The notes under the pieces were generated by a model. The model ran no database searches and had not been told where the DNA came from. It saw only the letters and a list, made by a program, of their open reading frames with translations. From a plasmid: a DNA stretch of 30,432 nucleotides. The translations under genes and the position numbers were made by a program. Numbering within the stretch: the first letter of the stretch is position 1; each line of letters begins with the position of its first letter. Positions 1 through 30,432 of this stretch are shown here, one piece after another. Location: sequence record NZ_CP034172.1. The stretch is one strand, 5' to 3'.

Positions 1-1058
1 GTCGTTTTCTTTGCTAAATGACGATAGAAATTTGAAGCTCACACAAAACCGATAAGGCATTTTATAAAAATGATGTTCGGCTCGAAATTTATTTGCCCGA
101 AGGGTTTAGGAGTGTCTGAAAAAATTATTGGAACTTGTGGAGATAATTTTTTAGAAACCCAAATAAATTTTTTTGCGTGGGATTTGAATTTCTAATTTTG
201 CATTCAGAAAACAACCTACAGTTGTCGGATATTGGAAAAGTAGCAAGCGTTCTGCGTTTCCGTGAAAAGTTGGGAAAACCGATTAGGGAACTTCTCCGAA
301 AACAAAAAATTACCACACACTAAATTCAAATTCCATCGTGGGGGCTTCCCGATTTTTGCCGATCAAAAAAGGTTGGGAAAAAGAAAATTGCGGTTCTTCC
401 TTTTTTCCGAAAGAATCACATTTTTAGTAAAATTATCCTTTTGCGCAATGGGTGAAGTGTTTTCCGGTGGAAGCTTTGCTGTAACGGAAAATCACGGAAC
501 GGAAAATGTAGCGAAAGGTTTATTTTGCGTTAAGAAAATGGGATTATGAGTGAAAAATAAAATCAGAAATACTTGATAAACGGAATGTGCCATTTCTGGC
601 CAAATGGAGTGTTCAATGTTTTTCGATTTTCAAAGGACTGCAATTTTTGTTAGCGGTGGCTTTGGTCGGCTAAAAATTGGGAATGGCGGTGGCTCTCTGT
701 CGCATAATTTTTCCGGATCTGCTCCTGCAGACTTGTAAAAATTTTTTCTATGCGAACATAAAACTTATCCTGGGGGAGCTGCAGCTTCGTTTTATGCGAC
801 AAAATGAAAGGGAAAAAAATTGTGGTTCTTCCTTTTTTCCGAAAGAATCACATTTTTAGTAAAACAATCCTGTGTGAAACTAAAGGTTTGTTTTGCGTTA
901 AGAAAATGGGATTGTGAGTGAAAAACAAATCACGGTCTTTGCCAAAATTGGAATGAATCGGTCTGAAAGTTCCAAGAAATTAAATGAATTGGACTGCAAG
1001 TAGAGAGAAGGGAAATTTTGGCTATGTCCGGGATTGAAGAACCACAATTTTTTGGCGT
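1..1058. repeat. Right-hand portion of a ~1.24 kb non-coding direct repeat. Matches 19353-20412, and together with 30257-30432 it forms a second full copy that wraps across the window ends. GC-richer than the flanks and has internal ~40-45 bp duplications.
   Basis: Positions 1-1040 match 19353-20393 apart from homopolymer length differences (for example t6 vs t7 near 160/19512 and a3 vs a4 near 323/19673). No long ORF; the small ORFs listed in the track look spurious. Internal duplicates at ~379-425 and ~818-865 (ggttcttccttttttccgaaagaatcacatttttagtaaaa) and at ~508-545 and ~888-925 (ttttgcgttaagaaaatgggattRtgagtgaaaaa). Confidence 0.85.
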
Positions 1059-1067
1059 GGGAATGTG

Positions 1068-2153
1068 CTATTTACCCGACTTAGTTCTGTTATCTAGTTT
1101 GCAAAGCATTTGACAATTTTCTTCTTCGGTCTTTCCGCCATCTCTCCAAGGAACAATGTGGTCTGCTTCCATATCTGAAATATCAAAATGATTATTACAT
1201 ATTAAGCAGATTCCTTTTTGTTTATCATAAATTTTTTGTTTTACAGTATCAGAAAAAGCTCGAATTCCAAGAAATTTTTCATCTCGGGTTAAAATGTAAG
1301 GATAGATTCCGCTTTTTCTTTCTACATCATCATCAGCTATTAACATTGCTACTTCGTTTTCAATTTCATCTGTATTGTAAACTACATCTTTATATTTATT
1401 ATAAAGTTTACCCCATTCAACGCCTTTCATAAACTTTTTCCTTTTAGTGGTAAAAGTTCCGTCAACCCAAGTAATAACCTCTTGAAAATAACGCCACAAT
1501 GGGCTAGCGTTTTGGTCTTTTTGGTGCTTAGCCATATAAATATCAATATTCCCGTTGGAAATCCAATCTATGGCAGTTTCCAAGTATTCTTGACGAATGG
1601 CAGAACCTGTCAAATAATCGCTTCCAATCTGTGAAGCAACACAACCATTTTTACTAAAATATCTTTTTGCATCCGAAACCCACGAACCCGAATAAACAGC
1701 GTTTCTTAATTCCTGTTTTGTGAGTTGCTTTCCGGCAATATTGATGGTTTCAAACCATTTTAATTTTTCTTTTTCGGTTCCTTCACAAAAATAGACCATC
1801 AATTTATAATCTAAAATATGGTCTTGTTCTTCGTGTGTAAGGTTATGGAAATACTTAAAGAAGTGCGCAAAATCGCCTTCAACAAACTGGCAAATTGATA
1901 TGGTGCGTTGTTGTCCGTCTATGACCTCGTAAGTTCCATCATCACGAACTGCCCAATACATCACATTCAAAGGAAAATTACTGGTTACCGTATCAATAAC
2001 GGCTGTCCTATCTTTGTCGCCATAAATAAACTCACGTTGGTAGGGTGGGCGTATATCCAATTTGCCACCATATCCCTTTACTCCATCATCCCCATTATCC
2101 TCATAGCCCTCTGTAAGTTCTCTAATGGAAATCTCGTGTAATTCTATTTTCAT
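1068..2153 (-). CDS. DUF262 (ParB/Srx-like, DGQQR motif) plus C-terminal HNH endonuclease. Candidate restriction or defense nuclease (GmrSD/SspE-like architecture, but with a classical zinc-ribbon HNH).
   Basis: Intact 361-aa ORF. N-terminal 'VIDGQQRT' ParB-like nuclease/NTPase motif typical of DUF262. C-terminal 'CLIC…ADHIVPWRDGGKTEEENCQMLCKLDN' is an HNH/His-Me finger with CxxC…CxxC. Lies immediately downstream of a DNA methyltransferase gene. Confidence 0.75.
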   Translation of the reverse strand: MKIELHEISIRELTEGYEDNGDDGVKGYGGKLDIRPPYQREFIYGDKDRTAVIDTVTSNFPLNVMYWAVRDDGTYEVIDGQQRTISICQFVEGDFAHFFKYFHNLTHEEQDHILDYKLMVYFCEGTEKEKLKWFETINIAGKQLTKQELRNAVYSGSWVSDAKRYFSKNGCVASQIGSDYLTGSAIRQEYLETAIDWISNGNIDIYMAKHQKDQNASPLWRYFQEVITWVDGTFTTKRKKFMKGVEWGKLYNKYKDVVYNTDEIENEVAMLIADDDVERKSGIYPYILTRDEKFLGIRAFSDTVKQKIYDKQKGICLICNNHFDISDMEADHIVPWRDGGKTEEENCQMLCKLDNRTKSGK

Positions 2154-2226
2154 AGTCGTTTGTTTTTAATAAATAATCGCGCATAAATATTTTTACCATT
2201 CAATAATGGTCTTGCATCTTTTTCAC

Positions 2227-3100
2227 CTAAAAAGGTATTCCAACAATATCTGCATCATACCCTGCTGAAGCTGACAACCCTTTTATTTCAAATTGTTGCG
2301 GATTAAACTTATCTAAAAATGTAATAGGAACACCTATTACGCCTTCAAAATTAATTGGAATGTCAATTGTTTTTGATACTTCAATAGCATCATAATTATC
2401 ATACTTTGGATATTCATCATTAGAATATTTTTAAAAAGAATTAAATCTTCGTGTCTTTTTGCAATATCTAAATTAGTATACCAAAAAGACCGTGCGGTTT
2501 CATACAAAGTTCCATCTGGTTTTTTGAAATGCCTTGCGCAATTATAACCAAGCCACATCTTATTTGATTTGATTGCTTCGAATGTTTCTTTGTATGAAAT
2601 TGCATTAATATTTCCAATAATCAAAAACTTTTTATCATATTCCAATAATTGTCCGATATATTCTCGGAATAAGGAATATGGCGGGTTAGTAACTACTATA
2701 TCTGCCTGCTTTAAGAGTTCTATACACTCCTTGCTCCTAAAATCTCCATCGCCTTTCAGTTCCTTTATTCCTATTTCATCGGGATTAGGAATGTTATCGC
2801 CATTCTTATCCCCGGTATATTCCAAATAAATAGCACTTTCAGAATCGTTTTGAGAAAATAAATCTGCATTTTGATTTTTATAGCAGGTAGTAATTAGTTT
2901 TTTAAGCCCTAATTTTTCAAAATTATAGGAAAAGTAATGGAAAAAATTGCTGATTCTAGGGTCATCACAATTGCATAAAACAACCTTACCTTTAAAATGT
3001 TTTTTATAATTTTTCAGTTCATTTTCAATGTCTGATAGCTGTGTATAAAATTCATCGTTTTTTTTGGATTTTGCTTTATGTAAATTTTTTGAACCGCCAT
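2227..3100 (-). CDS. EcoRI-family (gamma-class) N6-adenine DNA methyltransferase. As given it is broken by two 1-nt homopolymer frameshifts; the ORF-track fragment 2337-2825 is its middle part.
   Basis: Translation with frames joined: MA(V)…KNLHKAKSKKNDEFYTQLSDIENELKNYKKHFKGKVVLCNCDDP…IVVTNPPYSLFREY…SFWYTNLDIAKRHEDLILFK/KYSNDEYPKYDNYDAIEVSKTIDIPINFEGVIGVPITFLDKFNPQQFEIKGLSASAGYDADIVGIPF*. It carries the NPPY catalytic motif and a DEFYTQ N-terminus like M.EcoRI. Frame breaks fall in t6 at 3085-3090 (ATG at 3098-3100 is out of frame with the body) and in the a5/t5 run near 2431-2440. Adding one base in each run restores a ~290-aa protein ending at TAG 2227-2229. Confidence 0.7.
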
Positions 3101-3155
3101 TAAATTTTTATTTAGTACAAAAGTATTAATAATTTATTTCGAATTCTAACTGCGT

Positions 3156-3300
3156 TAGTGATTGTAGCTATTGTTGGAAATCCTTTTTTATAGTCGGAAA
3201 AAACATTTTAAAAAAAGAAAGTCCGAAAAATAAATTTCAGACTGGAAAAAAAGATTGACTGCGAAAAGCACGACCGAAAGGGAACGCCCAAATTTATTAA
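3156..3300. repeat. ~145-bp 'tail' element. A second copy at 20422-20568 directly abuts the 1.24 kb repeat there. Contains the TAGTCGGAAAAAACATTT box.
   Basis: About 95% identical to 20422-20568 (gttagtgattgtagcKattgttggaaatcc…agtcggaaaaaacattt…gtccgaaaaataaatttcagactg…gattgactgcgaaaagcacgaccgaaagggaacgcccaa). In this copy the repeat and the tail are separated by the 2.1 kb nuclease+methyltransferase cassette. Confidence 0.8.
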
Positions 3301-3479
3301 GATTCCTCCTTATCTCTCAAATTAGGTTTATAAAAATTAAAATAATAAATAAATGCACCTACAATAAAGCTTCCGCCATAAAAAATACTCTTCACTATCA
3401 TTGGAAACTGCAAAAGCAAATCCAACAACATAAAAATAAATAACGCTACAAAAACTGCTATTACTACATTCTTATTCAT
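3297..3479 (-). CDS. Small membrane protein, hypothetical (two predicted TM helices).
   Basis: 60-aa ORF, hydrophobic (VVIAVFVALFIFMLLDLLL…FIVGAFIYYF). Weak support. Confidence 0.3.
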   Translation of the reverse strand: MNKNVVIAVFVALFIFMLLDLLLQFPMIVKSIFYGGSFIVGAFIYYFNFYKPNLRDKEES

Positions 3480-3489
3480 ACCTAAAAAT

Positions 3490-3705
3490 TTAATCCTTTA
3501 AAGATTCCTCTTTCTCATTAACCATATCCAAAAGCTTGTTCACATTTAACCCTTTTTTCCTCATATACATCAAATATCTAATCGCTTTCGTATTTTCAAA
3601 ATTATTTTCAATGTAATAAATACCTTTGGCGTTACAACCAATGAACTCTGTAATCTTTGGAATATTAACTTTAATATTAAATTCCTTTCTAATTTTTATT
3701 CCCAT
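3490..3705 (-). CDS. Hypothetical small basic protein.
   Basis: 71-aa ORF in a region with no overlapping competitor. No recognisable motif. Confidence 0.3.
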   Translation of the reverse strand: MGIKIRKEFNIKVNIPKITEFIGCNAKGIYYIENNFENTKAIRYLMYMRKKGLNVNKLLDMVNEKEESLKD

Positions 3706-3881
3706 TTTTCAGCTCCATAAAAATTTTATACATATCATCTAAAAATGTTCTAAAAACGCTACTCCCAAGTTTGAACATAATGCAAATTTTATTATTCAAA
3801 TATAAGTAAATTTTCATATATTTAACTTCTTATTCATTAAATATCTAACAACCAAACGATTGTAAAATAAATTTTAAAAAA

Positions 3882-4667
3882 ATGAAAAAAGGAATTTTTT
3901 TGTCTTTTTTTTTAACATTTCAACTGTTTTTATCGCAAAAAAACACGGTTGAACAAGAAAATGGAGAATACTTTATCAAGCAAGACGAAAAATTTATTAA
4001 AGGATTGAAGAGTATAAATTCGAGCAGTGAAGAATTTATTTCGGAACTCGATTTAAGCACTTATAAGAATCGTTTTGCCTATCTGAACTTCAACACCAAA
4101 TTAAGCATAGACTATAACGAGGTTACTTATTCTTATGTGAAAAAATTTCTTTCCTACCGTTGGTATCCGAAAATAATAGGTTTGTCCGTTTACTATTTTC
4201 CTCTTTTTGAAAGCAAATTGGATTACTACGGAATTCCAAGGGAATTAAAGTATTTGGCTGTAGTAGAAAGCGCACTCAATCCAAGGGCGGGAAGTTGGGT
4301 AGGGGCAAGCGGACTTTGGCAGTTTATGCCCGCAACAGGAAATCAATACGGATTAACAAAAAATCAATACATAAACACATTTTATGATCCAATGAGTAAT
4401 GCGGATGCAGGCGCAAGATACTTGAGGGATTTGTATAGAATGTATGGCGATTGGAACCTAGCGATTTCCGCATATAATTGCGGACCCGGGAACGTTAACA
4501 AAGCCATTAGGCGAGCAGGAAGTAAAAATTATTGGACTTTAAGACCCTATCTGCCTAAAGAAACGCAAGCTTATGTACCAAGTTTCATCGCTGTAAACTA
4601 TCTATTTAATTTTTACAAAGAACACAAAATGAAGCCTTCTTATTTCCGATATTCTTTTTCGATTTGA
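3882..4667 (+). CDS. Secreted lytic transglycosylase (SLT domain, VirB1-like T4SS peptidoglycan hydrolase).
   Basis: Signal peptide MKKGIFLSFFLTFQLFLSQ. SLT motifs 'AVVESALNP', 'GASGLWQFMPATG' and 'AYNCGPGNVNKAI'. Confidence 0.8.
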   Translation: MKKGIFLSFFLTFQLFLSQKNTVEQENGEYFIKQDEKFIKGLKSINSSSEEFISELDLSTYKNRFAYLNFNTKLSIDYNEVTYSYVKKFLSYRWYPKIIGLSVYYFPLFESKLDYYGIPRELKYLAVVESALNPRAGSWVGASGLWQFMPATGNQYGLTKNQYINTFYDPMSNADAGARYLRDLYRMYGDWNLAISAYNCGPGNVNKAIRRAGSKNYWTLRPYLPKETQAYVPSFIAVNYLFNFYKEHKMKPSYFRYSFSI

Positions 4668-4800
4668 AGCGCATAAAAATTAATCAGACAACGACATTTG
4701 CAAGTTTATCTAAAAAATTTGATTACAATATTTTAAAGTTTGCAAACCCACAATTTATGACGGAAACAATACCCGAAGGTTCAATTGTTTATGTTAAATA

Positions 4801-4836
4801 AAAAAAACCACTTCAAATTGAAGTGGTTTTTTTTAT
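4801..4836. terminator. Bidirectional rho-independent terminator between convergent genes.
   Basis: aaaaaaaa-CCACTTC-aaatt-GAAGTGG-tttttttt: perfect 7-bp stem flanked by an A-run and a T-run. Confidence 0.75.
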
Positions 4837-4849
4837 TTTAAAATTAATA

Positions 4850-6307
4850 TTAATTGGTACTTGCAGTAGGTGAAATGGTAACACTAACTATATCGCCAGT
4901 ATTTGCTGTTCCTGTAATTTTCATTGTTAGATTAGAAATTCCAAGGTTTGCTCCTGACAAGAAAGCAACTTGATCTCCAGTAGTTTGCCAAATGTCGTTG
5001 TTTTTCTCAAATATAGTTGCTCCGGGTGCCAGGTTCTCATTATATGTTCTAGTAACATGAACAGAAGAAGTAGATGTTGTTATATCGTAGTTTAATTCAT
5101 ATTTAACTGCTGTAATTGTGGCACTACCACCAGCAATTAATTTGAATTTTCTTGAAAAGTTTTGTTGATATACTCTCCATCCTCCGGTTGGACTTGGAAT
5201 CGAGAAATGAACATTTCCTTCTTGCGTAACAGCAGTATCGAAATATATTGGTGCGGTAACTTTAATTTCAAATGTTTTTACCTCACTTTGATTTCCAAAC
5301 TCATCTTTAACTTGAATATTGTAAACATATGTACCTGCTACTAATGCATTCACATTCATTAAAAAACCTCCGTTAGAACCTAGAGTATAATTTGTATAGG
5401 TATTGTTGGTATTCTGAATTCCATTTACGTTAGAATTTGAAGCAGAAGATATCCATGTTTTATACTGAATATTAGTATTAGGATTTACAGGAGATTGGTT
5501 GATTATTCCAGAAAAAGCCATTTGAGTATTAATAGCAATGTTAGTTGGACTATAATTCATACTTTCAATAGTGATTGTTCTAGGCAATATGTTTTGCTGT
5601 ATTTCATAGTCCTTAGTTATTGTATTGTTTTTAATTGAATAGTTTAATTTTCCTCCTCCTGCTACATTAGTTTGCAATGACGTAGTGAAATTATCAATGT
5701 TTACAATATTATACCACGTTCCTAAAGTAGCAGCTACACCGTTCAATTTAACTTGACCATCATAGGTATTGAATTTAATTTGATAACCTGTTGTAGGTTG
5801 TCCAGATCCCGGTACAATTTTCATTACATAAACTGTTTCCATCCCTTGATAAATCGGACCCGATCCGCCCACATTTGTGTGTGAAAAATCTGAAATAGAG
5901 TAAGGCAATGTAAAATCTTCCTCTTTAGATGCTCCTTTCTCATTTTTAACGGAAATTTTAAGTTCGTGATTTCCGGCTACATTTCCTATATATTCGAAAA
6001 TATTATCTTTCGTAGTAAAGGTGTATTCTTGATTTGCAACAAGAGTTTCGCCATTTAGTTTAAGAGTTCCATTTAAACTGGTAGTGAATTTAAATGAAGT
6101 AGCAATAGAAGCAAAATCATAACTTGGCTTTATGTTAAATTTGAGCTGGTTTGTTTCTCCAACTGCCTTTTCAATAAAAGTAGCGTCTCTTTCAATGGTA
6201 AATCCAAATTGACCTCCATTTTCATTTCCCCATTCGCCATCTTCACGGCAGGAATTTATCAGAAAAACTGATAAAAAAGAAATCATAATAAAAAATATTT
6301 TTTTCAT
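4850..6307 (-). CDS. Large surface lipoprotein with repeated beta-rich (Ig-like) segments, hypothetical. Last gene of the tra block.
   Basis: 485-aa ORF. Lipoprotein signal 'FLINSC'. Ser/Thr/Asn/Gly-rich beta-strand-like composition. No catalytic motif seen. Confidence 0.55.
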   Translation of the reverse strand: MKKIFFIMISFLSVFLINSCREDGEWGNENGGQFGFTIERDATFIEKAVGETNQLKFNIKPSYDFASIATSFKFTTSLNGTLKLNGETLVANQEYTFTTKDNIFEYIGNVAGNHELKISVKNEKGASKEEDFTLPYSISDFSHTNVGGSGPIYQGMETVYVMKIVPGSGQPTTGYQIKFNTYDGQVKLNGVAATLGTWYNIVNIDNFTTSLQTNVAGGGKLNYSIKNNTITKDYEIQQNILPRTITIESMNYSPTNIAINTQMAFSGIINQSPVNPNTNIQYKTWISSASNSNVNGIQNTNNTYTNYTLGSNGGFLMNVNALVAGTYVYNIQVKDEFGNQSEVKTFEIKVTAPIYFDTAVTQEGNVHFSIPSPTGGWRVYQQNFSRKFKLIAGGSATITAVKYELNYDITTSTSSVHVTRTYNENLAPGATIFEKNNDIWQTTGDQVAFLSGANLGISNLTMKITGTANTGDIVSVTISPTASTN

Positions 6308-6329
6308 AGTCGAAAATTATTAAGCGTTT

Positions 6330-6899
6330 TTAATTGATGTAATATTTTAGTCCTCCGAAAAATCCGTAATTGGATTTGGAAAATTTACTTTTCAAATCGT
6401 AATATTGGGTATAATCCAATAGTAACGACATATTTCTAAACAATACTATTTCTACTTCTGCGCTACCTGTGATTCCATAAGTGATACCGCTCACTTTAGC
6501 AGGAATCTCCGCATTATAGAGAGGGTCTCTTTGATTACCGTCATTTGCTTTTTCATAAGCTCCGTAACCTCCTAGCCAAACGTTCAAAAAAATTGGTGCA
6601 AGTCCTTCATAACTGTAACCTGCCTGTACGTTCAAACCGTATTTTTGATACGGCAAAATTTGATTATCCAAGTAGGAAACCTTGTAATCTTGATAAAATC
6701 CTTCTACCTTGCCTAAAAATCCTTTATCTCCCATTACTCGGGTATATCCTGCTTTTGCCATAAACCCACCTGTAAGGCTGTCTTTATCCATAATATAACC
6801 ATATTGGGCGTGTACTGCCGATTGGTCTTTTCTTCTACCTTGCGCATTTATTAGAACTGCAAAAAGTAACAATGTGGCAATTAAAATTTTTTCTTTCAT
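6330..6899 (-). CDS. traO: TraO-like conjugative transfer protein (predicted outer-membrane beta-barrel).
   Basis: 189 aa, signal peptide, alternating aromatic/Gly beta-strand pattern, C-terminal 'GGLKYYIN'. Sits directly after traN, as in Bacteroidetes tra operons. Confidence 0.5.
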   Translation of the reverse strand: MKEKILIATLLLFAVLINAQGRRKDQSAVHAQYGYIMDKDSLTGGFMAKAGYTRVMGDKGFLGKVEGFYQDYKVSYLDNQILPYQKYGLNVQAGYSYEGLAPIFLNVWLGGYGAYEKANDGNQRDPLYNAEIPAKVSGITYGITGSAEVEIVLFRNMSLLLDYTQYYDLKSKFSKSNYGFFGGLKYYIN

Positions 6900-6917
6900 T
6901 TTTCTATTTTTTTAATG

Positions 6918-7602
6918 TTATCTGATAGCATCAGCGTTGATGATATACTTTGGTTTGATTTCCAATGTTAGGGTTCTTTCACCGTCAATTTCATTCATAA
7001 TGAAAAGCATTGTTTTATTGTCTGAAATATTAAATTTATCGAAAACATAAACTAATTTTTTACTTGACTTTTTTGAGAAATTTTCGGGTTGATTAGACCA
7101 AATGGGAACAAATATTTTTTCCTCCGTTTCTAATTGTCTGCGACCTGTCTGAATTGGGCTTGTAATGAAGGAAACGCTTTCTACATCATAATTGATATTT
7201 GTTCTGTTTGCTATTTCCAAAAGGACAAATAGTTTTCCGTTTCCTACATAGACACCTTTTACAAATCCTTCAATTCCTCTCACTAAAGCAGAATTCCTGT
7301 TTTTAATCCAACCTCCTTTTTCAATACTCTTTCGGCTGTAATTTCGTAATCTTCCTTAACAACTTCTTGTGCTAATGGTTGTTGAACAACTTCTGCAACA
7401 ACTTCTTTTTTTCTTCAGCAATTGGTTTTACTTCTTCTAATTTTGATTCAGCTTCAACTACCGCAATGGGCTTTTTAACCGTTGTTTTTTTCTTTACGGT
7501 TGTTGATTTCTTGACTGGCTTTTTATAAGTTTTTTTCTTGGTTTGCTGTGCAAATCCTAAAAAACCGAAAAGTAAAAAAGCGAATAACAAATATTTTTTC
7601 AT
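6918..7602 (-). CDS. traN: TraN-like conjugative transfer protein. Split into three frames by two 1-nt homopolymer frameshifts (ORF-track pieces 7372-7602 and 6918-7283).
   Basis: Joined translation: MKKYLLFAFLLFGFLGFAQQ…PIAEEKK/EVVAEVVQQPLAQEVVKEDYEITAERVLKK/GGWIKNRNSALVRGIEGFVKGVYVGNGKLFVLLEIANRTNINYDVESVSF…DGERTLTLEIKPKYIINADAIR. The C-terminal half resembles the Bacteroides TraN (DUF4138) C-terminus. Frame breaks are at t7 7405-7411 and t5 7317-7321 on the plus strand. Confidence 0.6.
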
Positions 7603-7613
7603 ATCATTTACTT

Positions 7614-8684
7614 TTAATTATAGTTTACTATTATACACTCAATATTGGTTGATAACTTAATTTTGTTGTCGGCTGTTCTGCTACCGTTATTTCTTACCGC
7701 TCCACCAATAATACCACCAATAACAGGAATTCTATTTGCCTGTTCCGCTATTACATCTTTCCCCCTGTTCGTTGCTTCGCTCCCTATATCGCTCCCATTA
7801 GAACCACCACCTATTGGAAGCCCCGCCATTCCATCTGAACCAAATAAAGTCATTTGCACCGGAACAATTTTATTTTTCACTTTAATAGTGGAAAAATTAA
7901 CCATAAGACGGTTGTTTTCCTCTCTCGCAATTCCTGTAATTACCAAACCTTTAGGGGTTGTTTCTCCTGCAATTTTTGTTGATTCCAAAAGCACAAAAGA
8001 TAGACTTCTGCCGTTAGATGCGTAACCTTGAGAAAGCAATTTTGCCCTAATTTGTTTTCCCTGTGATAAACTCTGCGTTGTACTAGCAATAGAGTTTGAA
8101 TAAGACGGTTCTTGATAGGTTGGCGTTGGAATTTCTGTATATTCGGGTTCAGAACTTTTTCTGTTTTCTTTGGTTGTTTTAGGCACATTTTTATTAGTGT
8201 AGCCAACGGAATTATTCTTCGGTTCTTCACTCTGCCACATAGAATAATCGCCATAAGTGGAATGCTTGTTGTATGAACCGCCACCGGAACTACTTTGAGG
8301 AGAAGAATAGGCAGGCTGTTGATATTCTGTGTTCGGGGAACTTGAATAATTAGGTTCGTAATAAGTGGTTGGCTCTTGATAAACAGGTGCTGTTTCTTGA
8401 CTCTCCCCAAAAAGATCGTCCATTGCGAGGTTTAAGTCCGCACTATCCTTTTTCCCCAAATTATTTGCTTCTGTTCGGCTGTTATATTTTGCAACTTCTT
8501 TAGCATCGGGGTTGGAAAAATCGGAAACCTCTTTTTCTGTGGAAGTGCTGTTAAATGCAATAACAAGCGCAAACAGTCCAACACAAACCACACCTGCAAT
8601 TGCATAGACAATAATTTTTCTACGCTCTGCATTGCTTTTATTATTCCAAAATTCTCTAATCTTTTCCATTTTAATTGGTAACAC
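7614..8684 (-). CDS. traM: TraM-like conjugative transfer protein (N-terminal TM, low-complexity linker, C-terminal beta domain).
   Basis: 356 aa. TM helix 'IIVYAIAGVVCVGLFALVIAF', then a Ser/Tyr/Pro/Gln-rich linker, then a C-terminal domain. Position between traK and traN. Confidence 0.65.
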   Translation of the reverse strand: MLPIKMEKIREFWNNKSNAERRKIIVYAIAGVVCVGLFALVIAFNSTSTEKEVSDFSNPDAKEVAKYNSRTEANNLGKKDSADLNLAMDDLFGESQETAPVYQEPTTYYEPNYSSSPNTEYQQPAYSSPQSSSGGGSYNKHSTYGDYSMWQSEEPKNNSVGYTNKNVPKTTKENRKSSEPEYTEIPTPTYQEPSYSNSIASTTQSLSQGKQIRAKLLSQGYASNGRSLSFVLLESTKIAGETTPKGLVITGIAREENNRLMVNFSTIKVKNKIVPVQMTLFGSDGMAGLPIGGGSNGSDIGSEATNRGKDVIAEQANRIPVIGGIIGGAVRNNGSRTADNKIKLSTNIECIIVNYN

Positions 8685-8828
8685 TTGGTTTGTTGTTGAT
8701 TTTCAAACTATCCTGTAAAATAACCTGTTCTTCCGTCGGTGCTGTTACTTTGCTCAATTTTTCCGTAAAATTGGTAATCAGAAAGCCGAAAGGATTATAA
8801 GGGTAATTGATGTTGGTTTTTGCCATTC

Positions 8829-9361
8829 TCAACTCAATGTCTGATCTAAAAATTCTTCATTTGTTCCGTTAATCCTTTTTACCAAAAGAGAAACTGAAAC
8901 ATTCGGGTTGGAATCAATGTTAGAAATGTTCCAAGTATCGTTCAAAATCTCAACTTTCTGTACTAGTCCGTTGATGGTCATAAAGTTTGAGTAATAGCCT
9001 TTATTCGCCTTATCTTTAATAATTTTTGTCGGTTGTTCCCCGACTAGCCACAAAACATTTTCTTTTTTCTCATTAATGCTGTATTGGTCTAAATCGTAAA
9101 ATTGTCTTACGAAAAATTCGGTTGCTCCCTGCACCTGTTTAACCTTGTCTTTTTGGCAGAAACTAGAGAAAGCGGAATCAAGTCGCCCTTATTATTGATA
9201 GTATATAATTTATTCCCTGCATCGCTGTAAACATAAAGTGCAAAATAAAGCATAGAAACAATTGCTACAACTGCTACAATAACCACGCCCCAAACGGTTC
9301 TGTTATTTTTTCTCAATTCGGAATAAATATTTTTTCCGACTGTAAGTTTTTTATCCTCCAT
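8829..9361 (-). CDS. traK: TraK-like conjugative transfer protein. Split by one 1-nt frameshift (pieces 9107-9361 and 8829-9134).
   Basis: The N-terminal fragment has a TM helix and '…KLYTINNKGDLIPLSLVSAKK'. The second fragment continues '(K)DKVKQVQGATEFFVRQFYDL…' when one A is added to the a5 run at ~9150-9154 (gccaaaaagaca). Same size and layout as Bacteroides TraK. Confidence 0.65.
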
Positions 9362-9368
9362 TTTAATT

Positions 9369-10175
9369 TTAATTAAAATAACTTCTCACTTCTTTAGTTA
9401 CAAATCCCATCAGTCCAATTTTCACTGCAAAAGCAACCAATAAAGCCCCTAATTCAGCTAGGAAAACTTTTGAAAATTCGGTTGTCAAAACAATTTCCGC
9501 CACACCCACATCAATTTTATTTGCCAAGGTATCATAAACTACTACACTAAATTTAATGATTGCGATATAGGCAATACCTAAAACAAATAATCCTATATAT
9601 ACCTTAATCCACCTGTATAACATATCCGACATTTTATCTAGTGTTGAAAATGCAATTGCCAAGGGAAAAATAAATTTGAAAAGTTGGATTAAAAACACTC
9701 TTTGAAGTAGGTACATTGATGTAATTGCTACATCTATTAAGTGTAAAAGACTAGCTACAAAATATAGGGCAATTGCACCCATATAGTTAGGCATTACTGC
9801 AAAGTAGAACGCAATCTTTTCTAATGCTCCCATATTTTCAGCAACTTCATTAATCAATTCCAATTGTCTAGCTGCAGGCGATATTGTGTTGTGGTTATTC
9901 ATCTGCGCCACATCCACTTCAATTCCGCTAAAAAGTTGCTCAATAGAATTAACAATAAAGTCGCTTCCCACAATGATTAACCCAAAACCAATGATATTGA
10001 TTAATCCGCCTATTGGCGGTCTTTCCTCGTTTTCTGCCGTTTGCAGAAAATGCCCCATTATTTTAAACAACAGAAAAGCCATTGCCAAGGATTTTGCCCC
10101 TGTTATAGTGTATGCAAAAATGGAATTGTTGTTTATTGCATTTTGAACGGAAGAAACCCAAGTGTAATCAATCAT
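9369..10175 (-). CDS. traJ: TraJ-like conjugative transfer protein (polytopic inner-membrane).
   Basis: 268 aa with at least six hydrophobic segments. ATGA overlap with the upstream gene. Position matches traJ. Confidence 0.65.
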   Translation of the reverse strand: MIDYTWVSSVQNAINNNSIFAYTITGAKSLAMAFLLFKIMGHFLQTAENEERPPIGGLINIIGFGLIIVGSDFIVNSIEQLFSGIEVDVAQMNNHNTISPAARQLELINEVAENMGALEKIAFYFAVMPNYMGAIALYFVASLLHLIDVAITSMYLLQRVFLIQLFKFIFPLAIAFSTLDKMSDMLYRWIKVYIGLFVLGIAYIAIIKFSVVVYDTLANKIDVGVAEIVLTTEFSKVFLAELGALLVAFAVKIGLMGFVTKEVRSYFN

Positions 10176-10660
10176 TATCTAAAACTTGTTTGAATTAATT
10201 TTGTTTTTATGTTGGATTCGTATTGTGAAACTTTATTATATTCAGCATCTAAACGTTCCAATCTTTCACTATCATTCATATTGAAAACTCCGTTTTGAAG
10301 CAAAGCCTGTACTGTTTTGATGCTTCCCGAAATCATCTGCAGGTTTTGTGTTACTCCCGATAAATTAATTTTTCTTTTCCTTGAAAGTTTTACCAATTCA
10401 TTTGCTGAATTAATAGCCTGCTTCTGTTTATTAATGATGTTTCTAAAATGGTTTGCCTGTTGAACAAAACCGTTTACCTGTTGAATTTTTTTATTGGCTT
10501 TCTCCATCATTTCATACGTTTTTTGCAGTTGCGTTAAACTTTTAACGGAAGTGCTTACCTGCTGTGCTAATTGGGATGTAGCTCCAACATCTGTAACCAC
10601 CAATTGCGAAAAAGCAAATTGACTTATAAAAAAAGCGGTTACTAAAAAAAACCTTTTCAT
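10175..10660 (-). CDS. traI: TraI-like small secreted protein of the Bacteroidetes T4SS.
   Basis: 161 aa. Signal peptide MKRFFLVTAFFISQFAFSQ, Gln/Asn-rich helical region. Lies between traG and traJ. Confidence 0.5.
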   Translation of the reverse strand: MKRFFLVTAFFISQFAFSQLVVTDVGATSQLAQQVSTSVKSLTQLQKTYEMMEKANKKIQQVNGFVQQANHFRNIINKQKQAINSANELVKLSRKRKINLSGVTQNLQMISGSIKTVQALLQNGVFNMNDSERLERLDAEYNKVSQYESNIKTKLIQTSFR

Positions 10661-10672
10661 AATACTTGTATT

Positions 10673-13107
10673 TTATTTATTAATATATTGCTTAATAGCA
10701 GTTTCCATATCACCTAAATCTTCATAAAGACTCATTAATTCTTGATTCTGCTTGCCTTCTGTCTGATAAGCCCAATACACTTCTATTGGAACTTCTAGCC
10801 TGTAAACTTGGTGGTGGTTTCCTCGCATCAAAAACACTTCTGAATACTTTCTTTCTCCCTCAAAATTGGAAGAAATGGAAACCATTTGGTTATAGGCATG
10901 TTCCGACATTTTGAAGCGTTCCTGCAATGCTTTGTAGTCTTTGGCATTAAGAACATAGAGAACCTGTGTATTTTCAATAATAGTTTTTGCGATTTGTCCG
11001 TTCTCTCCCGATTCGGGAAGTTGGGAAATTGCTTGGAGAACCATTCCAATTGCTCCGTTTTGTTTTCTAATTGCTTGGTAGAAATATTCGATTTTCTCTA
11101 AAACCCCCTTGAATTTAAATTGCTTTGCAACTTCATCAAAGAATATATATCCCCTTGTACTTTTATCTTTCCAAACCGTTTCGTTAATGGTTGTGGAAAT
11201 AAGTTGAAGCATAATAGAAAGTAAAAGTTCGTTTTCTTTCACTTCGTCCAATTCAAAAACTATAATTTTTTTATCTCTAACCTTTTCTAAATTATCGTTA
11301 CTCTCGTCTTGGTAGAGAAATTCATAAATTCCTCCTTTCTCAAACTCAGACATTAAAAAAAGGAATTTTTCTATATCAAAATAATCATCCTTTATTTCCA
11401 AATCTTTAAGCAAGGTATCTTTACCCTCTTTTACCGCTTGAATAAACTTCAATAAACTTGGTTCTCCACCTCGTTTATAGTATGCTTCCATAATCTTACG
11501 AAGTGCCGTTTTTTCGCTCTCTGTGGTCGATTCCCCACGTTTATAGTGGGTAAGAATAAATTCTACCAAATCTTCAATTTTTGAGCTGGTCAATTCCTCG
11601 CCTTGCAAATCGAATGGATTAAGCCCTATTGGTTTGCCCTCTTGATAGTGGATAAAAGCGGTTTCTTCGGGATATAAGGCAGATAATTTGCGGTAGGATT
11701 GCCCCAAATCAACAATTACAATTCTTGCCCCCTCGTCAAAATACTGTCTGAATAAATGGTTTGCCAAAAACGATTTCCCATAACCTGTTGGCGCAAAAAT
11801 CATAAAGTTTCTAGCTCTGATATATTTTTTTTCTTCATCCCACGTATCAACAGTAATTGGCAGATTTGAAATTCTTGAATTTAAAATAATGCCCTGTTTG
11901 TCGTTTTTATAATTGGTTGTGTCGTTAAAAAATATAGTAGCAAGGTTTAAATTCCCATAAAATAATTGCCTGTCCGCAAAATTGTTGGCAAAAAGGAAGA
12001 ATGAATTATGAAAAATAGAGTTTAAATAATTATCTATCGGCTGTCTTGTCTTAATATCAAGTTCTTTAAACCTATCTACAATCTGATTTTTCTTTGCCCT
12101 CAAATCATTTTCGTTGTCTGCATAATAAAGTACATTCAAATGAGCTTTAATTATTCTATCGCCATCAATATTATCTGCAATTTCTTCAATTAGTTTCTTT
12201 GTCTTTGTAGCGTTGGATTTGTTATTTGGGTCAAAGTTTGCAGATTTGTTAAGCAAATCGTTTCGGGTTCTTAACTTGTTCAACTGCTCTTGGTTATCTT
12301 CAAAGAAAATAATCTGATTATAAACGTGGTCAAAATCTAGGGAAATTCCGAACATTTCACCGTAATTTTGATAGAACTTATATTTAGCACTTGAAAAATC
12401 CTTGTCGGTTACTACATCGGCAAATTTTTCGGGAAAACTCTCTTCATCCCTTGTGCAAACTGCGCCTACAAACTTATCTCCAACCTGCAAATAACCTTTC
12501 CGCAAAATACGGTCAGTTACATAGTCTTTTTGCAGATTATTGAAATAAAAATCGTAATATTCGTAAACTTCCTTTTCAGTAAATTTTCTAATATTGAAAG
12601 CTCTACCGGAATTAATTTTTATTCCTCGAATAAAATTAATGGACTGCTCTACGCTAGCCGTGAACGATTCAATATTTTCATCAAATTTTTCAAACTTTTT
12701 TCTGTTAAGTGTTTTGAATGGATTTGAAATTTTGGTTTGAAAAGTTCCGTTATCGGGAAGAACGAAAAACAAAAAGCATTTGTGCGACAAATATTCTCTA
12801 CCCTTAAAATATTCTTTTGTGCTTTTTTGAAGAAAACTATCAGCCCTATAATGCGAGGTGTCGAGTTTCTCTCTCAAAAAACATCCTGTTTAACTAATAT
12901 TGAATCTTTAGGTAGGTCTTTAAGAGCTTTAACCCAAGCTTCATTAATAACTTCAAAATCCTCTTTCCCAAGAGAATATTTTTCCGCTAACTCAACTTCA
13001 TAGCACATAGCAAAAACACCGTTTTTGCCAACCGTCTTATTATCTTCAATATGTAGAAATACACTATTATTCATCATCAGAACGTTTAGTAGGTAGTTTG
13101 TCATCAA
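10673..13107 (-). CDS. traG: TraG, VirB4-like conjugative ATPase. Its N-terminal 77-aa ORF (12874-13107) and 734-aa ORF (10673-12877) are separated by a 1-nt frameshift.
   Basis: Walker A 'FMIFAPTGYGKSFLANH'. '…IVIVDLGQSY' and the large size fit the VirB4/TraG family. The 77-aa piece (…KDSILVKQDVF*) fuses in frame (QDVF-L-REKLDTSHY…) if the run at 12875-12880 (a6 on plus strand) is one base longer, giving about 811 aa. Confidence 0.8.
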
Positions 13108-13330
13108 ACAAAAAATGAATTATTTTATCATTGCTTGACAAAGCGACAGAGATCAGATAACTAATCCCAATGATAATAGCAACGACAATAATTTTTGTTA
13201 AGGAAAATCCTCCTAAAAAGGAAAGCAGGCACACAAGGGCAATCGCAATGAAAATGAAAAATCCCAAAGTATTCATTCCGTATATCAACGGCTTTTTCCT
13301 GTAACCCTTAAAGTTCTTAATTTCCTTCAT
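13067..13330 (-). CDS. traF: TraF-like small membrane protein (DUF4133-type).
   Basis: 87 aa with two TM segments. Immediately downstream of traE and overlapping the start of traG. Confidence 0.6.
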   Translation of the reverse strand: MKEIKNFKGYRKKPLIYGMNTLGFFIFIAIALVCLLSFLGGFSLTKIIVVAIIIGISYLISVALSSNDKIIHFLFDDKLPTKRSDDE

Positions 13331-13334
13331 AATT

Positions 13335-13625
13335 TTAAACCGTCATATTTGCCACATACGCAATCAGTCCTTGAATAGCCCCAAGAACGGCTGCGAATAT
13401 TACAATATTTGTTACCCCTGCTTTCCAATCGCCATTTTCTTTGGCAAACTTCCCTAAATTGGCTAAAATAACCACCACAAAAATAGCAACGGCAACATAA
13501 GGGAAAACCCCTCTGATTTCATTAGCCAATTGCTGTGCAGGACCTTTTAAATTGATTTGTGCAAAGGAATTTGCATAAATTAGAAACGTTCCTGCAATCG
13601 CTAATAAGTGCTTCTGTTTTTTCAT
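13335..13625 (-). CDS. traE: TraE-like small membrane protein (DUF4134-type). First gene of the tra operon in this window.
   Basis: 96 aa, signal/TM plus two further TM helices. Preceded by a conserved promoter-like 40-mer. Confidence 0.6.
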   Translation of the reverse strand: MKKQKHLLAIAGTFLIYANSFAQINLKGPAQQLANEIRGVFPYVAVAIFVVVILANLGKFAKENGDWKAGVTNIVIFAAVLGAIQGLIAYVANMTV

Positions 13626-13654
13626 AATAATGTTTTTTTTACTTTAGTATTATA

Positions 13655-13701
13655 CAACAAATTTAAATTAATTTTTCCAAATATACGCAACTTTGTTATT
13701 T
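13655..13701 (-). promoter_or_regulatory. Conserved promoter-like element upstream of traE. The same ~40-mer is found upstream of the 28380-28613 operon at 28638-28676.
   Basis: acaaatttaaattaaYttttccaaatatacgcaacttt occurs in both places, about 25-30 bp from the start codons. On the coding strand it reads gcgTATATTTGg, a perfect Bacteroidetes -7 box TAnnTTTG. Confidence 0.5.
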
Positions 13702-13734
13702 TTTTTTATCCTATTTATGTCTGATAATTAGCAT

Positions 13735-15378
13735 TTAATCAATCAATAATTTTACTTCGTTCAAAATTTTAGAAAAATTGCTGTTCAGCATCTGCGCTGT
13801 GACTTGTTTCTGTAAAGGAATGTCCTTTTTTACTATGTTTAGCGACCGAATTTGGTAGATGTCATTTTGTCCATCACTCAACATTGCAAACTCTCCAACC
13901 TTTAAATTATTAAATCTGCTTGCCTTAAATTTGGAAACATCTTTTTCACCAATAGTAATAGTTTTTCCGCTAGAAAATAAATCTCCTTTTTCGGAAGTTG
14001 ATTTGGTTTTCTCTTTTATAAGTTCAAAATAACTTTCATAGAATTTGGAAGTTTCGGGGTCGTTAGATTTCCCGAAAAATTGAGTGGAAAGGTTCGCTAA
14101 AATTTCTTTGAAACCATCTCTGCCATATTGCACAATTCCCTGTACAATATCTTGCGCACAATAAACGGTGGCTACTCCGAAACTTCGCATTGTAGCCGGA
14201 ATTTGAGCCATATTTAAAAGCTTTATCGTTGGTGCTTCATCGAGTACCAAAAAAGATTGATCCCTGTTTTTAATCATCATTTGCTTTGTAATTGCGTGAA
14301 TAATAGTGGCATTAATTGGACTTAAAAACCTATTGGTTTTTGGCTCATTTAAAACCGAAATAACCGTTCTGTTCTTTGCTTCGTTCACATCTAAAGGTAT
14401 TTCGTTGTGGCTTAAAACCCAAAATGCCTCTGGAAAAGAAATTTTGCGCAAAGCGTTTGCCAAAGTGGAAAGCACTGATGCTGTTTGTCTTTCAGATGCA
14501 AGCCCCATTATAAAGGCAGAACCTTGAATTGCTACACGGTCATTCGTGGTAAGAAAGGTTTTCAATTTAGCAAATTTGTTTTGCGCTTGGTCTGAAAGAT
14601 TGTAAGATGGTTTTTCCTGCCGTTCAGAAAGGGAAAAATCTAGCCCCAAAATAAAACTTATAACATGGGGCAAAGTGCAATAGTTTTTATGGTCGAACCA
14701 AAATTTTAAAATTACACTTGACAGTAGGGAACTTGCACTATCTTTAAAAAAATCGTCTCCTTTACCTACTCCGTTATTAATCAGGTTATCCATAATAACG
14801 GTTACAACTTCGTTGATATCCTTTTCACCATCCAACAGTTCCGGTGCAATTGGATTCACACGATAACTTATAGATGGATTATGAATTGCTACAATTTTTA
14901 AATTGTCTTGAAAAAGTGGCAAAGCTAGTTCCGTGAGTTCCCCATCTTTGAAATCGTAAACAATTCCAGCAAACTTCTTTTCTGAAAAATGTTTTAGAAT
15001 TGGATAAATGATTGAAATCGTTTTTCCCGAACCTGCAGAACCAAAAATAGAAACCCCTCTAGCAACCCCACGAATATATTTTTTTCCCTTATTCGTTTCT
15101 ATCGGAATATCCCAGATTTCATTGGGTTTTGATTCATAGGTAAAAAGATAAGCAAGCGAAGAAATAATTCCGCTAGGAATTATCAACCACAATAAAATTT
15201 GTTTGAAGTGTGGGAAAAAATTATAGCACACAAAAATCAAAATACCTGCAATTATCAGACAAACCGCCTTTGCAATAATATTTTTTAGTTTCCAACCTAA
15301 AAAAAGAAATAGAGAAACCACTAAATTAACTCCTATCAGAATCGCCCAATTGCGAATGCTTAAATCTAAAATATCCAT
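13735..15378 (-). CDS. mobC: Type IV coupling protein (VirD4/TraG/TraD family; Bacteroidetes 'MobC').
   Basis: 547 aa. N-terminal TM helices, Walker A 'GSAGSGKT', later 'LVLDEAPT' (Walker B-like). Confidence 0.8.
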   Translation of the reverse strand: MDILDLSIRNWAILIGVNLVVSLFLFLGWKLKNIIAKAVCLIIAGILIFVCYNFFPHFKQILLWLIIPSGIISSLAYLFTYESKPNEIWDIPIETNKGKKYIRGVARGVSIFGSAGSGKTISIIYPILKHFSEKKFAGIVYDFKDGELTELALPLFQDNLKIVAIHNPSISYRVNPIAPELLDGEKDINEVVTVIMDNLINNGVGKGDDFFKDSASSLLSSVILKFWFDHKNYCTLPHVISFILGLDFSLSERQEKPSYNLSDQAQNKFAKLKTFLTTNDRVAIQGSAFIMGLASERQTASVLSTLANALRKISFPEAFWVLSHNEIPLDVNEAKNRTVISVLNEPKTNRFLSPINATIIHAITKQMMIKNRDQSFLVLDEAPTIKLLNMAQIPATMRSFGVATVYCAQDIVQGIVQYGRDGFKEILANLSTQFFGKSNDPETSKFYESYFELIKEKTKSTSEKGDLFSSGKTITIGEKDVSKFKASRFNNLKVGEFAMLSDGQNDIYQIRSLNIVKKDIPLQKQVTAQMLNSNFSKILNEVKLLID

Positions 15379-15389
15379 AATGTAAATAA

Positions 15390-16799
15390 TTAATATCCTC
15401 GTGAAGCGTCCATTATCTTGCTTACTGCAAATCGCACAATTTTAACCGCTGCATCAAGTGGCGTTTTAGGAACGTTCAACGGAATTCTAAAACCTAGTTC
15501 CTTGCTAATTGTACTCTGTAAACTTAAATTTCTCAATTCACTATATCCTGTTTGTTTTTTCAATTCATTTTTAATTGGCTTGAATGCTTTATTGGCTAAT
15601 GATGAAACCTGCCCTTTAACTTTGTTCTGCATTTTTTCCGAAAGGTTCTGCCGTAAATAAAGTTTTCTTTCTTTGTAATTATTATATGTATTTTCTCTTT
15701 GAAACTTAAATTTTTGGTCAAAGGAATTTTCAACTTTATTTCTAAAATTATCTCTGTTGAATCCTACATCATTATTTTTAATTTTAGAATTTCTATGATT
15801 TGCTAAAGGAGAAAGCGAAATTTTTTTATTCTTAAACTTACATTTATCATATCGCGAAACTATAACGTGAACGTGATATTGTTCTCCGCCTTTTTTCATT
15901 CCTGCCCTAACAATTTCATTAGTCGCCCTATCACGATTTAATGAAGCTTTCAGATTTTCTATTTTCTGAAAATCATTCTTTGGGTCTAAGTTTTCTATCT
16001 CTTTATAAATTTTCCTGTTCTGCATCACCCATTTATCGTTCTCTTTATATGTTCTTTTTTCCTCAACTTTACCGAACCAAACTAAATCCCTTTCATCAAG
16101 TTTTCTAGTGGACAAATCTTTACCGATTGCTTTAGCAAGTTCAATTTTTTTCTCTTTAAAAACCTCTCCATAATTTTTATCATTTTTTGAAATTCCCATC
16201 TTTTCCAAATCAGCTTTTGCCTGTTTAGAAATTTGCCTTTCTTCTAATTGAGTAGGTAAATTATTTGGATTGGCATACACTTCCCTATCAAAATTATTAG
16301 CATAATCTTTCATTACATCCTTTGTATATTCTCTCAATTGTTGGTGCATCAAATCATTTATTAATTCTTTATATTGTTTCTGCCCCTGCTCTGATTGAAG
16401 CAATATTTCTTTCTCCTTTTCACCGATTCCGTTTCTTTCTAATTCCAATTCCGCAATTTTTTTTAGATGATCCAACTCGCTTTTTGAAGGTGAAATATTT
16501 ATCATAAAAAATTGGCTCTGGTCTTTCTTTGTATTGGAAGAAATATTGTCGTCAATAATTTTACTCGCTTCTTTTTCATCAAAATATTTTTCTTCATTGG
16601 ATTCGTAATCTTGCTTAAAAAATAAATTCTTTTCTATATAAATACTATTCTCATCTATACTAGAAATATCCTCTTCATTTTCTAAAGCTCTTTCCCAAAA
16701 CTCATCAATTCTTTCTTCATTCTCCTTTGTGAGATAATCGAAAACCCCTCTTGAAGAACTAGAACCCTGCGCATTATGTTTAGTAAAATTTACAACCAC
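15390..16799 (-). CDS. mobB: Relaxase / mobilisation nuclease (Bacteroidetes MobB-type).
   Basis: 469 aa. Histidine triad-like 'QYHVHVIVSRYD'. Lies between the small accessory genes and the coupling protein. Lys/Glu-rich C-terminus. Confidence 0.7.
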   Translation of the reverse strand: MVVNFTKHNAQGSSSSRGVFDYLTKENEERIDEFWERALENEEDISSIDENSIYIEKNLFFKQDYESNEEKYFDEKEASKIIDDNISSNTKKDQSQFFMINISPSKSELDHLKKIAELELERNGIGEKEKEILLQSEQGQKQYKELINDLMHQQLREYTKDVMKDYANNFDREVYANPNNLPTQLEERQISKQAKADLEKMGISKNDKNYGEVFKEKKIELAKAIGKDLSTRKLDERDLVWFGKVEEKRTYKENDKWVMQNRKIYKEIENLDPKNDFQKIENLKASLNRDRATNEIVRAGMKKGGEQYHVHVIVSRYDKCKFKNKKISLSPLANHRNSKIKNNDVGFNRDNFRNKVENSFDQKFKFQRENTYNNYKERKLYLRQNLSEKMQNKVKGQVSSLANKAFKPIKNELKKQTGYSELRNLSLQSTISKELGFRIPLNVPKTPLDAAVKIVRFAVSKIMDASRGY

Positions 16800-17050
16800 T
16801 ATTTAAAAATATTATTATAATCTTCCTCACTCAAATTCATTTCATAACCACTTGCAAAAACGCCTGTCTTTTTTACAATTTTAGAATTTATCAAATTTAT
16901 TTTCCTATTGATCTCGCCATTAATTTGCTCTAACTCTTGATGTGATAACTCTAAATCTTCAATCTGTTTTCTATACTTTTTTTCATCAATTGCATTACTT
17001 TTTTCCTCTATCATTTTTGGTTGTTTCTTCTCGCCATTATTATTTTTCAT
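16799..17050 (-). CDS. Small coiled-coil protein, putative relaxosome accessory protein (MobA-like).
   Basis: 83 aa. ATGA overlap with the relaxase start. Charged, helical composition. Confidence 0.4.
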   Translation of the reverse strand: MKNNNGEKKQPKMIEEKSNAIDEKKYRKQIEDLELSHQELEQINGEINRKINLINSKIVKKTGVFASGYEMNLSEEDYNNIFK

Positions 17051-17055
17051 TTCCT

Positions 17056-17337
17056 CTACTGCATCAAAATATCATCAATTTTTAAAAAATAATCCTTCTC
17101 AAAATATCCAATTCTTGTGTGCAATGCTTCAATTCGATTTAAAATTTTCTTATCTCCATTTTTCAGATTAAACATCAAATCATCATTTGTATTCCTTTCA
17201 ATTTGTTCTTTCGAATAAGACATTCTTATAAGCTCTGAAATCACTTCATCATAAGAAGTAATCTTATAATTAACCTTCAAACCCTGTAAAGCATTTAATG
17301 TATCTATTTTTACTTTAATAATTTTTGTATTACTCAT
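17056..17337 (-). CDS. Small protein, putative relaxosome accessory/DNA-binding protein adjacent to oriT.
   Basis: 93 aa, first gene of the mob operon. Gene order matches Bacteroidetes mobA-mobB-mobC. Confidence 0.4.
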   Translation of the reverse strand: MSNTKIIKVKIDTLNALQGLKVNYKITSYDEVISELIRMSYSKEQIERNTNDDLMFNLKNGDKKILNRIEALHTRIGYFEKDYFLKIDDILMQ

Positions 17338-17339
17338 AA

Positions 17340-17570
17340 GTATAACTTTTTATATTGATTTTCAATTATTTAAATAATTTAGTATAACTTTTAGTTATAC
17401 TTTAATAAAATTACAAGTTATTTATACACTTGATTTTCAATGAATAGCGGTTTTATACCGCCATTCCCTCTTGCTCTCCATTCCTACCCCCGCATTTCTA
17501 TTGCTTAAAAGTACTCAAAATTTTTTATATGGTCGGAAAAAACATTTTAAAAAATTGAAATGATTTTCAA
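17340..17570. promoter_or_regulatory. Candidate oriT / mob promoter region.
   Basis: AT-rich intergenic region upstream of the mob operon. Contains the perfect inverted repeat aGTATAACtttAGTTATACt (~17378-17398) and the imperfect IR gAATAGCGGttttataCCGCCATTc (~17440-17465). Also one copy of the TAGTCGGAAAAAACATTTT box at 17533-17566. Confidence 0.45.
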
Positions 17571-17628
17571 AAAGTGATTAATTTCTTTTTTTTATATTTA
17601 CAACATTAATCACTAAACAAAAAATAAA

Positions 17629-17910
17629 ATGGAAGATCAAGCCACGTTCAGAAATCAAAATGCTTTATCCAATGATGAAAAAAAGGAAAAATTAATTTTA
17701 GATTTTTTTCACTTGAAATCTGAAATTAATTCGACAAATGGCGATGTAAAAGAATTACGAGAAATAAAAAAACTTGCAAATAATTTTGAAAAAGATTTAG
17801 AAGAATTATTACAAATTGATGTTCCATTAAAAAACAAAAAAAACTACATCAATTTGAAAAAAACTAATTTTGATAAATCACTTTTGAAACTTGCAAAATT
17901 TTTGGAATAA
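17629..17910 (+). CDS. Hypothetical protein. One of only two plus-strand genes in the window; followed by a strong terminator.
   Basis: 93-aa ORF, charged and helical. Perfect terminator hairpin immediately downstream. Confidence 0.5.
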   Translation: MEDQATFRNQNALSNDEKKEKLILDFFHLKSEINSTNGDVKELREIKKLANNFEKDLEELLQIDVPLKNKKNYINLKKTNFDKSLLKLAKFLE

Positions 17911-17941
17911 AAAAAACCTCTCAAATATTTGAGAGGTTTTT
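17909..17941 (+). terminator. Rho-independent terminator.
   Basis: aaaaaa-CCTCTCAAATA-TTTGAGAGG-ttttt. Confidence 0.8.
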
Positions 17942-17961
17942 AACTAAATAAAACTAAAAAC

Positions 17962-18135
17962 TATGAAGGACAATCTACTGTATATTCTTCCCAAAAAATT
18001 TCCCACTTGCAAGAAAATAAATTATTTTCTTTCGCATATTTGTGCGCCTTTTCTATTGTACTAAAAAATCCTAAAAATTGATAACTTGATTTTGTTCTCC
18101 AAACATCGGACTGTATTAAAGCGTATATTTTCATA
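17962..18135 (-). CDS. Possible small protein (~57 aa, below the ORF-track threshold).
   Basis: ATG at 18133-18135 gives MKIYALIQSDVWRTKSSYQFLGFFSTIEKAHKYAKENNLFSCKWEIFWEEYTVDCPS*. No competing ORF. Weak support. Confidence 0.25.
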
Positions 18136-18147
18136 ATACAAATTTTT

Positions 18148-18176
18148 AAAATGAGAGGGTTTCCCCTCTCATTAAT
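18148..18176 (-). terminator. Hairpin terminator downstream of ardC.
   Basis: aatGAGAGGGtttCCCCTCTCatt, flanked by short A/T runs. Confidence 0.5.
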
Positions 18177-18177
18177 T

Positions 18178-19149
18178 TTACAAATTTTCTAAATATTTTT
18201 TTGCTTTTTTGGATTGGATAAAAGCGTTTTTAATATTCTCAATTCGATTTTCTTTGTTAGTATCTGACCAACCTTTTAAATATCTAATCGAATTAATTAG
18301 TTCGCTTGAAATTCCATTTTGAAGGCAAATTAACATAGAACCCATTTCCGCTATCAGCTCTTCAAAGGAATATTTTTCTTTATCAGAAAAACCATCTTTT
18401 AAATTTCTGTTTAGTCTAGATTCGTGACCTGTCCAATGTATAATTTCGTGAAACATTGTACTGTAAAATTTATCTTCACTGATAAAAAATCTTTTTTCCG
18501 GCATCATGATTTTATCAAATCTTGGAGAATATGCTCCGGTACTTTTTTTGACAAATTCTAAAACTAGATTTCCTTTTTCGATTACAGAATTTACAAAGGA
18601 TTCACAATTTTCTTTATTCTGAAATTCTAGTTCTTCGGGTTCGTCAATGGAAATATTTAAATTTATTTCCTCTATATTTTCAATCTGATTTGAATTAAAA
18701 ACTACATAATTTTTAATGCAAGGAATTTTTACAATTTTCTTTAATTGGTCGCCTGATAAATTTTGTAATTCTTCATAAGTATATTTTTTTCCTGTTTCGG
18801 AATCCTTATAAATGAAACTAAAAAATTCTATTACCGTTCCTTTTGAACCTTTTTTTAATTTTCCGCCTGCTTTAGAAATGGCGTTGAAAGTAGCGTAAAA
18901 ACTAGAGGTGTAGCCGTTAAATAAAGTATCAATATAAAGTGCTAATAAATTGAATCCTTGATAAGCTTTTTGCGTGAATAAATTTCTAGGTTCTTGAAAT
19001 TTAAAGTTAGTGTAGGTTTCCCATTCGCTGGCTTTTACCTTATCTAAATTTTCTAAAATTTTTGTAATAAATTTATCTTCTTTTGGTTGCGAGTTGGAAG
19101 ATGTTTTGTAATTTGTTTTTGCTGTTTTTTTTGTGGCAGTTGCATTCAT
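18178..19149 (-). CDS. ardC: ArdC-like antirestriction protein (N-terminal ssDNA-binding DUF1738-type domain plus C-terminal zincin-like metalloprotease).
   Basis: 323 aa. C-terminal 'STMFHEIIHWTGHESRLNR' is the HExxH zincin motif characteristic of ArdC. Located next to the oriT/mob region. Confidence 0.75.
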   Translation of the reverse strand: MNATATKKTAKTNYKTSSNSQPKEDKFITKILENLDKVKASEWETYTNFKFQEPRNLFTQKAYQGFNLLALYIDTLFNGYTSSFYATFNAISKAGGKLKKGSKGTVIEFFSFIYKDSETGKKYTYEELQNLSGDQLKKIVKIPCIKNYVVFNSNQIENIEEINLNISIDEPEELEFQNKENCESFVNSVIEKGNLVLEFVKKSTGAYSPRFDKIMMPEKRFFISEDKFYSTMFHEIIHWTGHESRLNRNLKDGFSDKEKYSFEELIAEMGSMLICLQNGISSELINSIRYLKGWSDTNKENRIENIKNAFIQSKKAKKYLENL

Positions 19150-19175
19150 AATTTTAAATTTTTAATATTTATTTA

Positions 19176-20412
19176 TATATTGTAGTTAATTAAGTATTTA
19201 ATTCTTTTATTTATTCGGTATCGAGGAAACGTGTTTTTTTTTAAAGTGGTAGTTTTTTGTTTTCGGGGAATAGTTTTCCCTTCGTGTTTTTTCGGCTTTT
19301 TTCGGGAATGTCAAAGAACGCTCTGCTTTTCTTTATTCGTATAACTGAGGTGTCGTTTTCTTTGCTAAATGACGATAGAAATTTGAAGCTCACACAAAAC
19401 CGATAAGGCATTTTATAAAAATGATGTTCGGCTCGAAATTTATTTGCCCGAAGGGTTTAGGAGTGTCTGAAAAAATTATTGGAACTTGTGGAGATAATTT
19501 TTTTAGAAACCCAAATAAATTTTTTTGCGTGGGATTTGAATTTCTAATTTTGCATTCAGAAAACAACCTACAGTTGTCGGATATTGGAAAAGTAGCAAGC
19601 GTTCTGCGTTTCCGTGAAAAGTTGGGAAAACCGATTAGGGAACTTCTCCGAAAACAAAAAATTACCACACACTAAAATTCAAATTCCATCGTGGGGGCTT
19701 CCCGATTTTTGCCGATCAAAAAAGGTTGGGAAAAAGAAAATTGCGGTTCTTCCTTTTTTCCGAAAGAATCACATTTTTAGTAAAATTATCCTTTTGCGCA
19801 ATGGGTGAAGTGTTTTCCGGTGGAAGCTTTGCTGTAACGGAAAATCACGGAACGGAAAATGTAGCGAAAGGTTTATTTTGCGTTAAGAAAATGGGATTAT
19901 GAGTGAAAAATAAAATCAGAAATACTTGATAAACGGAATGTGCCATTTCTGGCCAAATGGAGTGTTCAATGTTTTTCGATTTTCAAAGGACTGCAATTTT
20001 TGTTAGCGGTGGCTTTGGTCGGCTAAAAATTGGGAATGGCGGTGGCTCTCTGTCGCATAATTTTTCCGGATCTGCTCCTGCAGACTTGTAAAAATTTTTT
20101 CTATGCGAACATAAAACTTATCCTGGGGGAGCTGCAGCTTCGTTTTATGCGACAAAATGAAAGGGAAAAAAATTGTGGTTCTTCCTTTTTTCCGAAAGAA
20201 TCACATTTTTAGTAAAACAATCCTGTGTGAAACTAAAGGTTTGTTTTGCGTTAAGAAAATGGGATTGTGAGTGAAAAACAAATCACGGTCTTTGCCAAAA
20301 TTGGAATGAATCGGTCTGAAAGTTCCAAGAAATTAAATGAATTGGACTGCAAGTAGAGAGAAGGGAAATTTTGGCTATGTCCGGGATTGAAGATCAACAA
20401 TTTTTTGGAGTG
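19176..20412. repeat. Complete internal copy of the ~1.24 kb non-coding direct repeat.
   Basis: 19176-19352 matches 30257-30432 and 19353-20393 matches 1-1040. GC visibly higher than the flanks. No credible ORF. Contains the TATGCGAACATA box at 20100-20111 and internal duplications. Confidence 0.85.
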
Positions 20413-20421
20413 GAAATATAC

Positions 20422-20568
20422 GTTAGTGATTGTAGCGATTGTTGGAAATCCTTTTTTTATAGTCGGAAAAAACATTTAAAAAAAAAAGTCCGAAAAATAA
20501 ATTTCAGACTGAAAAAAAAGATTGACTGCGAAAAGCACGACCGAAAGGGAACGCCCAATTTAATCTTC
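20422..20568. repeat. Second copy of the ~145-bp tail element (see 3156-3300).
   Basis: About 95% identical to 3156-3300. Includes the TAGTCGGAAAAAACATTT box at 20452-20488. Confidence 0.8.
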
Positions 20569-21444
20569 ATATCCAAAATTCAAATTGTTAGAAAAAACAA
20601 ACTCGTCAATTTCTTTAATTGATTTACTTCCTAAATTTCTAAATTTCCACAAATCTTTTTTATTTAATCGAATTAAATCTTCTATTGTTAAAATATTACT
20701 CCCCTTTAATGAATTAATAGTTCTATTACTCAATGAAAACTCAATATCATCAATAAATTTATCTAACATTGGATTTCTAGGCTCTTTAGGGATTTCGGGT
20801 TTTACATTCAATTGATGTTCTAATATTTTGACTTTAGTATGAAGTTCATTAAAATGTTTTTTGGAATAATTAACCTGTCTTAAAGTGTTTTTTAAGTGCT
20901 TATTTAGACGTTTCTGAAAATCAAAAACTATTTGACTAACTCTATCTTTTGAAAGGTTATATTCATAAGAAATATCGTGTAGAGATTTTTTATGAATATA
21001 ATGCATCAATAGAATTTCTTGATGTCTAGGAGTAATAATATTAAATAAATAAGAAATATGAATAATGAGTTGTAAAGAATCATTCAACAAAGAAAAATCT
21101 AAATTTATTGCATCGGAATATTCTAAAAATTTAAAATCTGCTTTTTCGTAATTATCCCAAAATTCATTGGCGAAAATATAAACGATCCCCTTATTGGTAG
21201 TAGTTTGAAAAAAAGAAATGATTTTTGTTTCGATAAAATATTTGTTAAATACATTTCGACTAATGCCAATGTTATTGCAAAACTCTTTAAGTCTTATTGG
21301 TTGTTCATTTATGATTCGCTCAACTAGAGAAGCATTTTTTAGAATAAATGTACAACTTCGAGTATCTAAATTTAATTTATTTGCAACTAAAACTTCAAGT
21401 GTTCTAGAAGGTTCAATTTCCAAAATTTTAGTAGTTTCTTGCAT
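20560..21444 (-). CDS. Transcriptional regulator with a sigma-70 region-4-like HTH and a C-terminal RNA-polymerase alpha-subunit CTD-like (helix-hairpin-helix) domain.
   Basis: 294 aa. 'RHQEILLMHYIHKKSLHDISYEYNLSKDRVSQIVFDFQKRLNKHL' looks like sigma region 4. 'SLSNRTINSLKGSNILTIEDLIRLNKKDLWKFRNLGSKSIKEIDEF' parallels RpoA aCTD '…[45 protein letters not shown]'. Confidence 0.55.
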   Translation of the reverse strand: MQETTKILEIEPSRTLEVLVANKLNLDTRSCTFILKNASLVERIINEQPIRLKEFCNNIGISRNVFNKYFIETKIISFFQTTTNKGIVYIFANEFWDNYEKADFKFLEYSDAINLDFSLLNDSLQLIIHISYLFNIITPRHQEILLMHYIHKKSLHDISYEYNLSKDRVSQIVFDFQKRLNKHLKNTLRQVNYSKKHFNELHTKVKILEHQLNVKPEIPKEPRNPMLDKFIDDIEFSLSNRTINSLKGSNILTIEDLIRLNKKDLWKFRNLGSKSIKEIDEFVFSNNLNFGYED

Positions 21445-21465
21445 AATATCTAATTTAAAATAAAA

Positions 21466-21927
21466 TTAATTCTGTTTACGCCATTCCCAAGGGGAAACAG
21501 CTTTACGATCAGCCCAAAGTCCTAAATTATTTTTCTTTGCTTCAATTTCTAAATCTCGTAATCTCTTATCTGTAGAAAACCAATGATACCACCATCCGAA
21601 ACCATTTCTTATGATTTCAGCAGATAAATATTTACCATCATCATAAAATACTTTTGCAATGGTTCTGCCGTATCGGTCTGTATCGGTTTCCCAATAATTT
21701 ACTTCTTTTCCAAAAACTTGTGAGCTTGTAAATTGTTTTGCATTTTTCCCGAATGGTTGTGCGCTCTCTGGGCAGTCCACTTCGGCAAGTCGTAAAGTTT
21801 TTTGAGTTTTTCCTTCGAGTAAAACCACTATAGTATCACCATCTTTTATTCCAATAACTTTTGCGGTATATTGAGAAAAAAATAAAATAGGTAGTAGAAA
21901 TAATAAAAGAAAAATCTTTTTTAACAT
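21466..21927 (-). CDS. Secreted thermonuclease (staphylococcal nuclease / SNase-like).
   Basis: Likely start MLKKIFLLLFLLPILFFSQ (signal peptide); the ORF-track start at 22020 is probably too far upstream. SNase motifs 'GDTIVVL…KTLRLAEVDCPE…FGKEVNYWETDTDRYGRTIAKVF…AEIIRNGFGWWY'. Confidence 0.75.
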   Translation of the reverse strand: MLKKIFLLLFLLPILFFSQYTAKVIGIKDGDTIVVLLEGKTQKTLRLAEVDCPESAQPFGKNAKQFTSSQVFGKEVNYWETDTDRYGRTIAKVFYDDGKYLSAEIIRNGFGWWYHWFSTDKRLRDLEIEAKKNNLGLWADRKAVSPWEWRKQN

Positions 21928-21937
21928 TATAAAAATT

Positions 21938-22189
21938 TTAGTAGTAAACCTGTGTATTGTTAATGTTTTGCCATTCATTGGATGAAGTATTAAACTCTTG
22001 TTCCTCATAAAAGAAATCAAAGCCTTTATATTCTAAAGTTAATAGTTCTAAAGCTTCTAAAACCTCTTTATGACTAGAATGTGCAGAATGAAATACCGGT
22101 TCGGAATTATCATCATTTGTATCTATTGGTTCTTTGTAAATAGCAATTCTTTTCTTCTTTAAATCTGAACTGTGCAAGAGTGTTTCCAT
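21938..22189 (-). CDS. Hypothetical acidic small protein.
   Basis: 83-aa ORF, co-oriented and tightly spaced within the 23033->21466 gene string. Confidence 0.4.
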   Translation of the reverse strand: METLLHSSDLKKKRIAIYKEPIDTNDDNSEPVFHSAHSSHKEVLEALELLTLEYKGFDFFYEEQEFNTSSNEWQNINNTQVYY

Positions 22190-22194
22190 TTCAT

Positions 22195-22557
22195 TTATTT
22201 TGTTTTTAATAAGTTAAATTTCTTAATAAATTTTGAAATATCGTAATCAACCATTTCTAAATAATCTATGTATACTTTAGAACACATAATTAATAAAAAG
22301 TCATCATTGAATGATACACTATTAAGTATATTAGCAAGACCATAAAATCCATTTTCCTTAACTATCGAAGATGTAAATTCAGAAATTTCAGGAATTGCTT
22401 GTTCTATTTCAATATCAGTAAAATTAGTTACAAACTTCTCTCTTGGAATTTTTACGCCAATATGATTAGGAAAATCTTTGTTTAAAAACTTTTCACTATT
22501 TTTTATTAAATAGATAAGATCTTCAAAAAAAAGCGGGCAATTCAAAATATCTTTCAT
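22195..22557 (-). CDS. Hypothetical protein.
   Basis: 120-aa ORF in the same operon-like string. No motif recognised. Confidence 0.45.
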   Translation of the reverse strand: MKDILNCPLFFEDLIYLIKNSEKFLNKDFPNHIGVKIPREKFVTNFTDIEIEQAIPEISEFTSSIVKENGFYGLANILNSVSFNDDFLLIMCSKVYIDYLEMVDYDISKFIKKFNLLKTK

Positions 22558-22577
22558 TTTATTTTCAGTAGAATTTA

Positions 22578-23033
22578 TTAAGGTAAAATAAGGTCGTAAT
22601 CTGAATAATCTTCAAATGTATCAGTTTCGGTATTGTATAGAAACAAAATGTTTCCAATATCAATGTGTTTATCTCCACTTTCATAAATGTTTTCGGTAAA
22701 ATAGAAAGTAGTATATAAAACAACATTATATGCCTTTAAAATGTATTTTACGCCTGTTAGAATAATTCTTTGAATTTCTTTTTCCTTTTCTTCTTCGGAA
22801 TCACTTATCAATGGACTATTTTTATGTTTTTCCTCCTTACAAATTAAATTCTGTCCTTCGTAAATTCGCTCTCCATCAATTCTATCGAGAAAAGATTTTT
22901 GAAAGCCTAATTTCTCGATATTATCAAATATTGAAATGCTTTCAGTCTTTCTATCTTTGGAAGAATGCTCAACGATATAGCCTTTCAAAAACTCGTTAAT
23001 AGTGTTATTGCGATTTGCATTGTTCTCATTCAA
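22578..23033 (-). CDS. Hypothetical acidic protein.
   Basis: 151-aa ORF, first gene of the string. No motif recognised. Confidence 0.45.
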   Translation of the reverse strand: MNENNANRNNTINEFLKGYIVEHSSKDRKTESISIFDNIEKLGFQKSFLDRIDGERIYEGQNLICKEEKHKNSPLISDSEEEKEKEIQRIILTGVKYILKAYNVVLYTTFYFTENIYESGDKHIDIGNILFLYNTETDTFEDYSDYDLILP

Positions 23034-23140
23034 ATTCTTTCAAATGTTTCAAGGGTGTCTGTTTCAGTTCTAACTGAAAACACGGATGTTGTTGGTTTAA
23101 CCTTCATTGTATTACATATTTGTAACACAAAGGTAACAAA

Positions 23141-23176
23141 AAAAGTAATACTCTATGTATTACTCTTGTTTTTTTT
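23141..23176. terminator. Bidirectional rho-independent terminator downstream of the resolvase gene.
   Basis: aaaaaaa-GTAATAC-tctatg-TATTACTCTTG-tttttttttt. Confidence 0.65.
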
Positions 23177-23216
23177 TTAATTATTGATAATTACATTTAA
23201 CGACAATATAATATCG

Positions 23217-23780
23217 TTATTTAAGATTAATAATTTTGTAAAAAGTAGTTTTACTACCGATATTATATGCTTTCATAATTTCTTCTACTGGGAGTTTCCG
23301 ACTTTCATAGGAGGCTTTAACCAAGGGTGCAATTTTTATATATTTTTCAGTCATTCCTTTAGGTCTTCCGCCCATTTTTCCTCTTGCCCTAGCAGATTTC
23401 AAACCTGCATTAGTTCTCTCTATCAAAACATTTCTTTCGTGTTCAGCTAAAACACAAAATATTTGGAAAATCAATTTACCACTTGCAGAACCTGTATCTA
23501 TATTTTCAGTAATCGATTTGAAATTTATTCCTTTTTCGTTTAATTCATTTACAAACTGAATTAAACCTACGGTAGTTCTGCCTACTCTATCCAATCTCCA
23601 AACGGTTAAAGTATCGCCTTTTCTAATAAAATTTAGAAGTTGATTTAATTGAGGCTTTTCAGATTTCACTCCACTAACTTTATCAACAAAAATTTTTTCA
23701 ATTCCTAAATTTTTTAAAGCATCGGTTTGTAAATCTAAATTTTGTTCAAACTTGCTTACTCTTGCATATCCAATTAACAT
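23217..23780 (-). CDS. Small serine recombinase (resolvase/invertase family; likely plasmid multimer resolvase).
   Basis: 187 aa. 'MLIGYARVSKFEQNLDLQ' carries the catalytic-Ser motif, followed by '…GDTLTVWRLDRVGRTT' and a C-terminal HTH. Confidence 0.85.
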   Translation of the reverse strand: MLIGYARVSKFEQNLDLQTDALKNLGIEKIFVDKVSGVKSEKPQLNQLLNFIRKGDTLTVWRLDRVGRTTVGLIQFVNELNEKGINFKSITENIDTGSASGKLIFQIFCVLAEHERNVLIERTNAGLKSARARGKMGGRPKGMTEKYIKIAPLVKASYESRKLPVEEIMKAYNIGSKTTFYKIINLK

Positions 23781-23973
23781 AATTACACTTTATTCATCTT
23801 GAACAAATTTAATGTAATTTGAATTAATGTACAAGGAAAATGAACAAAGAATTTTAAATAAAATTTATTTTATTAGAATTCCTTTCCAGTACATAAAACC
23901 GACCGTTTTTGAAAACTTTTTTCTTTTGGCGCAACTTTTCTTTTTTTTTTCATTACCAAATGGAAAAATATTT

Positions 23974-24013
23974 TTAAATGTTTTTTCCGACTATAAAAAT
24001 TGTCTGAAAGACA
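23974..24013. promoter_or_regulatory. Candidate res / recombinase binding site.
   Basis: Perfect inverted repeat TGTCTgaaAGACA (24001-24013), resembling resolvase half-sites (TGTCYnnTA). Immediately preceded by an inverted copy of the TAGTCGGAAAAAACATTT box (23976-23999). About 200 bp upstream of the recombinase start. Confidence 0.4.
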
Positions 24014-24160
24014 AATAAAAGCAGGTGAGCTAAAGGCGAACTCCTTTTAAGGGGCTTAGCCCACTATAAAACAAATGCTTTTTAAAATCAATAGTTTTTT
24101 AATTACATTGCTTTTTAGCGTTCGCAAACCCTAATGTTAATCAGCTTTTACAAAAATAAT

Positions 24161-24441
24161 AGTGTAGGTGTATACTTATTAAGAGTGTAGGTATATCCTT
24201 ATAATCTACTCTTAAACGGTGTAGGTCTATACTGTATATTCAATTAAAGAGTGTAGGTCTATACTTCACTATCAGTGTAGGTCTATACTTAAGCGGTGTA
24301 CCTTTATACTTAAACGGTGTACCTTTATACTTATACGGTGTAGGTCTATACTTAAACGGTGTACCTTCATACTTAAATGGTGTAGGTGTATGCTTAAACG
24401 GTGTATGTCTGTACTTAATTAGTGTAGTGCTATAATTAATT
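24161..24441. repeat. Iteron array: about 12 direct repeats, consensus GGTGTAGGTCTATACTTAAAC, with eight units in strict 21-bp phasing. Probable vegetative replication origin.
   Basis: Read directly. Units start at 24161, 24184, 24218, 24250, 24274, 24295, 24316, 24337, 24358, 24379, 24400 and 24421. Contiguous with no spacers. AT-rich stretch on the 5' side. Adjacent to the Rep gene. Confidence 0.85.
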
Positions 24442-24486
24442 AAGTACTTTTCAGTTCTGTAAACACTTTCTCATACAGAAAACCAC

Positions 24487-25545
24487 CTAAATTCTTAATT
24501 TCTTCTCCAGCTTCATTATTGAACCAGATCTTTTGCCTATAAACTTAGATTCCTTGTTATCATAATGCTGGTTAAAGGTAACGGCTTTGTTAAATCTATT
24601 AAACATATTTTCCTGCCCTATCCTCTGCAATAAAAATAATATCTGACTTTCAGTCAAGCCATAGGCTAAAAACGATTTTAATGCTGTTTGATGCACTTCC
24701 GAGAGATTGTTTATGTCGAGGCGTTTTTGAAATTTAAAGTGTAAATTAGTAATCTTTCTACCAACTTTAACGGTTTCATAGGAAATATGGGAAATATCTA
24801 ATTTCTCGTTCGAATTGAAATCGTTTATTGCAGGATCCAGGAACACTCTTTTAAATTCTGACCAACGAGCAAGATATTCTACTCTTTCATAATCGGGAGA
24901 AATTTCTTTTGTGTCAAATAAAAACTTCAGTTGCAGTTGTTTTGTAGTTTCACTCTTGTTCTTTTCGTTTTTATAAACAATAAACCCCAACAAAACCTTT
25001 AGCTCTTCAAGAGAAACCCTGTAAATTCCAGTTGCTTTGAATTGGGAAAGCAATTCAAACAACTTTTTTCTTTTGTCGCCCTTTAAGTCAATAATACTAC
25101 TCTCAATTTGGGTATACTGAACCCTTGTTTTGTTAGCATATTCTAAAGCGTGTTTTTCATAAAAGAAAATCTTACCCCATTTAGCAAATCTTACAATAAA
25201 TTCATTGGCATCTTCATCACTTACAGAAACACTATCAATAACATTAAAAAACTCGGTGATCTTTGTTTGCGTGTTGTAGAAAACTCCGTTAATGTGTATC
25301 AAGCCTGAACATATTTCCAAAAGTTCAGAAACTGAATAGAAACTGTTTTTCTTTACATTCTTATACTCTAGAAACTTATTGTAATTAAAGATTATTTCTT
25401 CCTCTGGGTTGGGATCACGAAAATTTATTAACGTTTGCAGATAGTAGATTATATCTTTCTGCATTTCCGTAACTCCCCTCATTACGCTCTGCGTAAAGAA
25501 ATTGGATTGTAATAAATAGTTTGAGTTTTTATCTGTGGACTTCAT
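24487..25545 (-). CDS. repB: Plasmid replication initiator (RepB / Rep_3-like, iteron-binding).
   Basis: 352 aa. N-terminal 'NYLLQSNFFTQSV…MQKDIIYYLQTLIN' resembles the Rep_3 initiator N-terminus. Directly adjacent to the iteron array. Confidence 0.65.
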   Translation of the reverse strand: MKSTDKNSNYLLQSNFFTQSVMRGVTEMQKDIIYYLQTLINFRDPNPEEEIIFNYNKFLEYKNVKKNSFYSVSELLEICSGLIHINGVFYNTQTKITEFFNVIDSVSVSDEDANEFIVRFAKWGKIFFYEKHALEYANKTRVQYTQIESSIIDLKGDKRKKLFELLSQFKATGIYRVSLEELKVLLGFIVYKNEKNKSETTKQLQLKFLFDTKEISPDYERVEYLARWSEFKRVFLDPAINDFNSNEKLDISHISYETVKVGRKITNLHFKFQKRLDINNLSEVHQTALKSFLAYGLTESQILFLLQRIGQENMFNRFNKAVTFNQHYDNKESKFIGKRSGSIMKLEKKLRI

Positions 25546-25787
25546 TTGGAGAATGGTTTATAGTTGAATACTGAAACTGAATTTTTTTCATCAAAAATCC
25601 TGTAATAATTATCTGCTTTCGTGTCGGAAAAATAATCTTCCTTATGGATGTATATTTTAATCCATTTCCAATTTTGTAGCTTACCTGCTAAATCGGATGG
25701 CGTATAAACTTTGTGATAAAAGCACGTTTTTTTAGTGTCGGTAAAATACACAACACAAAAAAATCCTTTACTTTCTCTTGTTTTCAT
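25542..25787 (-). CDS. Hypothetical small protein translationally coupled to rep.
   Basis: 81-aa ORF, ATGA overlap with the rep start. Confidence 0.4.
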   Translation of the reverse strand: MKTRESKGFFCVVYFTDTKKTCFYHKVYTPSDLAGKLQNWKWIKIYIHKEDYFSDTKADNYYRIFDEKNSVSVFNYKPFSK

Positions 25788-25869
25788 TTTTTTTGTATAT
25801 TTGGGTTAGGAAAAAACATTTATAAAATGTTTGAAGGCAACTGAATTTATTTGGTTGTCTTTTTTATTT

Positions 25870-26367
25870 TTAACTCACTTTACTTAACAATTTAAAATCT
25901 TTGTGAAAATATTTTTCCTCGTCTTTATTCCAAAAATCTAGCTGTCGGGAAATAGCATCCTTATAAGAACTTTCCCACGCCCATTTCGGAACCGTAACTT
26001 TATAAAGTTTATTTTCTTCTTCGTCTTTTCCCACTTCCAAATCAATTATTTTGCTGTTTGGAATCCAAACGAAAAGTTTCTGTGCGTTCTCGTTAAATAG
26101 GACTTCCACAATTAATTTTGTGGCTTTATCGCCTTTATCATAGGCAGAACTTTCGACCACTACGCTTTCTTCTTCGGGTGGGTTTTGAAACTCTTTTAAT
26201 TTATCTGTCCAAAATTCAGAATCTACCGAAAGGGAATTTCCTTTGAGTTCAATTTTAGAAAGTGGAAGCCAAAAAGTTTCTTCCTGTGCTGTTTCTTCAA
26301 CGTGGGTTTTAATTAAGATTGCTTTATCGCTCTTTCTTAATTCTTGATATTTTGCGAATGTTTTCAT
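25870..26367 (-). CDS. Hypothetical acidic protein.
   Basis: 165-aa ORF with no competing frame. Confidence 0.45.
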   Translation of the reverse strand: MKTFAKYQELRKSDKAILIKTHVEETAQEETFWLPLSKIELKGNSLSVDSEFWTDKLKEFQNPPEEESVVVESSAYDKGDKATKLIVEVLFNENAQKLFVWIPNSKIIDLEVGKDEEENKLYKVTVPKWAWESSYKDAISRQLDFWNKDEEKYFHKDFKLLSKVS

Positions 26368-26403
26368 ATTGTGGTTTTTTTACTTGTTTTTACAATGGTG
26401 TTT

Positions 26404-26901
26404 TTATTTTAAACTTCCCTTAAAATCTTTCAATAACTGCTCTATAAAATCATCTTTAGTGTAGTTTGTAGAAAGAAAGTCACCGTCTTTATTGATATTC
26501 TTTGAATACATAAAGTCGTAAATAAATTCCCTATCAACAGCCGAAATTCTACAGCTTGTAAAAACACGTTCTGTCTTGGTAGAATTAGACCGTTTTCCTC
26601 TGCGAGTTGGAATAACTCCGTTAGGTCGTAAAGGCAAATCTTTATATTTATTTCGCATTATCTCTATACCATCCCTAATCACATCCGAAACGCAATAATG
26701 AAAGTCATCTTTTCTTTTTATAGCTTCAATCTCTCTCAATTGTTCAACGACTTGCATTTGAAGTAAAAAGGAGAAAGTAACATTATTTATTAATGAAGTT
26801 TCTTCGATCTGTTGTTTAGGTTCTTGGTGTGGTTGCTCCTGTAACTCCGCTACCTTTCCCCACGCTTCCGCCATTTTCTCTGCTGCACTTTTATTTTTCA
26901 T
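26404..26901 (-). CDS. Hypothetical protein immediately downstream of parA, translationally coupled. Possible partition adaptor or TraB-like partner.
   Basis: 165-aa ORF, ATGA overlap with the parA stop at 26901. Confidence 0.45.
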   Translation of the reverse strand: MKNKSAAEKMAEAWGKVAELQEQPHQEPKQQIEETSLINNVTFSFLLQMQVVEQLREIEAIKRKDDFHYCVSDVIRDGIEIMRNKYKDLPLRPNGVIPTRRGKRSNSTKTERVFTSCRISAVDREFIYDFMYSKNINKDGDFLSTNYTKDDFIEQLLKDFKGSLK

Positions 26902-27655
26902 TACTTTATCTTTTTAATTATTTCTTTATATAAATTCTTGAAATCTAATGAAGCCCGGCTATTGGGTGCAATTTCAAAAATTGTTTTGCCTTTTTTCTTG
27001 GCTTCATTTACATTAATATCTTGCCTAATATATGTTTTAAAAAGTGCGTCTTTCACAACGGAATTTTGAATTTCAAAATAATACTTTTTAAAATCTTTTG
27101 AGCGCACCATTACTTTGTTAAAGAAAAACCCCAAATACTCGAATTTTAGACCGTATTTCGCCTTTAATGACATAATAGCAGGGTATAACTTGTAAACTCC
27201 CGAAATAGAGAATTCTTCCGCTTCTATAGGGCTAATAACATAATCACTAGCAAATAGGGCTATTTCAGCTAAAGAAAGCTTATTGGTAAGCGGTTTGCTC
27301 GGCGGACAATCTATAATTACATAATCAAAAATTCCGTCAATGGCTTCAATACTTGTTTTCAATGAATTTTGATTGAAATCTAAATCTTCCAAAAGCTCCG
27401 AACCCTCTAGAACATAGATATTGTTAAAATTTCCCTTCTCTGCAAATTTTATATTCCCTTTTTTCTCCAAAAATTCTGCAACGGTAAAATCTTCTCCCTC
27501 GACCTTTAAACCTAACGATAAATTGCATTGACTGTCAAATCAATAAGAAGTACCTTTTTATTTTTTGAAGCGAAACAATCGCTTAAATGAATGCTTGTGG
27601 TTGTTTTCCCCACTCCGCCTTTCTGTGTTAATATTGTGAAAATTTTAGTTTTCAT
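26901..27655 (-). CDS. parA: ParA/Soj-type partition ATPase (TraA-like). Interrupted by one 1-nt frameshift; the ORF-track piece 26901-27470 lacks the Walker A box.
   Basis: ATG at 27653-27655 gives [40 protein letters not shown] (deviant Walker A 'KGGVGKTT'). Shifting frame near 27533-27540 continues [28 protein letters not shown]…, which is the listed ORF. Confidence 0.8.
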
Positions 27656-27696
27656 ATTTATTTATATATTGTAGTTAAAAATTAAATGAAGAAAAA

Positions 27697-27975
27697 TTAT
27701 TTTTTCTTTTCGATTCTCTGTTTTTCAAGTTTTTTTGAATAATCTTTGAAAAAAACACTAGAAAAAAGCATACTCACAACAATCAACCCTATCACAATTA
27801 ATATTAATAAGCATCCCATATTTAAGGTCTGTAAAAAACATCCTTCATTCCTTTTTACGATAATTTTTGGCTGTACTGGAGATTGCATCGAAACAATGGG
27901 ATTTCCACAATAAGGACACGTTAAAGCCTTATCGGAAATTTCTTTATTACATTCTGTGCAGTTAATAAGTGCCAT
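27697..27975 (-). CDS. Zinc-ribbon membrane protein, hypothetical.
   Basis: 92 aa. N-terminal CxxC…CxxC 'CTECNKEISDKALTCPYCGN', then a TM helix 'GCLLILIVIGLIVVSMLF' and a basic tail. Confidence 0.5.
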   Translation of the reverse strand: MALINCTECNKEISDKALTCPYCGNPIVSMQSPVQPKIIVKRNEGCFLQTLNMGCLLILIVIGLIVVSMLFSSVFFKDYSKKLEKQRIEKKK

Positions 27976-27988
27976 ATCTTAAATTTTT

Positions 27989-28100
27989 TATGTTCGCATA
28001 AAATTGCTCCAAAAACATTTGCAGAGCTGTTTTATGTTCGCATCAATTAAAACGATATCGGCAGTTCCGGAACGGATCATATAATATCGTGCGAACATCA
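27989..28100. promoter_or_regulatory. Operator or centromere-like repeat cluster upstream of the 27975->par operon.
   Basis: TATGTTCGCATA at 27989-28000, TATGTTCGCATCA at 28033-28045 and the inverted cGTGCGAACATCA at 28088-28100, about 44 bp apart. Between them are the palindromes CGATATCG and TTCCGGAA. The exact 12-mer also occurs, inverted, inside the 1.24 kb repeat (749-760 and 20100-20111). Confidence 0.55.
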
Positions 28101-28103
28101 ACT

Positions 28104-28346
28104 TTATCTTTTCCGATTGTTTATAAAATCAAAAAGAATTTCTGAATTTTGTTCATCCAAATTTCCTATAAAGTCTAGCCAAGCTAAAGAATTATTATTA
28201 ATTCTGTACTCCTTATACTTATTTTTCTTATCAATTAAATGCCCTAGCATATAATCTTTAACTTTTCCTTTATAAATATTTTCTACTTCATCAATATTAG
28301 TATTATCAATAAAGACTATAATTTTGTGCATTATAATTGATTTCAT
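28104..28346 (-). CDS. Hypothetical small protein.
   Basis: 80-aa ORF, second gene of a two-gene leftward unit. Confidence 0.4.
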   Translation of the reverse strand: MKSIIMHKIIVFIDNTNIDEVENIYKGKVKDYMLGHLIDKKNKYKEYRINNNSLAWLDFIGNLDEQNSEILFDFINNRKR

Positions 28347-28379
28347 TTTATAAGTTTTTTAGCATTAAAAAAGTTTCTT

Positions 28380-28613
28380 TCAGCAAATCGAATTTATGCT
28401 GCTGTTTTTTTTATCATTAATTAATTCGGTACTGATAATTTTCAGTTCATTTCTTTCTGCTTCAAGTTCCAAATATTTTACGAAAAGTGTTTTTACTACT
28501 TCGTTATTGGAACTCAAACCAAACTTTTTCTTAATCTTGGAGAATGCTTCTCCCTGTGCTTCTTCTATATCCCTAACGTAAATAGTTGTCGGAAAATCAT
28601 TAATTACAGGCAT
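28380..28613 (-). CDS. Hypothetical small protein.
   Basis: 77-aa ORF, preceded by the conserved promoter-like 40-mer. Confidence 0.4.
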   Translation of the reverse strand: MPVINDFPTTIYVRDIEEAQGEAFSKIKKKFGLSSNNEVVKTLFVKYLELEAERNELKIISTELINDKKNSSINSIC

Positions 28614-28637
28614 ATATTTTTATGTTTATTGTTACAA

Positions 28638-28676
28638 ATTTAAATTAACTTTTCCAAATATACGCAACTTTTTAAA
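28638..28676 (-). promoter_or_regulatory. Second copy of the conserved promoter-like 40-mer (see 13655-13701).
   Basis: acaaatttaaattaacttttccaaatatacgcaacttt. The coding-strand reading contains the TATATTTG -7 box about 25 bp from the ATG at 28613. Confidence 0.5.
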
Positions 28677-28815
28677 ATTATTTTAATATTTATTTATAGA
28701 TTGTAGTTAAATATATTTGAATTTTTTCACTTATTTATTTGGTTATCGAGAATACGTTTTTTTATCGGAGGTAAGTTTTTTGGCGGAATTTTTGAACAAA
28801 TATTGTGACAAAAAA

Positions 28816-28850
28816 ACTGTAAAAAAGCCACTTTTAAAGTGGCTTTCAAT
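28816..28850 (-). terminator. Rho-independent terminator downstream of ssb.
   Basis: AGCCACTTTtaAAGTGGCT perfect stem. On the minus strand it is followed by TTTTTT (the aaaaaa at 28811-28816 on the plus strand). Confidence 0.7.
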
Positions 28851-29197
28851 TATTCTTCCGCTACTTCAACATCTTTATTGTTTCCATCAAGGAAAGTAAC
28901 TTTTTGCGCTACGATTTCAGTAATGTAATGTTTAGCGTTTTCTTTTTCGTAATTGCGTGTCTGCAATTTTCCTGTAATGGCTACCAAAGAACCTTTTTTG
29001 ATATACTTTTCGCAATTCTCGGCAGTCTTATTGTTCACTACTATATTATGCCATTCGGTTTTGGTTTCCTTTTGTCCTTCGGCATTAGTATAATGCTCGT
29101 TTGTTGCTAGAGAAAATGAGCCTTTTTTTCCGCCATTCTCAAAATCTGTGATTTTTACATCATCGCCTAATCTTCCGATTAAATTTACTTGGTTCAT
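28850..29197 (-). CDS. ssb: Single-stranded DNA-binding protein (short plasmid-type SSB, OB fold).
   Basis: 115 aa. 'MNQVNLIGRLGDDVKI…FSLATNEHYTNAEGQKETKTEWHNIVV…LVAITGKLQTRNYE' is the canonical SSB OB-fold pattern, with an acidic C-terminus. Confidence 0.85.
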   Translation of the reverse strand: MNQVNLIGRLGDDVKITDFENGGKKGSFSLATNEHYTNAEGQKETKTEWHNIVVNNKTAENCEKYIKKGSLVAITGKLQTRNYEKENAKHYITEIVAQKVTFLDGNNKDVEVAEE

Positions 29198-29214
29198 AAT
29201 AATTGTATTTAAGA

Positions 29215-29427
29215 TTAATATTTGCTGTTTTTTCTATTTTCTTCCCAAATATCATTATTGGAAAGGGTTTCAAAAGATTCTGTAATTTGTTCATCAGAAT
29301 TTTCAACGTTTTCTAAATAGATTTTAAGGTTTCCGTTTGGATATTCTCTGACTGAATAAATTTTATAAATTATTCCTGTTGGAATGTAGATAAATTCTTT
29401 TCCTATTAAATTAGATGTGTTCGACAT
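29215..29427 (-). CDS. Hypothetical small protein.
   Basis: 70-aa ORF. Confidence 0.4.
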   Translation of the reverse strand: MSNTSNLIGKEFIYIPTGIIYKIYSVREYPNGNLKIYLENVENSDEQITESFETLSNNDIWEENRKNSKY

Positions 29428-29732
29428 TATGTAATTATTATTTAGTTAATAAATTTAGTTAAAATACGATTAACCTATATATCGTGAGGTTTTAAATTTT
29501 ACTTCTTTCTAAACAAATTTTTAGCCATTTCAAAAGTCGTAAATATTTTTAAGTTCGGGCTTTACAAATAGAATAAGTTTCCAAAGAACCCTGTTCCAAA
29601 TGAATTTTAAAAATTTCATTATTAAAAGAATGATGAAGAAACTTATTACAACGGCTATTGCCTTTAATGTGAAATCTTCCATAATTATAATATTTTAAAT
29701 ATTTAGTTAAATATTGTAGTTAAATATAAAAT

Positions 29733-30020
29733 TATCTTTCACTTGGAAAAAACAGGGTTGAATTTTCAAACCAAACTTTAACTTCATCAATCTTGATATT
29801 TTCAGAAGTATAGAAATTTGTAAAATTTTGTTTAGGTTTCCGTCTTGAAGTTCCAAAGTAAATTTGTCATTTTCAACTCTGCGAAAAATCCAAACTTGAA
29901 ATTCTTCTTCTGATACTAAAAAACATTCTGCATCGAGTGTATAATTTGTAAAAGAAATTCCAAATTGTTTTCCTGCAAGTAATGGGAGAGGGTAGTGGTC
30001 ATAAAAAAATTTTTCATAGT
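29733..30020 (-). CDS. Hypothetical protein (~95 aa), interrupted by a 1-nt homopolymer frameshift.
   Basis: ATG at 30018-30020 gives MKNFFMTTTLSHYLQENNLEFLLQIIHSMQNVF*. Adding one base to the A/T run near 29922-29928 continues LVSEEEFQVWIFRRVENDKFTLELQDGNLNKILQ… to a stop near 29733. Absent from the ORF track because it is split. Confidence 0.3.
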
Positions 30021-30028
30021 GGTAAATT

Positions 30029-30238
30029 TTAATGGGTTAAAATAAATTGTAGTGTGTGTGGTTCAGAATTTTTGATGGCTTGAATAAATGGGAGATATTC
30101 ATAGGCAAAAAGGACTTCGCATAGTTCCTTAAAATCTCTGTAGCCGTGCGCTTGAATTTCATTTAAACAACTTTGATAAGTGTTAAAAATCGGTTCAAGG
30201 TTCAAAAGGTCTTTTTTTAGTTCGTCTGAATTTTTCAT
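30029..30238 (-). CDS. Hypothetical small protein.
   Basis: 69-aa ORF. Upstream region similar to the ardC upstream region (TTGTAGTTAA box). Confidence 0.4.
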   Translation of the reverse strand: MKNSDELKKDLLNLEPIFNTYQSCLNEIQAHGYRDFKELCEVLFAYEYLPFIQAIKNSEPHTLQFILTH

Positions 30239-30256
30239 AATTTATATATTTAGTTA

Positions 30257-30432
30257 AATATTGTAGTTAATTAAGTATTTAATTCTTTTATTTATTCGGT
30301 ATCGAGGAAACGTGTTTTTTTTTAAAGTGGTAGTTTTTTGTTTTCGGGGAATAGTTTTCCCTTCGTGTTTTTTCGGCTTTTTTCGGGAATGTCAAAGAAC
30401 GCTCTGCTTTTCTTTATTCGTATAACTGAGGT
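30257..30432. repeat. Left-hand portion of the wrap-around copy of the ~1.24 kb repeat (continues at position 1).
   Basis: Identical to 19176-19352. Window end plus window start reproduces 19345-19370 exactly (tataactgaggt|gtcgttttctttgc). Confidence 0.85.

Follow-up and report, generated by a model that had tools for sequence, protein, structure and literature searches.

The window, i.e. the whole 30,432-nt stretch of DNA analysed here, is with high confidence a complete circular conjugative plasmid of Chryseobacterium taklimakanense (Weeksellaceae) with iteron-based replication, as judged from its sequence and that of its relatives. The record begins, at an arbitrary point, within a non-coding cassette that the plasmid carries as two direct repeats. 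Copy B heads ardC and copy A heads orf69-DUF6876-SSB, both of them establishment operons read on the - strand. We strongly favour the joint reading of a complete plasmid with paired hairpin cassettes that are likely single-strand promoters for its establishment genes.

Circularity and host of the plasmid

Several lines of evidence support the autonomous, complete and circular plasmid that the first-pass annotation had proposed: i) The replication initiator (Rep) matched, at 100% identity and along its full length, AZI21518.1/WP_124785692.1 of C. taklimakanense, which is recorded on a single record of 30,432 bp; this is the size of the window, and thus the window ends are the record ends and not an arbitrary cut; ii) In gapped alignment to the internal copy B, the two ends abut seamlessly without overlap or gap: position 30432 equals 19351 and position 1 equals 19352 (repeat search, offsets 11081 and 19351), and a single 333-nt block crosses the junction (30246..146 versus 19165..19497, 2 mismatches); iii) A metagenomic relative (L162) runs across the junction at 88-90% identity, its positions 2508-2700 matching window 30237-30432 and its positions 2701-3264 then matching window 1-562; iv) The whole circle is colinear with the closed Chryseobacterium plasmid pA2BH1 (44 kb) and syntenic with a C. 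joostei plasmid (30,209 bp). In both plasmids, gene order is continuous over the junction (SSB/DUF6876, hairpin, cargo or terminator, small ORF, lytic transglycosylase and tra genes); v) The window carries its own iteron replicon.

The two copies (A, 30229..30432 plus 1..1064; B, 19150..20417) were ~99.3% identical over ~1.27 kb in gapped alignment. The first-pass annotation had the window ends rebuild the internal repeat base for base at 19176-20412. The in-register junction is real, but the repeat is slightly longer at both edges and, over its whole length, the copies differ by two 1-nt homopolymer indels (T7/T6 at B 19498 and A4/A3 at B 19674) and ~7 mismatches, most of which lie by the edges. 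Because of these indels and mismatches, an ungapped comparison at the earlier coordinates fails. The pair resumes beyond a 2.1-kb insertion in copy A, where 3153-3297 matches 20421-20564. What kind of element the repeat is had gone unrecognised at first pass.

Two other accounts of the circle were weighed. The window might be part of a larger replicon (an integrated element, or a stretch of chromosome or megaplasmid, with at least three repeat copies), its matching ends being accidental or an assembly break. Its type of type IV secretion system (T4SS) also occurs on Bacteroidetes conjugative transposons, as would suit such an origin; so would a cassette relative that, with its DUF6876 gene, opens a 310-kb metagenome contig and adjoins an IS256-like transposase, which shows that the cassette also occurs outside small plasmids. 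Yet this account is very improbable given the 30,432-bp record holding the identical Rep, ends in an exact register that both ends of an arbitrary linear piece would reach within a 1.27-kb repeat with a chance of ~1/1,270, the iteron replicon and parA on board, and the colinearity of the full circle with closed plasmids. Moreover, the absence of integrase, transposase and tRNA site noted at first pass was upheld: no integrase or transposase domain was found in any of 50 ORFs, among them all those within the repeat, and the search for tRNA genes in the window was empty. Equally improbable is a false or transient join, by an assembler or as a homologous-recombination cointegrate, of an 11.1-kb rep/par/ssb circle and a 19.4-kb tra/mob/ardC circle via the 1.27-kb cassette. 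The direct repeats, at 99.3% identity, do split the circle precisely along these two functional modules, and recombination between them would resolve it into two smaller circles. However, in pA2BH1 and the C. joostei plasmid a single closed circle unites the two modules and the two hairpin copies, the tra/mob half is without a replicon of its own, and the copies differ at ~9 positions, which means that the assembly distinguished them.

Replication, conjugation and establishment genes

The coordinates of all features are collected in Table 1. The RepB-like initiator with iterons reported at first pass was recovered as a Rep of 352 aa with a Rep3_C domain next to ~12 iterons; its homologs (n=57) were mostly named from Chryseobacterium. 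The resolvase was likewise found, as a serine resolvase by domain match. Profile search recognised the MobB relaxase, the coupling protein, TraG, TraM, TraN and TraQ, while the labels TraJ, TraK and TraO rest on position only. Between the mob operon and ardC lies a predicted oriT region, and related plasmids have the same ardC-gap-mob arrangement. The ArdC-like protein was 70% identical to ArdC of Chryseobacterium plasmids.

Table 1. Features of the 30,432-nt window
Position	Strand	Feature	Basis
30229..30432	+	Repeat copy A, first part (repeat family D3; goes on at 1-1064)	Gapped alignment to 19150-19351
1..1064	+	Repeat copy A, second part	Aligns to 19352-20417 with two 1-nt indels, 4 mismatches
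30303..30432	+	Long hairpin A, outer part of 5' arm (record origin inside this arm)	Homologous to 19222-19351; folds like copy B
1..338	+	Long hairpin A, rest of 5' arm, loop and 3' arm; candidate single-strand promoter for orf69-DUF6876-SSB operon	Alignment, folds
172..200	+	Motif TTTG-N17-TAATTTTG in hairpin A, -7 box 193-200	Pattern search
1068..2825	-	Cargo in copy A, between cassette and its terminator module: GmrSD_N+HNH nuclease 1068-2153, truncated EcoRI-like methylase 2337-2825	Pfam
3153..3297	-	Terminator module A, copy of 20421-20564	Repeat search
3882..4798	+	Lytic transglycosylase (SLT)	Pfam; frameshift near 4610-4658 by tblastn with pA2BH1 protein
4850..13625	-	Bacteroidetes-type T4SS block	Pfam; colinear with pA2BH1, 45-75% amino-acid identity
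	-	T4SS, first part: TraQ-like 4850-6307, TraO-like 6330-6899, TraN/DUF4138 6918-7602 (frameshift), TraM 7614-8684	
	-	T4SS, second part: TraK-position 8701-9367 (2 frameshifts), TraJ-position 9369-10175, orf161	
	-	T4SS, third part: TraG/VirB4 10673-13107 (frameshift near 12880), orf87, VirB2-like orf96	
13735..17337	-	Mobilisation block: MobC-like coupling protein 13735-15378, MobB-family relaxase 15390-16799, two small accessory ORFs	Pfam, NCBIfam
17338..17628		Candidate oriT region	Short inverted repeats, C-rich tract
18178..19149	-	ArdC-like anti-restriction protein (ArdcN and zincin peptidase domains), first gene after hairpin B	Pfam
19150..20417	+	Repeat copy B, 1.27-kb non-coding cassette, directly upstream of ardC	Repeat search, alignment
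19222..19691	+	Long hairpin B, ~470 nt, ~186 pairs; candidate single-strand (T-strand) promoter for ardC	ssDNA fold, covariation, G.T versus A.C asymmetry
19524..19552	+	Bacteroidetes-type promoter motif TTTG-N17-TAATTTTG, distal (3') arm of hairpin B, -7 box 19545-19552	Pattern search
19725..20295	+	Two smaller conserved ~95-nt hairpin units in copy B	Direct repeats D5, D7 (19734-19914, 20166-20282); folds
20421..20564	-	Terminator module B, after sigma-r4/alpha-CTD gene	Terminator scan (intrinsic terminator 20510-20487); repeats D9, D10, D12
20560..23780	-	Sigma-70 region 4 + RNAP alpha-CTD fusion protein 20560-21444, SNase-type nuclease 21466-22020, small ORFs, serine resolvase 23217-23780	Pfam, NCBIfam
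24162..25545	-	Replicon: ~12 iterons of 21-22 bp (24162-24440), Rep_3-like initiator (24487-25545)	Repeat search, Rep3_C domain, similarity to RepM and RepE
26922..27655	-	ParA	Pfam; tblastn: frameshift near 27536; intact in relative L212
28850..30238	-	Operon downstream of hairpin A: orf69 30029-30238, DUF6876 29735-30017 (2 frameshifts), orf70, SSB 28850-29197	Pfam, tblastn, relatives L162 and L212

The T4SS, mobilisation block and ParA had been described as full. The gene sets are indeed present and in order, but several reading frames are broken relative to pA2BH1: tblastn with the pA2BH1 proteins revealed frameshifts in backbone genes counted as seven (those named being traG/virB4, traK, traN, the lytic transglycosylase, parA and DUF6876), with two shift sites each in traK and DUF6876. 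Since the indels between the repeat copies and most of the shift sites fall at A/T runs, the frameshifts may be sequencing errors. With these genes as deposited, self-transmissibility of this exact molecule is not assured.

A long hairpin conserved on one strand

The ORFs inside copy B had no Pfam match, and copy B had no match in Rfam. Each cassette is built around a ~470-nt hairpin. As single-stranded DNA, hairpin B folds at -94.6 kcal/mol (z = -9.7). Hairpins related in sequence precede ArdC or SSB operons on related Chryseobacterium and Elizabethkingia plasmids, usually in two copies and with a paired -7 box, and a structurally similar hairpin was found in Myroides. The two copies were 90% identical in pA2BH1 and 99.3% identical in the C. 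joostei plasmid. Nine other plasmids have a hairpin of 290-470 nt, placed 30-130 nt ahead of the gene that opens an ArdC, JAB-ArdC or SSB-ArdC operon.

In an alignment of seven sequences (A2; mean column identity 61%), 93 pairs were 90.3% paired, compared with 78.4% in shuffles (0/500 reached the observed value) and 37-54% when partners were slid. Compensatory change was seen in 43 pairs versus 21.6 +/- 2.8 in shuffles. Moreover, the hairpin was stabler on the + strand than on the - strand in 10/10 cases, with 104 G.T pairs versus 2 A.C mismatches. The long hairpin is thus very probably a single-strand structure under selection, and this on the + strand alone. Nearly all genes of the window have the + strand as their template, and the sense strand of the hairpin is the template of the downstream operon in every copy of pA2BH1 and the C. 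joostei plasmid; in the latter, relaxase and oriT position differ from those of the window while the hairpin strand rule is the same.

A candidate single-strand promoter

Both hairpins carry a Bacteroidetes-type promoter motif in the distal arm (Table 1). In hairpin B, 7/8 bases of the -7 box are paired, and alignment A2 is invariant over the block that contains the box. An exact TAnnTTTG, on the sense strand of the distal arm and base-paired, occurs in 14 of 17 hairpin instances, the other three being without an exact -7 box; the -33 element is TTTA instead of TTTG in several homologs. Across the window the full -33/-7 motif was not enriched over chance (3 matches, including those of the hairpins, versus 4.3 expected).

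A close parallel is plasmid F, whose two Frpo copies are 92% identical direct repeats ~5 kb apart and needed for early expression (PMC9849209; PMC11541004). As a positive control, the same hairpin script was run on F and recovered Frpo1 and Frpo2 on the T strand, each as a hairpin of 317 nt with 46 nt separating it from the downstream gene (ygeA or ssb). The cassettes of the window resemble Frpo1 and Frpo2 in their paired copies, their fixed position and orientation upstream of leading-region operons and their geometry, with no sequence similarity to F's Frpo. By this close parallel, the hairpin probably serves as a single-strand promoter, turning on genes for anti-restriction and DNA protection in a new host before the incoming plasmid has become double-stranded; for the broader role of promoter or priming signal on single-stranded DNA, we lean slightly towards it.

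In other conjugative systems the relaxase genes enter the recipient last; if this holds here, the + strand is the predicted T strand. On its entry into the recipient the hairpin would fold, restoring in its distal arm a duplex Bacteroidetes sigma-A promoter (T-run/TTTG, ~17 nt, TAnnTTTG). Host RNA polymerase could then transcribe down the stem into the ardC or SSB operon, ahead of complementary-strand synthesis, which the hairpin transcript may also prime. Once the DNA is double-stranded, the -7 box would point away from the genes.

It is unlikely, if still deserving of some weight, that the hairpin encodes all or part of a structured + strand RNA, which could be a large non-coding transcript or an antisense regulator begun at the -7 box at 19545-19552. 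Covariation and G.U-type asymmetry fit a structured RNA equally well, the -7 box would drive + strand transcription in double-stranded DNA, and a weak terminator-like stem is seen on the + strand at 19692-19704. However, an RNA begun at the -7 box has only part of the 3' arm and cannot form the covarying hairpin, and the pattern search found no consensus promoter left of the 5' arm; the lack of an Rfam match and the Frpo-like placement, orientation, pairing of copies and geometry also speak against it. A site of single-strand initiation only (priming, ssi/sso-like), without mRNA for the downstream genes, seems to us improbable. It would agree with the strand and orientation dependence typical of sso elements, and the extra small hairpins of the cassette could serve as priming sites. 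Frpo itself, as cited in PMC11541004, was first reported as both promoter and primer-RNA site (Masai and Arai 1997). Priming alone, however, has no need of a constant 30-130 nt spacing upstream of the operon start, reading into the operon. Finally, the long inverted repeat and its two copies per plasmid might suggest a functionless foldback or MITE-like mobile element, or a duplication remnant of two inverted halves. This is scarcely credible given that the hairpin keeps one placement and one direction with respect to ArdC or SSB operons across plasmids averaging 61% identity, and in view of the pairing kept by compensatory changes, the invariant sequence blocks, and a G.T versus A.C asymmetry of 104 to 2, unexpected under neutral decay; nor was a target-site duplication found at the hairpin edges.

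Accessory features of the cassette

The smaller hairpin units of copy B have equivalents in copy A at 381-561 (D5) and 813-929 (D7), and the D7 motif is kept in three related plasmids. Terminator module A gave a weak Flavo-1 match on the + strand (29 bits, below the gathering score of 42 bits). At the position of the cargo at 1068..2825, pA2BH1 carries a defence island.

The record is a complete circular plasmid with its ends inside a repeat

A repeat search of the window (30,432 nt, G+C 31.5%) found direct repeats at a spacing of 11,081 (19152-19351 and 30233-30432) and at spacings of 19,351, 19,352 and 19,353 (1-174, 147-324 and 322-621, with partners after 19352), a register that pairs position 30432 with 19351 and position 1 with 19352. 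When the last 400 nt and the first 1500 nt were joined and compared with 18951-20900 by gapped local alignment, a 333-nt block (30246..146 and 19165..19497) crossed the junction unbroken with 2 mismatches and was followed by a 1-nt gap, 175 identical nt, a second 1-nt gap and 743 nt with 4 mismatches near the far edge; both indels lay in homopolymers (T6/T7 and A3/A4). An ungapped comparison between the repeat limits of the first-pass annotation gave 611 mismatches because of these two indels, a discrepancy that gapped alignment resolves. Thus the claim that the ends rebuild the internal repeat "base for base" holds across the junction, whereas over the whole repeat it gives way to ~99.3% identity with two 1-nt indels. 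The similarity restarts past a 2.1-kb stretch inserted in copy A (3153-3297 and 20421-20564, 92-97%).

For a linear piece cut at random, with both ends inside copies of a 1.27-kb repeat, exact register would be expected ~1 time in 1,270. Moreover, L162, a metagenomic relative (88-90% identical), was continuous over the junction, its 2508-2700 (window 30237-30432) being followed directly by 2701-3264 (window 1-562). The junction-equivalent stretch (SSB/DUF6876 operon, hairpin, cargo/terminator, small ORF, SLT) was likewise continuous DNA in two circular plasmids, pA2BH1 (NZ_MN657149.1, Chryseobacterium sp. ANT_H2B, 44,000 bp) and the C. joostei plasmid (NZ_CP033927.1, Chryseobacterium joostei DSM 16927, 30,209 bp).

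Rep matched AZI21518.1/WP_124785692.1 ("replication initiation protein", Chryseobacterium taklimakanense) at 100% identity along its entire length, and that protein is recorded on a single contig of 30,432 nt, as long as the window; therefore the window is the complete record and its ends are the record ends. The protein is named replication initiation protein by NCBI and RepB-family initiator by UniRef, and has partial similarity to RepM and RepE models below the full-length cut-offs. Its Rep_3-type winged-helix domains and the adjoining direct iteron array predict an iteron-type theta replicon. The Pfam/NCBIfam search also identified a ParA-type ATPase, an SLT transglycosylase, an SSB, an SNase-type nuclease, and an ArdC composed of ArdcN plus zincin peptidase domains. 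Of the "full replicon" in the first-pass annotation, Rep, iterons and resolvase are in place, but the ParA reading frame is broken in the deposited sequence.

In agreement with that annotation, no integrase or transposase domain was found in 50 ORFs (Pfam/NCBIfam), including every ORF of at least 60 aa inside the repeat, and a tRNA scan of the window was empty. The sole recombinase is the 187-aa resolvase, and no unassigned stretch of the window is long enough for a hidden integrase or transposase. For an integrative conjugative element (ICE), neither an integrase or integration recombinase, nor a tRNA attachment site, nor flanking host DNA was present. That the window is an ICE or part of a larger replicon is therefore very unlikely, given that record and window coincide, the ends are in register, a replicon is present and an integrase is absent; one cassette relative does start a 310-kb metagenome contig beside an IS256-like transposase. 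Together with the colinearity of closed relatives, the same lines of evidence uphold the proposal of a complete autonomous circular plasmid. That the 30.4-kb circle is a false join of an 11.1-kb replicon circle and a 19.4-kb transfer circle is unlikely, because relatives hold both halves and both copies on one circle. The near-identical direct-repeat pair does predict a recombination route to these two circles, which homologous recombination between the copies could yield.

As a plasmid the window is thus ordinary: it is complete, had been deposited before and belongs to a known family of conjugative plasmids from Weeksellaceae. Confirming the completeness of a routine plasmid brings chiefly a tidier annotation, and the added value lies in recognising the repeat as a conserved strand-specific hairpin cassette.

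Features of the plasmid and their positions in the window
Feature	Position	Strand	Remarks
Rep_3/RepB-like initiator	24487-25545	-	Rep3_C (WH2), E = 2e-9
Iterons, ~12 units of 21-22 bp, GTGTAGGTCTATACTTAAACG-like	24162-24440		47 nt from rep stop codon
Serine resolvase, 187 aa			Pfam/NCBIfam
Sigma-70 region 4 (residues 137-174) + RNA polymerase alpha C-terminal domain (222-281), 294 aa	20560-21444	-	
GmrSD_N+HNH (DUF262-type) nuclease gene, then truncated EcoRI-like adenine methylase	1068-2825	-	
Repeat copy A	30229..1064		~1.27 kb, ~99.3% identical to copy B
Repeat copy B	19150..20417		~1.27 kb
Small hairpin units, ~95 nt, two per cassette	19734-19914, 20166-20282 (copy A 381-561, 813-929)		more stable on + strand
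MobB_relaxase/DUF5712	15390-16799		intact, E = 4e-42
T4SS-DNA_transf/MobC-like coupling protein	13735-15378		intact
Candidate oriT region	17338-17628		between ardC and mob operon; placed by position
Frame-change sites, seven conserved backbone genes	4610-4658, ~7337, ~8850, 9113-9149, ~12880, ~27536, 29818-29925		

Backbone and transfer genes

The nearest plasmids in the PLSDB copy searched, which does not include this record, are all closed circles of Chryseobacterium, and the ArdC-like protein of the window is 69-70% identical to its homologues on pA2BH1 (44 kb) and on plasmids of strains SNU WT5 and SNU WT7 and of C. oryzae. Comparison with Flavobacteriia plasmids bearing Bacteroidetes-type tra genes supported the first-pass reading: the backbone order of pA2BH1 matches that of the window around the full circle (protein identity 37-81%, tblastn), running ArdC, mob accessory gene, DUF5712/MobB relaxase, coupling protein, VirB2-like ORF, TraG, three ORFs, TraM, DUF4138/TraN, the TraO position, TraQ-like, SLT (opposite strand), small ORF, cargo site, DUF6876, ParA and recombinase. 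On the other hand, pA2BH1 has another initiator candidate, with no tblastn match to the window Rep, and its backbone genes are intact. The C. joostei plasmid is similar in size and syntenic, with the T4SS block TraQ, TraO, DUF4138, TraM and TraG and with SLT, SSB, DUF6876 and ParA, but it lacks ArdC, and its relaxase (1,330 aa, with MobC) and its Rep (a short RepB) differ from those of the window. CTnDOT-type conjugative transposons of Bacteroides share the TraG, TraM, TraN/DUF4138 and TraQ domains, a MobB-type relaxase and a MobC-type coupling protein; they carry a tyrosine integrase and no replicon, whereas the window has no integrase and has Rep with iterons plus ParA.

The nuclease and methylase genes of the window sit between cassette A and the terminator module, and the methylase covers profile positions 103-249 only; at the same site pA2BH1 carries a 12-kb defence island. 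This site looks like a cargo hot spot.

The plasmid encodes both a relaxase and a type IV coupling protein, as expected of a self-transmissible plasmid. TraG P-loop (VirB4), TraM, DUF4138 (TraN) and TraQ domains were found, and the Tra proteins (TraG, J, K, M, N, O, Q) are all there in pA2BH1 order, with TraJ, TraK and TraO assigned by position, there being no Pfam match for these three even with the intact pA2BH1 homologs. Measured against pA2BH1 proteins, reading frames are broken in traG/virB4 (~12880), traK (twice), traN, the SLT gene, DUF6876 (twice) and parA, mostly at A5-6 or T5 runs, like both indels between the repeat copies. Because of these frame changes in the deposited sequence, the T4SS and ParA are full in gene order and not demonstrably intact; the "full" T4SS and mobilisation block of the first-pass annotation therefore stands for gene order, relaxase and coupling protein, but not for traG, traK and traN, which are frameshifted. 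The frameshifts resemble a long-read error profile and could equally reflect real decay or pseudogenisation, so the transfer genes may or may not be intact. L212, a more distant relative with intact ParA and DUF6876, was dropped as a judge of such errors, as at 76-87% identity it shows only that intact forms exist in relatives.

MOB-suite labelled as "non-mobilizable" several of a set of Chryseobacterium and Elizabethkingia plasmids from PLSDB (loci L001, L002, L003/L007, L006 and L008-L010), five of the seven of which carry an annotated relaxase (L001, L002, L003/L007, L006, L009); a coupling protein is also present in L001, L002 and L007 and a TraG-type ATPase in L002 and L007, and no mobilisation gene was seen in the fetched stretches of L008 and L010. 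Standard typing thus appears to under-call Bacteroidota transfer systems.

The repeat is a non-coding hairpin cassette

The repeat was considered as a decayed gene and rejected as such: the cassette is without coding signal, the ORFs inside it have no Pfam match and relatives leave the region unannotated. Along the direction of transcription, the cassette consists of a terminator module, ~730 nt with two small hairpin units (D5 and D7), a very long hairpin, a 72-nt leader and the start codon of the first gene, which opens ardC after copy B and orf69-DUF6876-orf70-SSB after copy A; nearly all window genes lie on the - strand. The small hairpin units may be priming sites or further single-strand signals, and their "GCGTTAAGAAAATGGGATT" block is kept in three related plasmids.

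No Rfam family was found for the hairpin. The only Rfam match in the window was Flavo-1 (RF01705) at 3144-3279, with 29 bits (gathering threshold 42), E = 0.023 and a 53-nt insertion, and Flavo-1 had no match in nine related plasmid loci; the Flavo-1-like stretch holds a - strand intrinsic terminator whose counterpart by copy B is at 20510-20487. Separately, a DUF805b RNA motif (RF02914, 37.9 bits, above its gathering score) was observed on the - strand of an Elizabethkingia anophelis plasmid (L010, 676-707), unrelated to the window.

As single-stranded DNA, 19222-19691 folds into an almost unbranched stem-loop of ~186 pairs (-94.6 kcal/mol, z = -9.7), located 72 nt upstream of ardC, and its equivalent of orf69; the record origin (30432/1) lies inside the 5' arm of hairpin A. 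Nine other plasmids (Chryseobacterium spp., Elizabethkingia and Myroides) have a 480-1,100-nt non-coding gap before ArdC, JAB-ArdC or hyp-SSB-ArdC-DUF6876 operons, and each gap contains a 290-470-nt hairpin 30-130 nt from the first gene, with z ranging from -3.5 to -9.7 over all hairpins. The + strand, which is the template strand of the operon, was the more stable one in 10/10 cases, which together have 104 G.T pairs and only 2 A.C single mismatches. This asymmetry rules out selection on the mRNA-sense strand, and with it a structure in the 5'-UTR of the ardC transcript, and speaks against an inverted duplication in neutral decay.

In an alignment of 7 sequences (mean column identity 61%), RNAalifold retained the long hairpin with 93 pairs, 43 of which showed compensatory double changes. 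Paired cells reached 90.3%, against 78.4 +/- 1.0 in shuffles (0/500 reached the observed value) and 37-54% when partners were slid, while double-change pairs numbered 43 against 21.6 +/- 2.8 and 11-17 respectively. A MITE was rejected after this covariation analysis and a check of the hairpin edges, which showed no target-site duplication. The hairpin is thus very probably a selected single-strand structure.

By profile search, pA2BH1 and the C. joostei plasmid each have two hairpin copies upstream of an operon on the template strand, those of pA2BH1 in the same two places as in the window and those of the C. joostei plasmid at the SSB and DUF6876 operons. The copies are 90% identical in pA2BH1 (499 nt), compared with 99.3% in the window, and 99.3% identical in the C. 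joostei plasmid (593 nt). Because these plasmids also have paired copies, the paired repeat is a family trait evolving in concert and not a peculiarity of this record or its assembly.

A pattern scan of metagenomes (TGAGGNNTCN{1,4}TTTTCTNTGC) lacked specificity, the element being present in 4/120 loci (L162, L156, L137 and L121); a single ArdC query against genome contigs found no relative, and among the matches listed from a search of genome contigs with an ArdC-alignment profile there was only generic ArdC of 27-35% identity, from Proteobacteria and others. L162, the nearest cassette relative (88-92% identical), comprises the 3.3 kb examined (1-3297) at the start of metagenome contig Ga0102832_1000062 (310,039 bp), where the cassette adjoins an IS256/Mutator-family transposase and a DUF6876 gene; the contig may represent an integrated element, a megaplasmid or a chimera.

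A block ATGTCAAAGAAC at 19306-19317 (copy A 30387-30398) is nearly invariant in hairpin homologs; in the 5' arm it makes a 3-nt bulge that is likewise conserved. It contains TTGACA on the - strand and is a candidate protein-recognition site.

A possible single-strand promoter

The hairpin holds invariant sequence blocks, one of which is an exact match to the Bacteroidetes sigma-A -7 box, TAnnTTTG, established for Bacteroides and Flavobacterium promoters. In 14/17 instances this box is on the sense strand in the gene-distal arm, paired to a conserved "TGCTAAAT" with a T.T mismatch. A run of T that closes with G or A lies ~17 nt upstream of the box; at -33 the window, L162, Elizabethkingia and C. 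balustinum have TTTG, and other instances have TTTA or a run of T. The full TTTG-N16-22-TAnnTTTG pattern has three matches in the window, two of them in the hairpins (172-200 and 19524-19552), a count not above chance, and so the weight of the motif falls on conservation and placement. No TAnnTTTG occurs on the - strand between the terminator and ardC. A simple scan recovered no sigma-70 -35/-10 pair and is uninformative, as it also missed the boxes in the single-strand promoters of plasmid F (Frpo).

As long as the DNA is double-stranded, the -7 box points away from ardC. Once the + strand is folded, the non-template strand would be supplied by the distal arm, and RNA synthesis would proceed down the stem into ardC. 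In F and RP4 the relaxase operon enters last. If this general rule, on which our T-strand assignment rests, holds here, the transferred strand would be the + strand, entering 5'-first via ardC and hairpin B, with hairpin A ~13 kb later. The predicted T strand is the strand of structural selection and serves almost all genes as template; the same strand came out for the C. joostei plasmid, whose relaxase and oriT location are different.

We lean slightly towards reading the hairpin as a single-strand promoter or primer site. The main alternative is a + strand RNA in place of a single-stranded DNA signal, and a pure priming signal is a close variant. A fuller proposal, which we judge evenly balanced between right and wrong, is that the 1.27-kb repeats are the first recognised T-strand promoters of Bacteroidota: strand-specific hairpins of 290-470 nt that would rebuild a sigma-A -33/-7 promoter, with paired copies evolving in concert in leading regions of conjugative plasmids from Flavobacteriia and driving zygotic expression of the ArdC, SSB and DUF6876 operons.

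Comparison with Frpo

In Proteobacteria, single-strand promoters time anti-defence gene expression in conjugation. Frpo1 and Frpo2 of F are stem-loops with promoter boxes; these direct repeats of 92% identity precede ygeA and ssb at a distance of ~5 kb from each other, and early expression in transconjugants requires them (PMC9849209, PMC11541004). As a positive control, our script recovered both as 317-nt hairpins on the T strand, 46 nt upstream of ygeA/ssb.

The cassette resembles Frpo of F and ColIb-P9 in several respects: i) a long imperfect hairpin, 317 nt in F and 290-470 nt here; ii) a position tens of nt upstream of a leading-region operon (ssb/ygeA in F, the SSB operon/ardC here), on the template/transferred strand (here predicted); iii) promoter boxes (here candidate ones) inside the stem; iv) paired direct repeats kilobases apart, 92% identical in F and 99.3% here. 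A long stem-loop on the template strand (the transferred strand in F, and predicted to be so here) just upstream of leading-region genes, one mark of the Frpo class, is thus found here too. On the other hand, the candidate box here is the Bacteroidetes -7 TAnnTTTG, preceded by a T-run/TTTG near -33, and not a sigma-70 -35/-10, an exact TAnnTTTG being absent from the C. joostei hairpins, and the strand asymmetry is much stronger here, with many G.T pairs. Sequence similarity to Frpo1/Frpo2 was limited to chance matches of 11-21 nt (blastn, word size 7), and the hairpin profile had no nhmmer match in the F leading region. By analogy, the hairpin cassette is a credible Bacteroidota counterpart of Frpo.

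Bacteroidota are unmentioned in PMC9849209 and PMC11541004 and in the Frpo/"single-stranded promoter" passages of PMC12282955, and among the title/abstract hits listed from a literature search for Frpo and Bacteroid* there was no report of Frpo in Bacteroidota. The repeat offers an alignable, testable candidate for single-strand promoters outside Proteobacteria, and the hairpin cassette a way into how plasmids and conjugative elements of Bacteroidota become established in a new host. Moreover, the hairpin motif could locate leading regions and predict transfer polarity in Bacteroidota, where oriT is poorly known. If the T-strand promoter reading is true, early single-strand transcription either arose independently in this phylum, whose promoter architecture differs, or goes back much further than has been assumed.

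Further repeats and a sigma-70-family gene

Directly upstream of cassette B in transcription order is the gene combining sigma-70 region 4 with the RNA polymerase alpha C-terminal domain. Such a fusion is unusual, and its product could redirect the RNA polymerase of the host; pA2BH1 likewise has a plasmid sigma-70-family gene.

A 32-nt sequence TTTTTTATAGTCGGAAAAAACATTTTAAAAAA has four copies (3184-3215, 17523-17554 and 20453-20484 on the + strand, and 23967-23999 inverted), of which two adjoin the terminator stems in the cassette modules, one is in the candidate oriT gap and one is between the resolvase gene and the iterons. A ~42-nt motif ATATTTAnTTAnATATTGTAGTTAA has five copies (19151-19192, 27640-27681, 28672-28713, 29685-29726 and 30232-30273): three are directly upstream of - strand gene starts (ardC, parA and orf69), that at 28672-28713 is ~59 nt upstream of the orf77 start, and that at 29685-29726 is just past DUF6876 and >250 nt upstream of the orf70 start. 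The motif may be a shared 5' leader or operator. Finally, the tra operon (orf96) and orf77 are each closely preceded by a copy of a 52-nt repeat (13657-13708 and 28634-28685, 88% identical) with two - strand TAnnTTTG boxes; these copies are likely ordinary double-strand promoters under common control.

Follow-up and report, generated by a model that had tools for sequence, protein, structure and literature searches.

A probable restriction-modification cassette of an EcoRI-family methyltransferase and a DUF262-HNH nuclease within one copy of a duplicated block on a Chryseobacterium-type plasmid

The window analyzed here, a stretch of 30,432 nucleotides (NZ_CP034172.1), is a conjugative plasmid, circular and 30.4 kb in size, that belongs to the Weeksellaceae/Chryseobacterium type. 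Its gene set includes a Rep3 initiator with iterons, ParA, TraG, TraM, TraN and TraQ, a coupling protein, a relaxase-like DUF5712 protein, SSB, and the antirestriction gene ardC, which a first-pass annotation of the sequence had already named and which was confirmed by the ArdcN and zincin peptidase domains encoded at 18178-19149. A 1.41-kb non-coding block is present twice in the plasmid (copies A and B) and precedes genes of the leading-region type, namely ardC and a small-ORF operon with ssb as its last gene. The leader is homologous to the DNA that precedes ardC in plasmids of Chryseobacterium. Scans of the whole window for Rfam families and tRNAs returned no matches, nor did a megablast search of positions 1-4000 against plasmids.

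Copy B (19152-20562) is uninterrupted and lies directly upstream of ardC. Copy A is split by approximately 2,085 bp (1069-3153, minus strand) into a main part with internal sub-repeats, which occupies 30232-30432 and 1-1064, and a tail of approximately 145 bp (3154-3296, minus strand) with a terminator-like hairpin at 3243-3220 on the minus strand. Self-BLAST paired 1-1064 with 19352-20417 at 99.4% identity, 30232-30432 with 19152-19351 at 97% identity, and 3153-3296 with 20421-20562 at 95.9% identity. The first two of these pairings indicate that copy A spans the origin of the circular record. Both parts of the block are contiguous in copy B, where 20417-20421 represents the "empty site". The insert, found in copy A only, consists of a promoter-like leader, a methylase gene and a nuclease gene, and sits inside the block between its 1.27-kb part and the 145-bp tail. 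Because a TGC trinucleotide occurs at both edges of the insert (1066-1068 and 3151-3153), its boundaries are ambiguous by 3 bp, and a check of its ends for terminal inverted repeats or a clear target duplication found neither. The first-pass annotation had placed the cassette precisely at the edge of one repeat copy; its restriction to a single copy held up, the edge proved to be approximate, and the coordinates were corrected. Immediately beside the junction, positions 1041-1067 carry six substitutions between copies A and B, compared with none in the 1,215 bp before them, where the copies differ by only two homopolymer indels. This agrees with the earlier description of the patch as mutation-rich. 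The idea that it marks a recombination hotspot found no such agreement, as the nuclease-side junction recurs in only one other element (L001) and two metagenome scans for the junction motifs found nothing. In copy A, 1036-1053 and 814-831 are inverted repeats of each other, matching perfectly over 18 nt. We also considered whether 3163-3188 in the tail could be an inverted methylase remnant; this 26-nt stretch is 85% complementary to 2229-2254, a borderline match (rough chance estimate, approximately 0.04) that we set aside.

The nuclease gene (1068-2153, minus strand) is intact and encodes 361 aa, with its stop codon (1068-1070) abutting the repeat junction. A Pfam profile search identified a ParB/sulfiredoxin-like DUF262/GmrSD_N domain at residues 34-154 (1692-2054, minus strand; 1.2e-19) and an HNH beta-beta-alpha-metal domain at residues 316-359 (1077-1208, minus strand; 6e-12), which bears out the initial reading of this protein as a DUF262-HNH fusion. 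An IDGQQR motif occupies residues 78-83, of which DGQQR (residues 79-83) is encoded at 1905-1919. The C-terminal domain has the HNH motif, the metal-binding residues and the beta-beta-alpha fold of the HNH family. Three of its zinc ligands (C316, C319 and C351) are invariant and the fourth, C347, almost invariant, and D331-H332, N346 and N355 are likewise invariant. These catalytic and zinc residues, together with DGQQR, are conserved throughout both clades of the nuclease (the 361-aa type and a 387-aa type). In the C-terminal region, HNH (PF01844) and HNH_5 were the only Pfam matches, with no match to DUF1524 (EHxxP). Over its full length (residues 1-361), the protein aligned with positions 1-372 of the PADLOC REase_II model PDLC03418 (E=3e-130). 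The window's nuclease had no identical entry in an exact-protein look-up, and PDB sequence searches with it matched the HNH domain only. The AlphaFold model of the nuclease reached a pLDDT of 84 after the 387-aa clade was added to the alignment, compared with 46 with a shallow alignment (72-91% identity). The dN/dS of the nuclease was 0.08-0.11, with a value of 0.08 between the window and L001; judged by this ratio, the gene is under purifying selection between the two.

The ATG of the nuclease gene overlaps the TGA stop codon of the methylase gene (ATGA). As assembled, the methylase gene (2150-3100, minus strand) contains three -1 frameshifts; once repaired, it encodes a 317-aa N6-adenine methyltransferase that matches PF13651 EcoRI_methylase (E=4e-124) and PADLOC MTase_II PDLC03297 (3.6e-115). 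Its NPPY motif is present and encoded at 2676-2687, and the earlier call of an EcoRI-like NPPY adenine methyltransferase was thus upheld. All three lesions are single-base deletions within homopolymer runs on the minus strand. At 3085-3090, extending a run of 6 to 7 restores MAVQKNLHKAK...; at 2428-2432, extending a run of 5 to 6 restores ...LILFKKYSNDEYPKY...; and at 2229-2233, extending a run of 5 to 6 restores ...IVGIPFLGEKDARPLL..., for which the homologous stretch of L001 is in frame. The 53-bp leader within the insert (3101-3153, minus strand) contains TACTTTTG at 3118-3125, 17 nt before the ATG, and a GAATTC site at 3141-3146. The -7 promoter consensus of Bacteroidota is TAnnTTTG, and the fit of TACTTTTG (minus strand) to it suggests a putative promoter.

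More than 8,000 nuclease homologues share the same two Pfam domains and fall into 493 clusters (50% identity, E<1e-30). In approximately 20 of 23 genomic loci from many phyla, the gene immediately upstream of the nuclease encodes an EcoRI-family methylase, and such a methylase is also directly upstream in all four annotated plasmid or genome regions that we inspected. Moreover, many tblastn matches to the nuclease on annotated plasmids from Bacillota, Actinomycetota and Pseudomonadota overlap an annotated EcoRI-family methylase. The pair of Kangiella has the same ATGA stop/start overlap as the window, and the 387-aa clade, which is approximately 41% identical, shows the methylase linkage as well. 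The pairing is not obligatory: L001 and L002, which derive from two sequencing runs (ERR14830711 and ERR14830712), contain an intact, 99%-identical nuclease next to a methylase cut to its last third, with hipBA adjoining, and an intact nuclease homologue in L015 follows an unrelated 259-aa ORF, without an EcoRI-family partner. Therefore, the nuclease is able to exist without the methylase. The treatment of the two co-oriented genes as one cassette in the first-pass annotation is supported. Its description of the architecture as unusual for restriction-modification or defense is contradicted by the full-length REase_II match, the number of homologues and the frequency of the upstream methylase; indeed, fusion of a DUF262 (COG1479) domain to an HNH nuclease was noted as early as 2013 (PMC3632139).

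Together, these results support, with a probability of about 0.72, that the insert belongs to a conserved and widespread family of compact restriction-modification cassettes with two genes, here for an EcoRI-family gamma-class N6-adenine methyltransferase and a translationally coupled DUF262-HNH nuclease. Literature searches found no biochemically characterized member of the nuclease family, and its NCBI and UniRef names are generic; it is therefore from the gene linkage that we infer sequence-specific cleavage blocked by methylation. In the mechanism that we propose, the methylase would mark the adenine of a short, probably palindromic, site in host and plasmid DNA. The nuclease, in which a helical middle region connects the ParB/sulfiredoxin-like DUF262 domain at the N terminus with the zinc-bound HNH domain at the C terminus, would cleave unmarked copies of this site through its HNH center (D331-H332, N346 and N355). 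By analogy with BrxU, GmrSD and SspE, the DUF262 domain, which retains the invariant nucleotide-binding motif DGQQR, would probably gate cleavage through NTP binding or hydrolysis.

The frameshifts of the methylase gene could also be real. The window would then carry a decayed system, with an intact solitary DUF262-HNH nuclease beside a dead methylase, tolerated because another host methylase covers the same site, because the nuclease is unexpressed or because its activity is conditional. We regard this as possible but clearly less probable than a functional pair. Three indels in 951 bp exceed the approximately 0.8 expected from the per-homopolymer rate of the repeat copies (Poisson p ~0.05), and the nuclease is still under purifying selection when compared with L001. 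The clearly truncated methylase of L001 and L002, seen in two sequencing runs, and the partnerless nuclease of L015 are also consistent with decay. However, each lesion is a -1 change within a homopolymer run of 5-6 bases, and ParA, TraG, TraN (at least 2) and TraK, which are needed for partition and transfer, are frameshifted in the same record. The otherwise identical repeat copies vary in homopolymer length only, and the methylase gene contains 21 runs of at least five identical bases, compared with 12 in the nuclease gene, and is therefore more exposed to homopolymer errors. Given the frameshifts in ParA, TraG, TraN and TraK and the length differences between the repeat copies, assembly error appears at least as likely as decay, and probably more so. 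As this case cautions, a gene that looks decayed should be weighed against the frameshift load of the entire record.

For the cassette, the most likely route of acquisition would be arrival or exchange by homologous recombination through the conserved flanking DNA. In that case, the tail and the diverged 27-bp patch would either be donor sequence imported with the cassette or show how far gene conversion between the copies later reached. The polarity may also have been the reverse: both copies, or the ancestral block, would once have carried the cassette, which copy B then lost by precise deletion or gene conversion, with no insertion into copy A. L001, a different element, has the same nuclease-to-repeat junction, which implies that the junction is older than the present arrangement of the plasmid, and the lack of flanking transposition signatures at the insert also fits this order of events. 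We nevertheless consider such a loss doubtful, as no cassette remnant is found in copy B at 20417-20421 and Chryseobacterium plasmids carry the leader upstream of ardC with the cassette absent. Overall, the evidence does not decide between gain in copy A and loss in copy B.

We find it very improbable that the protein is a GmrSD-like Type IV nuclease that attacks modified DNA and merely lies beside an unrelated orphan methylase: its N-terminal domain is indeed Pfam GmrSD_N, NCBI names homologues "GmrSD restriction endonuclease domain-containing protein", and REBASE-based tables of 2016 give no nuclease partner for the Kangiella methylase, but its C-terminal domain is a classical HNH (PF01844) rather than DUF1524, PADLOC assigns the whole protein to a Type II REase model, and the two genes stay linked, with frames that overlap or nearly abut, across phyla and in two 41%-identical clades, which would not be expected of a chance neighbor.

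With regard to the recognition site, the first-pass annotation had suggested GAATTC-like sequences, an expectation against which the published methylome of Kangiella argues: in a SMRT survey, the GAATTC methylation predicted for the Kangiella homologue was not detected. In Kangiella aquimarina, AGTACT is an m6A palindrome without an assigned methylase. Site counts are uninformative for specificity both in the window (GAATTC, 9 observed vs 13.5 expected; AGTACT, 2 vs 3.3) and in the flanks of homologous loci (152 kb; GAATTC observed/expected, 1.2). AGTACT was absent from 19 cassettes (0 vs 4.6 expected), as were nine other palindromes. More speculatively, and with rather little confidence, we suggest that pairs of DUF262-HNH nucleases and EcoRI-like methylases constitute a large restriction family, biochemically uncharacterized as far as our searches reached, in which cleavage is NTP-gated and the site is not GAATTC but, for instance, AGTACT. 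With such gating, a nuclease without its methylase would not be constitutively lethal, which would explain how intact nucleases are maintained beside truncated or frameshifted methylases in L001 and perhaps in the window plasmid. For the plasmid described here the finding matters little, being a further mobile restriction-modification cassette on a conjugative element that has the antirestriction gene ardC as well. The wider family merits some attention: it is very abundant, its members share 60-75% identity across phyla, and it combines an HNH nuclease with a ParB-like domain that probably binds NTP; its annotation is still generic, and our searches gave no solved structure, published biochemistry or recognition site.

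Among known nucleases, McrA and the HNH-type Type II restriction enzymes KpnI, Hpy99I and PacI resemble the window's nuclease in the HNH module only, and none of them is known to have a DUF262/ParB-like N-terminal domain. Members of the GmrSD family share DUF262 with (I/V)DGQQR. Compared with the Type IV and phosphorothioate-sensing nucleases GmrSD, BrxU and SspE, which combine DUF262 with DUF1524, the window's nuclease has a zinc-bound classical HNH domain instead of DUF1524 and is approximately 200 residues shorter. Unlike the Type IV GmrSD enzymes, which have no cognate protective methylase, it has a conserved methylase partner, and this tie implies a nuclease that would be blocked by modification rather than dependent upon it. 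The methylase resembles M.EcoRI, encoded beside R.EcoRI on E. coli plasmids, with 52.7% identity over the full length by tblastn and 56% in a multiple alignment, and the two have the same Pfam family and the NPP[YF] motif in common. R.EcoRI is a PD-(D/E)XK enzyme. It is shorter (approximately 277 aa) and its gene lies upstream of the methylase, whereas here the order is reversed, methylase then nuclease; DUF262 and HNH are the only models matched by the window's nuclease, which is not of the EcoRI type.

The closest counterparts are the pairs catalogued by PADLOC as REase_II PDLC03418 and MTase_II PDLC03297, in which the two genes, their order and their orientation are as in the window and the frames overlap or abut. 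Examples are found on Macrococcoides canis pMiCAN82a, on the Kangiella aquimarina chromosome and on Lactiplantibacillus pentosus pBGM48-4. The window's nuclease is 60-76% identical to those of these pairs over the full length, and its methylase 54-66%. The window's pair differs from them in that the methylase is frameshifted as assembled and the replicon is a Bacteroidota conjugative plasmid. Compared with the methylases of Kangiella and Macrococcoides, that of the window is shorter in its central variable region and differs in the C-terminal one. In line with PADLOC- and REBASE-style rules for Type II systems, the locus combines a methylase gene, an adjacent and separate nuclease gene, and linkage of the two across unrelated hosts. 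By these sequence comparisons, the gene pair is an ordinary new member of a widespread, already catalogued restriction-modification type.

The cassette comprises two minus-strand genes, an EcoRI-family N6-adenine methyltransferase gene (2150-3100) and, downstream of it, a nuclease ORF of 361 aa (1068-2153). Profile searches bore out the domain content proposed in the first-pass annotation: Pfam placed GmrSD_N/DUF262 at residues 34-154 of the nuclease (1.2e-19) and HNH at residues 316-359 (6e-12), and the methylase, in which NPPY is present, matched PF13651 across the entire profile (4e-124) as well as the PADLOC model MTase_II. The window methylase shares 52.7% identity with genuine M.EcoRI, whose gene neighbours that of R.EcoRI on small E. 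coli plasmids. The stop codon of the methylase (TGA) and the start codon of the nuclease (ATG) overlap as ATGA, and TACTTTTG, located 17 nt before the methylase ATG within the 53-bp leader of the insert, fits TAnnTTTG, the Bacteroidota -7 promoter consensus, and is a putative promoter. In nuclease alignments covering two clades with just ~41% identity to each other, DGQQR (79-83), D331-H332, N346, N355, C316, C319 and C351 were invariant and C347 nearly so. An AlphaFold model of the nuclease from this two-clade alignment had a mean pLDDT of 84; no whole-nuclease sequence match was found among solved structures.

This gene pair had been described as an unusual R-M/defense architecture, a view that wider searches overturned. 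The PADLOC 'Type II restriction enzyme' model PDLC03418 aligns with the nuclease end to end (E=3e-130), and the nuclease has at least 8,000 homologues; among the matches listed, all have PF03235 plus PF01844 and many are 72-76% identical, coming from Gammaproteobacteria, Flavobacteriia and various metagenomes. When the 50%-identity representatives were searched exhaustively, 493 clusters emerged at E<1e-30. In ~20 of 23 genomic loci (at least 10 phyla) the gene just before that of the nuclease encodes an EcoRI-family methylase, and a second nuclease clade, of 387 aa, has an EcoRI-family methylase partner as well. Many of the tblastn hits to annotated plasmids (Macrococcoides, Aeromonas, Sulfitobacter, Gordonia, Variovorax, Lactiplantibacillus, Enterococcus and others) coincide in part with a gene annotated as 'adenine-specific methyltransferase EcoRI family protein', and in the plasmid regions inspected a 'DUF262 domain-containing protein' comes straight after it. 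The DUF262/COG1479-HNH fusion was noted in a 2013 survey of defence systems (PMC3632139). The cassette is a fresh member of a widespread R-M family that has been catalogued computationally; our literature and structure searches found no biochemical characterisation of the DUF262-HNH plus EcoRI-type methylase family.

The methylase gene contains three frameshifts, each a single-base deletion within a homopolymer run: 7 bases at 3085-3090 would restore MAVQKNLHKAK..., 6 bases at 2428-2432 would restore ...LILFKKYSNDEY..., and 6 bases at 2229-2233 would restore ...IVGIPFLGEKD.... These could be assembly errors, as core plasmid genes are likewise split (26901-27655, 6918-7614, 8684-9369 and 12780-13340, all minus strand): ParA is broken between KKVLLIDL and DSQCNLS at ~27530 (TTGGAC read as TTGAC), TraN/DUF4138 in at least two places and a TraK-like gene as well, and the TraG/VirB4 N-terminus lies in another frame, which points either to plasmid decay or to an assembly prone to homopolymer and indel errors. 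Moreover, the repeat copies described below, otherwise identical over 1.2 kb, differ solely in homopolymer length, a pattern characteristic of errors in long-read consensus sequences. Evidence that the frameshifts are real comes first from their number. At the error rate of the repeat copies (2 discrepancies per 54 runs of at least 5 bases), ~0.8 errors are expected in the methylase (21 runs) versus 3 found, a mild excess (p ~0.05); the nuclease (12 such runs) has 0 against ~0.4 expected. In addition, L001 and L002, elements from two sequencing runs (ERR14830711 and ERR14830712, Logan), carry an intact, 99%-identical nuclease beside a methylase reduced to its last third, a Phototrophicaceae MAG locus (L015) has an intact nuclease homologue behind an unrelated ORF, and nuclease dN/dS is 0.08 versus L001 and 0.11 versus another homologous locus, L029. 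Taken together, we consider it rather unlikely that the methylase frameshifts are real.

The closest nuclease relative, at 99% amino acid identity, is that of L001. In both L001 and L002 a hipBA module abuts the truncated methylase, and the remnant is a different allele (DNA ~80% identical); in L001 (148-1679 and 1838-2206) the hipA/HTH (hipBA-like) module and remnant lie upstream of the nuclease. This arrangement indicates recombination at the methylase/nuclease boundary. The exact nuclease-stop-to-repeat junction is common to L001 and the window, with different left sides, and is therefore older than the plasmid's present arrangement. The Phototrophicaceae locus is a low-GC island in a high-GC genome, where a 259-aa ORF lacking a Pfam match (5225-6004) occupies the place of the methylase and overlaps the nuclease by 4 bp. 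In Kangiella aquimarina CP140158.1 (locus L032, 3970-9063) the methylase-nuclease operon has a serine recombinase (Resolvase) gene and a DUF6538 gene as its neighbours, an arrangement suggestive of a small mobile island.

Comparison of the window with itself confirmed, with adjusted coordinates, that the cassette separates the pieces of one repeat copy only. Positions 19352-20417 are matched by 1-1064 at 99.4% and 19152-19351 by 30232-30432 at 97%, together forming a duplicated 1.27-kb non-coding block that is identical between copies except for two homopolymer indels. Because copy A crosses the record ends, the 30,432-bp window represents an entire circular molecule. A further 143-145 bp match at 95.9% (20421-20562 and 3153-3296). 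The pieces are contiguous in copy B, with the junction ...GGAAATATAC/GTTAGTGATTG..., and ~2,085 bp apart in copy A (1069-3153). The duplicated unit measures 1.41 kb and encloses the cassette, which is thus not precisely at the unit's edge as once proposed; the cassette does fall between the 1.27-kb part and the 145-bp tail, with a 3-bp boundary ambiguity from a TGC at both cassette edges.

The junction was rightly called mutation-rich: copies A and B differ by 6 substitutions in 1041-1067 versus 0 in the preceding 1,215 bp, where only two homopolymer-length differences occur. The further proposal of a recombination hotspot found no backing; metagenome scans for junction motifs returned no matches. 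In copy A, 814-831 and 1036-1053 form an 18-nt inverted repeat made perfect by two of the six substitutions, whereas the copy B counterpart has 2 mismatches; this hints at templated change. The tail carries a terminator-like hairpin (3243-3220, minus strand) and starts, in copy B too, with a 26-nt stretch (3163-3188) that is 85% complementary to the methylase 3' coding region (2229-2254). Its plus strand reads ...AIVGNPFL*, akin to ...DIVGIPFL of the methylase, and it could be an inverted methylase remnant or chance (rough estimate p ~0.04). The insert ends show neither terminal inverted repeats nor a convincing target duplication. Cassette exchange by homologous recombination via the conserved flanks would be the simplest account, with the diverged 27-bp patch and tail representing donor DNA brought in with the cassette or, alternatively, a zone beyond the reach of later A/B gene conversion. 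The cassette may have been gained in copy A or lost from copy B; both fit the data.

The 1.27-kb block contains sub-repeats (381-439 with 813-871; 507-561 with 875-929) and has neither an Rfam match nor a convincing ORF. One copy directly precedes ardC, whose presence had been correctly noted, and the other precedes a small-ORF run ending in ssb; homologous DNA lies unannotated upstream of ardC in Chryseobacterium plasmids. The block could serve as a regulatory or ssDNA element of the leading region. Directly upstream of copy B, in the direction of transcription, a gene (20560-21444) encodes a 294-aa protein with sigma-70 region 4 and an RNA polymerase alpha C-terminal domain, an odd pairing for a plasmid gene.

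The replicon hosting the cassette is a Bacteroidota conjugative plasmid, with weak DNA matches to Chryseobacterium plasmids. It encodes a Rep3-type initiator, ParA, a resolvase, Bacteroidota-type transfer genes (TraG, TraM, TraN, TraQ-like), a coupling protein, a DUF5712 relaxase-like protein, a lytic transglycosylase, SSB and ArdC. Approximately nine tandem 21-bp GTGTAGGTCTATACTTAAACG-like iterons (24254-24442) beside the initiator gene (24487-25545) are likely the replication origin. Five copies of a 44-nt AT-rich motif, ATATTTATTTATAnATTGTAGTTAA (19151, 27640, 28672, 29685 and 30232), lie upstream of ardC, ParA and other minus-strand ORFs and resemble a promoter or operator element common to these genes.

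GAATTC would be the natural guess for the methylase target because the enzyme resembles M.EcoRI; variable regions differ between cassette methylases. The operon also occurs on the K. aquimarina chromosome, where its nuclease shares 75% identity with the window's. In a SMRT survey, M.Kaq16071ORFDP, the EcoRI-like methylase of that K. aquimarina strain, is predicted to target GAATTC, with the motif not detected, and is listed as 'possibly active' with no nuclease partner; the same strain has an unassigned palindromic m6A motif, AGTACT (56%) (Blow et al. 2016, PMC4752239 supplementary tables). AGTACT is a lead for the methylase site, not an assignment. Palindrome avoidance in flanks, cassettes and window gave no informative signal on the recognition site.

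What remains of value is the family itself, in which a ParB-like domain is fused to an HNH nuclease and copies persist without the methylase. Pfam found no DUF1524, the defining domain of GmrSD, in the window nuclease. Because the linkage of nuclease and methylase is conserved and translationally coupled, the gene arrangement argues for a putative methylation-protected (Type II-like) system, not a modification-dependent GmrSD-type enzyme.

Follow-up and report, generated by a model that had tools for sequence, protein, structure and literature searches.

The window we analyzed (30,432 nucleotides of plasmid DNA from sequence record NZ_CP034172.1) contains a 1.24-kb repeat in two direct copies, which is best understood as a duplicated non-coding module made up of long DNA hairpins. 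Each copy is probably a single-stranded DNA (ssDNA) promoter module of the Frpo/ssi kind, lying in the plasmid leading region and turning on anti-restriction and establishment genes from the strand that enters a recipient in conjugation. An ssDNA-active promoter was among the options raised by a first-pass annotation of this DNA, and it is the one we favor, given the fold of hairpin H1, its covariation, its strand bias and the Bacteroidota promoter boxes it aims at ardC. The mechanism is known from E. coli plasmids; as far as we found, the literature contains no description of it in Bacteroidota.

Copy A occupies positions 19176-20412 and copy B positions 30257-30432, continuing at 1-1058. Both are given on the + strand, which is the folding strand, and each comprises a 13-mer motif, H1, H2, a small hairpin and H3. 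With the window treated as a circle for this comparison, the copies align over about 1,237 nt and differ solely by two 1-nt homopolymer indels, in a T-run at A19498 and an A-run at A19674 (by blastn, with the fuzzy edges included, 99.2% over 1,261 nt). Judged against copy A, the sequence continues unbroken from the end of the window to its start, which makes a circular reading self-consistent. On both sides of the repeat, identity decays gradually with no sharp stop. The repeat is richer in GC (36.1%) than the flanking genes (26.3%) or the whole window (31.5%), and it contains duplicated modules of 59 nt (at 19734 and 20166) and 55 nt (at 19860 and 20228). The near-identical direct copies, the raised GC content and the internal duplications had all been described in the first-pass annotation, and our measurements bear them out.

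The same annotation found no credible open reading frame in the repeat, and we agree. A 98-codon open stretch in copy A is interrupted in copy B, and the relatives' translations give background scores. Open stretches vary in strand, frame and length among homologues and between copies A and B, with cross-translations scoring 26-47. A protein-coding gene or pseudogene was rejected because no reading frame is kept among homologues. The tiny frames MGL* and MSEK*, singled out earlier, do sit in a conserved nucleotide block, but neither their frames nor their lengths are conserved. The 12-mer TATGCGAACATA, proposed as a protein-binding-like site, turns out to be part of the small stem between H2 and H3, and we found no evidence in the repeat for the suggested centromere-like sites. 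Mobile-element identity, which the annotation had set against its own reading, was tested, and an IS element, transposon or MITE was rejected: the terminal 40-mers match at 11 of 40 positions, so that terminal inverted repeats are missing, no target site is duplicated, the flanking sequences bear no relation to each other and the edges are gradual. Rfam 15, including STAXI and Flavo-1, gave no gathering-level match anywhere in the window and only noise inside the element at E ≤ 1; Flavo-1-like matches below threshold occur outside the repeat. The window contains no tRNA or tmRNA genes.

Each copy folds into three long hairpins, best on the + strand. H1 spans 19246-19668 in copy A (423 nt, about 180 pairs, apex loop at 19480-19493) and 30327-30432 plus 1-316 in copy B (bulge at 20-24, apex loop at 129-142, promoter boxes at 172-200). 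As DNA, it folds with -93.1 kcal/mol on the + strand (z = -11.9) and -79.1 kcal/mol on the - strand. In a fold scan, the two copies were the sole strong outliers in the window.

Covariation and cognate arm pairing provide strong evidence that the H1 fold is under selection. The 69 pairs of the core are 97.2% paired. Compensatory double changes affect 17 pairs; shuffling gave 3.6 ± 1.5 (0/500), and slid controls gave 3-7. Because MAFFT with RNAalifold failed to align the basal arms, we examined these by comparing cognate with non-cognate pairing. In three lineages, the unalignable arms pair with their own partners only; those of the window reach -63.7 kcal/mol with their cognates and -22 kcal/mol or weaker with non-cognate arms. 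The + strand is the more stable folder in every case compared, and H1 mismatches comprise 91 G·T and 32 A·C, a difference of moderate significance (p = 0.006 after base-composition correction). This excess indicates that the folding strand is the template strand of the downstream genes.

H2 (19698-20040, + strand; 345-687 in copy B) contains modules D5 and D7, and H3 (20165-20406, + strand; 812-1053 in copy B) contains the second D5/D7 pair and forms the right end of the repeat with its base. Their DNA fold z-scores are -3.95 and -4.07, respectively. The nhmmer profile detected no homology between either hairpin and the H1 core, and no canonical -7 box was found in them. They may serve as accessory hairpins, possibly offering extra start or priming sites.

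Published Bacteroidota promoters carry TAHHTTTG at -12 to -5 and TTTG at -33 (PMC6847099). The 3' arm of H1 holds a predicted promoter that is a textbook match to this pattern and is aimed at ardC. Its boxes (19524-19552, + strand) consist of TTTG at 19524-19527 (-33 to -30), a 17-nt spacer and TAATTTTG at 19545-19552 (-12 to -5), so that TTTG-N17-TAATTTTG fits the published -33/-7 geometry. They run from apex to base, the sole arrangement that directs transcription to ardC, and the predicted +1 at 19557/19558 faces template T19362/T19361. On the 5' (template) arm, a 5-nt bulge, GACGA (19371-19375, + strand), faces the point in the -7 box where -11 meets -10; family members keep the size of this bulge but not its sequence. 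A T·T mismatch is present at -6 and a small loop at +1, and 13 sequences drawn from two classes share this geometry of bulge, mismatch and loop. The earliest stretch of the transcript is predicted to be templated by a near-invariant left-arm block, TTTATTCGTATAAyTGAGGTGTCnTTTTCTTTGCTAAAT (19330-19370, + strand). When genome contigs were searched with the left-arm DNA pattern, seven loci matched; metagenome and viral contigs gave no match.

Conservation of the two boxes is uneven. The 16 Weeksellaceae copies show no variation in the -7 box, and four of five distant plasmids have a canonical one; C. shandongense has CAAATTTG in its place, and in Elizabethkingia position -10 is a G. Most relatives have a degenerate form of the -33 TTTG (TTTA). 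By itself, TAHHTTTG is about as common in the window as chance predicts (43 matches, 40.9 expected). On the sense strand it is absent from the roughly 1.4 kb upstream of ardC and of the 69-aa ORF that follows copy B, and on the + strand no -7 box lies to the left of H1. The sole canonical + strand promoter is the one inside H1, on the 3' arm, and in the dsDNA form its box would fire away from ardC. A sigma-70 consensus scan was uninformative for Bacteroidota. Counting against an ssDNA promoter is the plasmid-specific 13-mer ATATTGTAGTTAA at the left repeat edge (19177-19189, + strand), which recurs at 30258, 29711, 28698 and 27666, each time upstream of a minus-strand gene start; it could be an ordinary promoter or operator for those genes.

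The H1 core is too long for a practical covariance model and has a large variable apex, and the family search was made with an nhmmer profile. Members, 325-485 nt long, occur in plasmids of Chryseobacterium, Kaistella, Elizabethkingia, Myroides, Flavobacterium and Sphingobacterium and in metagenomes. They always lie just upstream of ardC, ssb-ardC or DUF6876-par operons, adjoining the relaxase and on the same strand, and this position and orientation relative to the genes is kept across two classes. The profile matched exactly twice in the window and in each of four related Chryseobacterium plasmids. When the whole element was compared with PLSDB (72,556 plasmids; blastn, word size 11), only four Chryseobacterium records matched. 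All four related plasmids are closed, and in each the element occupies the same pair of sites, one upstream of ardC and the other upstream of a DUF6876/par/rep operon.

The genes in the two arcs between the copies are as described in the first-pass annotation. One arc encodes TraG/TraM/TraQ, T4CP, a DUF5712 relaxase, ArdC, GmrSD-HNH and a truncated EcoRI-like methylase; the other encodes a sigma70_r4/alpha-CTD protein, SNase, a resolvase, Rep3 with iterons, ParA and SSB. Of the genes downstream of copy A, ardC (18178-19149, - strand), with ArdC-N and zincin metallopeptidase domains, comes first. Downstream of copy B, the 69-aa ORF (30029-30238, - strand) heads a same-strand string of small ORFs, ssb (28850-29197, - strand), parA and rep. 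The element adjoins the relaxase/oriT side, upstream of ardC and ssb. The relaxase gene (15390-16799, - strand), whose relatives are typed MOBB, served to infer the lagging side of oriT. A candidate oriT is the inverted-repeat-rich intergenic region at 17338-17628, from the mob genes to the ardC side; a nic site was looked for in the window and not found. MOB type B elements show anti-defence enrichment in the leading region. This enrichment, gene orientation and the rule that the relaxase enters last together point to the + strand as the transferred strand.

On this basis, the + strand would enter the recipient 5' to 3' from the oriT beside the relaxase genes, with ardC first and copy A after it. 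Once both H1 arms were inside, they would pair with each other to give about 210 bp of duplex, rebuilding a Bacteroidota sigma-A promoter on the 3' arm (TTTG at -33, TAATTTTG at -12 to -5). The bulge opposite -11/-10, the T·T mismatch at -6 and the loop at +1 would leave this promoter partly pre-opened. Host RNA polymerase could then use the 5' arm as template, exit through the hairpin base and transcribe ardC via a leader of about 213 nt. Copy B would likewise drive the string of 69-aa ORF, ssb, par and rep, ahead of complementary-strand synthesis, which the transcript could also prime, as with Frpo. Polymerase binding, the start site and activity restricted to ssDNA are all predicted features of H1.

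Frpo and ssi hairpins lie upstream of ssb, psiB, ardA and klcA, are present in several copies and are read on the T-strand (PMC11541004, PMC12672017, PMC9849209). The closest counterparts of H1 are those of class 1, Frpo1/Frpo2 of F and ssi1-3 of ColIb-P9/pESBL. Like H1, these are non-coding hairpins of a few hundred nucleotides upstream of ssb/anti-restriction operons. They lie in the leading region and are read on the transferred strand, and their stem rebuilds host promoter boxes aimed at the downstream genes, as we predict for H1; several near-identical direct copies occur per plasmid, as here. However, H1 has no sequence similarity to class 1 (blastn against PLSDB, where F-like and IncI plasmids should be represented), and its boxes are of the Bacteroidota -33/-7 type (TTTG and TAHHTTTG) where those of class 1 are TTGACA and TATAAT. 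H1 is also larger, is joined in this lineage by two further hairpins in a 1.24-kb unit, and is known here from sequence. The class 2/3 ssDNA promoters of pESBL, upstream of ardA, klcA and M.EcoGIX, are unrelated hairpins with the same job and, like H1, were found by a homology-free hairpin search. They differ in having Enterobacteria hosts, sigma-70 boxes and confirmation by 5' RACE in recipients, whereas our account of H1 comes from sequence analysis. In rolling-circle plasmids, ssoA and ssoU are orientation-specific, structured non-coding DNA that RNA polymerase recognizes in single-stranded form. H1 resembles them in being orientation-specific structured ssDNA but belongs to a Rep3 iteron replicon and is tied to operon starts. 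STAXI (RF01728) is a tandem structured motif near ssb/anti-restriction genes for which an ssDNA role has been considered (PMC2864571); it is a short Enterobacterales pseudoknot, in contrast to H1, and cmscan returned no match to it here even at E ≤ 1.

A strand-specific fold suits any ssDNA role, and the hairpins might be single-strand initiation signals only (ssi/sso-like), where a polymerase or primase primes the complementary strand and no mRNA promoter is involved. Frpo itself has been described as both a promoter and a source of primer RNA, and H2 and H3, which lack a canonical -7 box, have significant folds. We nevertheless consider initiation alone unlikely: it fails to explain why the element stands constantly upstream of the first gene of the ardC, ssb or par operon and is aimed at that operon, or why those operons lack a sense-strand -7 box. 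An initiation function is compatible with the ssDNA promoter model.

Less likely still is a role at the RNA level, with one large structured + strand non-coding RNA, or a set of small RNAs, transcribed from the element antisense to the genes around it. As RNA, the + strand of H1 folds very stably (-176.6 kcal/mol, z = -13.9), G·U pairs favor that strand, and terminator-like hairpins are enriched on it (7 found, 1.5 expected). However, the promoter lies inside the hairpin, so an RNA begun there cannot hold both arms: a transcript from the 3' arm lacks the 5' arm and cannot form the conserved structure. The lack of a + strand -7 box left of H1 and of an Rfam family likewise argues against such an RNA, as do basal arms conserved in complementarity only. 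The structured RNA that the first-pass annotation had also suggested is therefore a weaker candidate than the promoter it listed beside it.

The sense (-) strand mRNA could instead have a long 5' leader in which the hairpins act in processing, attenuation or stability. On that strand, which folds well above background (RNA z = -8.3), the element separates the end of one gene from the start of the next. But the - strand is consistently the weaker folder, its wobbles become A·C mismatches, no sense-strand promoter was found upstream, and a terminator-like site (20510-20487) follows the gene upstream of the element; we regard a leader as very improbable. Near-identical copies, one of them across the window junction, and indels typical of long-read error might suggest a selfish palindromic repeat, a MITE, the scar of a cointegrate or an artefact of assembly. 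Any of these is hardly credible for an element with its ends and gradual borders, with diverged copies at the same two positions in four closed plasmids and with its gene-relative position and orientation kept across two classes.

The ssDNA promoter model allows a bolder form, which we put forward as doubtful: H1 may sense strandedness and switch direction, firing leftward as an ssDNA hairpin (into ardC, or into ssb/par/rep) and rightward as dsDNA, such that conversion shuts off the establishment genes and redirects polymerase. If so, transcription of the dsDNA form would run into the + strand terminator-like hairpins, the bulge at -11/-10 would be a natural fork-junction mimic, and H2 and H3 would represent a new kind of accessory start or priming signal. 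In that case, no class of single-strand promoters would have been described before the H1 family for the divergent Bacteroidota sigma-A polymerase.

Early expression from incoming ssDNA gives enterobacterial plasmids anti-defence proteins before restriction or CRISPR acts. Previous ssDNA promoters were located through similarity to Frpo or through TTGACA/TATAAT in short intergenic regions, approaches that would both miss Bacteroidota because the main sigma factor there reads different boxes. The conserved, covarying hairpin family in plasmids of Flavobacteriia and Sphingobacteriia appears to use the same logic with a Bacteroidota promoter grammar. It offers a testable handle on plasmid establishment in a phylum with fish and human pathogens, such as Chryseobacterium and Elizabethkingia, and could mark leading regions, and hence anti-defence genes, in Bacteroidota mobile elements. 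H1 may also serve polymerase studies as a natural pre-opened Bacteroidota promoter.

The ssDNA promoter model would explain how a small plasmid comes to tolerate long identical direct repeats. If the copies recombined, the replicon would plausibly be split from the transfer genes, a hazard also noted for Frpo1 and Frpo2 of the F plasmid, which are 92% identical and a recognized recombination substrate (PMC9849209). The cointegrate-like history proposed in the first-pass annotation was not supported. Within each of the four related plasmids the two elements have diverged to 78-90% identity while keeping the same two positions, which makes the pair ancestral; the near-identity of the copies in the window reflects recent homogenization.

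The two direct copies of the 1.24-kb repeat lie at 19176–20412 (copy A) and at 30257–30432 continuing into 1–1058 (copy B). With the window treated as a circle, they align over ~1,237 nt and are identical apart from one-base homopolymer indels at A19498 and A19674; blastn, which counts in the fuzzy edges, gives 99.2% identity over 1,261 nt. Across the junction of the window's end with its start, the sequence follows copy A exactly, which makes the circular reading self-consistent. The repeat is GC-richer (36.1%) than its flanking genes (26.3%) or the whole window (31.5%), its + strand is G-rich, and it contains duplicated internal modules of 59 nt (19734/20166) and 55 nt (19860/20228). The first-pass annotation was accurate on the two direct copies, the GC contrast and the existence of internal modules, as it was in seeing no credible ORF. 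The longest open stretch of copy A, 98 codons, is already interrupted in copy B, and no reading frame is conserved between the copies or among homologues, whose open stretches differ in strand and frame and whose cross-translations score at background; a coding role is therefore rejected. The tiny ORFs MGL* and MSEK* sit within a conserved nucleotide block, where their length varies (MSEKQN* in relatives) and the ATG is lost in H3, the last of the repeat's three hairpin domains.

An IS or MITE is likewise ruled out, because the ends match at only 11/40 positions, with no terminal inverted repeats and no target duplication, and because identity between the copies falls off gradually at both edges. 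The right end of the repeat coincides with the base of H3 and the left end with a 13-mer motif adjoining start codons. Over the whole window, no Rfam family scored at gathering level; relaxing the threshold for the element produced only noise, and no tRNA genes were found in the window.

The pair had also been read as the mark of a cointegrate-like history, and comparison with other plasmids was proposed. Blastn of the repeat against 72,556 plasmids matched only four Chryseobacterium plasmids (67–86% identity), each in two places. In all four, the first place is directly upstream of ardC, beside DUF5712/MOBB relaxase genes, and the second is on the same strand, upstream of a DUF6876/hypothetical/ParA/Rep operon. 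Within-plasmid identity is 90% in pA2BH1, 81% in WT7 and 78% in C. oryzae and WT5, compared to 99.2% by blastn in the window. Because four relatives have diverged copies (78–90%) in both places, the pair is ancestral to the plasmid group, and the near-identity seen here points to recent homogenisation, not cointegration.

Nested long-range inverted repeats give the + strand of each copy three hairpin domains. H1 (19246–19668) is a nearly continuous 423-nt stem-loop of ~180 pairs. Folded as DNA, it reaches −93.1 kcal/mol on the + strand (z = −11.9) against −79.1 for the − strand; the corresponding RNA folds come to −176.6 and −121.7. H2 (19698–20040; z = −3.95) and H3 (20165–20406; z = −4.07) also favour the + strand and have the internal modules D5 and D7 in common, whose mutual pairing makes an inner hairpin. 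In a fold scan of the whole window, copies A and B were the only strong outliers. A block conserved between H2 and H3 (GCGTkAAGAAAATrGrATnrTGAGTGAAAAAyAAA) is present a single time in the ardC-side copies of relatives; it has neither a canonical −7 box nor homology to the H1 core.

The covariance check suggested in the first-pass annotation revealed selection on this fold. Across 16 aligned copies, the 69 core pairs of H1 are paired in 97.2% of cases, and 17 of these pairs carry compensatory double changes, compared to 3.6 ± 1.5 in column shuffles (0/500 reach 17) and 3–7 when partners are slid by 1–3 columns. The basal arm halves of H1 are not alignable between lineages; each pairs specifically with its own partner (−63.7 kcal/mol in the window, −22 or weaker with foreign arms). 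Within the ardC-type cluster this pairing is −21 to −42, versus −3 to −15 outside it, and WT7 reaches ~−26 within. The par-operon-side copies in C. oryzae, WT5 and Kaistella are shorter hairpins without the basal extension.

For a strand test that uses no folding model, we aligned the left (5′) arm to the reverse complement of the right (3′) arm in seven divergent members. Transition mismatches are G.T in 91 cases and A.C in 32 (p = 1e-7 if equal shares are assumed); from base composition a G.T share of 63% would be expected, and against this the excess has p = 0.006. These values indicate that the strand under selection is the + strand, the template of ardC and every downstream gene. Separately, a left-arm block (TTTATTCGTATAAyTGAGGTGTC; 19330–19354, and 30411–30432 plus 1–3 in copy B) shows almost no variation in any Weeksellaceae copy, a degree of conservation beyond what base pairing by itself would demand, and would encode about the first 10–35 nt of the predicted transcript.

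The right arm of H1 contains promoter-like boxes: TTTG at 19524–19527 and, after 17 nt, TAATTTTG at 19545–19552. The Flavobacterium consensus is TAHHTTTG at −12 to −5 with a weaker TTTG near −33 (PMC6847099). Setting G19552 at −5 places TTTG at −33 to −30 and the predicted +1 at 19557/19558, opposite template bases T19362/T19361, with a leader of ~213 nt before the start codon of ardC. Both boxes lie on the 3′ arm and read from the apex down to the base; in no other layout would a polymerase that copies the 5′ arm leave the hairpin towards ardC. The duplex shape around the −7 box is fixed in 13 sequences of two classes: in box order, paired T(−12) and A(−11), a template-arm bulge (GACGA, 19371–19375) conserved in its 5-nt size and not in sequence, paired A(−10)TTT, a T.T mismatch at −6, paired GCA, a small loop from −2 to +1 and paired AGAAAA. 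Strand opening by sigma-70-family polymerases starts at −11, and we infer from this that the bulge looks like a built-in fork junction.

By itself, the motif TAHHTTTG is no commoner in the window than chance predicts (43 matches, 40.9 expected); what gives it weight is that it is invariant and fixed in place within the hairpin. The sense strand has no such box within ~1.4 kb upstream of either ardC or a 69-aa ORF (30029–30238), and sense-strand boxes are present at other operons, for example at 13658–13685 and 28635–28662. In duplex form, transcription from the H1 box would run to the right, into terminator-like hairpins of the + strand (seven found, 1.5 expected).

The plasmid in the window is small, conjugative and of Bacteroidota type, and its genes are almost all on the − strand. 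Among their products, Pfam identified TraG, TraM, TraQ, a coupling protein, a DUF5712 relaxase (15390–16799), ArdC (18178–19149), SSB (28850–29197), SNase, a resolvase and a Rep3-type initiator (24487–25545), just upstream of which an array of ~nine 21-bp iterons (24168–24439) is the vegetative origin. Copy A separates the end of a sigma70_r4/alpha-CTD gene from the ardC start, and copy B separates the end of a GmrSD gene from the 69-aa ORF, the first member of a run of small ORFs, ssb, parA and rep on one strand. Given this order and strand, both copies are long upstream regions, on the coding strand, of genes typical of plasmid establishment.

We conclude that the repeat is probably a duplicated single-stranded-DNA promoter module of the leading region. 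The Frpo/ssi promoters of F and IncI plasmids are large leading-region stem-loops that rebuild promoter boxes, express ssb, psiB, ardA and klcA from the T-strand as it arrives, fall inactive once duplex and can also give primer RNA (PMC11541004, PMC12672017, PMC9849209). The hairpins fit this logic in fold, boxes and kind of downstream gene, as far as sequence can tell. A repeat-rich intergenic region (17338–17628) has relaxase genes to its left and ardC to its right, pointing back towards it. By the usual rule, the T-strand is the template of leading-region genes and the relaxase comes in last, which would make the + strand the transferred one; MOB type B elements do show the anti-defence enrichment expected. 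On entering the recipient, the + strand would bring ardC, then copy A, the replicon genes and copy B. Folded H1 would rebuild a Bacteroidota promoter, and polymerase would take the 5′ arm as template and exit towards ardC. We infer the nic site, transferred strand, polymerase binding, start site and duplex silence from sequence; three independent features (which strand folds, on which arm and in which direction the boxes lie, and what kind of gene follows) agree with + strand transfer.

Recombination between the direct repeats would yield one circle with rep, par and ssb and another with the transfer genes. Frpo1 and Frpo2 of F, 92% identical and ~5 kb apart, carry the same hazard (PMC9849209), so duplicated, homogenised copies seem normal for this element class rather than a plasmid-fusion scar. 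The non-coding, structured, ssDNA-promoter option of the first-pass annotation gains from the hairpin and box geometry, whereas its cointegrate history gives way to the diverged pairs in relatives.

The H1 family extends further. The conserved left-arm pattern occurs at seven further loci in Chryseobacterium and Kaistella genomes, in the same two kinds of context, and had no match in metagenome or viral collections. More distant Bacteroidota plasmids were reached by tblastn with ArdC and then fold-scanned. In C. shandongense, Elizabethkingia anophelis, Sphingobacterium faecium, Myroides odoratimimus and Flavobacterium sp., one hairpin stands out immediately ahead of the leading gene of the ardC operon, which in E. 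anophelis reads hyp-hyp-hyp-ssb-ardC-DUF6876; except in Sphingobacterium, the template strand gives the stabler fold. These 325–485-nt hairpins are homologous to the H1 core, a homology that BLAST did not detect, and have in common TTCGTGAG...TTTTCTGTGC in the left arm, TTTAGGAGTGTCTG on the apex side, and AGAAACCyCAAtAaATTTTT then TAATTTTGCAnCAAGAAAA in the right arm. An nhmmer H1-core profile gave exactly two matches, on one strand, in the window and in each of the four Chryseobacterium plasmids, and a further copy upstream of JAB-ardC in C. balustinum. It also matched 5 of 80 metagenomic ArdC loci, each match lying on the template strand and stopping ~60 nt before ardC. Among eight ArdC loci without a profile match, six have an upstream template-strand-biased hairpin, five of these with a TAHHTTTG box in the 3′ half.

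On E. anophelis plasmid CP016375 (locus L018, 842–1096), one operon containing three small ORFs, ssb, ardC and DUF6876 follows the hairpin, combining the two gene sets that separate copies serve in the window. In Chryseobacterium sp. Marseille-Q5410, a 2.1-Mb contig (locus L008, 2194–2442) has an H1 core minus the left basal arm, 476 nt upstream of chromosomal recA-htpG, which may be a remnant of an integrated element.

Full-text literature searches returned no paper in which ssDNA promoters or Frpo are connected to Bacteroidota. A published survey considered regulatory regions of 50–350 bp, similarity to five known Frpo/ssi sequences and TTGACA/TATAAT boxes (PMC11541004), and would miss the H1 family because of that size range, those seeds and those box types. 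STAXI has gene context in common with the repeat but is a different, Enterobacterales pseudoknot motif. We rate the H1 family as the same functional idea as Frpo/ssi in an unrelated sequence family with a different promoter grammar, and the module as a putative larger, modular form in a new phylum.

Several other features of the plasmid were observed. Beside an intact GmrSD-N/HNH nuclease gene (1068–2153, − strand) lies a truncated EcoRI-like adenine methyltransferase (2337–2825, − strand) covering only profile positions 103–249 of 345. The gene directly upstream of copy A (20560–21444, − strand) encodes a 294-aa protein that pairs sigma-70 region 4 with an RNAP alpha-CTD, unusual for a plasmid regulator. 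parA is split on the − strand into a 47-aa N-terminal ORF with Walker A (27512–27655) and a 189-aa C-terminal ORF (26901–27470), reflecting either a frameshift (pseudogene) or a sequencing error. A Flavo-1-like module of ~145 nt, with a 53-nt insertion at its apex, occurs on the + strand at 20418–20546, directly flanking copy A, and at 3144–3279, near the SLT gene, with Rfam scores below the gathering score of 42 (29.0 bits, E = 2e-4; 23.9 bits, E = 0.03). A 30-nt piece of it recurs at 17523–17554, near the candidate oriT, and inverted at 23967–23999, upstream of the resolvase gene, and is also found in related plasmids.

Two short repeats accompany gene starts. A 52-nt direct repeat, 88% identical (13657–13708 and 28634–28685), has two sense-strand TAHHTTTG boxes and lies upstream of a transfer-gene ORF and of a 77-aa ORF; it resembles an ordinary double-stranded promoter that serves in two places. 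The 13-mer ATATTGTAGTTAA forms the core of a 42-nt repeat; it is absent from 101/101 related loci and matches the window six times (0.14 expected): on the + strand at 19177–19189, 27666–27678, 28698–28710, 29711–29723 and 30258–30270, and on the − strand at 23197–23209. Five genes of the minus strand (ardC, parA, the 77-aa ORF, a 50-aa ORF and the 69-aa ORF) have it 0–75 nt upstream of their starts, and it may be an ordinary plasmid-specific promoter or operator for establishment genes.
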